Positions 1 through 64,000 of a stretch of DNA of 64,000 nt are shown one piece after another. Under the pieces are notes generated by a model, which did not search any database, had not been told where the DNA came from, and saw only the letters and a program-made list of their open reading frames with translations. Positions within the stretch are counted from its first letter, which is position 1. Every line of letters starts with the position of its first letter. The translations under genes and the position numbers were made by a program. Source of the DNA: Azolla caroliniana (taxonomy: Eukaryota; Plantae; Polypodiophyta); NCBI GenBank assembly GCA_043228905.1, contig JBHGNT010000016.1, forward strand, positions 15,872,001 to 15,936,000, written 5' to 3'.

Positions 1-99
1 TTGATCTCTATTTACTCTATCTCTACTCTTTCGTCTCTTTCGTCCATAATCCTAGCGATTCCTTCCTCACTTTCACGATATCTTTTGTCTACGCAACGC

Positions 100-2137
100 T
101 ACGCTTCTAGGCAAGCCACGCCACGACAACGGACTAGGCGGATCGACACACAATGGAGGCGGCCGACAGTAGAACCAGAGGCATAACCGAAATGCCGAAA
201 ATAGTTCCGGACCCCCCATGAGTAGGGGGAGTCAAGGCTGTGCCAGAAGCTAGCAAGGAATGGCCACTATGGACTACTCGTACTATGGCCAAAAGGACCA
301 CAAAGAGAGTGACTGCTACAAAAAGCAACCCGTTTTAGACAAAGTTGGATCGAGCCAGGGGATGTAGATAGGCATCAGTGATCACATTACGCCGAAGGGT
401 CAAGGCAAGCTTAAATAGGGTTAGCCTTCGTCATGAACCACAAAGACAATTCGATGGTGGTGACACCTCAAGGTCGAACGAGCTATGGTATGTGGATTCA
501 GGCACATCCAACCACATGATGAATCACAAGGAGTGGTTCTCCATATTGGTGAATCTGAAGCAAGTAGGGGTCATTGAGATTCGCGATGACACCCCTCAGC
601 CCATCGAACACATCGGAGATGTCCCTCTGAGCCCTATCAGCCAAAGAGGAATCATGAGAAATGTCTTGCATGTGTCGATAGTCACCAAGAACTTGGTGTT
701 GGTTGGACGAATTGTCGACCAGGCCATGCAAGTTCCATTTACTCACCTTAGGTGCTTTATCGAGGAAGAGGGCAAGAGCATTGCGCAAGGGTGCCGAGAG
801 GGGAGGATGTTCATCCTCGAAGCAAATGATGTCAACACCGCTATGTTCACCAAAGGACAAAAGGTCGAATCGGATATCGATCTATGGCACAAGCGGTTCA
901 GCCAAGTCAACTTCCACTAGCTTTGAGAAATGCAGCCAAAGAATATCGTTTTCGGCCTACTGAAATTCAGTGGCCAAAAGGGTCAAGTGTATGAAGCCTG
1001 CTGGTTAGGGAAGCATCCCCGACTTCCTTTCCCCAATGAGCACAATTGGAGTTTAAACAAGCTCGATTTGTTTCACTCAGATGAATGGGGACCGACACAG
1101 AACATGAGCATCGGAGGGAGCCGATATTTCGTGATCTTCATCGATGACTTCACTCGGCATACATGGGCATTCATGATTGAGAAGAAGAGTAAAGTCTTCT
1201 CCTATTTCTTGAAAGTGAAAAGCCTTGTTGAATGGGAAATAGGACGAAAGATCAAATGCCTTAGGACCGATGGCGAAAAGGAGTATTTTTTCGACCAGTT
1301 CTCTAGTTATCTACAAAAGGAAGGAATTTGACATGAATTCTCCTACAAATACACGCCTCAACAGAACGGCGTGGGCAAGTAGAAGAATCAGACAATAGAA
1401 AGGAGAAGCATATGCCGAAGTTCTATTGGGCCGAAGCATTTGGAAAAGCCGTTTCCTTGCAGAGTCAGACATCTACAAATGGAGGAGTGTCGCCACATGA
1501 GTTGTACTTCGGGAAGAAGCCGAACTTGGCACACTTGAGGGTGTTCAACAACATAGCATATGTTCATGTGCCGAAAGAGAAGTGGAGGAAGCTAGATGCC
1601 AAAGCTGAGAAGTATATCTTAGTCAGCCACTCGGACAAGCAAAAGAGTTATAAGTGTTATAACCCCCGAACGAAAGAGGTCTGAGTAAGCCGAGATGTCA
1701 TATTTGATGAGTCAGCTTTGTGGTACTTGCCCTCTTCTCCAAACCTTGTTAACCCTATTCCAAATTCTAAGGATGAGGCCGAGATGCCCCTGGAACAAGA
1801 GGAAATCAAAACTCTAGAAGAGAGTCCACTCTCATTTCGGCTAAGTGGGCCGAATGAGGAACTGAGTCAGAATGACCGGTCGATGTCGAGTCGACCAGTA
1901 GTGGAGACTTGGTCGTGCAGTCTCCGCGCAAGGAATCAAGGAGATAGCTTACGTGCAATGAGAAGGATCCCAATGAATCTAACACGGCCAAGAGTGAAGA
2001 TGGACCTCCAGAAATGAGGTCAGAATCGGCCAAGAGGGCCTTGAAATCGGCGATACAAAATTTGCACTGATCCACCCGCAAGAAGAACCCCGTAATTCGG
2101 TATGGGTGCAAAGTCTACATGGCGCATCACTATACGT
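100..2137 (+). mobile_element. Degenerate Ty1/copia internal region (gag end, PR, IN), interrupted at 2138 by a nested element and resuming at 5482-5634 (RT start)
   Basis: ORF fragments WYVDSGTSNHM (PR), LWHKRF (GAG-pre-integrase), HSDEWGP/FIDDFTR/CLRTDG (IN), with many stops; same family as 14691-20692. Confidence 0.9.
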
Positions 2138-2809
2138 TGTCGTGCCTTTCGGCTCCGGATCGTTTGCGTGAGTCGGGTGGGAACCACCGGGGTTTTGGAC
2201 TAGGAGAAAAGAAAAAGACAAATAAGGCTAGTAAAGAATAGGTATAAAGAGTTATAAGATAAGAATCTCGTGAATCCCACGAGTTTAGTATATTTAGTCA
2301 ATATTTAGGTAGTAAGAGAGAATTATTTTAGCAAATTCGTGAATCCCACGAATATTTTAGATTGATTGATCATTATAGAAAAATAATCAACAAAAACTAC
2401 AATGTGCTCCCCATCCTTATATAGTGATGGGAGAGACTAAGCATAGCTACATGTTTTTTTTTTCTAATATGTTCATGCACACTAAATGTGCACGTGATGC
2501 TTTTCTAATCCTTGCTTTTATTTGCTAAATATAGTGCTCATGCACGCTAGATGTGCATGAGTCACTTTTTAGTTGCTTGCGTTTTTCTATTCACGCACTC
2601 TAAAAATGCATGATTTACCTTTTTAATAAAGGTAGGCGTAAATAAAGCAATTATACTTATTAAATCTATTTATAAAACACTAAAGATAAGGTAGCATAAT
2701 GGTAAAGTTGAGGTTTGGCTACGTGGAGGTATAGGGTTCGAATCCTGCCCTATGCACGTGATAAATATCTTGATATATTATTTTTTTTATTTATATGTAA
2801 TTAAATCGG

Positions 2810-4723
2810 TTATATTAGTTTTACTTTTTCACGTAGTGTACGAAATACACTACGACACTCGCCCCCTCCGAACCCGCACATCCTCCGGTATGTGCCGAAG
2901 TTGCCGATGCTCGTTGTCTCCCCTTCATCCTCCGTTTGTCCCGCTATGTCAACTTTGTCTCTCCATTTTGAGTAGACCCATTCTTTCCACCCGAACCATT
3001 GTCGCCATCCGATCCACCATATTCTTTGTTCTCTCTCGTCATATTCTTGGCCCTTGTCATTCGTGGTAGTGTCTTTTACTGGCCTCTTTCTTGTCTTCAT
3101 CAACCTTGACTTTTTTCCGGATCGCTCTTGTCCGATCAACTTTCGGTTTGATCGGCTTCCGATCGGATTCGTATTCGGACGAATCGGAATCGGTTGTTCG
3201 GTTTTGATTGAGTCGGTCTCCTTCCGGCCCGGTTTCGATCTATCGCTTTCGGTTTCGGTTGGCTTTCTTTTCCTCGTTTTCACCAGCCTCGACCGGTCCA
3301 ACCTCCGATTGAGTCGGATTAGCTTCTTTCCGGATCGGTCTCGTCCGATTGGCTTTCGGCTAGGTCGGCTTCCATCCATATTCGCGTTCGGCCAAGTCAG
3401 ACTCGGTCGATCGGTTTTGACCAAGTCGACCCCTTTTCGGGTCGGCTTTCTTTCGGATCGGAATCCCGTCCGGATCACCTTCCATCCAAACCGGCTTCCG
3501 ACTTTACCTTTCTTGCTGCCACCTCCCGTCTCTCCGGTCTCACGTTGGTTCTCGGACACAACTGACGAAGTCTCTAGAATTAGTGGGTAGGAATCCTCGG
3601 TATTATCATCCTCCATTGTTTCACCCATAGCCATATTCTCGGCTATCTCTCCGTCGTATGCATCGACTTCGACCTTTGTTTTCTCTCCGCCACCTTCCGT
3701 CTCTTCGGTCTCACGTTGCCTTTCGAACGCAACCGCCGGAGTCTCTAGAATTAGTCGTGGGGAAGTCTCGATATGGCCATCCGTCGTTGATTCGTCCATA
3801 GCCACCTTCGATTCGATGTCATCTTTCGTGGTGACCTCAATCAAGTCCTCCTTGCTCTCTTTCACTGCATCAATTATGCTTACCCCTTTTTCACCCGATG
3901 TTTGGAACACTTGTATTCTGAAATCTTCTTCTACACTTGGGTTATCGGCCTTATCCTTCGTCGTTGTTCTTTCGCAAGACAAGAGGGTAGCTTGTTTTAC
4001 ACCCTCTTCCGTCGCACCATCATGTTGTATTTCGGCCTTCATATCGGCTCCATCATTTGTCTTCAATCGACCATCCTTCATCGGCCATGTCGTTGACAAG
4101 ATTCTCATCTTCCTCTCATCATGTCTCCGGCATACCCTTTGGACTTCGGCCCAATTTTCGGTAAGACCATTCGTACCGTCATCGTCTTCGAGTTCGATCC
4201 CGATGTCCATCCTTTCTTTTCGATCAATCGATTTTACGAACATTAGGACTTTATCCTCTCCCACCAATCGTTGTTCCCGCTCCGAGAGTCGAGCAAAACG
4301 ATGCTCGAACTCTAGGAATGCTTGTGTTGCACTTCGGTGGGTCTTCTCCGATGCCACCCATTCGTCGAATTCTCGCCGATCTTGTCCCTTCGATCTCTTG
4401 TAATCATATGACTCTCGTAAAGCTTCTTCGAATGACCCCCATGTCGAGTTTTGTTGCCGTATCTTGTGGATTCTCTCTTGTAGCTCATCCGTGGCCACCC
4501 GATTGAAGGATGTCACTTGCAATCCTTCCGGTATCCCACATCGTATCATCTCCGCCTTGTAGTCACGTAGATAGCGTGACACATCATTTCCGTTGAATTG
4601 TCCGTTTCGTTGTACGAGCCGCTTTACTGCCCCCGTGATCTCCGACATCACTCGTTGTTCTTGTAGCATCCGCTCGAACATCATCATCATCGTTATGCTC
4701 ATTGCCTCTTGTTGATTCTCCAT
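2810..4723 (-). CDS. Gag-like protein (~637 aa): capsid-like N-terminus, acidic middle, R/K-rich C-terminus; no pol domains
   Basis: Uninterrupted ORF (track 2810..4744; first ATG 4723) fills the whole internal region; FNGNDVSRYL...TWGSFEEAL resembles retrotransposon gag capsid. Confidence 0.7.
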   Translation of the reverse strand: MENQQEAMSITMMMMFERMLQEQRVMSEITGAVKRLVQRNGQFNGNDVSRYLRDYKAEMIRCGIPEGLQVTSFNRVATDELQERIHKIRQQNSTWGSFEEALRESYDYKRSKGQDRREFDEWVASEKTHRSATQAFLEFEHRFARLSEREQRLVGEDKVLMFVKSIDRKERMDIGIELEDDDGTNGLTENWAEVQRVCRRHDERKMRILSTTWPMKDGRLKTNDGADMKAEIQHDGATEEGVKQATLLSCERTTTKDKADNPSVEEDFRIQVFQTSGEKGVSIIDAVKESKEDLIEVTTKDDIESKVAMDESTTDGHIETSPRLILETPAVAFERQRETEETEGGGEKTKVEVDAYDGEIAENMAMGETMEDDNTEDSYPLILETSSVVSENQRETGETGGGSKKGKVGSRFGWKVIRTGFRSERKPTRKGVDLVKTDRPSLTWPNANMDGSRPSRKPIGRDRSGKKLIRLNRRLDRSRLVKTRKRKPTETESDRSKPGRKETDSIKTEQPIPIRPNTNPIGSRSNRKLIGQERSGKKSRLMKTRKRPVKDTTTNDKGQEYDEREQRIWWIGWRQWFGWKEWVYSKWRDKVDIAGQTEDEGETTSIGNFGTYRRMCGFGGGECRSVFRTLREKVKLI

Positions 4724-4739
4724 CTCCTTGCCACCCGCC

Positions 4740-4757
4740 TTCACGTCGGGTTCACCA
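4740..4757 (-). promoter_or_regulatory. Primer-binding site complementary to the tRNA-Trp 3' end
   Basis: Plus strand reads TTCACGTCGGGTTCACCA, matching the plant tRNA-Trp(CCA) 3' end as recalled, 4 nt from the 5' LTR. Confidence 0.8.
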
Positions 4758-5634
4758 ACTGTGTCGTGCCTTTCAGCTCCGGATCGTTTGCGTGAGTCGG
4801 GTGGGAACCACCGGGGTTTTGGACTAGGAGAAAAGAAAAAGACAAATAAGGCTAGTAAAGAATAGGTATAAAGAGTTATAAGATAAGAATCTCGTGAATC
4901 CCACGAGTTTAGTATATTTAGTCAATATTTAGGTAGTAAGAGAGAATTATTTTAGCAAATTCGTGAATCCCACGAATATTTTAGATTGATTGATCATTAT
5001 AGAAAAATAATCAACAAAAACTACAATGTGCTCCCCATCCTTATATAGTGATGGGAGAGACTAAGCATAGCTACATGTTTTTTTTTTCTAATATGTTCAT
5101 GCACACTAAATGTGCACGTGATGCTTTTCTAATCCTTGCTTTTATTTGCTAAATATAGTGCTCATGCACGCTAGATGTGCATGAGTCACTTTTTAGTTGC
5201 TTGCGTTTTTCTATTCACGCACTCTAAAAATGCATGATTTACCGTTTTAATAAAGGTAGGCGTAAATAAAGCAATTATACTTATTAAATCTATTTATAAA
5301 ACACTAAAGATAAGGTAGCATAATGGTAAAGTTGAGGTTTGGCTACGTGGAGGTATAGGGTTTGAATCCTGCCCTATGCACGTGATAAATATCTTGATAT
5401 ATTATTTTTTTTATTTATATGTAATTAAATCGGTTATATTATTTTTACTTTTTCACGTAGTGTACGAAATACACTACGACAACGTATATGGTGAAGGCGG
5501 CAGAAGTGCGTGAGCGGGAGAGCTACGCCGAAGCGGAAAAGGACGTGAGTTGGCGTGCTACTAGGGAGGAAGAGATACGTGCATTGATAGAAAACAAGAC
5601 ATGGGACCTAGTTTATGCCCCCAAGGGTGTAAAG

Positions 5635-8600
5635 TGTCAGTAATAGTACTAAAACAGAGAAAGAATTAGTACTAGAGAAGGGAAGTACTATTAGTACTAA
5701 GAGGACTGACTACGTAAGTATCACGAGAGACGAAGAGAGAAAAGGAGAGAGAGAGAGAGAGGATGATGATAACAGGTCATATATAATGTGAAGAGTAAAT
5801 ACAAAATAGCTATGAGGCTTAAGACTAGCATTGAACCAATTTGGTTCGAAATAATGCCTAGTGCCTCCTTTTATAGTGTTCTCAGGAGTAGTCCTGAAGC
5901 TTCTAGAAAGTTTCAGAGAAATCTGGAATATACATTAATTTTCTATAGTAAAACTTAAATGAAAATAATATCCTACGTATTACAATAGATAGTGTTCATG
6001 ACACTATCCCCCCTTAAAACGACGAGTGTTACGAGTCGGCGTTGATTGGGGACCAAGTTTGTCCGGATACTATCGGTGGAAATCAATAAGAAGATCCAGA
6101 GCATTGGCGACATGCTTGACGGGTTCCCAAGTACATTCGCTCAGACTATAGCCGAGCCAATCAACCAAGTAATAAAGTTTGTTGTGAACAAACTTGGAGT
6201 CGAGGACGGCAGCAACATCATACTCCGGCGGCGATGGTGTAACACAATTGGGAATAGTCAATAAGGTTCGAGAAGAGAACTATGGAAAACCGGATTTATC
6301 TGAAGGTGTGGAGGAAGATCAAGGCGGAACGTGATATCATTAATCTTGTCAGTAATACGAAAAGGATTGAGTCGTCGATAATCCAATTTGTCGCATGGTC
6401 GAGTAGTCTTGATGTGACGACGTAAGAGCCATACTCGATCTCTAATAGCAAAATAGGAGGGAAGCCGATGACGATCTGAATATGTCTTCTGTGTGTGTTG
6501 AGCATGAAGAAGATGAGTAGATAGATCCGTCTGAATCTTGCGTAGCCTCTCCAAATTATCCTTGGCACGAGGATTGGTAGGTAGCTCCGGAGTGTCGATC
6601 ATAGACCAGCGAGGATGAGAACCGGTATAAGAATAAAATGGGGAGACCCAAGTGGAGAAATGAATAGCGTTATTATAAGCAAACTCAACAAAGTGGAGAA
6701 TATCAACCCAAACGTCCTATTGATAACTCAGAAAACACCGAAGATATTGTTCTAGTGTTTGGTTTGTTCGTTCCACTTGCCCATCAGTTTGGGGATGATA
6801 GTCGGAGGAGAGGTTGCAAGAGACCTTGAGCATCTTGAAGAGATGCTTCCAAAATTTGGAGACAAATTGAGGTCCTCGGTCACTGATGATACTGTTTGGG
6901 AGGCCATGATGCCGAAAAACCTCACACATGACAAGGGTGGCGGTTTCCTCACTAGTGATGGCCTTAATACAAGGCACAAAATGTGCCATCTTAGTATATC
7001 GGTCAACGGCGGTTAAGATAGCATCGAAGTCCTTCGAGACTAAAAGATCTGTGATAAAATCAAGACATTGCCACGACTTACATGGAATTGGTAAGGATTC
7101 CAACAAGCCATATGGATGATGTCGTGGTATCTTTGCTCAGCAACAAGCATCACAAGTCCGAACATAGTCGTCGACAAAACGTTGTATATGGGGCCACCAA
7201 AAAGATCTTCGAACTAGATCCAATGTCTTAGTACTACCGAAATGTCCAGTTTTATGGGTGTCATGACAATTTTGGATGATTTGAAGCCAATATGAGCAAT
7301 CGGGAACATACACGAGCTTTATAAAGAATAATAAACCATCATGATATTCGAATTGTCAGTAGTCCATACCTAGTTGTTGAGACTGGGAACAGGATGCTCG
7401 AGAGGCATCAATTTGCGATAGAATGGCTTGAGCAAAACTGTCCGTCTTCAAATTGGCACGTATGGCATTGATAATCCGGGAATCCAATGGAGTGTGAAAA
7501 AACCGCGTTGTGTGCAAACGTGTTGGTCCCAACATTACCTGCTTTTGATTATCAAACGCTAGATCACCAAGACGAGGTGCAAGATATGAGCGCCGTGATA
7601 GTGCATCTGCTTTTCCTTGTTGCTTCCCCAGCCGATATGTGATTTTGAAGTCAAAACGCATGAGGAATTGAGCCCACCAATCTTGTCGTTGATTTAGTAC
7701 ACGAGCATTCTGGAAATAAGCAAGATTTTTGTGATCACTGAAGACAATGACCTAATGAGGAGAGCCCTCTAAGAAGTGCCACCATTGCACAAACAAATCC
7801 ACGATGTCTAATAACTCCTTGTCATGTATCTCGTAGTTGATTTCCGCGGCATCAAATTTGCGCGAGTGGAAAGCCACAGGATGTAACTCTTGTTTATCTC
7901 CTTGTTGTGAAAGGATGCTACCGAGGGCGAAATCTGATGCGTCGGCCTCCCTGATGAATGGTTTGTTTTTATCCACATGAGCTAGAATAGGAGCTGATGT
8001 AAAGGCTTTCTAAGATGCATAAAAGCCATGTCCGCTTCATTGGACCTAAGAAATGACTATGCCTTCTTGATACACTGTGTGAGAGGCAAAATAATCTTCG
8101 AGTAATCTTGTATAAACTTGCGGTAGAAGTTAGCGAAGCCTAGGAAACATTGCACATCTTGTAACGAATGTGGAGTTTGCCACTCTAGCACAGTTTTGAC
8201 TTTAGCTGGATCCATGGAGATGCATTTTGAGGAGATGATGTAGCCTAGAAATTCCACTTGCAATCAAAGCTACATTTTTCTAGTTTTGCATAAAGACCAT
8301 GCTCTCAGAGTCATTTTAGTACTAATAGTACTTGAGAATCATGCTCTTCCTAGGTCTTCGAATAAATCAATAGATCATCCAGATAGATGATCAAACAGAT
8401 ATCCAAGAGATCTCTAAATAATCATTTGCCATGTGCTGGAAGACTGTAGGTGCATTGGTCAGACCGAATGACATAACGGTATACTCAAAGTGCCCATATC
8501 GGGTGCGAAAAGCGGTCTTCCATTTGTCTCCCGGTCGGATCCGCATGAGGTTATACGCTCCTCGTAAGTCGATTTTTGTAAAAAACTTGGCACCATTTAC

Positions 8601-11145
8601 ACGTTCTAAAAGATTTGATATAAGGGGAAGTGCATACCTATTCCTGATGGTGACATTATTCAAGCCGCGGTAATCAACGACGAGACGAAGGGATCCATCT
8701 TTCTTCTTGACAAAGAAAATGGATGCACTGGTCAGATATTTCGAATGACAAATAAACCCGCTTGCCAAATTCTCCTCTATGTAGGATCGAAGGACTTCCA
8801 ACTCGGTTGGTGTCAAGTTGTAAATCGGTCCCCACGATGGCTCTTTTCCTGGTTGTAAATCGATGGGACAATCATAGGGACGATGATGAGGAAGAGTATT
8901 GGCTTTTACCTTGTCAAATACAGCGGCATAAGGATGATATTTCGCGGGAAGTTGAACTAATAGTGCTGGAAGGATGTACTGATATTGCAAATAGAAACAT
9001 TGACTCTTTGCGTCCTTCTTCGCGTAATTGATGGAGCGAAATGGTCGAAACTCGATGAGTAGATTCTCGAGGTTGTCGACACCGGACTTCTCATGTTCTC
9101 CAATCTATGTTTGGATTATGTAATTCAAACCAAGGTAATCCCAGGACAATGGGATGCTTTGGACTACTAATTATATTAAATGATACCACACACACAAAGC
9201 TATCTAGGACAACCTGAATGGGTTCTGACTCTTCTACGATATTCCCAGAAGCAATGGGACGACCATCAATGACTACTAGAGATGCGGGGCAAGGATTTTT
9301 TCTTAAGGATATCTGAAGTGGGCAAAATTCCGATCCATGAAACAAGAATTGGCTCCGAAATCTAAAAGTGCTAAGACATGTACTAGAGGGGTACTTTTAG
9401 TACTAACCACGACTTGGGCTAAGAACACATTGCTAACTTGGTTAGAGGGAATGGAACCACTAATGGGTTGCACAGATCTAGGGTTGTCCAACCAAACGGC
9501 TCCTATTTTGGATGGACTTAGTTGTTTAACTCTTCCTCTAATTGATTAAGGATTTCAAATTTGTTTGAGATACTTGGGCTATCAGTACTATTAATACTAT
9601 CAGACACTCCTAAGGGAATTGACTTAGGTTTAGTACAGGCTACAATTTGATTTACCTGTCTTCTTGGTCTATGGGGACAGTTGATTGCGATATGCCCCGG
9701 TTCACCCCAATAAAGACATAATCGATTTGCACGTCGTCGTTGCTTTTCTTCTTCCAATAACGGGCCACGTCGACGCATGGTGTCGATTTCCATCGGTGTC
9801 AGAGTATTTGCCTGAGATACATCTTGTGCAAACTATTTAGCTACGACTGAGGCATATGTGGGCTTTGGCCTAGTGCGTGTATTTGTAATTGTCACTCCGA
9901 ACGTCGTTCAAAAAGGCGGTTGTCGCATCGAACTGCTCGACTGATTGCCTCTATGAGAGATTTTGGTTCTTTGGGGAAGGTTAAAAGTAAATCTTTGACG
10001 TTGTTTTGCAGGCTGTAGCGAAATTGCTCTATTAGTGCTTGATCATCCCACGGGATATCTAAGGCGAGTAGACAAAAATCCGCCGCGTAGGCAGAGGCTG
10101 GTTGATCTCCTTGACGCAATCGTCGGATCTTGTTGATCTCCGTCATGATGTTGTCGATATCTCCAAAGCAAGCTTTAAACTCACTAATAAAGTCTTCAAA
10201 GTTATTAAGCAAGGGAGATTGTTTTTCTAAAAGTGGAGCGAACCATGCCAAGGCTGAGTCACTGAGCAATGTGCTTATTAAACCTACTCGGGATGCATCA
10301 GTGGGGTATCGGCAAGGATGCATCATAATGACTAAACGTACCTGATTAAGGAATCCTCTGAATTGTGATCGTGTTCCATTGAATTTCACAGGAAGTCCAA
10401 TCTTGGGTTCTTTATGAAGTCCTTGGGGACTTGATCCCTATTGTTGCAATGCTACGATGGTTGCTTCGAGTTGTTGCGCACGTAACGCTAACTCCCCATG
10501 TTGTTGTTGTGTTTGTTGTTTTTCTAAAGTGATTTGTTGAAGATCCCCTAAAAATCGTTGGTTTTCTTGTTCCAATGCAACGAAATTTTCTTTTAGACAT
10601 TGAAACTCAGAAAAAATGGATTGATATTCTTGGGTGCTAACAGTAGCCATAGTATTGGATAAAGGGGTAAGAGGATGAGGGAAACCGAAAAGAAGACCAG
10701 AGGGAAATTTTGGTTCAAGTGGTCAGGAATAGTACTAAAACAGAGAGAGAATCAGTACTAGAGAATGGAAGTACTATTAGTATTAAGAGGACTGACTGCA
10801 TAAGGCTCACGAGAGACGAAGAGAGAAAAGGAGAGAGAGAGAGAGAGGATGATGATAACAGATGATATACTATGTGAAGAGTAAATACAAAATAGCTATG
10901 AGGCTTAAGACTAGCATTGAACCAATTTGGTTCGAAATAATGCCTTGTGCCTCCTTTTATTGTGTTCTCAAGAGTAGTCCTTAAGCTTCTAGAATGTTCT
11001 AGAGAAATCTGGAATATACATTAATTTTCTATAGTAAAACTTAAATGAAAATAATATTCTATGTATTACAATAAATAGTGTAATGGTCAAGAGCTCAACC
11101 CATATAACATAAGGTCATGGGTTCAAGTCTTGCCATATCATGATA
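5635..11145 (-). mobile_element. Degenerate full-length Ty3/gypsy chromovirus (Tcn1-like); 3' LTR 5635-6003, 5' LTR ~10721-11145
   Basis: Order gag (CLYWGEPGHIAINC), PR (ALLDFGA), RT, RH (EADASDFALG), IN (LDFITDL, HPQTDGQ), chromodomain (YYLVDWLGY..TWEP); PPT 6004-6015; no matching TSD. Confidence 0.92.
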
Positions 11146-11159
11146 GTTTTTAGCATGGG

Positions 11160-12125
11160 GATTGCACAGCCAAGTCTCCAGTACTCACCAGCTCTTCATG
11201 TGACTAGTTGTTCCAACTCAATCGCTCATTTGGCCCACTTAGCCGAAATGAGATTGGGCTCTCCTCAGCCAACTTGTCGAAAATGAAATCTTCGCTTACT
11301 CGGACCTCTTTCGTTCGAGGGTGATAACACTTATAAACCTTTTGCTCATCCGAGTAGCCGACGAGAATGCACTTCTGAGCTTTCGCGTCCAAGTTCTTCT
11401 TCTTCTCTTTCGGAACATGCACATATGCTATTTTACCGAATACCCTCAAGTGTGTCGAATTTGGTTTCATTCCAAAGTACACCTCATGTGGGCATACTCC
11501 TCCATTTGCAAAAGTATAATTCTATAGGTATACCACCGTCCAGACAGATTCGGCCCAGTAAATCTTTGGCTATGCTTCTCTTCAATCATTTCCTTATCCG
11601 CTTCTTCGATCATTCGATTCTTCCACATGTCTACATCGTTCTGTTGCAATGTGTAACTACATGAAAATTCGCGTCGAATTCCTTCCTTTTTCAGATAGTT
11701 AGAGAAGTACTCTATTCCATCATCAAACCTTAGGCACTTCATCTTCCGGAATATCTCCCGTTCGTCAAGGCTCTTCACCTTCAAAAAACAAGAGAAGACT
11801 TTGTTTTTCTTCTCGATTAAGCATGCCCAGTTATGTCTAGTGAAGTCATAGATGAAAATAACAAAGTAACGACTTCCACTAATACTCACGTTCTGCGCCG
11901 GTCCCCACACATCCGAATGGATTAAATCGAGCTTGTTTTGGCTCCGATTTCTTTCATTTGGGAATTGAAGTCGATAATGCTTCCCTAACTGGCAGGCTTC
12001 GCAAAATTGGCCCTTTCGGCCATTAAATTTCGGCAAGCTGAAAACGATATTGTTCGTCTACATTTCTCAAAGCCACAGGAAGTTGGCATGACCAAACCGC
12101 TTGTGCCACAGGTCGATATCCAATT
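11160..12125 (-). mobile_element. Ty1/copia integrase fragment
   Basis: CEACQLGK, HSDVWGP, HLRVFG motifs in broken ORFs. Confidence 0.85.
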
Positions 12126-14668
12126 CAAATCACCACTTTGGAAAACTAAGGAGACGGATGGGACTACAATAAAAACCTAAGGAAAATTGGAAAGCTGAAT
12201 CAGAGGACAAGAATGGAAAATGCACAAGATGGGTCACCCATATTCTTCATCCTATTCAGGATATCATCACATAGTAATCGACCAAGACACATCCAGAATC
12301 AACACAAACCAGTTGCAAAGGGATCAAGAGTACGGGTAGATTTCGATGAAATCTTCTCACTCATCGTCAAGATGATAACCCTTTGTTTCTTACTCGAACT
12401 GGTCGCCGCCGAGGACTTGGAGCTCATTCAACCAGATGTGAAAACAGCTTTCCTTCACGGTGACTTAGATGAGGAAATCTACATGGAGTAGCCGAAAAGC
12501 TTTGTGTCACCCAATCAGAAACATCTAGTCTACTAACTCAAGAAGAGTTTCTATGGCCTCAACCAGGCATCGAGGCAATGGTATCAGAATTTTGACGACT
12601 TCATAGAGTCGATCGGATTTTCTCGGAGTGATGAGGACCATTGCCTCTATTCTATGAATGGCAAATGCACAAGATGGGTTCCCCATATTCCCCATCGTCT
12701 ATGTAGATGGTATGCTATTCTTTGGGTGAAATGCCGAAGAGCTTGCCAAAGTTGTTCGGCAACTTCGGTTGAAGTTTGTTATTGTTAGGAATCGACCGGC
12801 CACAACCGGTTTCACGTTCATATTCGTGTGCAGAAATCAAGAACTAGTACACAGACAGTAAAACGTGAAGACACAGAGACACCAATATTTTATGTGGAAA
12901 ACCCAAAATGGGAAAAACCACGGGGGTCCACAAGCCCCGAGAAAATAGATCACTATAGTAGAGAGTAAGTACAAATACAGAACTCAGAGGCAACGACCTC
13001 GAGTTCCCCTTCGTCTAATAGACGGCTACAGAGTTACACTCTCACTCTCTCACTCACGGTTACAGAGGCAACTACCTCGTTCTAACTTTACAATAATGAT
13101 CACAAAAAAACCCAACTATAAGATTTGCCCTAGTTGCTTATAAACCAAAGCAACTTTCTAGCTATTTACAAGTATAGCCCCCAGGAGGCAGTTTTGACTA
13201 TTTACAATTATAGTCTTCCGAAACGATTTCGGTTTTCGATTTCAATTTCCGATTTCAATTTCGGTTTCAATTTCGGTTTCGGCCTCGGCCAATACTCACC
13301 AACACGGTCCTTCTCTTCCCATCCGGAGGGACATGTTTCCCAACAGTTATGAAGGAATTGGGTGTGGAAGTGAGTTCGAACCAACTACGACTAAAGTCGT
13401 AGCATATCATTTCTTGTTGTATCTAATATAGATCTTGTTTACTTTCTTATTCTTTATAGATTCTTTTGTAATATGCCCATTATAAGGGTTGTCGACTACA
13501 ATTCTCTAATTACTAGTTTGTAAAAGGGGTTAATGTGAATAAGTCCATTAGACAACTATATTCGACAACCCAACCCAACCTCAGTTATCCGGTCGATCTC
13601 CTTACCTAGTTCATGCAAGCGTCACGTCACATCCATCTACATTGCACTAAGAGAGTATTATGAAACATGATTAGCAATTTGGATTACGATATTCTTTACA
13701 AGTCAACAATACCAATTCGACTCAAAGAATACACACATGGTGATTGGGCCGACTACAAAGCCAACCAACGCTCGACTTTAGGTTAAGTCTTCTCTCTTGG
13801 AAGTGGAGTTATCTCATGGAGTAGGAAGAAGCAACAGATCGTAGCACTATCAAGCAAAGAGGCTGAATACAAGGGCATGATCATGGTTGCATGTGAAGTC
13901 ATATGGATTAAGAGAATTTTGAAAGACCTTGACGTCTCCATCAATGACCCAATTTTGATCTAGTGCGATAGTCTCAACAACATCCATCTAGCTCGAAATC
14001 GGGTATTCCGTGCTCAAACAAAGCACATGGAGGTGCACAACCACTTCATCCAAGAACGTGTCATTGCGGGGGATGTCTACCTTCAAAGTATCAACACAAA
14101 TCTTCAAATGGTTGATATCCTCACGAAAGCCCTAGGGTCTAACAAGCTTCGATAATTTTCGAAGAAGCTTGGACTTTTGACCTCCGACTTGCTGAGCTTG
14201 AGGGGGGGTGAAGATTACCGAGATCCGTGAGCCTAGTCGACCAAATATTCACTAGTCGCTCAGCCATGACATAGTTGAGCTTGAAGGGGCATGTTGAGAA
14301 TCAAACTCAACCTAGTCTAGTGTGTGAACACACCCTTGAGAATATGTAATGTGTATTGAGCGCGTACATAGACAATCAAAGGTCACCACCACCTTGTAAC
14401 ATAACTGATGTGTCATGGAGTTATATTCTATGACATGTATAGTTAATGAGTTTCCCCTCTCTCCAAGATTCTAGAGAGAGAGTGGGCGTTTTAGAGAGTG
14501 AATGTATAGAGAGGGTGACTTTATATAAAGCACCATCCTCCCTCCTTTCTAGTTGTTGCTTATTCTTATTCCTTCTTAATATACATTTTAGTATTCTATC
14601 TCCTATCTATCTTGTGTCTCTTCTCTCACACACACATACCACACATTAGTAATCTATTCCGCTTAACA
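12126..14668 (+). mobile_element. Degenerate Ty1/copia RT-RNaseH with 3' LTR (14292-14668)
   Basis: DVKTAFLHGDL; RNaseH remnants 13730-14200; PPT before TGTTGAG at 14292; LTR ends TTAACA. Confidence 0.8.
12783..13345 (-). mobile_element. Solo LTR
   Basis: TG..CA ends, TSD GTTAT; same family as 30894-31414 in opposite orientation. Confidence 0.9.
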
Positions 14669-14690
14669 TAATTACACACGATATTATTTA

Positions 14691-17600
14691 TGTTGAGCGG
14701 CAAGCTCAACCGGAGCCGAATCGGCTAAATAAGCCTGAGCCGGTAAGCGAGATGAATCGGTATGCCGGTGAGCAACCGAGCCGGTAAGCAGTAAGGATCG
14801 GTGAGCTGGGGAGCCGGTATGCCGGATCCGATCCGTAACCGGAAGCCTAGTATAGGTTAGACTACTAGGCAGTTATAGTCTCGTAGTTAGTGTCAGATGC
14901 TCGTGTGAGCATTGAAGTACACCATACTTCTAACAGTCCCGTGTGGACTTGTATAAATAGCGTTGATGAGTGCATTGTAGAAACACAGGGAACATAGAGT
15001 ATTCATATAATTTTGAAAAATAGTGTGTCCGCTCTCTCTCTATCTCTCCCGCGTAATCTCTCCCTCTTTGTGTACTGTTCTTTCTAATGCTTCCGCAAGC
15101 TATCTTTCACATGGTATCAGAGCGTGTGGGTTGAGAACCTCTGCTGCAGACATCTACGCTTGTGAAGGAAACCCTAACAGATCGGAAAATAGACACAAAA
15201 GCAGAAATGGACAGAGGTATGGCTACGTCGCTCCCGGTGGAGAAGCTCGACAGAACCAACTACGCATCTTGGTCATACAAGATGCACCAGTACCTGCTTG
15301 GGCATGGCTACTGGAGTTATGTCAACGGAGTGAACAACTCAGCACCGGAGACGACACACAAGGACTTCCCATTGTGGGAACAGGCGGCAAGCAGGGTGAT
15401 GTACTGCTTCGCGTCCAGTGTCGGTGACCAGCTCCTCAGCCATATCCGTGACGCCAAGACACCGAAGGATGCTTGGGGAAACTTGAAAAAGGTTTTCGCC
15501 GCAAGAACCACTACCCGGAAGCTGCAACTCAGACAGGAGTTGAGCAATGTTCGACAAAAGAACATGTCGGTGGCAGATTACACAGCCCAGATCAAAGGGA
15601 TCTATGACTCGCTTGCCTCTATTAACGTCACAGTAGAGGAAGACGAGATGGTGCAGGTCTATCTTGGAGGCCTGGCGTCCAAGTTCGGAGCTTTCCGAAC
15701 TGCGGTTTGTACAAGGGAGAATACGCCCTCATTTTTCGACTTACAGTCGATGCTCCTTGTAGAGGAGAACCACGCCGGTGCATCTACCAGTGCATCCCCA
15801 GACAACCGGATGTTGTACACAGGAGCGGATCGGTCCCACGGGCGTGATGGACGAGGCAGGTCGGCATGCAATGGAGGCGGCCGGCAAGAGCAGGAACGAA
15901 GGCATAGTGAGCGTGCCGACAACAGTTCCGGGACTTCCACAAGCAGGGGGAGTCAAGGTGGTGCCGGAGGCTGGCAAGACAAATCCGCTATGGAATGCTG
16001 GTACTGTGGCAAAAAGGGCCATAGGGAATGTGAGTGCTGGAGAAAGCATGCCGATTTGGACAAATCCGGATCCGGCAAGACCAGTAAGGAAGGTCGGCAA
16101 AGCTCGCACTACGCAAATGGATCGGGAGGATCTAAGAACGGTAAGGGGCCAGCCTTGGTGATGAAGCACAAGGCAAACTCAATGAAGAAGACCACTTCCA
16201 AATCGGAGGAAGTGTGGTACGTTGACTCCGGCACATCAAACCACATGACGAGTCACAAGGAGTGGTTCTCCTTTTTGGAGAAGCCAGATCAACCAGGAGT
16301 TGTCGAAACCGGAGACGACACTCCCCACCCGATCGTGCACGTCAGAGAAGTCCCTTTGAGCCACGTCGGAGAGAGGGGGAAGCTAATGAATGTATTACAT
16401 GTTCTGACGATCACGAAGAACCTAGTGTCGGTCGAACAGATCGTCGACCAGGGGATGCAGGTGCCGTTTACACACCTCGGGTGCTTTACTGAGGATGAGG
16501 GCGAAGTTATTGTGCAAGGGCGTAGAGATGGGAGGATGTTTATCCTCAACACCAATGATGTCGGCACCGCACTGTTCGCCAAAGGACAGAAGGTCGAGTT
16601 GGATATCGACCTGTGGCACAAGCGGATCGGCCACGTCAACTACCGGAGGCTTCAAGACCTGCAAACGGAACAAGTCATTTTCGGTTTGCCGAAATTTAGC
16701 GGCCGGAGAGCCCAGATTTGTGAAGCCTGCCAACTCGGGAAGCAACACCGGCTTCCATTCCCCACCGAAAGAAATCGAAGTTGTAACAAGCTCAATCTTA
16801 TCCATTCGGATGTGTGGGGACCGGCACAAAATGTTAGCATTGGCGGGAGTCAATACTTCGTCTCCTTCATCGACGACTACACGCAGCATGCGTGGATCTA
16901 CCTCATTAAGCAGAAGAGCGAAGTCTTCGAGTGTTTCCGGAGCCTCCAAAAGATGGTGGAACGGGAATCGGAGAGGAAGATCAAATTCCTACGGTCAGAT
17001 GGCGGAAAAGAGTACTTTTCCAGTCAATTCAACAGCTATCTGCAACAAAAATGAATTCGGTGAGAATTCAGCTGCAGATACACACCGCAACAGAACGGTG
17101 TGGCCAAAAGGAAGAATCGGTCGCTGATTGACACGGCTAGGGCAATGCTGGAGGAAAAGAGCATGCCCAAGTTCTACTGGGCGAAGGCGGTCCAAACGGC
17201 CGTTTACATCCAGAACCGGATCGGGGACAAGGTGTCAGCTCACGAGCTGTATTTCGGGCGCAAGCCAAATTTGAGGCACCTCTGGATATTCGGCAGCATA
17301 GCCTATGTACATATGCCGGATGAGAAGCGGAGAAAGCTGGATGCAAAATCGGAAAAATGCACCCTAGTCGGCTATGCTCAAGAGCAAAAGGGGTATAAGT
17401 GTTATAACCCCCGGACGAAGCAGGTCTGAGTCAGCCGAGATGTCGAGTTTGATGAATCGGCATCGTGGTATTCCTTACCCACTCCGACTTCCGATCCCGA
17501 CCCGATCTCGGAAGATGGGGCTATTAAGCCTGAACCGGCCCAGGTAGAGAAAGATGAAGCCGGAACTCAAGATGAGAGTCCGAAATCATTCCGGTTAAGC

Positions 17601-20600
17601 GGACCGAATGAGAGATTGGATCAGTCCAACCAATCGGATGATAAGACGGCGAGTAGTGGAGACTCTGTCGTGCTCTCCCCGCGCAAGGAACCGAGGAGAC
17701 GGTTCACACGCAAAGAGAAAGGGAAGCAAAAGATGCCGGAATTCGAGACCGGCAATGATGAGTCGGATCGGTTCGTATCTGACTTCGGCAAGGACATAGG
17801 CAGATCTTCGGGAACAAAGACCGAACCGGCCAAGAAGGGCCTCATACCGGGTAACAGTGAGCTACGCCGGTCCACCCGCCAAAAGGATCCTATTAAACGG
17901 TACGGGTATAACGAGTACATGGCGCATCATTATGCATACATGACCAAGGTCGTGGAAGTGCGTGAGCCGGAGAACTACGCAGAAGTAGCAAAGGACGCAA
18001 ATTGGCGTGCCGCTATGGAGGAAGAAATGCGGGCACTCGATGCCAACGAAACTTGGGACCTAGTTGACCCTCCCCGTCACTGTAAACCGATCGGATGCAA
18101 GTGGGTGTACAAGGTAAAGTACAATGCCGACGGTACAGTTAACCGGTACAAAGCCCAGTTAGTGGCGAAGGGATATGCGCAGACCCACGGAATCGACTAC
18201 GACGAGACCTTCGCTCCTGTAGCGAAGATGACGACGGTTCGTGTGGTATTGGCGATTGTTGCGGCAAGGGGGTGGCATCTTCATCAAATGGATGTGAAGA
18301 ATGCCTTCCTTCAAGGAGATCTTGAAGAAGAAGTCTTTATGACTCAGCCCCCAGATTTCAGTCGGAGGTGAACAAGTCGGCGGTATGCCGGCTGAGGATG
18401 TCGTTGTACGGCTTGAAGTAAGCCCCCCGTGCTTGGAATGCTAAGATCACGCACTAGTTGCGAAACATGGGGTTTGTTGCCTCTAAGTCGGACTCTTCCC
18501 TGTTCATCCGTCAAGGCTCAAACAATCCGGTATGTATCTTACTCTGTGTTGATGATTTAGTCATCACCGGCCCAGGTCTTCTGGAAATCAACCGCGTCAA
18601 GTCCCAGTTGTCGGACGCATTCGATATGAAGGACTTGGGGGACCTTCATTATTTTTTGGGCATCGAGGTGATCCGCACCCCCAATGGTATATTGCTTTCT
18701 CAACGCCATTATGTGTTGAATATATTGTACAAGTTCGGCATGACGGAATGCCGACCTGTCTCCACACCCCTGGACCGGAATCAGAAGATCCGTCCCAACT
18801 CCGGACCAGCTTGCGATGAGAAACGGTTCCGACAAATAGTCGGAAGCCTGATCTACTTGACCATCACCCGACCAGACATTAGCTATCCGGTCGGAGTGGT
18901 AAGCCAATTCATGCAGAAGCCGACCGTGGAGCACCTTCAATGCGTGCAACGAATACTAAGGTATGTAAGCGGCACTAAGGACCGGGGGCTCTTTTACCAG
19001 CAAGGCATAACCGAAGAGCTTGTCGGCTACACAGATGCCGACTGGGCTGGCGATGCAACGGATCGTCACTCAACTTCCGTCTTTATGTTTTCTCTTGGGA
19101 GCGCGGCTGTTGCGTGGAGCAGCAAAAAGCAGCCAACAGTGGCTCTATCCAGCACTGAGGCTGAATACCGGGGCGCGACAGTTGCCACCTGCGAAGCCAT
19201 TTGGCTTCGGCAACTACTGCAAGACCTGCGAATCGAGGTACCGACCCCAATCCTGATCTACTGCGATAACCTCAGTAGCATGCAGCTCGCCAAGAACCCT
19301 GTGTTCCATGCTCGCACAAAGCACATAGAAGTGCATTATCACTTCGTGCATGAGCGGATCCTGAGCGGTGAAGTTGAACTACGGTATGTTCACACGGATC
19401 GGCAAGTTGCCGACATCTTCACCAAGCCGCTCGGGTCGAACAAGTTGCAACACTTTACCGAAATGCTTGGTGTTCAACACCTCGACGTGCCGCACTTGAG
19501 GGGGAGACGCAAGGGCAAAGACACTACCGAAACGGGCAAAGGCAAAAAAACTGTTGAACCCGTAGGTAAGAGAAGATTTGGTAGAGGTGGAGACAAGAAG
19601 AAAAATGAAGTCGAGTCGACGAAGGAAGTCGGCACAACCGAACAAGTCGGAGTGAGCGGCTGTGAAGAAGAAGTGTACACTCAGGAAGAGAAGTGCATGC
19701 TATGCGGAGGTCATCACGATCATAATGGCCATGATGCGGAGTCGAATGAAGAACTCGACTTCGGTGAACCGGCTGAAGAAGCCAAGGGAAGCACGGAGAA
19801 GGCCAAGACCCGGACGTGGTTCGATGTGGTGAGAGGCCTGAAGCCAAAAATCGAATCGGAGGATACCGATTCAGTCAAGAGCTAGAACGAGTCGGAGAGA
19901 GCCGATTCGGATCAACAGATGGATCCGGATGAGTCGGATCAATGAGCGGCCAAGGAGACACGGACACAGCGGAAGTCGATGCCATCGCGGAGGAACCGAC
20001 GGATCGGCAAGCGCCGGAGTCATAGCAGCGAAGGAGCTGAGATGGGCCTATTGAGCAGACATGCCGAAGGTCGAGGCGCGCAGAACCAAAGGGGTCGCGG
20101 CAAATGGGACCGGACCAGACAAGGAGCGCGAGCAAGGCGAAGCGACGCCAGGAGAAGTCGGTTGGAAGAACCGGCTGCCACAGAGGTTGACACTACGACC
20201 CTACCTCAGGTTGAGCTTGAGGGGAGTGTTGAGCGGCAAGCTCAACCGGAGCCGGATCGGCTGAATAAGCCTGAGCCGGTAAGCGAGATGAATCGGTATG
20301 CCGGTGAGCAACCGAGCCGGTAAGCAATAAGGACCGGTGAGCTGGGGAGCCGGTATGCCGGATCCGATCCGTAACCGGAAGCCTAGTATAGGTTAGACTA
20401 CTAGGCAGTTATAGTCTCGTAGTTAGTGTCAAATGCTCATGTGAGCATTGAAGTACACCATACTTCTAACAGTCCCGTGTGGACTTGTATAAATAGCGTT
20501 GATGAGCGCGTTGTAGAAACACAGGTAACACAGAGTATTCATATAATTTTGAAAAATAGTGTGTCCGCCCGCTCTCTCTCGGTCTCTCCCGCGTTTGATC

Positions 20601-20692
20601 TCCGAAGACGATAATATAATCTATCTATCTATCTATCTATCTCCCTCTTTGTGTACTGTTCTTTCTAACGCTTCCGCAAGCTATCTTTCACA
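14691..20692 (+). mobile_element. Full-length Ty1/copia element; LTRs 14691-15111 and 20227-20692
   Basis: TSD ATTTA; tRNA-iMet PBS TGGTATCAGAGC 15112-15123; gag CCHC, PR, IN, RT, RH with a few stops and a frameshift; PPT 20218-20226. Confidence 0.97.
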
Positions 20693-22714
20693 ATTTACAA
20701 CTATTATAGGCAAATTCTAAGATAGGAAGGTATTACTTCCACTTAGATGGGGTATTTGCGACATAAGCCCAAAGCATGTCCTCAATAATTTGATTTACCC
20801 ATTCAATTTGTCCATTAGATTGAGGACATGTGAACCAATCTCATCTCACATACCACATAGGTATACCAATACGCATCTTCATCTCAATACAAACAACATT
20901 ATTCCTACGAGCTCTAATCTTAGTTTTAGAATCCTGTAGGCTATATCACATTTCACATTCATCACCATATTCAAGAAATATGCATTTTCTTGATTTATCT
21001 TCAAACATTCTACAAACCTTATGAGGCCTCACATCCAAAATGCCTTGGTGGATAGATGTATGGGGAATTCTTTTTCACATTTCTAGGAATACCAAGCTTG
21101 ATAATGTTAGTCATCGGTGACCTATGTCCGATAACTTTCATCAATACTTTGGACAAATTTCATTATCCAAACAATCTGCAGGTGTAAAACAAGGTGTCAT
21201 TTGAAAAGCATAAGTGGATATTACCTACTCCAACAAATCTCACTAGAATGATCATTTTGAGAGGCTATGATCCCGTTTCTCTTTTCATTATAGATGATTG
21301 CAAACTAATGGTGATGGGAACCCCCAAATTAAGAATACTTTTCAAACGAAACTAGTTTCCAACATCATATTCACAAGGCTTAGGAGTAAATATATACAAG
21401 CCTACATGTGAGACCTCGATAAACACTAGGGAATGGTGAAGAGAGGGCGAGAATCCTAAAAACTTACTATAGTATACATTATGGAAGAAAGAGTCCATAT
21501 TGAAGTGGCCCTATTGTGACCCTATTGAAGTTTTTGTAACCCTTTCAATGGTACAAAGTAGTTTGAGATATTTATCCTCATCTATAAGGTAGTGTCTTAG
21601 TTTACCAAATATTTGTATATTAGAATCTTACCAAAAGATAACCGCATTGAAATAAAACCGAAAGACAAGTGCCGCTTATCCATAACCATTTAAATATCGC
21701 AACCGATTAGGGATTAAACAAATTAGCTAATCATCTTATTGAGAGACAAAAGTTTAAACTAGATTTGAACCGTGAATCCATTTGGTTTAATATAGATCTT
21801 TTAAGAGCAAAAAGTGAGACTATCCTCATAAATATGGTCAACAAGAAACAAAAAATTATAGAAATGTGAATCTTAATAGTGAGTTTCAAATTTATTTACA
21901 AAATTTTTAATCATTTGGAAGTACAATGCTCGTCATGTTCTACAATTTGTCAATAATTCTATCAAAAGACATGTCATCAACTGTTTAAAAAGATTGTTCA
22001 ATTAATGATTTCTTGTAAACAAAAGAGAAAGCAAAAGTAAAATCATAGTGCATTCTTTTCATCTTTGTGCTTTCTAGTATAACAAGGGTATCACATATCT
22101 TGTAACACACTCATATTATACTCTATTATTCACATCTTTTTTGTAGACAAATTGATCGATTGTGACCAGATTTTACTTTCTCGTTTATCATGACTCTTTT
22201 TCATGATGAAAAGAGGCAAGATGAGTCGTTGAAGGGAACTCCAAGAAGCATTGATCATGTACCAAAAACATTATGATCTTATAATGTTTTTCCTTCAATG
22301 TTGCAAAATCTGAATATTTGTTTCTTGATGGCGTTTGAAATGTGAGATTCCGAAAACAAACAAAGATAGTTGAAACCATTAAATTATTGTATCTTTTTAA
22401 AAGGAACTCCTAAAGAACTATCATATTTAACTAACTAAAGAAAGTTTTCTACTTTGTGTTAACTAAAGAAAGTAATTAACTAAATAAAATATGTGCTTCC
22501 TTTTGATCTTTTAAGTTATGGAATGTCAAAATTCATGAGTAGTTCCAATAGTAATCCATCGACATATGGACCAACTTATATATTGAAATCAAATGTCATG
22601 TGCTGTTTGAACATTGTTTTATATGTTCCTAGACAAAGCTAGAATTCCTTGTAATGTTAGTTCTCTACTTTATTTTCTGACACCTTATTGTTCATTGTTC
22701 ATTCATATATATAT

Positions 22715-23131
22715 ATATAGAGGAAATGTCTTTCTTTGATGAACCAATGATACATTGATATCCCAAAATTCATTTTTTTCCTATGAAAAGAAAGGCTTCT
22801 TTCACCACTTCATCATGTTTTGTTTATATTTCATTTTTCTCTTTGTTTGCAAGGCTTTTTTGGTTTTGTGTCTAAAACTTCAAACCCCTTACCAAGGTAG
22901 ACACCAATATCTAGCAAAGCAAAATCTACATATATAAATATAGAGGAAATGGCTTTCTTTGATGAACCAATGATACATTGATATCCCAAAATACATATTT
23001 TCTTATGAAAAGAAAGGCTTGTTTCACCACTTCATCATGTTCTGTTTATCTTTCATTTTTCTCTTTTTCTGCAAGGCTTTTTCGTTTTTGTGTCTAAAAC
23101 TTCAAACCTATCTAGCAAAGCAAAATCTACA
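22715..23131. repeat. Tandem duplication, period ~223 bp
   Basis: TAGAGGAAATG...GCAAAATCTACA at 22718 and 22941; second copy has a short internal deletion. Confidence 0.85.
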
Positions 23132-25127
23132 ATAAATCATGTGTTGGCAATGCAGAACACTTAAAAGGAGATTTGGAACAATAAATAATATATAAATGTT
23201 TGGGAAACACCTACAACTAGAACAAGGCAATGTAGTTCTCGAACATTAATCAACAATGGTTTGGTTCAGTTTAGGAGTCTCAAACTCAAACCTGTTAAAA
23301 TTTTTGAAACTTTATCAGGAATCAAAGTTAAAACTTCATAATAACAATAATACATAGTGTATAATTTAGGAGGTTAACTTATATATTTAGTAAATATTTC
23401 AAAAATGTCCCACAAAAACCAATAAAGCCTAAAACTAATCCCTTGAACCTCCGACCCAAATTGAACCCAAATCTGATTGTTTACAAATTTTCGAACGTCA
23501 ATCGAACCAATCCAAACCATTTAAGCAATAAGCCACAACTTCATGACTTAACTTGACTCAAACCAAACCATTGCCGGCTCCCATTCTCGAATGCTTGAAC
23601 CAATAATGTTTGGCTTTGGGAGTCATACATCTAACCTATGATTCCAACATAACATCCATCAAGTATGCAAAAAAACTTACTCTAAAATACCTCTAGAAAT
23701 CATTTTTGACTGATTTAGTTCACAAAAAGACTAGATAGATTAATTGTTCCGACAAATTGATTTTTTTGCATCCAAAATCTACCACTAGCTATGAATAAGA
23801 TCAATAATCCATCCCAAAGGATATGACAGACATTCAATATCAAAGAAAGCCTCATGACCTCTACAAGCAACTTCAAGCCAATTGCAATTAATACAAGGAG
23901 GGTATGGAGGAAAGTGATGTTTCAGAGTTCTATACCACGAGGTGAGAAATGACTAACTAGTCTGTGACTCTATACGTCGTTGAAAGTTATTCCAAGTTTC
24001 AATTGCCATACTTCATTAAAATGGAGATATAAAAGAAATTATAGTGAGTCCTCTCTTCAGTGCATATACTTAAATCTAAACCACTCATGAAATGAACACA
24101 TAAAACCAAAGCATATTAGCCATGATTTACACTCTTCCATCATAACACCATGGTGCCTCACATGATTAATACAATATTTTTCTACATAATTATTCAAGAT
24201 CAAAAGTTATTATCAAACTATGGTGTTGGTACATGGCTCTCAAGCTCTCCACCAAAACCTGCTATGAAAAGTTTGGCATGGTATATGCTTGCAAATAATG
24301 ATGAATGGGTAGCCTCGAGTTTTTTTAGTTTTACAAATAAATTGTGAAAGTCCATGTTAGTACAACAAAGAGGCTGCAAGTCATTTTCGTCAAAGCTGCG
24401 GTACTTGAAAGAGTGCCATGGGTGTTGACAATGACAAGCCTAGCAACAACAAAATTTCACAATATAGTTGAAAATTAATATGAGAAAACAATATCTTTAC
24501 AAGTTGCATCCTTAAATGAGTCTTTGATGGTTCAAGATTCACTACCAGTTTACAACAGGATTCACATTCACTAGAATTCTTATTTGACGTATCTATTGGG
24601 TGGAGGACCTCTTTAGCAGCATTAACTAATTCACCTTTCATGCAAAAAGAAACAAAATGAGAGAAAGATTGTGTGCATGCTTTATCATCTATTCATGGAT
24701 CTGAGCATTATGTAGCAAAGACAAAGTTTTATGACCCTACACCCCATGATAGGAAGTTTCCCAGTTTCCTTCACCCAACTTATTGAATTGGAAACCATCA
24801 TGGGTACGAAACGGAACATGCATCAAGTTCCATCTCATAGGGGAAGTGTTGTGAGTCTATGATCACTATTATAGAAAGTTGCTATCGGGTACACCCAAAT
24901 ATGAAATCATCATCGGGGTGGAAATGTAAAGAGAACCTAGCCAAGTATTTGAGCCATTCTTTCTCGAAGGATATTATGCAACAGGCATGCAAACATCCAC
25001 ACACACATTCTTCTCTTTTGACTAGTTAACATAAGCAGTTGTAATCTTTGTTAGATCTCATAGACCATTATGGCCTTTTATTAATATATCCTTTTTCCAT
25101 TTCTTTAAATTGGGGGGCAGTAGGTGC

Positions 25128-26879
25128 TCACGGTGTTTGTTTGGAAGCAAGGCGACCACAAAAGATGGCGTTGTCCGGCAGTGGTGCTTCCGTCTGGGTG
25201 TTCTTTTCCGGATTGACAACACGGAGGTAAAGCTCTTGGCCAAGATACCAGTTGGGCAACAACTGGGACCGGATGTTCCACATTCCCACATTGTCAAGCT
25301 CTACAAGAATGGCTGTCCAAGAGTTGGGAAACACCTGTTAGCATCACGCACACCTAACTCAAAATCATAATAAAAAAATGAGCAAAGAAATCGCAATGTT
25401 ATCCACCAAACTTCTTTATACCTGTGCTGTTGATCTTGCAACTGCATCAATCAAGTTGTAGCTTGCTCTATTTGGTTCAGTCCAACCTCCTGGACCAAAA
25501 CTAAATATATACACATCTTCAGAACAGTCAGAATATAGTTTATGCTTCTCACTTTTATGGGTCTTGATTCAAGAGAACATTACAATGTGGTTTTTAACAT
25601 ACCCAACAACGAAGAATGCATAGCCATCTAAATGATAGCTTTGCGGAACATTGTCAACATTCTCGAAGATGATCTCCATAAACCCTCGGTATCCTCCAGT
25701 TATCACTGAGGTAACATATGCAATAGGAATAGGACCAGTAAGGCTAGTTGGCATTGTCGGGAAAGTATCGAGGGTGTAGATTCCAGCAAGGTTGAAATGG
25801 TCCGCTAGTTTGGGAGGTGTAGTAGGAGTGAGGTATGACACTCCGTTAAGCGCATATCGCATAGTGCCTCCCACAACTTGGGCAGGTCCATTTCCACGTA
25901 ACACAAGAGTTTGCGTCACAGCAATCTGCCCGTAGTGAAAAGAGCCTTGAGGGTTTGGTCGGGCTGCACCAGCCGTCAGATTCCACCTGATAGTATATGT
26001 CTAATGAGAATGGATACAAGTCTCTCTTTTATAGAATCTACAAAATGCACATGTGTGTGTCTTGTAATGCTCTTGTTGGGTGCCATATGTCATATTACTG
26101 GTTCCCTCAGACGACAATAATACATCATCATAATCTCTCTAATAAGTGAAGTGTTGGCAATAACTCACCACACAAAACACTATGCTTTCCTTAATAGATA
26201 CATCAGGCAACCTCAGAGGCTAGACTGAAAGGACATTTCATTATACATACCACAATGTGTTGCACTCACTGGGACTTGTTACAAACCTAGTTCAGCTATT
26301 TTTACTAAATGAAGCCAACTATTAATCCATATGGAATCATAGGCTTTTAAGTTAATTTTTTAACTTTTCAAGCTAGACTTCTCGGCATGATACACTTCTC
26401 CTCTTTGCATAAACATGGTTAATAATAGATACGACATAGCTTACCGGATGGACCGAGCTTGATCAACGGACCATGATGGATTTTCTTGATCATTCGGTGG
26501 AGGAGGAAGAGGACCAGATGCTGGTCCCATTGAGTTACTGTAATGCAAAATTCCCACGCCAGTAACTCGGGACCAGTCATTGTCAGAACCAACAAACCTG
26601 GCACTCGCCACAACATAATAGTCGGAGCTCGCATCTTGATCCATGGTGACAAGAAATGAATAGCTTTGGCCCACATGAATGTCAAGAGAGCTATACATTT
26701 GCTGCACCACGTAGGATCCTTCGGTCTCCACAAGAAACAAATTATGATTTTGAATGCGAAAATTGAGGCAAGTTGAGGTTCCGACATTCGACACTCGAAA
26801 CCGGTATGTTTTGCCTAAGAGGAGAGGAGACCATTGAAGAAAACCAATCAAAAGTTAGCTGTTGTGTACATGCATGGTG

Positions 26880-26911
<32 letters not shown>

Positions 26912-29900
26912 CATGCGTGCATGTGCATGTGTGTCTTGGTTTGAGTAGGTGAGTATTTTGTATATACATTGGCATATATATGAAGGCTTGTATGTATGTT
27001 TCTATGTTCAATATGTGTATGTATGTTTGCTTTAGTATGACTATTTGTATCTATGTGCATGTATGGATGTATGCATGGATGAACAGATGTATGTAACCAT
27101 GCATGCCTGCATGTATGTATGGATGCATGTTTACCTGGCATTACATTAAATGTTTGCCATAGAACTCCTCTAGGCACTGAGTCATCATAGGGATATGGAC
27201 CTCTACCATTGATGAGCACCCCGTCAGGGGTCCCCAGTACTTGACCTTTGTCCAAACTTCCCCTCAAAACCTAAAACAAGATAACGAAGAGAGGAAGGTT
27301 GTTGATAATTAGCAACAATTACCTATCTTATGAGGATAGAACTTAATACAAGATCAAGTGTGAGGAAGTTTGTTGATAATTAGCAACAATTACCTATATT
27401 ATGAGGATAGAACTTGATACAAGATCAAGTGTGAGGAAGTTTGTTGATAATTAGCAACAATTACCAATCTTGAGGATAGAGCCTAATACAAGATCAAGAG
27501 TCATAGATATTACATTACCCATAATTATGGTAGATGACTAGGATAACATGTGCAGTCTTGTAGGATCCAAGGGAAATTTTGTGATGCTAACACAACAATA
27601 ACTAATAGCCAAAATCAATATAATGAAGAATGTGCTACAAATGCCGGTGGCCAGGCACTGAGTCATCATAGGAATATGGACCTCTACCATTGATGAGCAC
27701 CCCGTCAGGGGTCCCCAGTACTTGACCTTTGTCCAAACTTCCCCTCAAAACCTAAAACAAGATAACGAAGAGAGGAAGGTTGTTGATAATTAGCAACAAT
27801 TACCTATCTTATGAGGATAGAACTTAATACAAGATCAAGTGTGAGGAAGTTTGTTGATAATTAGCAACAATTACCTATATTATGAGGATAGAACTTGATA
27901 CAAGATCAAGTGTGAGGAAGTTTGTTGATAATTAGCAACAATTACCAATCTTGAGGATAGAGCCTAATACAAGATCAAGAGTCATAGATATTACATTACC
28001 CATAATTATGGTAGATGACTAGGATAACATGTGCAGTCTTGTAGGATCCAAGGGAAATTTTGTGATGCTAACACAACAATAACTAATAGCCAAAATCAAT
28101 ATAATGAAGAATGTGCTACAAATGCCGGTGGCCAGGCACTGAGTCATCATAGGAATATGGACCTCTACCATTGATGAGCACCCCGTCAGGGGTCCCCAGT
28201 ACTTGACCTTTGTCCAAACTTCCCCTCAAAACCTAAAACAAGATAACGAAGAGAGGAAGGTTGTTGATAATTAGCAACAATTACCTATATTATGAGGATA
28301 GAACTTGATACAAGATCAAGTGTGAGGAAGTTTGTTGATAATTAGCAACAATTACCAATCTTGAGGATAGAGCCTAATACAAGATCAAGAGTCATAGATA
28401 TTACATTACCCATAATTATGGTAGATGACTAGGATAACATGTGCAGTCTTGTAGGATCCAAGGGAAATTTTGTGATGCTAACACAACAATAACTAATAGC
28501 CAAAATCAATATAATGAAGAATGTGCTACAAATGCCGGTGGCCAGGCACTGAGTCATCATAGGAATATGGACCTCTACCATTGATGAGCACCCCGTCAGG
28601 GGTCCCCAGTACTTGACCTTTGTCCAAACTTCCCCTCAAAACCTAAAACAAGATAACGAAGAGAGGAAGGTTGTTGATAATTAGCAACAATTACCTATCT
28701 TATGAGGATAGAACTTAATACAAGATCAAGTGTGAGGAAGTTTGTTGATAATTAGCAACAATTACCAATCTTGAGGATAGAGCCTAATACAAGATCAAGA
28801 GTCATAGATATTACATTACCCATAATTATGGTAGATGACTAGGATAACATGTGCAGTCTTGTAGGATCCAAGGGAAATTTTGTGATGCTAACACAACAAT
28901 AACTAATAGCCAAAATCAATATAATGAAGAATGTGCTACAAATGCCGGTGGCCAGGTGATGAATTTCATCTATATTTCCAATGATCTAACAGTGAACATG
29001 AAGTAATTTGCACCCATATGTAAAGACACACCTTGTGACTTGCCGCAACATACCAGTCACCAATCAAGATGGTAATGTCACCATCAGGAAGATCGAAAGG
29101 GACAGCGATGACAACACGATTAGTGATAGTGAAACCCCCAAATCCGCCTGCCGTCCTTTGCAGTCCAAGAGACGGGAAATAGAAATAGCTTCCAATTTGA
29201 TCTTTTACTTGAAATGAGTAGGTCCAGTTCCAACCAGCAGGAATCCCACAATTTGTCCCTGATACACCATCTTGCCATGATGATCTCCTTTGTTGGATAC
29301 CATTCCTATGTTAATAGTTCTTCCCATTAATTATGTGATAAAAAAATACTTATCGCACGATTTGTGCTACAATTTCCACTTAAAATTATGTGATTGATGC
29401 TAATTCTTTGCATTAATTCTGTGACAAATTATTACATTTTCATATGAACTTTGTGCATGGCCCCATGAGTTGTTCGCAATCATCGTGCCATTGAGATTAA
29501 TTGTGGTATGAATGTTAATTGTTCTTGTGAATCACATGTCTGATTTTAATTATTGGCATATAATTGTGTTCTGATTGTGCAACTGCACGAGTTGTCCACA
29601 CAGATTTTGTGATTAATGATGCGCATTCATGATGATTGATTATCATGCTATTAACTTTGAATCCTTCTCTCACTAAAGTTCAGATTTATGAACAATTTTA
29701 ATATTTGATTTATACCAAGTCAGGAGCAAATCTTCATCAAGGCCGTTGTAAACATTGATCAACATGTTGTCGTTAGTGGTTGCTTTGATAGTCGGGCCAG
29801 GAAATTGCCCATTAATGGCAATCACCTAAAACAGAAACAAGGGAAAACAAAATAGTAACCATTAATTTACTCTAATCAACCAATTTGCAGCCAATTCCCC

Positions 29901-30204
29901 AACAAGTGGCAACTAATCACCTATGAACCTACTGAAAATTGACCTCATTCGAAACTAATGAGCTGATTATCAGCTAATACTAACCTAATTAGCATTAATC
30001 TTCTACTTAAGAATCATTTGATACCTGTTGCTTCACGCCGAGGGGGGCTACTGTAATGTAGGACACCACCCACTGCAGCTCAAGGAGCGGATCCAAGCCC
30101 TCTGTTCCTGTGATTACGAGGGTGATTAAGCACACAAGGCTGATTAGTGTAGGGTAATTAAGCTCCCTACGTGTTAATTCTCCTCGTCTTCGTCTTCTAC
30201 CCAT
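25128..30204 (-). CDS. SKU5-similar (SKS) monocopper oxidase-like protein, ~579 aa; exons 30204-30025, 29825-29716, 29305-29032, 27270-27135, 26814-26445, 25986-25603, 25500-25422, 25334-25128
   Basis: GT-AG introns in consistent phase; motifs INGQFPGP, RRSSWQDG, FQVKDQIGSY, PDGVLING, AARPNPQGSF, HLDGYAFFVVG, LDNVGMWNIRS; lacks most Cu-ligand His as expected for SKS; last exon uncertain. Confidence 0.92.
27172..28956. repeat. Tandem array (481, 481, 410, 410 bp) containing the SKS intron-3 acceptor and the first 99 nt of exon 4, with nested 71-bp subrepeats
   Basis: AGGCACTGAGTC at 27172, 27653, 28134, 28544; near-identical units. Confidence 0.95.
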
Positions 30205-30893
30205 ACTGGCTAGGCTATCAGATCATTAAATAAGAGACAATGCATGAATTAAAGAGAAACCCATCCCAGTGTCACTGTCTATGCGTCTCTATCTGTGTCT
30301 GTTGTGTATGTCTGAAAGAGAAAACCCTAATTATATATGTGTGTGTATATATGTATATTCATGTATACATATATGTACATACATAGTAATAAACGTTGTT
30401 TCATTTTATAACATTTATAACCTTCATTTGCCTCTTAGATAAGTTTTCATTGTGTTTGCTAGAAGGCCATCACCGGACCCACCACAAGATAATATAGCAC
30501 ATACATTGTAATATGCGTATATCTATATATGTATGCACATACATTGTATTGTAATAACCATTGTATCAATTTATAACAATTGTTACCTCCATTGTTTTCA
30601 TTTGTGTTTGCCAAATGTCCACGCACAAGCTAATCCCCATGGAAAATGTTCCCGCTTGATAAGTCGAGAAAAAAAGATGAATGGTCTCAACACCACTCAA
30701 AACAATCGCCCAAATATCATATAATTGCTCGAAATTGACTTGTCAAGAGCATCTGGGGAAGAAGAGAAACCTTATAATGCATACGTGAAGATATAGAAAA
30801 CTTGAAGGTGTTTCACAAGCTTTTCCCTTACCCTCGCAATACTTGGTAACCACATTTTTGAAAACATGAATAGTTGGAATGGGAGTACTCATG

Positions 30894-31414
30894 TGTTGGG
30901 AAACAGGTCCCTCCGGATGGGAAGAGAGAATAGCCGAGTTGATGGCCGAGGCTGAAACCGAAATTGTGTAGACAGCCAACTCGGGAGACTATATCTGTAA
31001 ATAGTCGAAATAAGCCTCTGTGGGCTATACTTGTAAATAGTCCGAAAGTTGTACTAGTATATAAGCAAGTAGGGCAAACTTTAGTATGTGAGAGTTGATC
31101 ATTATTGTAAAGTTAGAACGAGGCAGTTCCCTTTGTAACCGTGAGTGAGAGAGTGAGAGTGCAACTTTGTAGCCGTCTGTCAAACGAAGGAGAACTCGCG
31201 GTCATTGCCTTCGAGTTCTGTATCTATACTTCCTCTCTACTATAGTGATCTGTTTTCTCGAGGTTTGTGAACCACTGTGATTTTTCACATTTCAGGTTTT
31301 TCCATGTAAAATATCAGTGTCTCTGTGTCTTCACGTTTTTGTCTATGTACTGATTCTTGGTTTCTGCACACGAATATGAACTTGAAACCGGTTGTGGCCG
31401 GTCGATTCCTAACA
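30894..31414 (+). mobile_element. Solo LTR ~0.7 kb upstream of the SKS start codon
   Basis: TG..CA ends, TSD TCATG. Confidence 0.9.
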
Positions 31415-32912
31415 TCATGAATCGCAACTAGCTTACAACACGTAAAGTAAGGCTATTGAAAAGGTTATCATTAATATCGGTCTTGACAACATACATATGC
31501 TTGTCCTCAACCATGGTACATACAAAATGGTACTTCATTATTATTTCTTTGCATAATACCCTAATGCTTCCATGCCATCTATATGCTTTCATGGTATCAA
31601 TGTGCAAAATAGGATTCTCATTATCCTTGCCAAAATCCTCCTCTAGGCAATCAAATAATATTAAGATCCCTTGCATATTGTGATGTTTTTTTAGTGTTCT
31701 TGCCAGAAGTTGCTTCTTACTCAATTGTTATTCTTTAGCTAGAACATACCACCATCCACCTTTTTGTTGGAGAGATAGGCAAGAGTGAGTATCAATCCCT
31801 CCCGAGCTACTAATGTATAAGATCCTTGTTTCGATCCTACTCTACGTCTTAATCACCTACATACAATCAAGCTTCCATTAGTTCATGCATTACACTTACA
31901 ATCATAAATAGTTAATTACAATGGTAAGGCTTAGAACATACAATTAAGAAAGTAATTATGAGAGAGAGAGAGAGAAAGGCATATGATTAGCATCAAGAGA
32001 ATAAAATGGCAAAAACACTTGCAATATGTGATAGTTAGCATGGGTTGTGGAAGCAAGAATTGAGTAGAAACAAGAATGGAACAAGGCAAGATTAGAACAA
32101 GGACAAGAACAAAAACAATAATATCAACTAAATGCCATGTACAAGGAACACACCACGGTAGTCATGGGTTTTATTCATGAAACATCTATATGAAAAGCCA
32201 ATCAACACAAGTGACAAGACCATCTTAATAGTACGTTGTGAGCTAATAAAGCCCTCTTGATAGTCCAAGTGACACCATAGTGGTCATGTGTTCATGACAT
32301 AGTCTTGGGTTCAAGTCCAGGTGACGCATAATGTTCACAGATTCATGACACTATCCCTCGTCTTAAACGACGAGTGGAAGGAGTTGTTAACAATGCAGGG
32401 CCGGGTTTGTTGGGATAGTGGCGATGGAAGTCGTCGATAAGAGCTTGAGCATTACAAACATTATCCACGGGTTCCCATGTGCGATCGTTTGGGGTATAGC
32501 CTAGCCAATCAACTAGATAATACAACTTATTGCGCCCAATCTTAGAATCGAGAATGGCGGCTACCTTGTACTTTGGGCCATCAACAAGTTGGAGAGGAGG
32601 CGGTGGCGGCACGACATGATTGGGAATCGTGCTAGTGTGGCAAGGTTCCAAAAGAGAGTTGTGAAAGACTGGATGAAGCCGCAAATTTGTAGGAAGATCA
32701 AGACGGAATGTTGCATCATTAATCCGCTTCGTGATGACAAAAGGACCCAAGAGTTTATAATCTAGCTTATCACACAGTCGAGTAGTCTTTATGTGACGGC
32801 ATAACAACCATACCCGATCACCAACCTTGAATGGAGGCTGAAGACGATGTTGATCTATGTGGGCCTTATGTTGGGCTTGAGCTTTCTGAAGATGTGAAGA
32901 CAACTCGGACTG

Positions 32913-33526
32913 TGTTGGGATTACGGTCCCTTCGGATGGGATGGTCGGATGTCGGAGACGAATGCCGACAAGCCCGGTTTCGGTTTCGGAACCGGATGAT
33001 GAAGACCCCGACTTCGGAGCCGGATGACGAATGTACCCGGAGAGAGATCCGGATGCAGGGACATATCCGTGAATATGTCTGCTAAGGGCCCCTGAGGCTA
33101 TAGTTGTAAATAGCCCCAAAGTCATATATGTATAAATATGACTTAGGGCAAATAGTTTTTGTGTTGCTATTCATTTTTCTGTTTTTCCACTCTAGAGGAG
33201 TGAAGAGAGAGCAGCCGTGAGAGAGAGAGAGATAGATCGCGAGAGAGAGAGGAAGAGGTCGACGCCTCTGTGTATTTCCGCCGCCTGTGGCGAGGACAGC
33301 GAGCTCAAGGTCGTCGCCTTGCAGCTCGCCATTGTATACTTCTCTGTATAGTGTTTGGTTTGGAGTCTTGTACTCCCGTGGTTTTTCCCGTCTAGGGTTT
33401 TCCACGTTAATCCCTATGTGTTCGCGTTTTGTTTCTCTTTGTGGTTCCTATTTTCTGCTCCATTGATTCGCGCTTGCTCGGTTGTGGCCGAGTGGTGAAG
33501 GTGAATCGAAGCATCGATTCCCAACA
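32913..33526 (+). mobile_element. Solo LTR inserted in the chromovirus integrase
   Basis: TG..CA ends, TSD GACTG. Confidence 0.9.
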
Positions 33527-34996
33527 GACTGGAGGTGTTGGAGTCGGTGGAGGTGCTACTCCACACTAGGGTTTTGTGAGATCACTACAATGTCCAAGAG
33601 ACACCATTGAGGATGGTTGCCACTATAAGCATAGAAAGGTGTGACCTTGGTAGAAAAGTGTATGGTGTTATTGTATGCAAACTTTGCAAGATGCAATATA
33701 TGACACCAAACATCTTGTTGATAACTGATGAAACATCGAAGATACTGCTCAAGTGTTTGATTTGTGCTTTCTATTTAGCCATCAATTTCAGGATGATATG
33801 TTGAAGAGAGTTTGCAAGAGATTCGGAGCCCGTCACATAGGTGCTTCCAAAAGTGAGAGATAAATTGCAGACCACAATCACTAATTATGTCGTTTGGAAG
33901 ACCATGATGACGAAATACTTCACACATAATGATATCTGTCATTTCTTGACTATTGATGCTATTTACGCAAGGCAAGAAATGTGCCATCTTGGTAAATCGA
34001 TCCACTACGGTTAAAATAGCATCAAAGCCCTGTGAAGGTGGCAGATCTGTAATGAAATCCAGAGAAATTGACTGCCATGGCTTGCTCGGAGTCGGCAATG
34101 GTTGTAACAACCCATAAGGATGATGCCTAGGCATTTTAGCTCGACAACATGTGTCACATGTGCGAACATAATCTTTAACAAATTGTTGTAAATGAGGCCA
34201 CCAAAATGATCGCTTCACTAGGTCCATGGTCTTAGCAATACCAAAGTGTCCAGACATACGGGCATCATGACAGTGCTCCAACACTCGAAGGCGTGGTGAT
34301 CCATCAGGGACAGAAAGGAGATATTTGTAGAAAAGTAAGTTATCTTGCCACTTGAACTCCTTATAGCGTTGAGATGTCCCTAGCAATGTGGAGCAATATG
34401 CATGATTTGGACCAAGGTGGGCGAAGACATCCTTAGCAAAATCATCAGAGTGAAGTTGTTGTCGAATAATATCAAGAACCAGTGGCGTGGCACAAACCGT
34501 GGTTGCTTGTAGTTTTGTTGGACCAAGGAGAACTTGCCTTTGATTGTCAAAAGCTGGATCTCCAAGACGAAGTGCCAAATATGAGCGTCGAGATAGAGCA
34601 TTTGCTTGCCCTTCTTGTTTCCTTGGGCGGAAAATGATCTTGAAATCAAAACGAGTTAAAAATTGCGCCCACCAAGCTTGTCGCCTATTTAGCACTCGAG
34701 CAGTCTGAAAATATATAAGGTTTTTGTTGTCACTATAAATGATGATTTGATGAGGCGAACCTTCCAAAAAATGTCGCCATTGCGCAAAAGAGTCGACCAC
34801 AGCTAGTAACTCTTTGTCATGCACCTCGTAGTTGATCTCCGCAACATTAAATTTTCTTGAGTGAAATGCGACTGGATGCAACTGCCCATCTTCACCTGGT
34901 TGTAATAGGATGCTCCCCAATGCAAAGTCGGATGCGTCTGCCTCAATGATAAATGACTTTTTTGGATCAACATGAGCTAAGACAGGAGGTGATGTG

Positions 34997-36993
34997 TGTC
35001 AAGATTCAAACTCTTGACATAACCATGTTGTAATCGAGTGTTATGTGTTAACCACACATCTAACATATAATCATGTATATACTTCCTCACTGTAGGTTTT
35101 AGCTAGCATCATGTGCATAATTTCTCCCTTGTATTATTAACACTTGGCACATGCATGCGTACCTACTGCCTACATGCTCTATTGTATCACATGCGTGCAA
35201 TAGGTATGCATGCCACTCAGTATAAATAGTTGAGTTCACCTTGAAGGAATTCAAGGTGAACAACGCCAGTCATGGACATATCAATCTAGTATTCCCATTT
35301 CGCCCATCCTCTCTCCTTGATCTTCATCTCTATCTTTATGCTCTTGTTCCTCGCGTCATCGCTCCGTCATAGCCTCACCATCCGTGCTCTATCTTAGTCC
35401 GCGCTTGGTGTGTCCATGACAGTTTGTTCACCTTCCAACTAGAAGCATCACCCGTCTTCGTCATCGCCTTTGCTTCTAGAGTTACCATCGTCACCGTACC
35501 ATCATCAACATCGCTTCATTTCCTATCTTCCTCGCCGTTTCTATCTCCTAGTTTCTTCTCATAATTTTCATTGGCTTTTAGTTCTCCTCATCATTGTCTC
35601 TATTTTTTAGTTTCTTTCCCGTTCGTGTTCGTGTTCTAGTTCCCAGTGAGGGCCACATGGTCACTCACGCCTGTTCGTGTTCCAGTTCCCGGTGAGGGCT
35701 GCATGGTCGCTCACGTACATTCATGTTCCAGTTCCCGGTGAGGGCCGCATGGTCGCTCACGCACGTTCGTGTTCCAGTTCCCGGTGAGGGCCACATGGTC
35801 ACTCACGCCCATTCGTGTTCTTGTGCCCGGTGAGGGCCGCATGGTCGCTCACTCACGTTCGTGTTCCAGTCTCCGGTGAGGACCGCACATGGTTGCTCAT
35901 GCCCATTGCGGCTCATGTTCCAGTTCTCGGTGAGAACCTCACATGGTCGCTCACGCCCGTTGGTGTTTGTGTTCCAACTCTCGGCGAGGACCAACATGGT
36001 CTCTCATGCCCGTTGGTGTTCGTGTTCCAGTCTCCAGTGAGGACCACACATGGTCACTCACTCCAACTATTGTTTGTGTTCCAGATCCCGGTGAGGACCG
36101 ACATGGTTCCTCATGCCTGTTGTTGTTCATGTTCTAGTTCCCTGTGAGGACCACACATCGTCGATTACTCTCGTTTGTGTTCCTGTTCCTGGTGAGGGCC
36201 ACATGGTCGCTCACTCGTTTGTGTTCCATTTCTCGGTGAGGACATCATGGTTGCTCACGCCCGTTGGTGTTCGTGTTCCAACTCTCAGCGAGGACCGTTC
36301 CAGTTCCCGACAAGGATGCCCCTTGGTGTTCATGCTCCCCGTGAGGACCGCACATGGTCGCTCACACCCGTTGATATTTGTGTTCTAGTTCTAGGCGAGG
36401 ACCACACATAGTCGCTCATGCCCGTTGGTGTTAAATACCTCGTCTTGTGGAAGGGTTACTCCTTGTCTAGGGTTTACAAAATACTTTGGAGGTGATCTAA
36501 GATTTTCATCAACAATATCCCCTTAAGCCGACAAACAATTTGGGAAGGCATCATTGGAGGGGTGATAATGTCAAGATTCGAACTCTTGACATAACCATGT
36601 TGTAATCGAGTGTTATGTGCTAACCACACATCTAACATATAGTCATGTATATATTTCCTCATTGTAGGTTTTAGCTAGCATCATGTGTATAATTTCTCCC
36701 TTGTATTCTTAACACTTGGCACATGCATGTGTACCTACTGCCTACATGCTCTATTGTATCACATGCGTGCAACAGGTATGCATGCCACTCAGTATAAATA
36801 GTTCAGTTCACCTTGAAGGAATTCAAGGTGAACAACGCCAGTCATGGACATATCAATCTAGTATTCCCATTTCGCCCATCCTCTCTCCTTGATCTTCATC
36901 TCTATCTTTATGCTCTTGTTCCTCGCGTCATCGCTCTATCATAGCCTCATCATTCGTGCTCTATCTTAGTGCGTGCTTGGTGTGTCCATGACA
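34997..36993 (+). mobile_element. Non-coding non-autonomous LTR element (TRIM/LARD-like); LTRs 34997-35421 and 36569-36993
   Basis: 425-bp LTRs, TSD ATGTG, PPT GGAGGGGTGATAA before 36569, self-priming site 35424-35434, no retroelement ORF. Confidence 0.93.
35620..36432. repeat. Minisatellite of ~46-52-bp units (~16 copies)
   Basis: Consensus GTTCGTGTTCCAGTTCCCGGTGAGGGCCGCATGGTCGCTCACGCCC. Confidence 0.9.
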
Positions 36994-37256
36994 ATGTGAA
37001 TGCCTCTTTCAACTGAGTAAAGGCTTTGTCTACTTCAGGAGTCCAAATGAATGCTGGATTTCTCTTGGTGAGTTGAGTGAGCAGCAATACAATCTTTGAA
37101 TAATTCCATATGAATTTGTAGTAGAAGTTGGCAAATCCAAGGAAACACTGGACATTGCGAACGGAACTTGGAGTATGTCATTCCAATATTGTTTGAACTT
37201 TCGTTAGATCCATGAAGATACCTTTGGAAGAAATGGTATAACGCAAGAACTCAACT

Positions 37257-37727
37257 TCTTTGCAATCAAAACTGCACTTCTCCAATTTGGCATAAAGAAC
37301 ATACTCTCTTAAGTGTTGGAGTACCTTCCGCACATGTATATCATGCTCCGCCTGTGTTCTAGAGTAAATCAATAGATCATCTAAATAGATGATGAGAAAG
37401 ATATCTAGAAATTCTTTGCAATCAAAACTGCACTTCTCCAATTTGGCATAAAGACCATACTCTCTTAAGTGTTGGAGTACCTTCCGCACATGTATATCAT
37501 GCTCCGCCTGTGTTCTAGAGTAAATCAATAGATCATATAAATAGATGATGAGAAAGATATCTAGAAATTCTTTGCAATCAAAACTGCACTTCTCCAATTT
37601 GGCATAAAGACCATACTCTCTTAAGTGTTGGAGTACCTTCCGCACATGTATATCATGCTCCGCCTGTGTTCTAGAGTAAATCAATAGATCATCTAAATAG
37701 ATGATGAGAAAGATATCTAGAAATTCT
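37257..37727 (-). repeat. In-frame 156-bp (52-aa) triplication within RT
   Basis: CTAGAAATTC at 37405, 37561, 37717; EFLDIFLIIYL(D/Y)D..CSFDCK three times. Confidence 0.95.
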
Positions 37728-40700
37728 CGGAAAATGTCATTTGCCATATGTTGAAACACGGTGGGAGCATTTGTGAGCCCAAAAGGCATGACTGTATACT
37801 CGAAATGGCCATACCGAGTGCGAAATGCAGTCTTCCACTCATCTCCCGGTCGAATACAGACAAGATTATATGCACCCCTTAGATTAATCTTGGTAAAATT
37901 GTTTGCCCCACCAATGTGCTCTAAAAGACTAGAAATTAAAGGTAGAGCATACCTATTTCTTATTGTGACTTTATTTAATCCACGATAATCCACGACCAAA
38001 CGACGTGAGCCGTCTTTTTTCTTCATGAAAAAGATAGGAGCACTAGCTAGAGACTTTGAGTGTCGAATAAATCCACTTACAAGATTCTCGCCAATGTATG
38101 CTCGAAGAACCTCAAGCTCCATTGGTGACAGATTGTAGATCGGACCCCATGGTGGCTCTTTTCCTGGTTGTAGATCAATGGGACAATCGTATGGCCGATG
38201 CTTTGGAAGTACACTAGCTTTGACTTTGTAGAAGACATCAGCTTAATCTTGATACTCTTTAGGAATGTAGCCCTTGGACTTCCCTTGAGTGTCACTAGAA
38301 GGTGCAACTGATATGGCAAATAATAATAAATCTTCTTTTGCTCCTTCTTGGCCTAATTGTTGGAGGGTGATGGTTGAAATATGATGGAGAGGAACAACAT
38401 GTTTGGTAGAGGGTGAATTGATAACACTATGTTTTTTAAGGGGAGGATCTTGGGTTCGACCCTTGACTACTATGTTTCCTTTTGAAGGGCACCTAATTTC
38501 TCGTCGTCTCCAATCAATTATTGGGTTGTGTAGCTCGAACCATGGCAAACCAAGGACTATTGGATGCTCAGGGCTACGGATTATATTAAAGGAAACTACA
38601 CATCCTAAATCACCTAAGAGTATGTGTATCGGCTCAGACTCCTCAAATATCTTTCCAGAAGCTATGGGACGACCATCAATCACTTCTACGGAAACTAGGC
38701 AAGGAAGTTTATGCAAGGGTATTTGATGTTTTCGGGCAAAATCTCTATCCATGAAACAAGAATTGGCTCCGGTATCTAAGAGAGCTGGGACATGAAGTTG
38801 ACAACCTGGTGTCCTAACTTGTACTTGGGTTGAGAAAACTCTACTAACATGCTTGGAAGAGATGGAACCCACACTAGGTTGTACAGATCTAGGACTGTCC
38901 AACCAAATGGCTCCGATTTTGGCCTGACTTATTCGTTTGACTCCTCCTCTAATTGGCTTAGGACCTCAAACATATTGGATAGAGTTGGATAACTAGAAAC
39001 ACTAGTGGGCATAGTTTCAACCATGCTAGACTCATTTCTATTATCATAGTTAATGTGATGTACCTGGCGTCGCAGTCTATGCGGGCAGTGAATGGCAATA
39101 TGTCCTGGACCTCCACAATATAAGCATAGTCGATTTGCTCGACAATGTTGTTTCTCTTCATCCGATAGAGGTCCTCGTCGTCGGGTCATATCAATCTCCA
39201 TTGGTGTCGGGCTATCCATTGGTGTTGGTCTACATGCTTGCCGTGGAGTTGGGACAGGGCTATATTGTTGCCTTGGAGATTGTGTCGTCACTGATGCATA
39301 AGTTGGCGTAAATCTTGATCTTGTTTGTTGTTGTTGTCGCTCAGACCGACGCTCAAAAAGCCTAAAGGAAGGTAAGACCTAAATCTTTTACATCTCCACG
39401 GAGGCTCGAATGAAACTACTCCATTAGGGCTTGTTCGTCCCAAGGAATATCACTTGCAATGAGACAAAATTTGGCTGCATACGTTGATGCTGGTTGATCC
39501 CCTTGCCGAAGTGTGCGAATCTTGTTGATTGCCGTTCTTACACTATCTGTGTTTCCAAAGCAAGCCTTAAACTCTTTGATAAATTCTTCAAAGTTGTTGA
39601 GTAGGGGAGAATTTGCTTCTAGCAATGGAGCAAACCATGACAATGTCGTGCTAGTCAATAAAGTGCCCACTAACCCGACTCAAGATGAATCCGTCGGATA
39701 ACGCGTGGAATGCATTTGAATTACCAACCACACTTGATTTATAAAACCCCAAAAATGTGCCCTAGAAACATCGAATTTAGTTGGGAGGCTGATTTTGGGC
39801 TCCTTAAGAACTCCTTGATCGTCGCCTTTTAGTTGTTGTAAAGCTATTATTGCTGACTCTAGTTGTTGAACCCTTTGTGTAAACTCATCGTGTATTTGTT
39901 GCTTCTCTACAAAAACCTTATGTAAATCTTCAAGCAATCGTTGATTCTCTAGGTCTAGTGATGCAATCTTGCTTTTGCGATTCTCCATTTCTATAACAAG
40001 GGTGAGGAATTCTTGTGGGTTGCTAGTAGCCATGGGTACTTACTAGTGTTTGTAGAAGAGGGTAAAGGAGAAAAATTCGAATCAAACTGTCAGAACAAAG
40101 AAAGAGATTAAACGATTGAAGGAAGGTATAAAAGAATAGAAGAAGAGAGAAGAATGGATTGATAAGAGAAGAGTGAGTTTATTAGAATAGAATGATTACA
40201 AGGATGAGTTGGATACAAGGTGGGCTTGGAGCTAAAGACTGGTGTTGATTCGAATTGATTTGAGGATACATGTATGCCCTTATTTATAGGTTCCTATAGA
40301 ATAGCTTAGAGATATCTAGAATGTTCTAGAATGCTCTAGGACATTCTAGAATGATCTAGAGTTTTTACAATAATCAATGTAATATAGAAAGTAGCATTTA
40401 TCTTTTCATATGATAATAAGCTATCTTAATGGTTGAGGTTTTCAACTATGGATTACAAGGTTTGAGGTTCAAGTTCGGGTGATGCCATAATGGTCATGAA
40501 CATGTTCATGACACAGTCTTGGGTTCAAGTCCAGGTGAAGCTAACAATGTAGTCCTCTTGGTAGTTTTGGAAAGCTAACAAACACAAGTGATGTAATGGG
40601 TATGCCTAGCTTTGGGACATACATCACCACCTCAACACTCGACAACATCCCGACATGGCTTGCTTGGGTACTATTGATGGAAAGTGGTGACCAAGTCTAG

Positions 40701-42011
40701 TATGTTAGGGAAATTGATTGTAGGGTTCCCTGTGCAATCCGAGTCGGGGTAGCACAACCACTCAAACTCTGCAATTGGTTTTAGTAGTGATGCACATCAA
40801 ATATGTTCTCCACTCTGTCCTCTTCGTGGTAGCCAACTTCCACATATGGAGTGGTAGCCAAGTGTGACTAGGAAAATGAAAAATGTCACAAGTTCTAGTA
40901 GGGATATGTGGAAGATAGGGTGCAACATGTTGGGAAACAACTCAAATTCATAATCCACAAGGTCGATGACGTTGTCATGTTGCTAATGGCACTAAATGTG
41001 AAACCACCTCCCAAGTAAGCATGATATATATTTAGAAAATTAATTTTGTGCAAAAACCATAGGGTAAGACCATTATTTTGTGCATGAATAGACCAAGGTT
41101 TTCCATACATAAAAACGATGGAAAGAATATTGAATCTAGAAGATTCCATTCTGGGAACAAGCAATATATGAATGTCCCATTTGAATGTAAGAGATCTAAG
41201 GGCCACACTTCCTTAAGAGTACACATGATTGTGTGCAACTCAACTGCTTCAAAAATAGCGCACCTTCTGTTAAGGCTCAGACGATGTTTGATGCCCAAGA
41301 TGGCACCGTGTCGATTTTGAACAAGGCTACGTTGGGTGTTTCGTCGTCGACCCTTGTACCTTCCTCTTCATTTGGCATTTGCGAGAAATGGTCTTTACCT
41401 TTCCGTACCACCACCTTGAAATTGAACCTGAGGAGAGTCATGATCAAAGGGGCATCATGGTATATAAACATGACATATTGTATTGTTAGAACGCTTCCTG
41501 TTCAATGCAGTTTTCGGAGAATCTTGTGGTTCACAGTATTATATATTTTCCTCTTATAACAAAAAATATATCCATTTTCTCTCTCTCAACAAAAAAATAT
41601 AAACATATCTTTTGCATAGGTGAACCAAACCCCTCTCCCTTTTGTACACTTCTTTCTCACTTACCTCATATTCAAAACCTATCTTATTGAGGATAGACCA
41701 CACTTATATGGAGTTATTTTGGCTAATGTACAATTACTCAATATTTGGTTTAAATATTGGTTGGATTTCATTGTTTGTGTCTCCCTTTCTATGTTTCCAT
41801 TGGATACTCATTCAAAACTCAAAAGATGTACACGCCATTTATATTGAAAGATGGAAACAAGTTGATATTTAAACTAAAAGATACACTTATATTGGAAGGC
41901 ACAAGATAGTTTTGGATGCAAATGCTTTCCACAAGATGAAGGAGATTCAGTCTAATGTTTCTTAGGTTGTGCAAACTAGAAAAGCACTTTTAATCCATGG
42001 ATTATTATTAC

Positions 42012-42403
42012 TGTTAATAACTAGGTAATTAAGCAAGGGTTAATTAACGTCTAATTATGTGAGTAGTTAAGAAACGGAAGATTATGTGATCTGTGTGTGT
42101 ATGTGTCCGAGGGGAAGAGAGAGAGGAAGTTACGCTTATTAAGAATAATATAAATGGGGGATGATTAACAAGAGTGTATATTAAAAAGCATCATCATCAA
42201 GTTACAAAAATACCCACAATGAGGTATATATACAACTCATGTGCAAGGGTGCACATGTGTGAGTAGAGTATAGGTATAAGGATGTAAGTGCTATATTAAA
42301 TATACTTGGTAGTGGAAATACACTAACTAGATTCTATCTAGGTAACTACTAAGTTAGGTGGTTAACTAAATGGCTAAACTAAGTTGAGCATGATATCTCA
42401 ACA
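42012..42403. mobile_element. Solo LTR
   Basis: TGTTA..TCAACA ends, TSD ATTAC. Confidence 0.8.
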
Positions 42404-42678
42404 ATTACATATGAGGAAGTCATCGTGAGTTTTGTTGAAAAGTCCATGAGAACAAGTGTTACTTCTTATTTCTTTTTATATGTAACGTCACTAAGCTCGA
42501 GTGAGTCTATGTATTCATCGGAGGTGGAAATTTCCATATAATTATACGGTACTTTTACCACTTGAAAACGATTTCCTCAACTTGCTCATCATCGTGGAGG
42601 TGCTTAGTGCTTTTGTATTTCCAAGGCTCTCCAGTGAGGGACCATTGATGCTTGTATTGCTCTAGCTCTAGCTCTTCT

Positions 42679-43482
42679 TGAAATGATTTACACTCAGACG
42701 TAAACAACAAAAATCAAGAAACACATGATTTACGTGGAAAATCCCAAATCAGGGAAAAAACCATAGGTGCCCTTCGGTCACCAAAACTTCACTATAATCA
42801 GAGAGGATACAACTAGGTAGCAAGAGCTCCCCTTAGCTCACTCTAGGAATCATCAAGAGCTTTGATAATACCATTATACCACCACCTTGATGAAAAACAG
42901 CACTTACAAAGAGAAACAAGAAGAGGGTATGGAACGACTAAACCTGCGTAGGTGATGGTGTTGCTTGAACTCTTGAGCGTCTGAAACTACAGCTACGGTT
43001 TCGACAGGCCACAACCACAAACACCTTTTGTCTCTCCCTCTATTTTCTTTCTATTCACTCATACACTCTCTGTCTCTCACTCTTTTCTCCTGTAACTCAC
43101 ACTCTCCGTGTTTCTCTGCCTCCTCTCACACAGCCCCTACAGTGTCCCTCTAACACAACCCACGCTATCAGAGCTCTCACACTCTCTCAGTGCTTCTCTG
43201 CTTTGCGCTCTCTCTATTCTCTCTTCTTCTCACGCGCTCACTATTCACTCTGTTCTTCTTTCGCACAGGTAATAATCTTACACATAAAACCTAATTACTA
43301 TGTATATATATATATATATATGTATTCGACCATTCAGTCGACTCTCATTTGGTCGATTTCGACCAGACGACTCTCGTTCGGCTTCTCGGCCGATTTCGGC
43401 TAGCCGACTCTCATTCGGCCTCTCGGCTGATTTTCGGCTTTTGAGCAGTCTCCCCCATCAGGAGGGCCAGGCTTCCATAACA
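42679..43482 (-). mobile_element. Solo LTR
   Basis: TG..CA ends, TSD CTTCT; shares the GTGGAAAA..CCC..GGGAAAAA..CCA motif with 12783-13345. Confidence 0.85.
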
Positions 43483-43598
43483 CTTCTAGCCCATCCTTCC
43501 TTATCTTTTCACTAGGAAAGAGCTCCATCTATTGTTAATAATCAATGGGAGCATGGGGTAGGACATCTACTTTCCCTTCGAGCATCTGCACCACACTA

Positions 43599-46500
43599 TA
43601 TAGAAGAACAGAGACAGGGAGATAGAGAAGGGGAAGAGAGAAGGGAAGAAGGATAACTTCTTTATTTCTAATTTTTGTTGTTCTTCTCTCTCAATTGAGA
43701 AAGGCGTGTGCTGTTTTCATATAGGCTACATGTGCCTATTCATGTGACTCTTCATATAAGGAGTCGTAACTGTTTATTTTATTTAGTTTACAATTTTATT
43801 GTTTTCCTTATTTTCTAACACTCCTCCCTAAGGAAAATAATCAAAATTCCAAGCTTTTATCTTCGGTTTTTGTATGATTGAGTAGTCCGATATTTTTGCA
43901 ACATTGTAGATGTTTATGACTTGCTACTGGCTTTGTTAGGAAATCTGCCCACATCAAAGTTGATGGCATAAACTTTATGTTGATCTTCTTTTCTTCAATC
44001 ATGTCTCTTAAGAAATGGTGCTTGAAAGATATGTGACGTATGTTGTCGCTAATTCTTGGGTTGCTTGCCAATTTTAAGCATGATTGATTGTCGCAGTAGA
44101 TTTCTATTGGTTTCTCTTCAGCAAAATTTATTTCTTCTAATATGGCCTTTAGCCAAATTCCTTCTTTTGCAGCTAGGGTAGCAGCAACATATTCGGCTTC
44201 TGTCGAAGATAGTGAAACCGTAGCTTGTTTTTTCGATCTCCACGCAATCGCTCCTCCGGCAAAAGTGTAGACGTAGCCACTTGTGGATTTTCGGTCATCC
44301 ATATCTCCTCCCCAGTCGGCGTCGGTCCATCCATGAAGAGCAGTTGAGGGGTTTGCCCATCCACACAATTTTGGTTGGATCGACTCCGAATGCATGGATT
44401 GAAAAGTAAGACACAAGTGTTTAGTATGTTTAAGATATCTAAGAATTCTCTTAAGTGCTTGCCAATGTTTGGGGCCAGGGTTCGTCATAAAGCGTGATAG
44501 TAATCCTGTACTAAAACATAAATCTGGTCTCGTGCTACTAACTAGATATCGTATGGAGCCTATTACTTGTCTATAGGGAATGTTTTCCATTTCAGTTTCT
44601 TCTATGATTGATTTTGGGCTATCTTCAATGGACAACTTAAGTGCGGTAGGAAGTGGGGTAGATATGGGTTTGCAATGTTCCATGTTAAAACGCTTTAGAA
44701 TATTATCAATGTATCGAGATTGTGAGAGTGATATTTGTCCTAGACTTGTATTTCTCTTTACTTCTATTCCTAGAAAATAGGTCATGGGTCCAAGATCTGT
44801 GATAGGAAAAACTGTTTTCAACTCTTGTTTACAAAAACTTAAATAAGATAGAGAATTTGATAGTAAAGGAAAATCATCTACATATACTCCTAATATGATG
44901 AAGTTGGATGCTGATTTTCTAAGATAGATGTTAGGTTCACTTTTCAGTCTACTGTAGCCACATTTTATTAAAAAGGTGTGGAGACGATAGTACCAGGCTC
45001 AAGGTGATTGTCGTAGGCCGTAGATGGACTTCCGAAGTTTGCAAACGTGTGTTGGAAATTGTGTATTTTGAAAATAGGGGGGTTGCGCCATATAGACTTC
45101 TTCTTCGAGGTCACCATGTAGAAACGCGGTTTGAACGTCCAAGTGATGAAGCTCAAGTTTTTGAGCCGCAGCAATGGCCACAAGTAGTCAAAAGGATGTT
45201 ATTTGTAGTGTGGGACTGAAAGTATCTGTGAAGTCTATTCCGGGTACTTGTGTGAAACCTCTAGCAACTAGTCTTGCTTTGAAACGAATGGGTTGTCCCT
45301 GGGGGTCATACTTTATTCGGAGTACCCACTTGCAAGTGATAATCTTACGGTCGGTGGGTTTTTTCACTAGGTCCCATGTTTTATTTTTGTTAAGGGAATG
45401 CATTTCATCTTTCATTGCATTTATCCAATGATCTGCATTTTGGCTTTGAAGTGCTTCTTCGACATTGGTGGGCTCTTCGAAATCGGTATGTGGACTGTCT
45501 TCATCACGGTTGGATGTATGCCCCGTGTCAAGATCGCTAAAATGACACTCTAGTTCGTCTAATTCTCGGTAGATGTCCGATAGTTTTCTAAGGCGTCTAG
45601 GAGGTGTAGTGTCGATGTTAGAGATGGGCAAGTGTTTAGTTTGTGAGGTTTTTGGAGAGTTGAAATTGTTCATAACAGATGGGTGCCCAATGTTTGAGTG
45701 CTCAGTTCTGTTATGGGAACTGAGTGAGGGGTGAGGGCTCGGTGACGTGATCTTCAATTTCCGGCTGTGTAAGTCAGCAGTGGACAGTTCAGGAAAGTCG
45801 CGATGGTCTGTTTGTGGCGATCGCATGAGGCCGTGACTGTCCTTTTCATTCTCGTCGGAAGACATGGTTCTGTAGGTGGTAGAGGACGAAGCCTGATCGG
45901 TGATGTGTAAGGGCGCCATTGGGTGGGGATGGAGGGAGCGAGCTTGCTCAGCCCATTGTAATGAAGCGTTGTGGACAGGTCGCTTTGCCGAGGTAAGTTT
46001 CTGATATTTGTACACATGGTTGTTGTCTTCACACAAAGGGGAAGATTGTGCATCATGTGATGAGTTTATTTGGGTGTCCAAATATGTGGAGTCGTATTCG
46101 TCGTCAGAAGAATGATAGTGTGAGGGTGCCGTGAGGCTGAGGGAAACTGAGGATGGTGTAGCGGTTGTGCTGGAGGGGCCGTGGTTTGGATCATGTAGAG
46201 AGTGTTCGTCAAGTTGTAGTGGCCACGAAATGACATTACCTTGATGGTGTTTATCAGTTTCTATGTTTGTTACGGAATTGTTAGGACTCTTATGTTTTTG
46301 AAGAATGTTATCTTCATCAAATAGGACGCTCCTATTGAAGAAAAATGTGTTTGTGTCAGGGTTATATAGGCGAAAAGCTTTATAACCGTGGGCGTCGCCG
46401 TAGCCGACAAAGATTGCTTTCTTGGCTTTTGTGTCAAGTTTCTTTCTTTTGGTGTCTGGTATGTGAGCGAATGCAGGACAACCAAATATTTTCAGATTTT

Positions 46501-48966
46501 GGAGGTGTGGTTTATATCCATACCAGAGTTCAAATGGAGTGAGGAAACCTAGGGAGTGATGGTAGATTCGATTTTGGATATAGCAAGCTGTTGCAATGGC
46601 TTCTTCCCAGAATTTCGATTCTAGTTTTGCAGCATGTAGCATGCTACGAGCAGCATTTAACAAGCTTCTATTTTTTCTTTCTGCAGTGCCGTTTTGTTGA
46701 GGTGTGTGTGGCACGGACCTCCGATGGTGGATTCCTTCTTATTTGCAAAAATTTATGAACTCCTTTGAGTAGTATTCCCCTCCTCCATCGGTTTGTAGGG
46801 ATTTTAGTTTGTGGTTAGTTAGATTTTCAGCGAGGTGAAGGTAATTTTTGAATGCAGATAGAGCTTGATTTTTTGTTTTTAAGAAAGTAATAACGGTGAA
46901 TTTACTATAGTCGTCTATAAAGCTTATGAAGTATACTGATCCACTAATTGATTTTGTAGGAAACGGGCCACAAAGATCGCTATGGACAAGTTGTAGGGGT
47001 TGACTACTTGTGGTTTGTCGGCGTGGAAAAGGATGTTGGGGCATTTTTCCAAGAATGCACCCTTCACAGATTTTCAAGTTTGTGAGGTGGGCTTTTGGAA
47101 GGCCTAGTGCCATATTATGAAATTGCATATTTTTTATGGCTTGTAGGTGAGTGTGTGCGAGTCGATGGTGCCACAAATTTGTTAAAGTGGATTGTTCATT
47201 TGTTGATGTATAGTGTGCTTCTAATGTGATGGTTGTGGGTGTGCATGGGATGCGATAGAGTCCGTCATCTAGATGTTTACAGATGTATTTAGTTATCTGT
47301 TCATCTAGGGTTTTATGCTTAATTTGTGCATATGTTTCTTCGAACTTTATGGAGGTACCATTTTTGGTTGCTTGACAGACGGATAGTAGGTTTTTTGTGA
47401 TTCCAGGAACAAAATAAACATTGTCTACTATAAGAACTTGGTTGTTTTCCAAGTAGAGGTTTACGTCTCCTTTTCCTAAAGCATTTAGCCTACCATTATT
47501 ACCGAATACAACGGGGATTGGTGATGGTAAAGGGTTATAATTTTTGATGGATTGTCTACTATTTGTCATGTGATGAGTGGCACCGGTGTTGTCAGATTTC
47601 GGTTTTGTATTGATTCCTGCTGTTAAAGCTTCGGCAAGGAATGCTTGCATGAGGTCATCATAACTGTCGTCAATTTTTTCATTGTTTGTTTCAGTTGGGT
47701 ATGATTCGTCTTCTGAAATTTCTTCAGCTAAGTGGGCTTCTACTCGAGGTCTAGATCTTTGATATGGTTGTTTAATTCTGGTTTGTCTAAACCTACATTG
47801 ATTGTTTGTATGTCCAGATTTTTTTGCAGATGGTGCAGAAAATTTGTGAGAACCTAAGGCCTCCGGTTTGTGGTCTAAAATTATCTGGGTAGTATCTAGG
47901 CTTGTATTCCGTTCTTTGATTTTGAGAGGGTTGTTTGCTACGGTATGCTATCATTGCTAATGTGTGTTGTGTTTGTTCCGGTCGGCGTGCCTTTTTCATT
48001 GCCTCTTCTTGTCTTATACAGTTTATGAGGTCTATGAGAGTTGTGTTTGTGTTGGAATTTTGGGTGGTTACGAAAGTGCTCCATGATGGTGGCAATGCAC
48101 CTAATAGGAGAAGTCTTTGTAACTTTGGCTCTATTTCAACTCCAGACGTTAGACAGTCGTCTAGTTTGCGTTTCCATGAGTTTATAAATGCACACATATC
48201 CTCTTCTTCTTGCATTTTTAAAATTACTAGTGAGTTTAGAGTCATGACCTGATTTCCGTCCGTAGTTGGTTCGAATTCGTTTTTCAAGTCGATCCACATG
48301 GCGTTTGCAGTGCAGCAATTTCTGATCACGTCGGCCTGCTGGTCCTCCAGATTTGACATAATTTCTAGCTTTGCTGCTAGATCTTTTTCTTCCCACGCAA
48401 CATAGTTCGAGTCTGTTGTTGTGGGTTGTGTCTCTTTGCCCTCAACAACTGCCCATAATTTTAGTTGTTTGAATATGAGGGTCATTTTGCTACTCCAAAC
48501 TCTGTAGTTGGTACTATTCAATTTGCTAATTGTTGTTTTTCTGTATAGAAGGTTTTGAGAAGATGTGGATGATGAAGGAGATATTGAAGGAGTTGCCTCA
48601 GCCATGGTTGAATAAGAGAAATTCAGAACCAAGAATGCGCAGGTCTTTTAAAAAAGGTTAGAATCTTGGCCTACAGAGTGATTTTCTTTATTCTGTTTGT
48701 TGTTTTCCTATAATTTTAGTGTATGGAACCTTGCTCTGATACCATATAGAAGAACAGAGACAGGGAGATAGAGAAGGGGAAGAGAGAAGGGAAGAAGGAT
48801 AACTTCTTTATTTCTAATTTTTGTTGTTCTTCTCTCTCAATTGAGAAAGGCGTGTGTTGTTTTCATATAGGCTACATGTGCCTATTCATGTGACTCTTCA
48901 TATAAGGAGTCGTAACTGTTTATTTTATTTATTTTACAATTTTATTGTTTTCCTTATTTTCTAACA
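43599..48966 (-). mobile_element. Full-length Ty1/copia element with 222-bp LTRs (43599-43820, 48745-48966)
   Basis: TSD CACTA; tRNA-iMet PBS 48733-48744; PPT 43821-43829; gag/PR/IN/RT/RH with several stops; LTRs differ at about 2 sites. Confidence 0.96.
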
Positions 48967-49562
48967 CACTACTCATGCTTGGCCCGTTCTTTGGATTGGT
49001 TTGCACACAACATGGCTACCTCCACCATCCTCAATGCTGTCCCTCAAGGCTTGCTCCTCATCATATATCTTCGCACTCATGATTTGTTAACGAATCAACA
49101 GATCATAGAACCAATACAACACATAATTAACTCTCTCTCTCTCACACAATCTCAGTCTTTCAATTGTGGAGTTTTGAGTTGGACATCACTTGTTTAGGGA
49201 ATTTGTCGGATGAAAAGAAATGTTGTTACATCACACCTCAACAAAACAATGCGGGCAGATTTGTTAACAAATCAATAGATCATAGAATCAATACAAAATA
49301 TAGTTAATTCTCTCTCTCTTGTTTATTTCTCACATATTGGAACAAGCATTTTACAATTATTATTACACGTGACAAATCCATGGCTATCACATATTGTTTA
49401 GGAATCCATGAATGTTGTTGAATAGTCCATGATAATCACATGTTTTGCGTAGTTTTTCCATATGTATGATCCCTGAGCTCAACTGAGTCGATGTATACCT
49501 CAGACGTGGACATTTCCATATATTTATATGATGTATTGCCATTCAAAATCGATTTCCTCGAC

Positions 49563-52500
49563 TTACTCATCATGGTCGATGTGCCTCCGGATCTCGAAGA
49601 GTCTCCAAAGGGTCCATCGATGGTTGGAATGCTCTGGCTCTAGCTCTTCTAGCCCATCCCTCCTCATCTTCTCGCTTGGAAGTAAGAGCTCCATCTGTGG
49701 ATAATAATCAATGGGAGCATGGGGTATGACAGCCACTTTACCTTCCAGCATCTGCACCACACTACTCATGCTTGGCCGGTTCCTCGGATCGGTTTGCACA
49801 CACAACATGGCTACCTCTACCATCCTCAATGCTTGCTCCCCATCATATATCTTTGCACCACCGATGCCATAGTTCATGAGTCTCTCGTCCACGAGCTCCA
49901 TCACACCCTCATGAGGATCCAACCTCATATCTAGCGTCTTCCTCAATGCCCTCCAATCTCTCACTCTCCTCCCACTCACGATCTCCAGCAACACAATCCC
50001 ATAACTATACACATCACACTTCTCCGTGATGGCCCCGTCTGTTAGCCACTCGGGTGCCAAGTACCCTGGGGTTCCCCTCATTATGGTTACCACTGCACTC
50101 TGTTCATCTCGTACCACTCTCCGGGACATTCCGAAATCCGATATCTTAGGGAAGAAATCGACTCCCAAGAGTATGTTCTGCGGCTTGAGATCCATGTGTA
50201 TGATTCTGTCCTCACATTCTTCATGCAAGTAGGCCAGGCCTTTTGCGGTACCCAGGGCTATAGCAAACCTGCGCCCCCATGACAAGATCAGTGGCTGCTT
50301 TTCGGCCTTAATCTCCTCGGATTCTGGAGTAAAATTGGGCGTTTTACTGAAGATCCAAGCATCCAAAGAGCCGTTTTCCATGTATTCATACACGAGTAGC
50401 TTGTGGGTGGCACCTTCTAGGCAGAAGCCAACCAAGCGAACCAGTTGAAGATGGTGAGTCCGGCCCAGAATTGAGACCTCGGCTATGAACTCTTTATTGC
50501 CCTGTTGACCTCCATCGATGAGTTGCTTCACGGCTATGGGAGTGCCATCCTCCATAGCTCCTCGGAAGACATTGCCAAAACCACCACCCCCCAGTGAGTC
50601 CGAGAAACCACAAGTATATTCGTGCATCTCCTTCCATGTGAATCGTCGGGGCTTCGAGACCAGAAGTGAGTCACCTAGGAGCTCCTTTTCGATCTCATAA
50701 TCTTCTAGTCGTCTGGCTTGTAATCTTCGTCTCCTGTGCACATATCCTCCACCCACGAACATAGCGATGATAAGCACAAAGACACCTAATGATACTCCTA
50801 TTGCGATGGGTTTGGTTAGCAGAGGAGTACTGGGTGAAGAAGTAACTGGGTCCTTCATGAATTTCAAGTATCCTATAAATTCCTTGGTTGCAGAAGCGTT
50901 GAATATGATGGTGGCTATGGGACCCTGGATGAGGAAACAAGAACCATTCAGTTTCGACTCCCAGAATGTGGCCGTGCAAGCGCAGTTGTCCAGACAGTGA
51001 TTTTCCCAGCAGTCTTGGGCCTCGATTCCGGTGTGATCGGGAGGGAGGAATGCATTGGAGAAGTAGCTGGCCCCTGCTATGATTGAACCTCCCAGCAGAT
51101 TAGATCCATGGACACAAGATGAAGGGGACGGTTCTCCATAACCCGCCTTGAACTTGCAGCCTAATTTGGAATTATTGTTGGAATCCTGGAGCTCTAATTC
51201 ATTCGGCCCACCACAATCCGGATTGCAAATTTTCTTCTCTTTGTCACATACACCATAGAATCCGCAGAAGAGAGGCAATTGGCATGGATTTATATGGCTG
51301 CTTTCGGAGAGATTGGCGAATTCTGTCCAAACCGCAGTGCTGGGTAATCTGGTATCATTAATCGTGTACGCGTGAAGGTCTCCATCACTCTCCAGCCTGA
51401 GGAATGTGGCATATGTTATGTTGAAGCCGTCACCGTGAATATCAGCATCCTTGAATATGATGGGCATCGAGCCAATGACGGGCGTCGATTGTTGAGCTCG
51501 CCTTCTGCAGTTCTCTGGCGAGATTTGGTTGTATTTTGAAATTATGTCGGAACTGTATGAGTTTGATTGAAATCTTTATGTCAATGAGATTTTCTAACTA
51601 CTATACATATGTGGAATGTGGCGGGAATTCATTACAAATCCTTAATACTAACCCGTCGATTGTTGATGGAACAATATCCAATTGGAGACTGCTGTGGGGG
51701 TCCGGATACCAGCACAATACTGCTGCATAATCGTAGGAGCGATTCAGTTCTTGTGTATCATTGACAGACCAAACCAGATAAGGATGTCCGTATCCGCCGT
51801 AATCTGTAGTACTATGAGAGGCATTGTTATTGAAGGCTTTGTATTGTATCTTGGTATAGAGTGTTAGGGTCCCGTTCTTGTCGATGGCTAGGGTGTAGAT
51901 GGCAGTTTTGTTGGTAGATTCTGTGGTGGAGGCGGCGGTGAGATTCATCCCAGGCCGAAGGGCTTGCAGCACCATGAGCGTGTCGGTGGGATGATCGTAT
52001 GATTGCCACAGTATCTGCTGTTTCAGAGTAGAGTCGCTAGGACCTGTGGTGTTAGTGAAGAGGACCAGGTTTCCCTCATACGTGATGGTGAGGGATGCAT
52101 TGGTAAAACCGGGAGTATTGGTCTGCCACACGACCGAGCCGTTCCTGTCGTAATCCACGAGCCGTAGATTGCCATTGTCACGGGAGAGGTGGAGGCAGGC
52201 GTTCTCGCCCACAGGGTTGTCGGCATTGGCCGTCCACACGACTTTCCCTTTGTTCGCGTCCTGAGACGCCTTCCCAAAGGCTTTGAAGGCGACGACGGAG
52301 AGGTAGTAGGAAGGGGTGCTGGTGCTGCACAGATCATCCGCGGAGATGACGAAGTAGAGGTCGAAGATGAGAGTGTAGTCGAAAAAAATATGTCCCGACA
52401 AAATGATGGCCGAGCGACCGTGCAGCCTCTCCTGGGTGCTCAACACTTGTACAAGGGATCCATTGTTGCAGGAGCGAATCGTGGATGCGGCGAGGGTAAA

Positions 52501-52755
52501 GTCGCCCAGATCATGGGAGTAGGAGAAGAGGCTGTCGTTGACGTTGGAGGCGGGGAACTGGTAGGGGCCCTCAGCAGCAACGCTAGGAATGGATGTTATT
52601 AATAGTAGAAGAAGTAAAGGCGTGGCCGCCACACAGCAGCAGAAGGAGGAGTAGCCGCCCCTCCTCCTCCAAATGACATGAATTAAGTGTCCTTGCCAAT
52701 CCTTACTGTTATTAGCCAAGCCCTCCATGTGTAATGCTCTCTTTCTCTCTCTCAT
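49563..52755 (-). CDS. G-type (bulb) lectin S-domain receptor-like Ser/Thr kinase (SD2-like); putative intron 51553-51652
   Basis: Hydrophobic signal, VVWTAN, GNLRL/GNLVL, LWQSYDHPTDT, Cys-rich EGF/PAN, TM helix, LGGGGFG, IAVK, IIHMDLKPQN, DFG, GTPGYLAPE; intact only if the intron is spliced. Confidence 0.85.
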
Positions 52756-52781
52756 ATCATAATCACACCCACATGTGCAAT

Positions 52782-52782
52782 G

Positions 52783-52833
<51 letters not shown>
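52782..52833. repeat. (CT)n microsatellite immediately upstream of the kinase
   Basis: Direct reading. Confidence 0.95.
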
Positions 52834-52838
<5 letters not shown>

Positions 52839-53787
52839 CGTGTCTATATAACCCACATGTTTTGAGCTATAAGAAGAACATGGACGACTCTCTTGTGGGT
52901 GTGTCTATATAAACCCACATTTTTTTATTTGTACGAAGATCTTTTGAGTTGTAAGAAGATCGACAACCTCTCTGTCGATATGAATGTTATACGGGGCCAA
53001 CACGTTTCCTTCTCTTTGGGTGCCAAGTACTGAGTTATCACGGGTGTACGTACGCTCCTTCGACGATGATGAGGTAGATCAAGCCAACATATTATTGTCG
53101 TATAGCAAAGTCGTAGTTTGCTTGTGTTTATGATGGTTGACTTTGAGAAATTGTTATTATTGAAAATGTTGACAATGGCACAATGATAGTGAAGCATGAT
53201 GCTTCAACTTTCTAGCTTGGTTCATTGTTCACAAGTTAGGTGGTCTACTCTTCCTACTCTTACAAAACTACCATATACCTAACATTGACTCTGGAAATAG
53301 GCGACGCCTCAAGAAACTTTTGTATTCCTAGTATTGACTTTGATAAAAAGAAGATGCCTTAAAATGCTACCTTTTTTAAGGTTGACCTTGGCAATTATAG
53401 GATATGCCTTAAAAAACTACCCTATCGCGATCATTGACTTTGGAATCCGAGATATCTTTTGCACTTAATGATGATGATACCTTACATATCATACCACTTT
53501 TGGAATTATTACTAAATTCCATGTGCGATTCCATAGAAGCTCTATTTAAAGAAAATATCATCTTTTGTATAAGGAGAATATGGCATTTTACCAACAAATC
53601 AACATTAAATATTACTAACTGGATTTAATAAAATTTAACTAGCCATTTTCCATCGAGTGTTAACATAACGTCTTGAAATTATATATACATTTGGTGTTAA
53701 CACATCTTGAAATTATATATACATTTGGAGATTTTGATATTTGTTCAATTTTGACTGCTATGTAGAGTCAAGATTTGTCACAATCGG

Positions 53788-54640
53788 TGTCATGAATACA
53801 TAAACATCATGGCTTCACTTAAGCTTGAACTTAAGACCTTATAATACATAATCAAGAACCCAACCATTAAGATAGCCTATGATCATATGAGATGATAAAA
53901 GCTACTTCTTGTAATACACTGATTATTGTAAATACTTTGGAACCTTCTAGAACATTCTAGAATATCCTAGAACATCTTAGAATATTCTAGGTCTAGAACA
54001 TTCTAGAACATTATAGAAATCTCTAGGCTATTCAATAAGAACCTATAAATAGGGGTATACATGTATTCTCAAATCAATTCGAATCAAACTGTCAGAACTA
54101 AGCAAGAGATTGAACGATTTAAGGAAGGTACAAGAGAATAGAAGAAGAGAGGAGAATAGATTGATAAGAGAAGAGTGGGTTTATTAGAATAGAATGATAT
54201 AGTAGAGTTTGGCTTAAGAGAGTATGGTCTTTATGCCAAACTGGAGAAGTGCAGTTTTGATTGCAAAGAAGTTGAGTTCTTGGGTTATACCATTTCATCC
54301 AAAGGTATCTTCATGGATCCCGTGAAAGTTCAAACAATATTGGAATGGCGTATTCCAAGTTCCGTCCGCGATGTCCAGTGTTTCCTTGGATTTTCCAACT
54401 TCTATCGCAAATTCATATGGAATTATTCAAAGATTGTATTTCCGCTCACTCAACTCACCAAGAAAAATCAAGCATTTGTTTCGACCCCTGAAGCAAAGAA
54501 AGCTTTTACTCGGTTGAAAGAGGCATTCGCATCAGCTCCTGTCTTAGCTCATGTTGATCCAGAAAAAGCCATTTACCATTAAGGTAGATGCATCCAACTT
54601 TGCATTGGGGAGCACCCTATCACAACCAGGCAAGGACGGG
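53788..54640 (+). mobile_element. Rearranged chromovirus fragment: U3(+), inverted PBS/U5, RT-RH fragment
   Basis: 53788-54087 is the reverse complement of 57059-57354; 54076-54197 matches 40074-40195; 54214-54640 encodes LREYGLYAKLEKC... Confidence 0.85.
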
Positions 54641-56269
54641 TAGTTCTACCAATGCACCTTTATAGACTTGATGTGATTTTGGTTTTCATGCATCACTATG
54701 TCCAAAACTGAATCAAGGAATCGTGATCAAATGAGTCATGGTCCTATTTCTATAGGCCAAATATGGGTTTTGGGACTAGCCATTCAAGGTCTATCTATTA
54801 GGATTGGGATTGGTGTTGACACTTGTAGTGTCTAGTTGACTACTGTGTGTAGTTAGTTGGTCGATTGTTGTGGAAGCGAGTGAGGATCTTGTCAAGGAAC
54901 AAGCAAACGTAGAGTAAGTGTGAGGTTGTGTGTTTTATATTGCTGCTAGTTATGTTGAAATGCACAGAGAATACACAGAGAAAGACAACCAGTTGGCAAA
55001 GAGAAGATTTTTGTTCATCATTAATTTGTACAAAAAGGAGTACGTCTTATTTATACATTAGTGGGCTTAGCTATAACTCCAAGGTGAGTATTCACACAGA
55101 GTATTCATAGAGAATACAATATTCACACAGAAAGAGAGACCGTTACATAGGTAGTTAGGCTAAAGAGACATTGAATTATTTTGCATCATCTACACAAGGA
55201 GGACTTGTACCTCCTATTAACACAAGAGTGGGCTATTCCCTAACTCCAAGGTGAGTACACAGTTAGACGTACAATGGTCGGGTTGGAGTAGGACCTTTTA
55301 GTCCAATAGAGAGCTCAAGATCAAGATCAAGATGGGAATTAAGGAGAAGACAGACTCAACCATAGTGGTCAAGAACAAGGACACGAAGAAGCCTTAGACT
55401 GAAGGCTTGAGATAAAGGAAACTATGTAGGAGACTAAAGTGGAGTGTTATCCATGGTACAATAGGAACAAGGTGTGAAAAGGATTGTAAAAGACAAGTGC
55501 ATAGGACAAGTGTGAAAGTAGGAAACAAAGCCAAGCACTAACAACCGAGGGAAGTAATTGATTACAAGCAACCGAACACAGAAGCCAAATATCAAGAGGA
55601 AGTAGTTGGAACGCGCCGAGTTAGGTGAAAGCTATATAATCAAGAAGGGGTGAACATAGAAAGGGGAATCAGTAGAGACAGAATATACTAGTTAGGAGCC
55701 CAGAGTGATAGAGCCTAACTCTAGATTTGTATTGAGTGAGTGAGTGCGACAGATGCTACTCGGTCTTTTGTACTATCATTATATTATCTGTTAATAATCA
55801 AATACTTATACTTGTGGGTCAATCTCTGTGTTTGTCTCATTCTAAATCTATCGTTACTTATTGCGGCCCGGTCTGTAAAATGTGATTATGAATAGGTTGT
55901 GGTCATTCTCGAAGTGTCCATTAAAGGGTGTAACAATTTGATCCCTACTTTAGTCTCTTATCACGATTCCTTGACCAAATTACTCAGGAGGAGTAATCAA
56001 AGGTGTTCTCCAGGGGGGAGCAACATAATTTGGCATGCTCGGTTCACGTTGTGAGGTCACAACGAATAACGCGTAGGAGAAACCCTAGTCACCATAACGA
56101 CACCCACCTGTGGCACATGCTCTTGGCTACCGTCATGATGTGCCGAACAAGCAGAATGCATCTCCAATTCAATGCTCACACAACAATCACCACCACCGGC
56201 ACTAGATGCTCAATCGACCACGGGCCCTGACCCCGTTTCGCCTTGTAGCCCCTCTGAAGTCAACCAAGC

Positions 56270-57354
56270 CAAAGAAAACTCCTTGAGATGAGACAAAAAT
56301 TGGCTGCATATGTCGATGCTGGCTGATCACCTTGACGTAGTGTACGAATCTTGGTGATCGTTGTTCTTGCACCATTTGTATCTGCAAAGTTAGCCTTAAA
56401 TTCTTTGACAAATTCCTCAAAGTTATGGAGTAGAGGAGAATTTGTCTCTAATAATGGAGCAAACCATGACAACGCTATGCCAGTCAATAAGGTGCCCACT
56501 AACCCGACTCGAGATGCATTTGTCGGATAACGTCTGGGATTCATTTGAATTACCAACCGCACTTGATTCAAGAAACCTCGGAAATGCGCCCTCGAACGAT
56601 CATCAAATTTAGCGAGGAGGCTCATTTTGGGCTCCTTGATAATTCCTTGACCTTCAACCCTTTGTTGCTGTAAAATTATGATTGTTGGCTCTAGTTGTTG
56701 CACCCGTCCCGTAAACTCCTCTTGTTGTTGTTGCTTCTCCACAGTAACCTTTTGTAGATCTCCAAGAAGACGTTGATTCTCTAATTCAAGAGATGCAAAC
56801 TTGGATTTAAGATTCTCTATTTCAACAACAAGGGTGAGATATTCTTCTGAGTTGATAGCAGCCATGGTTTCGTGATATTTATAGAGGAGGATAAAGGAGA
56901 GAAATTCGAATCAAATTGTCAGAAACACGAGAGAAGATAGACTGACGGAAGAAAGATATAAGAGATCACAAGAAGAGAGGAATGAAAAGATAAGAGAAGA
57001 ATGAATGTATTAAGATGAGAATGGGTACAAGACGAGCGATGCGAGCTTAAGATTGGTGTTGATTCAAATTGATTTGAGAATACATGTATGCCCCTATTTA
57101 TAGGTTCCTATAGACTAGCCTAGAGATTTGTATAATGTTCTAGAATGTTCTAGACCTAGAATATTTTAAGATGTTCTAGGATATTCTAGAATGTTCTTGA
57201 ATGTTCCAAAGTATTTACAATAATCAGTATATTATGAGAAGTAGCTTTTACTATCTTATATGATCATAGGTTATCTTAATGGTTGGGTTCTTGATTATGT
57301 ATTACAAGGTCTTGGGTTCAAGCCCAGGTGAAGCCTTGATGTTTATTCATGACA
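56270..57354 (-). mobile_element. Chromovirus 5' LTR (56917-57354) plus truncated gag
   Basis: gag 56260-56865 resembles 39416-40033; PBS 56903-56914. Confidence 0.88.
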
Positions 57355-58717
57355 TTGCCTGATCGGGATTGTCCAAATCAGCCTTCTTCTTCCAGCATTG
57401 GCTTTCTCTATTGCCTTTCCGGTCACAATACGAGCATTCCTTCGTGGCCTTCGCTTGTTCGTTTGCGGCGCCACCTTGTCTGCCCCTGCTCGTTGAGGGT
57501 CCAAAATTGTTGTTGGCATGTCGATTATGGCTCTGGATTTGCTCTTGTCGGCCGCCATCATTGCGTGCCAATCCACCATGGGGTATATCCGCCTCCATGT
57601 ACAACATCTAACTATAAGGTTATGTGCTCCTTCACACACTTGCGTGGTTTTCTTTGACCATAAGCATCGATTGCAGGTTGAAAAACGATGGTGGTTTCTC
57701 CCTTGTGCAAATAGCCATCCGGATCGGCTTGTACCTCTGAGCTGGACAACTAAGGCAAATTTGTACCATTTCGTCCTCATCCCCCATTAGATTGATGGAC
57801 CCCAAGGCATCACAGATTTCCTTGATCTTCATGGTGTAGTTGGTCACTGTCATATCCCTCTGTTAGATATTGTTGAGCTCTTGACAAAGTTGTAACTTAC
57901 GGGCCATGGTACTCGCGACGAAAATCTTTTTCAGATTGCCTCCTTCGGCGTCTCGAATGTAACCGAGCATTTGGTTGCACACACAGGATGCAAGGCAGTA
58001 CAAGAATGTACTTGTCGCCTGCTCCCACACTGGAAAATCCTTGTGTGCTGGTTCTAGCGCAACTTCGTTTTCTCCATGGATGTAACTCCAGTAGCCATGC
58101 CTAAGCAAGTACGGGTGCATCGTGTACTCCCAAGACACATACTTGCTTCTATCCAAGTTCTTTGTTGGAAGAGCACAACCGATTCCGTAGTCCATTTTCT
58201 TCTTGTCTGTTCTTGTCCGAGGATTAGGGTTTGTCTGTGTTGAAACACTTGTTAGCAGCAAAGGATTCTCAACCCTCGCGCTCTAATACCATGAAAAGAT
58301 TTATGTGTAGAAGCGTAATAGAACACAACTGGTTCAATTGGATAGAATTAGACAAAAACACAGAGAAGAAATGGAGATACACAAAACACAGGAGAGATAG
58401 AGAGAGCAGAAGACTAAAAGCTTAGATTCAAATAATGTGTTCTCTATATATACAATGTGCTTAGTGAGCACTATTTATACAAGTCCTCAAAAGGATTGAC
58501 CAAAGTATTGACAAGTACTTCAATGCTCTTAAAGAGATTCTGACACTAACTCCCAAAAATATAACTACCTACTAAACTAGGAGTGTAGGCCTCTAAGGGC
58601 CTATTGGCTCCCCATGAATCTGGTTCTTTGATTCGGCTCTCTGATTTGGCTCACCGATCCGATCTGGCTCTTAGCTTATTCAGCCGATCCGTTCCATGTT
58701 GAGCTTGCCTCTCAACG
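57355..58717 (-). mobile_element. Ty1/copia 5' LTR (58292-58717), PBS and gag fragment
   Basis: Met-type PBS GCTCTAATACCA 58280-58291; gag resembles 15162-16070. Confidence 0.85.
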
Positions 58718-61700
58718 TCCAGCCTTCTTCCTCTATGAAGCACCCGACGTGAGTAAATCAAACTTGCATGCCCTAGTTGACAATTTGTTCGACTGTCACC
58801 AAGTTCTTGGTGATTGTCGGCACATGCAAGACATTTCTCATGATTCCTCCCTAGCCGACATGGCTCAGAGGGACATTGTTGAATACGGGTTTCTAATGGA
58901 CGTATTCACACTGTCTCCTTTTGTACACACTAGGCTTAGGCTATTTATGTAGATAGTGAGAAGGGCAGTTGCCCTAAGTCAGTCAACTTATAAATTGACT
59001 TTGTAAACCAATTAGTGGGTTGTTGCTTTAGGTGGTAATATACTCGTTACAGTGTGTTTATCTGTCTCTCTCCTTGGCATCTGGCAATGGAGTCCGAATA
59101 GAACTACATTCACGCAAACAAGACTTGGGATCTGGTCGAATTACAACAAAATCGACGCGCTCTTCCATGTAAGTGGGTCTATCGAATCAAGGAGACGTCC
59201 GATTCGGCCACCCCAAAATTCAAAGCCAGACTAGTAGCAAAGGGTTTTTGACAGTAACAAGATGTCGATTTCGACGAAATTTTTTCGCCAATGGTGAAAA
59301 TAAAAACCCTTTGGTTAATGCTCGGCGTAGTGGCAGCCGAAAATTTGGAGCACAACACATTTTTGGTATGAAGATAAGTCGGAATCACAATCAACGCCAA
59401 TCGTTTCTGTCCTAGTTCGACTACATTGCACGTGTCCTCGAACGCTTCAACATGCCATCGGCGAAATCTACCTCTAACCCACTTCTTATTCATACTCAGC
59501 TATCTTAGCGAGACTGCCTAACATCCGGTTCGGAGGAGGAAATTATGAAGTCGGTACCGTATGCACATGTAGTTGGTTCCCTAATGTATGCGATGGTCGC
59601 GACACGACCTGATATCGCTGACGCCGTTGGAGTCGTCAACAGATTTATGCATAATCTTGGCCGATCGCACTGGAACGCAGTCAAGCATGTGTTTAGATAT
59701 TTGGTGGGCACAAAAAACCTTGGTATTCTGTTCGGCCCGAACGACATCTCAAGCGTAGTCGGAAACACCGACTCATACTTTCCAGGTTGCATAGACAGCC
59801 GTAAATCGACAACCAGATATTGTTTTAAGCTCAGCAATGGAGCGATCTCGTGGAAATCGAAACTTCAGGAGTGCACTGCCACATCAACGACCGAGGAAGA
59901 ATACGTAGCCACGTCCGATGCGGCAAAAGAGGCCTTATGGCTCGGTCGATTGGCCTGCACGTTTTGACAAGCTGAAATCGGCTCGGCTCCAATTGTGTAC
60001 AGTGACAGTCAGGGTGTTGTTGCTCTGTCGAAAAATCCGGTTCATCACAACGCCTCCAAGCATATCGATGTTCGATATCATTTCGTTAGGGACGACATCA
60101 TTTTAGGGAAAATCGGCCTTGAGAAAGTACCTACAACCGATAACGTTGTGGACACAATGACCAAGTGTCTACCGGTGGATCGATTTTGATCCCTTCGGCA
60201 TCGAATGGGTGTAATGAAGAATCAGTTTGATTAAATCGGACACACAGGACGTTTCTCAAACAATAGACCTGGATAGTTCGAACTTCGGCTTCAGTCTCTC
60301 CGAACTCGGCCAATTCAGCCTTTTGTTCTTCGGAGTTCATCGACTCGAACGTATTCTCGATTGTTCGTAAACCTTGTATCAATCTATATTGCATATTCAT
60401 TTCGGATTACAGATTTCGGTTGTATACGCCCATTACGGGGGAGTGTTGACTACGGGTTTCTAATGGACGTATTCACACTGTCTCCTTTTGTACACAGTAG
60501 GCTTAGGCTATTTATGTAAATAGTGAGAAGGGCAGTTGCCCTAAATCAGTCAACTTATAAATTGACTTTGTAACCCAGTTAGTGGGTTGTTGCTTTAAGT
60601 GGTAATATACTCATTACAGTGTGTCTATCTGTCTCTCTCCCTCTCTTACCTACTAGTTGTATTGTTTTGTCTTTGCTGCCATCAAAGTTACGATCTTCCT
60701 TACATTGTCGATCTTATCCTAGAAGTGTGTCGATCTTGTTCCGCATTAGATGACGGTGATCCTAACAGATATCTCCGATATGTTCGATTGGATGAGGGGT
60801 GTTGTCCTTGGTTTCGATGACCCATAGTTGTTCCAGCTTCTCTCGAGTCGAGAACCATTCCTTATGGTCTGTCATGTGGTTGAATGCTCCCGAATCCACC
60901 TACCACACCTCGTTCGGCTTTGAGGTGCTCATCTTCATCAAATTGGCTTTGTGCTTAATTACGAAGGTAGGATCCGTTTCGGCTCACCCAGCTCCCTCAG
61001 CATAGTGGGATTGTTGCCGCCTTTCTCCATTGGCACGATTCAATTAAACTCTATCTGAATACGATTTCTTCTTCCAACACTCACTCTCGTTGTGACACTT
61101 CTAGCCACAATACCAACAATCGGTGGCTTTGTTTTGCCAGCTCTTGGCACCACCTTGACTCCCCCTACTCATGGAGGATCCACAGTTGTCGACATTTCCT
61201 TTGTGCCTCTGGTTCTGCTCGTGTCGATTGCCTCGTCCACCACGACCATGGGGTTTATCTGCCTATTTGTACAATATCTTGCTATCGACGTGCATGCTTG
61301 TTGACGCACTAGTGTGGTTCTCCTCTACAAAGAGCATTGACTGCAAGTCGATCCTTCTCTCTTGTGTAGATAGCCATTCGAATTGGCCCGTACTTCTAAG
61401 TTAAACCTCCAAGATAGATTTGTACCACCTCGTCTTCATCCACCGTCATGTTGATGGAGCCGAGTGAGTCATAGATCTGCTTGATCTTCATTGTATAGTC
61501 AATGATCAAAATACCTCCTTTTTGGATGGTGTTGAGCTCATGCCTCCTTTCCGGGTTGTGGTGTTGGTGGAGAAAACCCTCTTCAAATTCCCCTAGGCAT
61601 CCTTCGACGACTTCACATCTTTTATGTAGCTGAGCATCTGATCACTCACATTATTAAGGATAGGAATATAGGCCCTAATGTCCCATCGACCTATCCCTCG

Positions 61701-61820
61701 GTCAACCTAGTTGTCGGCTTCTTCAATGACTCTCTTTAGTCGACTCAATTGTTGGCTTCTCCAGCCGACCGGCCTATCGGCATTTAGTCGTTCGACTCAT
61801 GTTGAGCTTGTCTCTCAACA
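58718..61820 (-). mobile_element. Degenerate Ty1/copia gag-PR with LTR remnant (~61690-61820), hosting a nested element
   Basis: Reverse-strand WYVDSGAFNHM near 60870-60905; LTR start ..CTCTCAACA at 61820. Confidence 0.75.
58877..60767 (+). mobile_element. Internally deleted Ty1/copia (partial 5' LTR, RT-RH, 3' LTR 60444-60767)
   Basis: TSD GACAT/GATAT; VPYAHVVGSLMY..TRPDI, KHIDVRYHF; PPT 60436-60443. Confidence 0.85.
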
Positions 61821-62149
61821 GAACGACAATCTACTCCAAGGCATGATTTGTTGTCATCATCATCTCTTGTCTTTCCCCCTAAAGTTGGTGATAACTTCAA
61901 CAACATTGGAGGAACGAATAAGGATGGCTCACACACCTTTCTCCAAGAGCTCAAATCTTAGCGCTTCACCAAACTCACATCTTAATGGTGAAGAGGAGTA
62001 TTTCCAAGAAAATCTAAGAACATTAACGAAATCATGGAGATGATTGAACCAATGCTATTGGTTGATGTAGAAAATAATCATATTGATTATGAAATTATGG
62101 ATGATCATGCTCATGTTTTTGACTTAACCCCAGAGATGGCTCATCATGG

Positions 62150-62590
62150 TTTCCATGCTACCCAATGGGATGCTGTAATGCAAGCTAAAGTTGATGTTTT
62201 AAATCAAAATAAGATATGGACCTTAGTTCCATGGCCAAAGATAGAAAAGTCTTTTCAAGGAAAGGGGTTGTACCAAGAAAACTGATGCCACCTACATTGA
62301 GGATAATGCCTCTATATGTAATCTTCTCTAATTCCTATAGCCTTAACCTTGAACACCATCAACTTGACATTGAAACCACTTTTCTGCATGGAGAACTCAA
62401 GGAGATTTATGATGGAGCAACCAACTCATTTTTTAGATCTAGGATTCCTAGTCTATGCTTGCAAATTTCACAAATCATTATATGGTCTAAAATAGTCTCC
62501 GCGTATGTGGCATTTCAAATTACACACTTATGTTGTTTGCATCTGCTTCAATCATCTTCAAGCAAAGCCAAATATCTACATTCTAAAATA
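62150..62590 (+). mobile_element. Highly degraded copia RT fragment
   Basis: NQNKIWTLV and HQLDIETTFLHGEL remnants. Confidence 0.6.
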
Positions 62591-62719
62591 AATGTTTTAC
62601 ATTTAGCGAAGTATTTTAATTTTAGAAAAATCAATGTGCTCCGTTGTATCCCTTCACCAGAAGAGGTCTGCACATTCTCTAACCTCTAATAAACCATAAC
62701 AAACAAAATGAAACATAGA

Positions 62720-63362
62720 AACGATCAATCTTAGAATCAATACAACACATAATTGACTGTCTCTCTCTTTCTCTCTCTCGTTTATTTCTCACATATTGGA
62801 ACAAACTTTTTACAGTTATTATTACACATGAGAAATCCATGGTTATCATATATCGTCCAGGAATCCATAAATGTTGTTAAATAATGTTGAATAGTCCATG
62901 ATGATCACATGTTTTACTTAGTTTTTCCATATGTATGATCACTGAGATGAAGTGAGTCCATGTATTCCTCGGAGGTGGACTTGTCCCCGCGAGTATAAGC
63001 ATTCTCGAATATGATTGGTGTCGACTGTTCTGCTCGGCTACTGCAGTTCTCTGGCGAGATTTGATTGTATTTTGAAATTACTTCCGACCTGTGTCAGTAT
63101 GAATAAACATGTCCAAATCTGTCTGTCAATGAGATTTCCTAACTACTATACATATATGAGGAATCTGGAGGGAATTATTTACAAATGATTAATACTAACC
63201 CGTTGATTGCTGATGGAACAATATCCAATTGGAGACTGCTGTGGTTGCCCGGAGACCAGCACAATACTGCTGCTGCTGTATGATCATAGGAGCGATTCAT
63301 TTCCTGTGTATGATTGACAGGCCAAACGAAATAAGGATATCCATATCCGCTGTAATCTGTAG
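62720..63362 (-). pseudogene. Second paralog remnant of the lectin receptor kinase (ectodomain fragment fused to 3' flank, kinase deleted)
   Basis: 63005-63362 aligns to ~51450-51810; 62720-62980 aligns to ~49270-49512. Confidence 0.8.
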
Positions 63363-63679
63363 TGTTAATTATCCGGTCACTATTTTGTTTTGTTTTCTTT
63401 TAATAACATTTATTATTATTATTATTAGATAGTAATATGAAACAAAACAAAAGTTTTGTTTCTTTAGTAATTATTACCCTTACTTTATTCTTTAAAAGGG
63501 TAAATGTAAGTTACGTTTTTTAGCGAGTAAAGAAAGAAAATAATAATAGTAATAATAATAATAAAGAGTAAAACAAAACAAAACGACCGTTTTTGTTTTG
63601 AGAGAGACAAAGAGAAGGTGGAAAGGAGATATATATATATGGGAAGAGATGAGAACAAGGTATGAGAGCGTGAAGGAGA

Positions 63680-63772
63680 GTGAAGCATTGTGAAGCATAG
63701 AGAAGCTTAGTGAAGCTTGGTGAATCTTGGTGAAGCTCGGTGGAGCTTGGTGGAGCTTGGTGAAGCTTGGTG
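63680..63772. repeat. 10-bp tandem repeat (GTGAAGCTTG)n, ~9 copies
   Basis: Direct reading. Confidence 0.85.
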
Positions 63773-64000
63773 CTCGACTCATCTACTCTTAATCTTCTTT
63801 CCATCTCCGCTACTCAACGTGAGATCTACACGGCTACTACTTCGACTTGTGGACATTCTTATCCGGGTTTTCTTCTCTCTTCTTTTCTACTATATGCTTG
63901 AGAGATAGTCTTATCCCTTTGGATTATTGTACCATTTTTGTCGGTAGTATTATGCTACATATCTCTACATATTTCTAGTATATCTAGAAGTAGAACTTGT

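What the first reader, a model, noticed from the sequence alone, without database searches (positions are those of the whole stretch)
2685..57335. Four different gypsy-type LTR families carry an antisense tRNA-like Pol III A/B-box module in outer U3
Seen: the Gag-only LTR has TAGCATAATGG (2692) and GGTTCGAATCC (2735). Chromovirus 1 has TAGTGTAATGG (11076) and GGTTCAAGTCT (11120). Chromovirus 2 has TATCTTAATGG and GGTTCAAG (40422/40466; 57272/57315, with stem CTTGGG-TTCAAG-CCCAGG). The non-coding element has minus-strand TAGATGTGTGGTTAGCAC (36634) and AGTTCGAATCT (36584). A-to-B spacing is 43-50 nt, as in tRNA genes. In every case the module is antisense to the element and points out of the LTR 5' end, although the LTRs share little other sequence. 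I saw no such module in the copia LTRs. Known precedents for small-RNA-derived LTRs are Cassandra (5S) and, as I recall, oomycete Ajax (tRNA), both non-autonomous. Inference: a retained Pol III/TFIIIC module acting as an insulator, an antisense RNA source or an integration signal in otherwise Pol II-driven LTRs.
Basis: partly seen in the sequence, partly recalled or inferred. Interest (0 to 1): 0.8.

Follow-up and report, generated by a model that had tools for sequence, protein, structure and literature searches.

The report
Backward tRNA-gene promoter in retrotransposon ends
A whole branch of plant jumping genes, and separately a second unrelated one, keeps the two promoter boxes of a tRNA gene back to front at the outer edge of its end-repeats while the DNA around them drifts, which likely means these elements recruit RNA polymerase III factors, most plausibly as a portable shield for their own promoter (untested).

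Summary
The motifs are at the stated coordinates and are real. A box profile trained only on metagenome relatives ranks five window LTR modules (26.9-33.1 bits) above every one of 200 shuffled windows (maximum 24.2); six copia LTRs score 4.6 or less. All 15 evaluable relatives in one chromovirus clade carry the antisense module 43-44 nt apart just inside the LTR start; 0 of 48 more distant relatives reach the same call. The boxes are conserved (0.61-0.84 pairwise identity) while spacer and flanks are near background, and there is no cloverleaf, covariation or shared terminator. Corrections: this is two lineages, not four. Both chromoviruses and the non-coding element share a self-priming Tcn1-like LTR; only the Gag-only element is separate. 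The non-coding element's module scores at chance level, one LTR has lost it, and the tRNA precedent is Helenus (sense, non-autonomous), not Ajax. Best reading: a tRNA-derived TFIIIC/TFIIIB platform kept by selection as DNA, likely shielding the Pol II promoter. No RNA or occupancy data were available. The scan noted look-alikes in fungal and protist elements, none for this clade. New variant of a known kind; interest 0.62.

The parts
2138..2857 (-). Gag-only element, 3' LTR (720 nt, TG..CA; 99.4% identical to the 5' LTR; 4-nt target duplication ACGT)
2692..2745 (+). A box (2692-2702) and B box (2735-2745), 43 nt apart, antisense to the element; B box ends 112 nt from the LTR start; T8 run at 2781-2788
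   Evidence: (33.1 bits)
2810..4723 (-). Gag-like ORF (637 aa from the first ATG); N-terminal 200 aa 50-55% identical to DUF4100 Gag-protease ORFs and with a weak capsid-fold match; no pol
4740..4757 (-). tRNA-type primer-binding site of the Gag-only element (Trp isotype label is recalled, not tested)
4762..5481 (-). Gag-only element, 5' LTR
5316..5369 (+). A/B module in the Gag-only 5' LTR; the CpG of the B box has decayed to TpG in this copy
   Evidence: 30.1 bits
5635..6003 (-). Chromovirus 1 3' LTR, with about 56 nt deleted that remove the B box, the spacer and half of the A box
10710..10718 (-). Chromovirus 1 self-priming site, complementary to 10917-10925, which lies about 30 nt after the TATA-like box (9 nt; 42 of 2000 shuffles reach it)
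10720..11145 (-). Chromovirus 1 5' LTR (86% identical to locus L003)
11076..11130 (+). A box (11076-11086) and B box (11120-11130), 44 nt apart, antisense, about 15 nt from the LTR start
   Evidence: 29.0 bits
32240..32342 (-). Chromovirus 2 3' LTR remnant (lower limit approximate) with duplicated LTR start; outer B box at 32308-32318 (+); the A box is lost by truncation
34997..35421 (+). Non-coding element 5' LTR (element 1997 nt, 5-nt target duplication ATGTG, inserted in chromovirus 2 pol); weak module at 35062-35002 on the minus strand
35424..35434 (+). Self-priming site of the non-coding element, complementary to 35253-35263 after the TATA box (11 nt; 0 of 2000 shuffles)
36569..36993 (+). 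Non-coding element 3' LTR
36574..36634 (-). Degenerate module: good B box (36584-36574), A box without A14 (36634-36624), 50 nt apart; chance-level score on its own
   Evidence: (14.1 bits)
40074..40085 (-). Chromovirus 2 self-priming site, complementary to 40245-40256 after the TATA box (12 nt; 0 of 2000 shuffles)
40088..40560 (-). Chromovirus 2 5' LTR with duplicated start (upper limit approximate)
40422..40532 (+). A box (40422-40432), inner B box (40466-40476, C61 lost) and duplicated outer B box (40522-40532)
   Evidence: 26.9 bits
53788..54087 (+).
   Evidence: (21.3 bits)
56917..57354 (-). Chromovirus 2-type 5' LTR (86% identical to loci L001/L002)
57272..57325 (+). A box (57272-57282) and B box (57315-57325), 43 nt apart, antisense, 29 nt from the LTR start
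   Evidence: 27.8 bits

Best explanation
One clade of self-priming, Tcn1-like chromoviruses and, separately, a Gag-only element keep tRNA-gene A and B boxes back to front at the outer end of U3, and these boxes likely bind TFIIIC (with TFIIIB on the AT-rich tract just inside) as a DNA platform that would shield the element's own Pol II promoter from flanking silent chromatin. Shown: position, orientation, 43-44 nt spacing, presence in every evaluable clade member, conservation limited to the boxes and the short stretch before the B box, a TATA box and self-priming start about 150-250 nt further in. Inferred: capture of a tRNA gene or tRNA-derived SINE head into an ancestral LTR, once in the chromovirus clade and once more (or by exchange) in the Gag-only lineage; selection on the master elements; TFIIIC binding; barrier or nucleosome-clearing action on the 5' LTR, by analogy with yeast tDNA barriers. 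The module cannot make the genomic RNA because it faces the wrong way. Any Pol III transcript would be short, of variable length and a by-product.
For: 15 of 15 evaluable loci in the clade carry it (12 called automatically at <=3 mismatches, L004 and L005 read by eye, the sister L029 at 4 mismatches); 0 of 48 evaluable outside loci reach <=3 mismatches. Pairwise identity among 9 families: A box 0.61, positions 44-48 0.84, B box 0.77, against spacer 0.38, upstream 0.40 and downstream 0.32 (composition expectation 0.26-0.35). Best-kept columns are T8, A14, T16, G18, G19 and G53-C61. Variant places in contigs of four runs: Gag-only 1 of 21 box positions vs 8 of 24 spacer positions (p 0.019), non-coding element 0 of 22 vs 7 of 39 (p 0.035). 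No stem pairing above column shuffles and no RNAalifold consensus, so the constraint looks like DNA sequence, not RNA fold. The 60 nt before the A box are 80-81% AT against 63% inside the module, where TFIIIB would land; yeast tDNA barriers need intact A and B boxes (PMC7990762, passages).
Against: No RNA, ChIP or chromatin data (one search lists no RNA holder). The most conserved block (positions 44-48) lies outside the textbook B box, and near-fixed spacing is tighter than TFIIIC is thought to need (my knowledge); both would also fit pairing with host tRNA. AT-rich U3 is common: one copia LTR here is also AT-rich at its start. Single copies lose the module or its CpG and most other chromoviruses do without it. 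The non-coding lineage has a degenerate A box and 48-50 nt spacing. In one search, 45 variant rows were hidden, and laying needs 80% likeness, so that test is soft. All module-bearing loci come from one run of ENA accession numbers, probably one host group, so host and element lineage are confounded. Barrier action of tRNA genes was read only for yeast (and stated for humans); I saw no plant evidence.
Confidence: 0.5

Rival explanations
1. The module works as RNA: in the genomic RNA, U3 carries the complement of tRNA D-arm and variable-loop/T-arm sequence and would pair with host tRNAs or tRNA fragments, to aid packaging, dimer formation or strand transfer (as in the Ty3 bipartite primer site), or to soak up tRNA fragments.
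For: Ty3 U3 pairs with the T and D arms of its primer tRNA (PMC5371799, passages). An 18-nt run (positions 44-61) is conserved and includes bases outside the B box. The position just after the PPT matches the Ty3 layout.
Against: The chromoviruses and the non-coding element have no tRNA primer site; they show 9-12 nt self-priming complements. In the Gag-only element the module's T-stem and 3' part do not match the primer spelled by its own PBS. Positions 63-77 are at background (0.32), so no tRNA 3' end could prime there.
Confidence: 0.15
2. The module is an active Pol III gene and its antisense RNA is what is selected: copy-number control, a small-RNA source or decoy from the 3' LTR into the integrase/chromodomain end, or a transcript running out into the flank.
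For: Intact boxes, AT-rich upstream tract, and a T4 or longer run inside the LTR in Gag-only, L004, L005, L008, L009/L015 and L012/L044. Two families (L001, L003) have no T4 for 1037 and 541 nt.
Against: No shared terminator, length or fold. Lack of T4 on the antisense strand is not beyond synonymous-codon shuffles in 8 of 8 testable loci (lowest P 0.054).
Confidence: 0.15
3. A neutral relic: a tRNA or SINE piece once landed in an ancestral LTR and is simply carried along; its conservation is partly owed to lying next to the LTR end.
For: Individual copies decay or delete it. In some families the B box is only 5-15 nt from the integrase-bound LTR end.
Against: Integrases of module-bearing families are only about 50-65% identical to the window's chromovirus 2, and spacer and flanks have drifted to near background while the boxes have not. 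The distance to the LTR end varies from 5 to 112 nt while the A-to-B spacing does not.
Confidence: 0.1
4. An integration signal: the module is a mobile landing pad for Pol III-seeking elements, or tethers the element's cDNA to TFIIIC sites.
For: Ty3-type targeting of Pol III start sites is known (search listing). Earlier scan notes report such pile-ups in gut-fungus LTRs (unchecked).
Against: The LTR pairs compared are colinear across the tract in front of the A box, with no insertion. These elements carry an aromatic-cage chromodomain, which points to chromatin-mark targeting. No genome was held for a real test.
Confidence: 0.08
5. Chance matches to short degenerate patterns in AT-rich LTRs.
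For: True of the non-coding element taken alone (14.1 bits) and of the B-box-like word at the transcript start, which is really the self-primer.
Against: Blind profile test, 15 of 15 vs 0 of 48, fixed strand and place.
Confidence: 0.02

Closest known systems
Helenus TRIMs (TRIMp3; Kojima 2024, PMC10886601; parts 1-4 of 6, passages and supplement search hits read)
   Same: tRNA-derived sequence inside LTRs, with conservation centred on boxes A and B and no working tRNA; one plant family is known (Selaginella Helenus-1_SMo).
   Different: Helenus are 311-1263 nt, non-coding and tRNA-primed. In the four Helenus LTR sequences shown in the supplement hits the boxes read on the LTR's own strand, so Pol III could make the element's RNA. 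Here the boxes are antisense, at the outer U3 edge, in 2-6 kb elements that include coding chromoviruses with a TATA box and self-priming. The paper notes in passing that 'not a few' Repbase LTRs resemble part of a tRNA but analysed only TRIMs.
Cassandra and Ajax (5S-derived TRIMs; as described in PMC10886601)
   Same: Pol III internal promoter captured in an LTR.
   Different: 5S type (A, IE, C boxes), non-autonomous, and used (Cassandra) or proposed (Ajax) to transcribe the element itself.
Tcn1 chromovirus clade of non-seed plants (Neumann et al. 2019, PMC6317226; passages read)
   Same: Chromodomain with aromatic cage, no tRNA primer site, self-priming.
   Different: No LTR A/B-box module is mentioned in the passages read; 48 more distant chromoviruses here lack it. 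Placement in Tcn1 proper was not tested against reference sequences.
Phygy non-chromoviruses and TR-GAG elements (PMC6317226 and PMC13570524, passages read)
   Same: The Gag-only element has a 4-nt NCGN target duplication (ACGT), a tRNA primer site and Gag without pol.
   Different: It has no RT, so it cannot be placed on the tree; no LTR Pol III module is described in the passages read.
Ty3 bipartite primer-binding site (PMC5371799; passages read)
   Same: U3 sequence complementary to tRNA T and D arms, just after the PPT.
   Different: In Ty3 it matches the primer tRNA. Here most carriers use no tRNA primer, and the one that does has a module that does not match its primer.
tDNA and TFIIIC chromatin barriers of yeast (PMC7990762; passages read)
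   Same: A and B boxes plus an AT-rich upstream tract, placed between flanking chromatin and a Pol II promoter.
   Different: Those are fixed host loci with shown function. This one would be carried by the mobile element itself, and its function is untested.

Membership tests
Type 2 (tRNA-type) Pol III internal promoter | A box and B box with the invariant tRNA bases | tested here: met
   T8 10/10, A14 9/10, G18 9/10, G19 9/10, G53/T54/T55 10/10, C56 9/10, A58 9/10, C61 9/10 in 10 families; not met for A14 in the non-coding element
Type 2 (tRNA-type) Pol III internal promoter | tRNA-like A-to-B spacing | tested here: met
   43-44 nt in all 15 clade loci and 6 window copies; 48-50 nt in the non-coding lineage
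Type 2 (tRNA-type) Pol III internal promoter | AT-rich upstream tract for TFIIIB | tested here: inconclusive
   80-81% AT in the 60 nt before the A box, but AT-rich U3 is common
Type 2 (tRNA-type) Pol III internal promoter | Oligo-T terminator close downstream | tested here: inconclusive
   T4 within 11-51 nt of the B box start in 12 of the 18 modules; 99-1037 nt away in the other 6
Type 2 (tRNA-type) Pol III internal promoter | TFIIIC/TFIIIB/Pol III occupancy and transcription | not testable with these tools
   no run on record as RNA holds the stretch
tRNA gene | Cloverleaf fold, called by ARAGORN or Rfam | tested here: not met
   no call; no pairing above shuffles, no consensus structure
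Helenus (TRIMp3) | tRNA-derived boxes inside the LTR | tested here: met
Helenus (TRIMp3) | Short (about 0.3-1.3 kb) non-coding TRIM | tested here: not met
   elements of 2.0 kb (non-coding), 3.3 kb (Gag) and 5.5 kb or more (gag-pol-chromo)
Helenus (TRIMp3) | Promoter oriented so that Pol III can make the element's RNA | tested here: not met
   antisense in every carrier; sense in the Helenus LTRs seen
Helenus (TRIMp3) | tRNA primer-binding site | tested here: not met
   self-priming in three of the four window elements; only the Gag-only element has a tRNA site
Tcn1 chromovirus clade | Chromodomain with aromatic cage | tested here: met
   Pfam Chromo 1.8e-12; Y, W, Y at the cage positions, read by eye from recalled positions
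Tcn1 chromovirus clade | No tRNA PBS; self-priming complement | tested here: met
   9, 11 and 12 nt complements about 30 nt after the TATA box; 5-6 nt in the four tRNA-primed or copia controls
Tcn1 chromovirus clade | RT-RH-IN phylogeny with reference Tcn1 elements | not tested
   no named reference sequences were available; the tree has unnamed rows only
Phygy non-chromovirus | 4-nt NCGN target duplication | tested here: met
   ACGT on both sides
Phygy non-chromovirus | RT phylogeny | not testable with these tools
   the element has no pol
Ty3-type bipartite PBS | U3 segments complementary to the element's own primer tRNA | tested here: not met
   no tRNA primer in the chromovirus clade; mismatch with the PBS-defined primer end in the Gag-only element

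The most novel reading that the evidence does not exclude
Autonomous LTR retrotransposons carry their own portable tRNA-gene-type chromatin barrier. Two unrelated Ty3/gypsy lineages in one plant host have each fixed an outward-facing TFIIIC/TFIIIB platform at the LTR edge that lets them stay expressible when they land in silent chromatin: an anti-silencing device built from Pol III machinery.
Probability: 0.35. Interest if true: 0.85.

Novelty: new variant of a known kind. Interest (0 to 1): 0.62.

Why it matters
Small-RNA-derived LTR promoters have been described as the engine of tiny non-autonomous elements, and the Helenus paper argues that their autonomous partners must use Pol II LTRs. 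Here coding, Pol II-type elements keep a Pol III promoter signature that cannot make their own RNA, across about ten families, so it must do something else. If it is a barrier, it answers how chromodomain elements that aim at heterochromatin stay active there, and it gives plants a small, testable, mobile insulator that is also spread around the genome as solo LTRs. It also warns that such LTRs can inflate Pol III site and pseudo-tRNA annotation.

Tried and rejected
No whole genome is held, so no genome-wide copy, SINE-source, tRNA-isotype or nesting analysis was possible. ARAGORN at default found nothing; relaxed to 80% it calls some modules but 77 'genes' in all, so it is uninformative. Rfam found no tRNA in the window, in a 261-nt stretch or in 9 loci. 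The viral contig scan found no relative. The sequencing-run search gave no RNA holder, which is no evidence either way; all 6 distinct runs laid were contigs. Cloverleaf: D 25/40, anticodon 21/50, T 24/40 and acceptor 30/70 pairs, none above column shuffles (fractions 0.61, 0.37, 0.74, 0.063). A long antisense read-through into integrase was rejected. A second, inverted primer site was rejected because positions 63-77 are not conserved. The sense-strand B-box-like word at the transcript start (10923, 5837) is the self-priming sequence, not a promoter. My idea that the non-coding element's longer spacing comes from a 6-nt insertion in the T stem was dropped after seeing the related copy in L012. 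The Gag model had no structure match at E <= 0.001; the top 12 rows are all Arc, Ty3, PNMA2 or copia capsids. Rows dropped: of 80 loci, 17 had no detectable LTR start or too little downstream DNA and were not scored (L004 and L005 were recovered by eye); L042 and the Chr1 fragment were under 110 aa and left out of the tree; the profile used 8 loci, one per family, and the identity table those 8 plus L029.

Full report
What the window is. The 64 kb are a nest of plant LTR retrotransposons around a lectin receptor kinase gene. No genome is held. The element types suggest a non-seed land plant; that is inference. The four elements of the finding are: a 3.3-kb Gag-only element (LTRs 2138-2857 and 4762-5481, minus strand); chromovirus 1 (5635-11145, minus); chromovirus 2 (32342 to about 40560, minus, with further LTR copies at 53788 and 56917-57354); and a 2.0-kb non-coding element inside chromovirus 2 (LTRs 34997-35421 and 36569-36993, plus).

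The observation. With fixed tRNA box patterns the strict setting gives 3 hits against 0.13 expected (maximum 1 in 60 shuffles); the loose settings are not significant. For a blind test I fetched 80 metagenome loci with an integrase-chromodomain alignment and built the box profile from 8 of them, one per family, with no window sequence. It ranks the window modules first: 33.1 and 30.1 bits (both Gag-only LTRs), 29.0 (chromovirus 1), 27.8 and 26.9 (chromovirus 2), then 21.3 (an unlisted copy at 53831). The best score in 200 shuffled windows was 24.2. The two chromoviruses have close kin in the training set, so the Gag-only result is the truly independent one. Six copia LTRs score 4.6 or less. 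The non-coding element scores 14.1 and 11.1, which is chance level; its B box is good but its A box lacks A14 and lies 50 nt away. The 3' LTR of chromovirus 1 has the module deleted, and two 5' LTRs have lost the B-box CpG.

How far it reaches. On a maximum-likelihood tree of 80 rows, all module-bearing chromoviruses fall in one clade (18 rows at 99/91 support, plus the long-branch sister L029 at 98/78). Of its loci, 15 have enough DNA after the PPT and all 15 carry the module, antisense, 43-44 nt apart, 15-51 nt from the LTR start: 12 were called at 3 or fewer mismatches, L004 and L005 were read by eye (L005 is degenerate), and L029 has 4 mismatches. Three clade loci were too short. Outside the clade 0 of 48 evaluable loci reach 3 mismatches; two reach 4, at other spacings. 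The carriers make about ten families, most of them 47-66% identical to chromovirus 2 over this protein stretch. All come from one run of ENA accession numbers, so probably one host group; coded runs of several organism labels hold the same LTRs.

Two lineages, not four. Chromovirus 1 is the L003 family and chromovirus 2 the L001 family (86% LTR identity each), both in that clade. Both, and the non-coding element, lack a tRNA primer site. Instead the bases after the 5' LTR are complementary to a site about 30 nt after the TATA-like box: 9, 12 and 11 nt (42, 0 and 0 of 2000 shuffles), against 5-6 nt in four control LTRs. They also share the motif that follows this site. This is the self-priming design that Neumann et al. 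give for Tcn1 (PMC6317226, passages). It fixes the U3/R border, so the module is in outer U3 and a Pol II-type start lies further in. The non-coding element is therefore a derivative of the same clade, which is the main reason to accept its weak module as homologous. The Gag-only element is different: tRNA primer site, 4-nt ACGT target duplication (the NCGN preference of Phygy), and a Gag whose first 200 residues match DUF4100 Gag-protease ORFs at 50-55% and fold weakly like Arc/Ty3 capsids (no match at E <= 0.001). Whether its module is a second capture or an exchange cannot be told; outside the boxes it is at background identity to the chromovirus modules.

What is conserved. Ten modules align over 73 columns with a single gap each in six rows, in tRNA register. 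Among 9 chromovirus families, mean pairwise identity is 0.61 in the A box, 0.61 in the five bases after it, 0.84 at positions 44-48 and 0.77 in the B box, against 0.38 in the spacer, 0.40 upstream and 0.32 downstream, with composition expectations of 0.26-0.35. Among copies, variant places in contigs avoid the boxes: 1 of 21 against 8 of 24 for the Gag-only LTR (45 weaker rows hidden) and 0 of 22 against 7 of 39 for the non-coding LTR, although loose ends there show that other subfamilies differ across the A box. RNA structure is not conserved: no stem beats column shuffles, RNAalifold gives no pair, and ARAGORN and Rfam call no tRNA. A terminator is close in 12 of 18 modules and far in 6, and there is no sign of protected read-through into integrase. 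The 60 nt before the A box are 80-81% AT.

How it most likely works. Selection has kept promoter bases and spacing, not a fold or a product, and the orientation rules out making the genomic RNA. The simplest reading is a TFIIIC site with a TFIIIB landing tract, placed between the flank and the Pol II promoter of the 5' LTR. In yeast such complexes are nucleosome-free and act as heterochromatin barriers that depend on the A and B boxes (PMC7990762, passages). For elements with an aromatic-cage chromodomain, a built-in barrier would be useful. Binding and barrier action are inferred, not shown (0.5). The main rival is RNA pairing with host tRNA, as in the Ty3 bipartite primer site (PMC5371799, passages; a similar claim for HIV-1 U3-R is recalled, not read). 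It would explain the conserved positions 44-48, but most carriers use no tRNA primer and the one that does has a non-matching module (0.15). A functional antisense RNA (0.15), a neutral relic (0.1), a landing pad (0.08) and chance (0.02) follow.

Relation to what is known. tRNA-derived boxes in LTRs are known from Helenus, and 5S-derived ones from Cassandra and Ajax (PMC10886601, parts 1-4 of 6 read). Those are short non-coding elements, and the Helenus LTRs seen in the supplement hits, including the Selaginella family, have the boxes on the sense strand. This finding fails three Helenus tests (size and coding, orientation, primer). The same paper says that 'not a few' Repbase LTRs resemble part of a tRNA but did not analyse the long ones, so unpublished overlap is possible. 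I found no description of this module in ten library searches; four papers from them were read as passages, the rest as listings only, and most subscription journals are not covered. Earlier scan notes describe antisense tRNA-like pieces in fungal and protist gypsy elements, mostly judged passengers, and none for this clade; they are unchecked and are not used as support.

Verdict. New variant of a known kind; interest 0.62.

Noticed in passing
window 32255-32342 and 40466-40560: Both LTRs of chromovirus 2 have a tandem duplication of the first 50 nt or so of the LTR, which gives a second B box 56 nt further out; in the 5' LTR the outer copy is perfect and the inner one has lost C61.
   Followed up: partly
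window 11069-11141; L003 3055-3127: In the chromovirus 1 family the module folds as one long hairpin (z -3.9 and -4.5), not a cloverleaf; this is not shared by the other five modules folded.
   Followed up: partly
modules, tRNA positions 44-48: The five bases before the T stem are the best-conserved block (0.84 identity) although they lie outside the textbook B box; unexplained.
   Followed up: partly
L012 2404-2468: An LTR end related to the non-coding element is inserted, reversed, in the integrase of another clade member; its module has about 48-nt spacing and the same A14-less A box.
   Followed up: partly
window 35581-36432: The interior of the non-coding element is mostly 46-54 nt tandem repeats; origin not studied.
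   Followed up: no
window 2810-4723: The Gag-only ORF keeps a capsid-like N-terminus but replaces the zinc-knuckle/protease half by an acidic then basic low-complexity tail; an 82% identical open relative (P0122) exists, so the fusion is a family trait.
   Followed up: partly
window 27172-28962: A young array of 410-481 nt units with 71-nt subrepeats, 98-100% identical.
   Followed up: no
window 49563-52866: B-lectin plus kinase domains on the minus strand (receptor-kinase-like gene), with related pieces at 42426-42678 and 62728-63363; a copia element (43598-48966) interrupts the region.
   Followed up: no
window 12783-13345 and 30894-31414: Two inverted copies (78%) of an unidentified 550-nt repeat; no A/B module.
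   Followed up: partly
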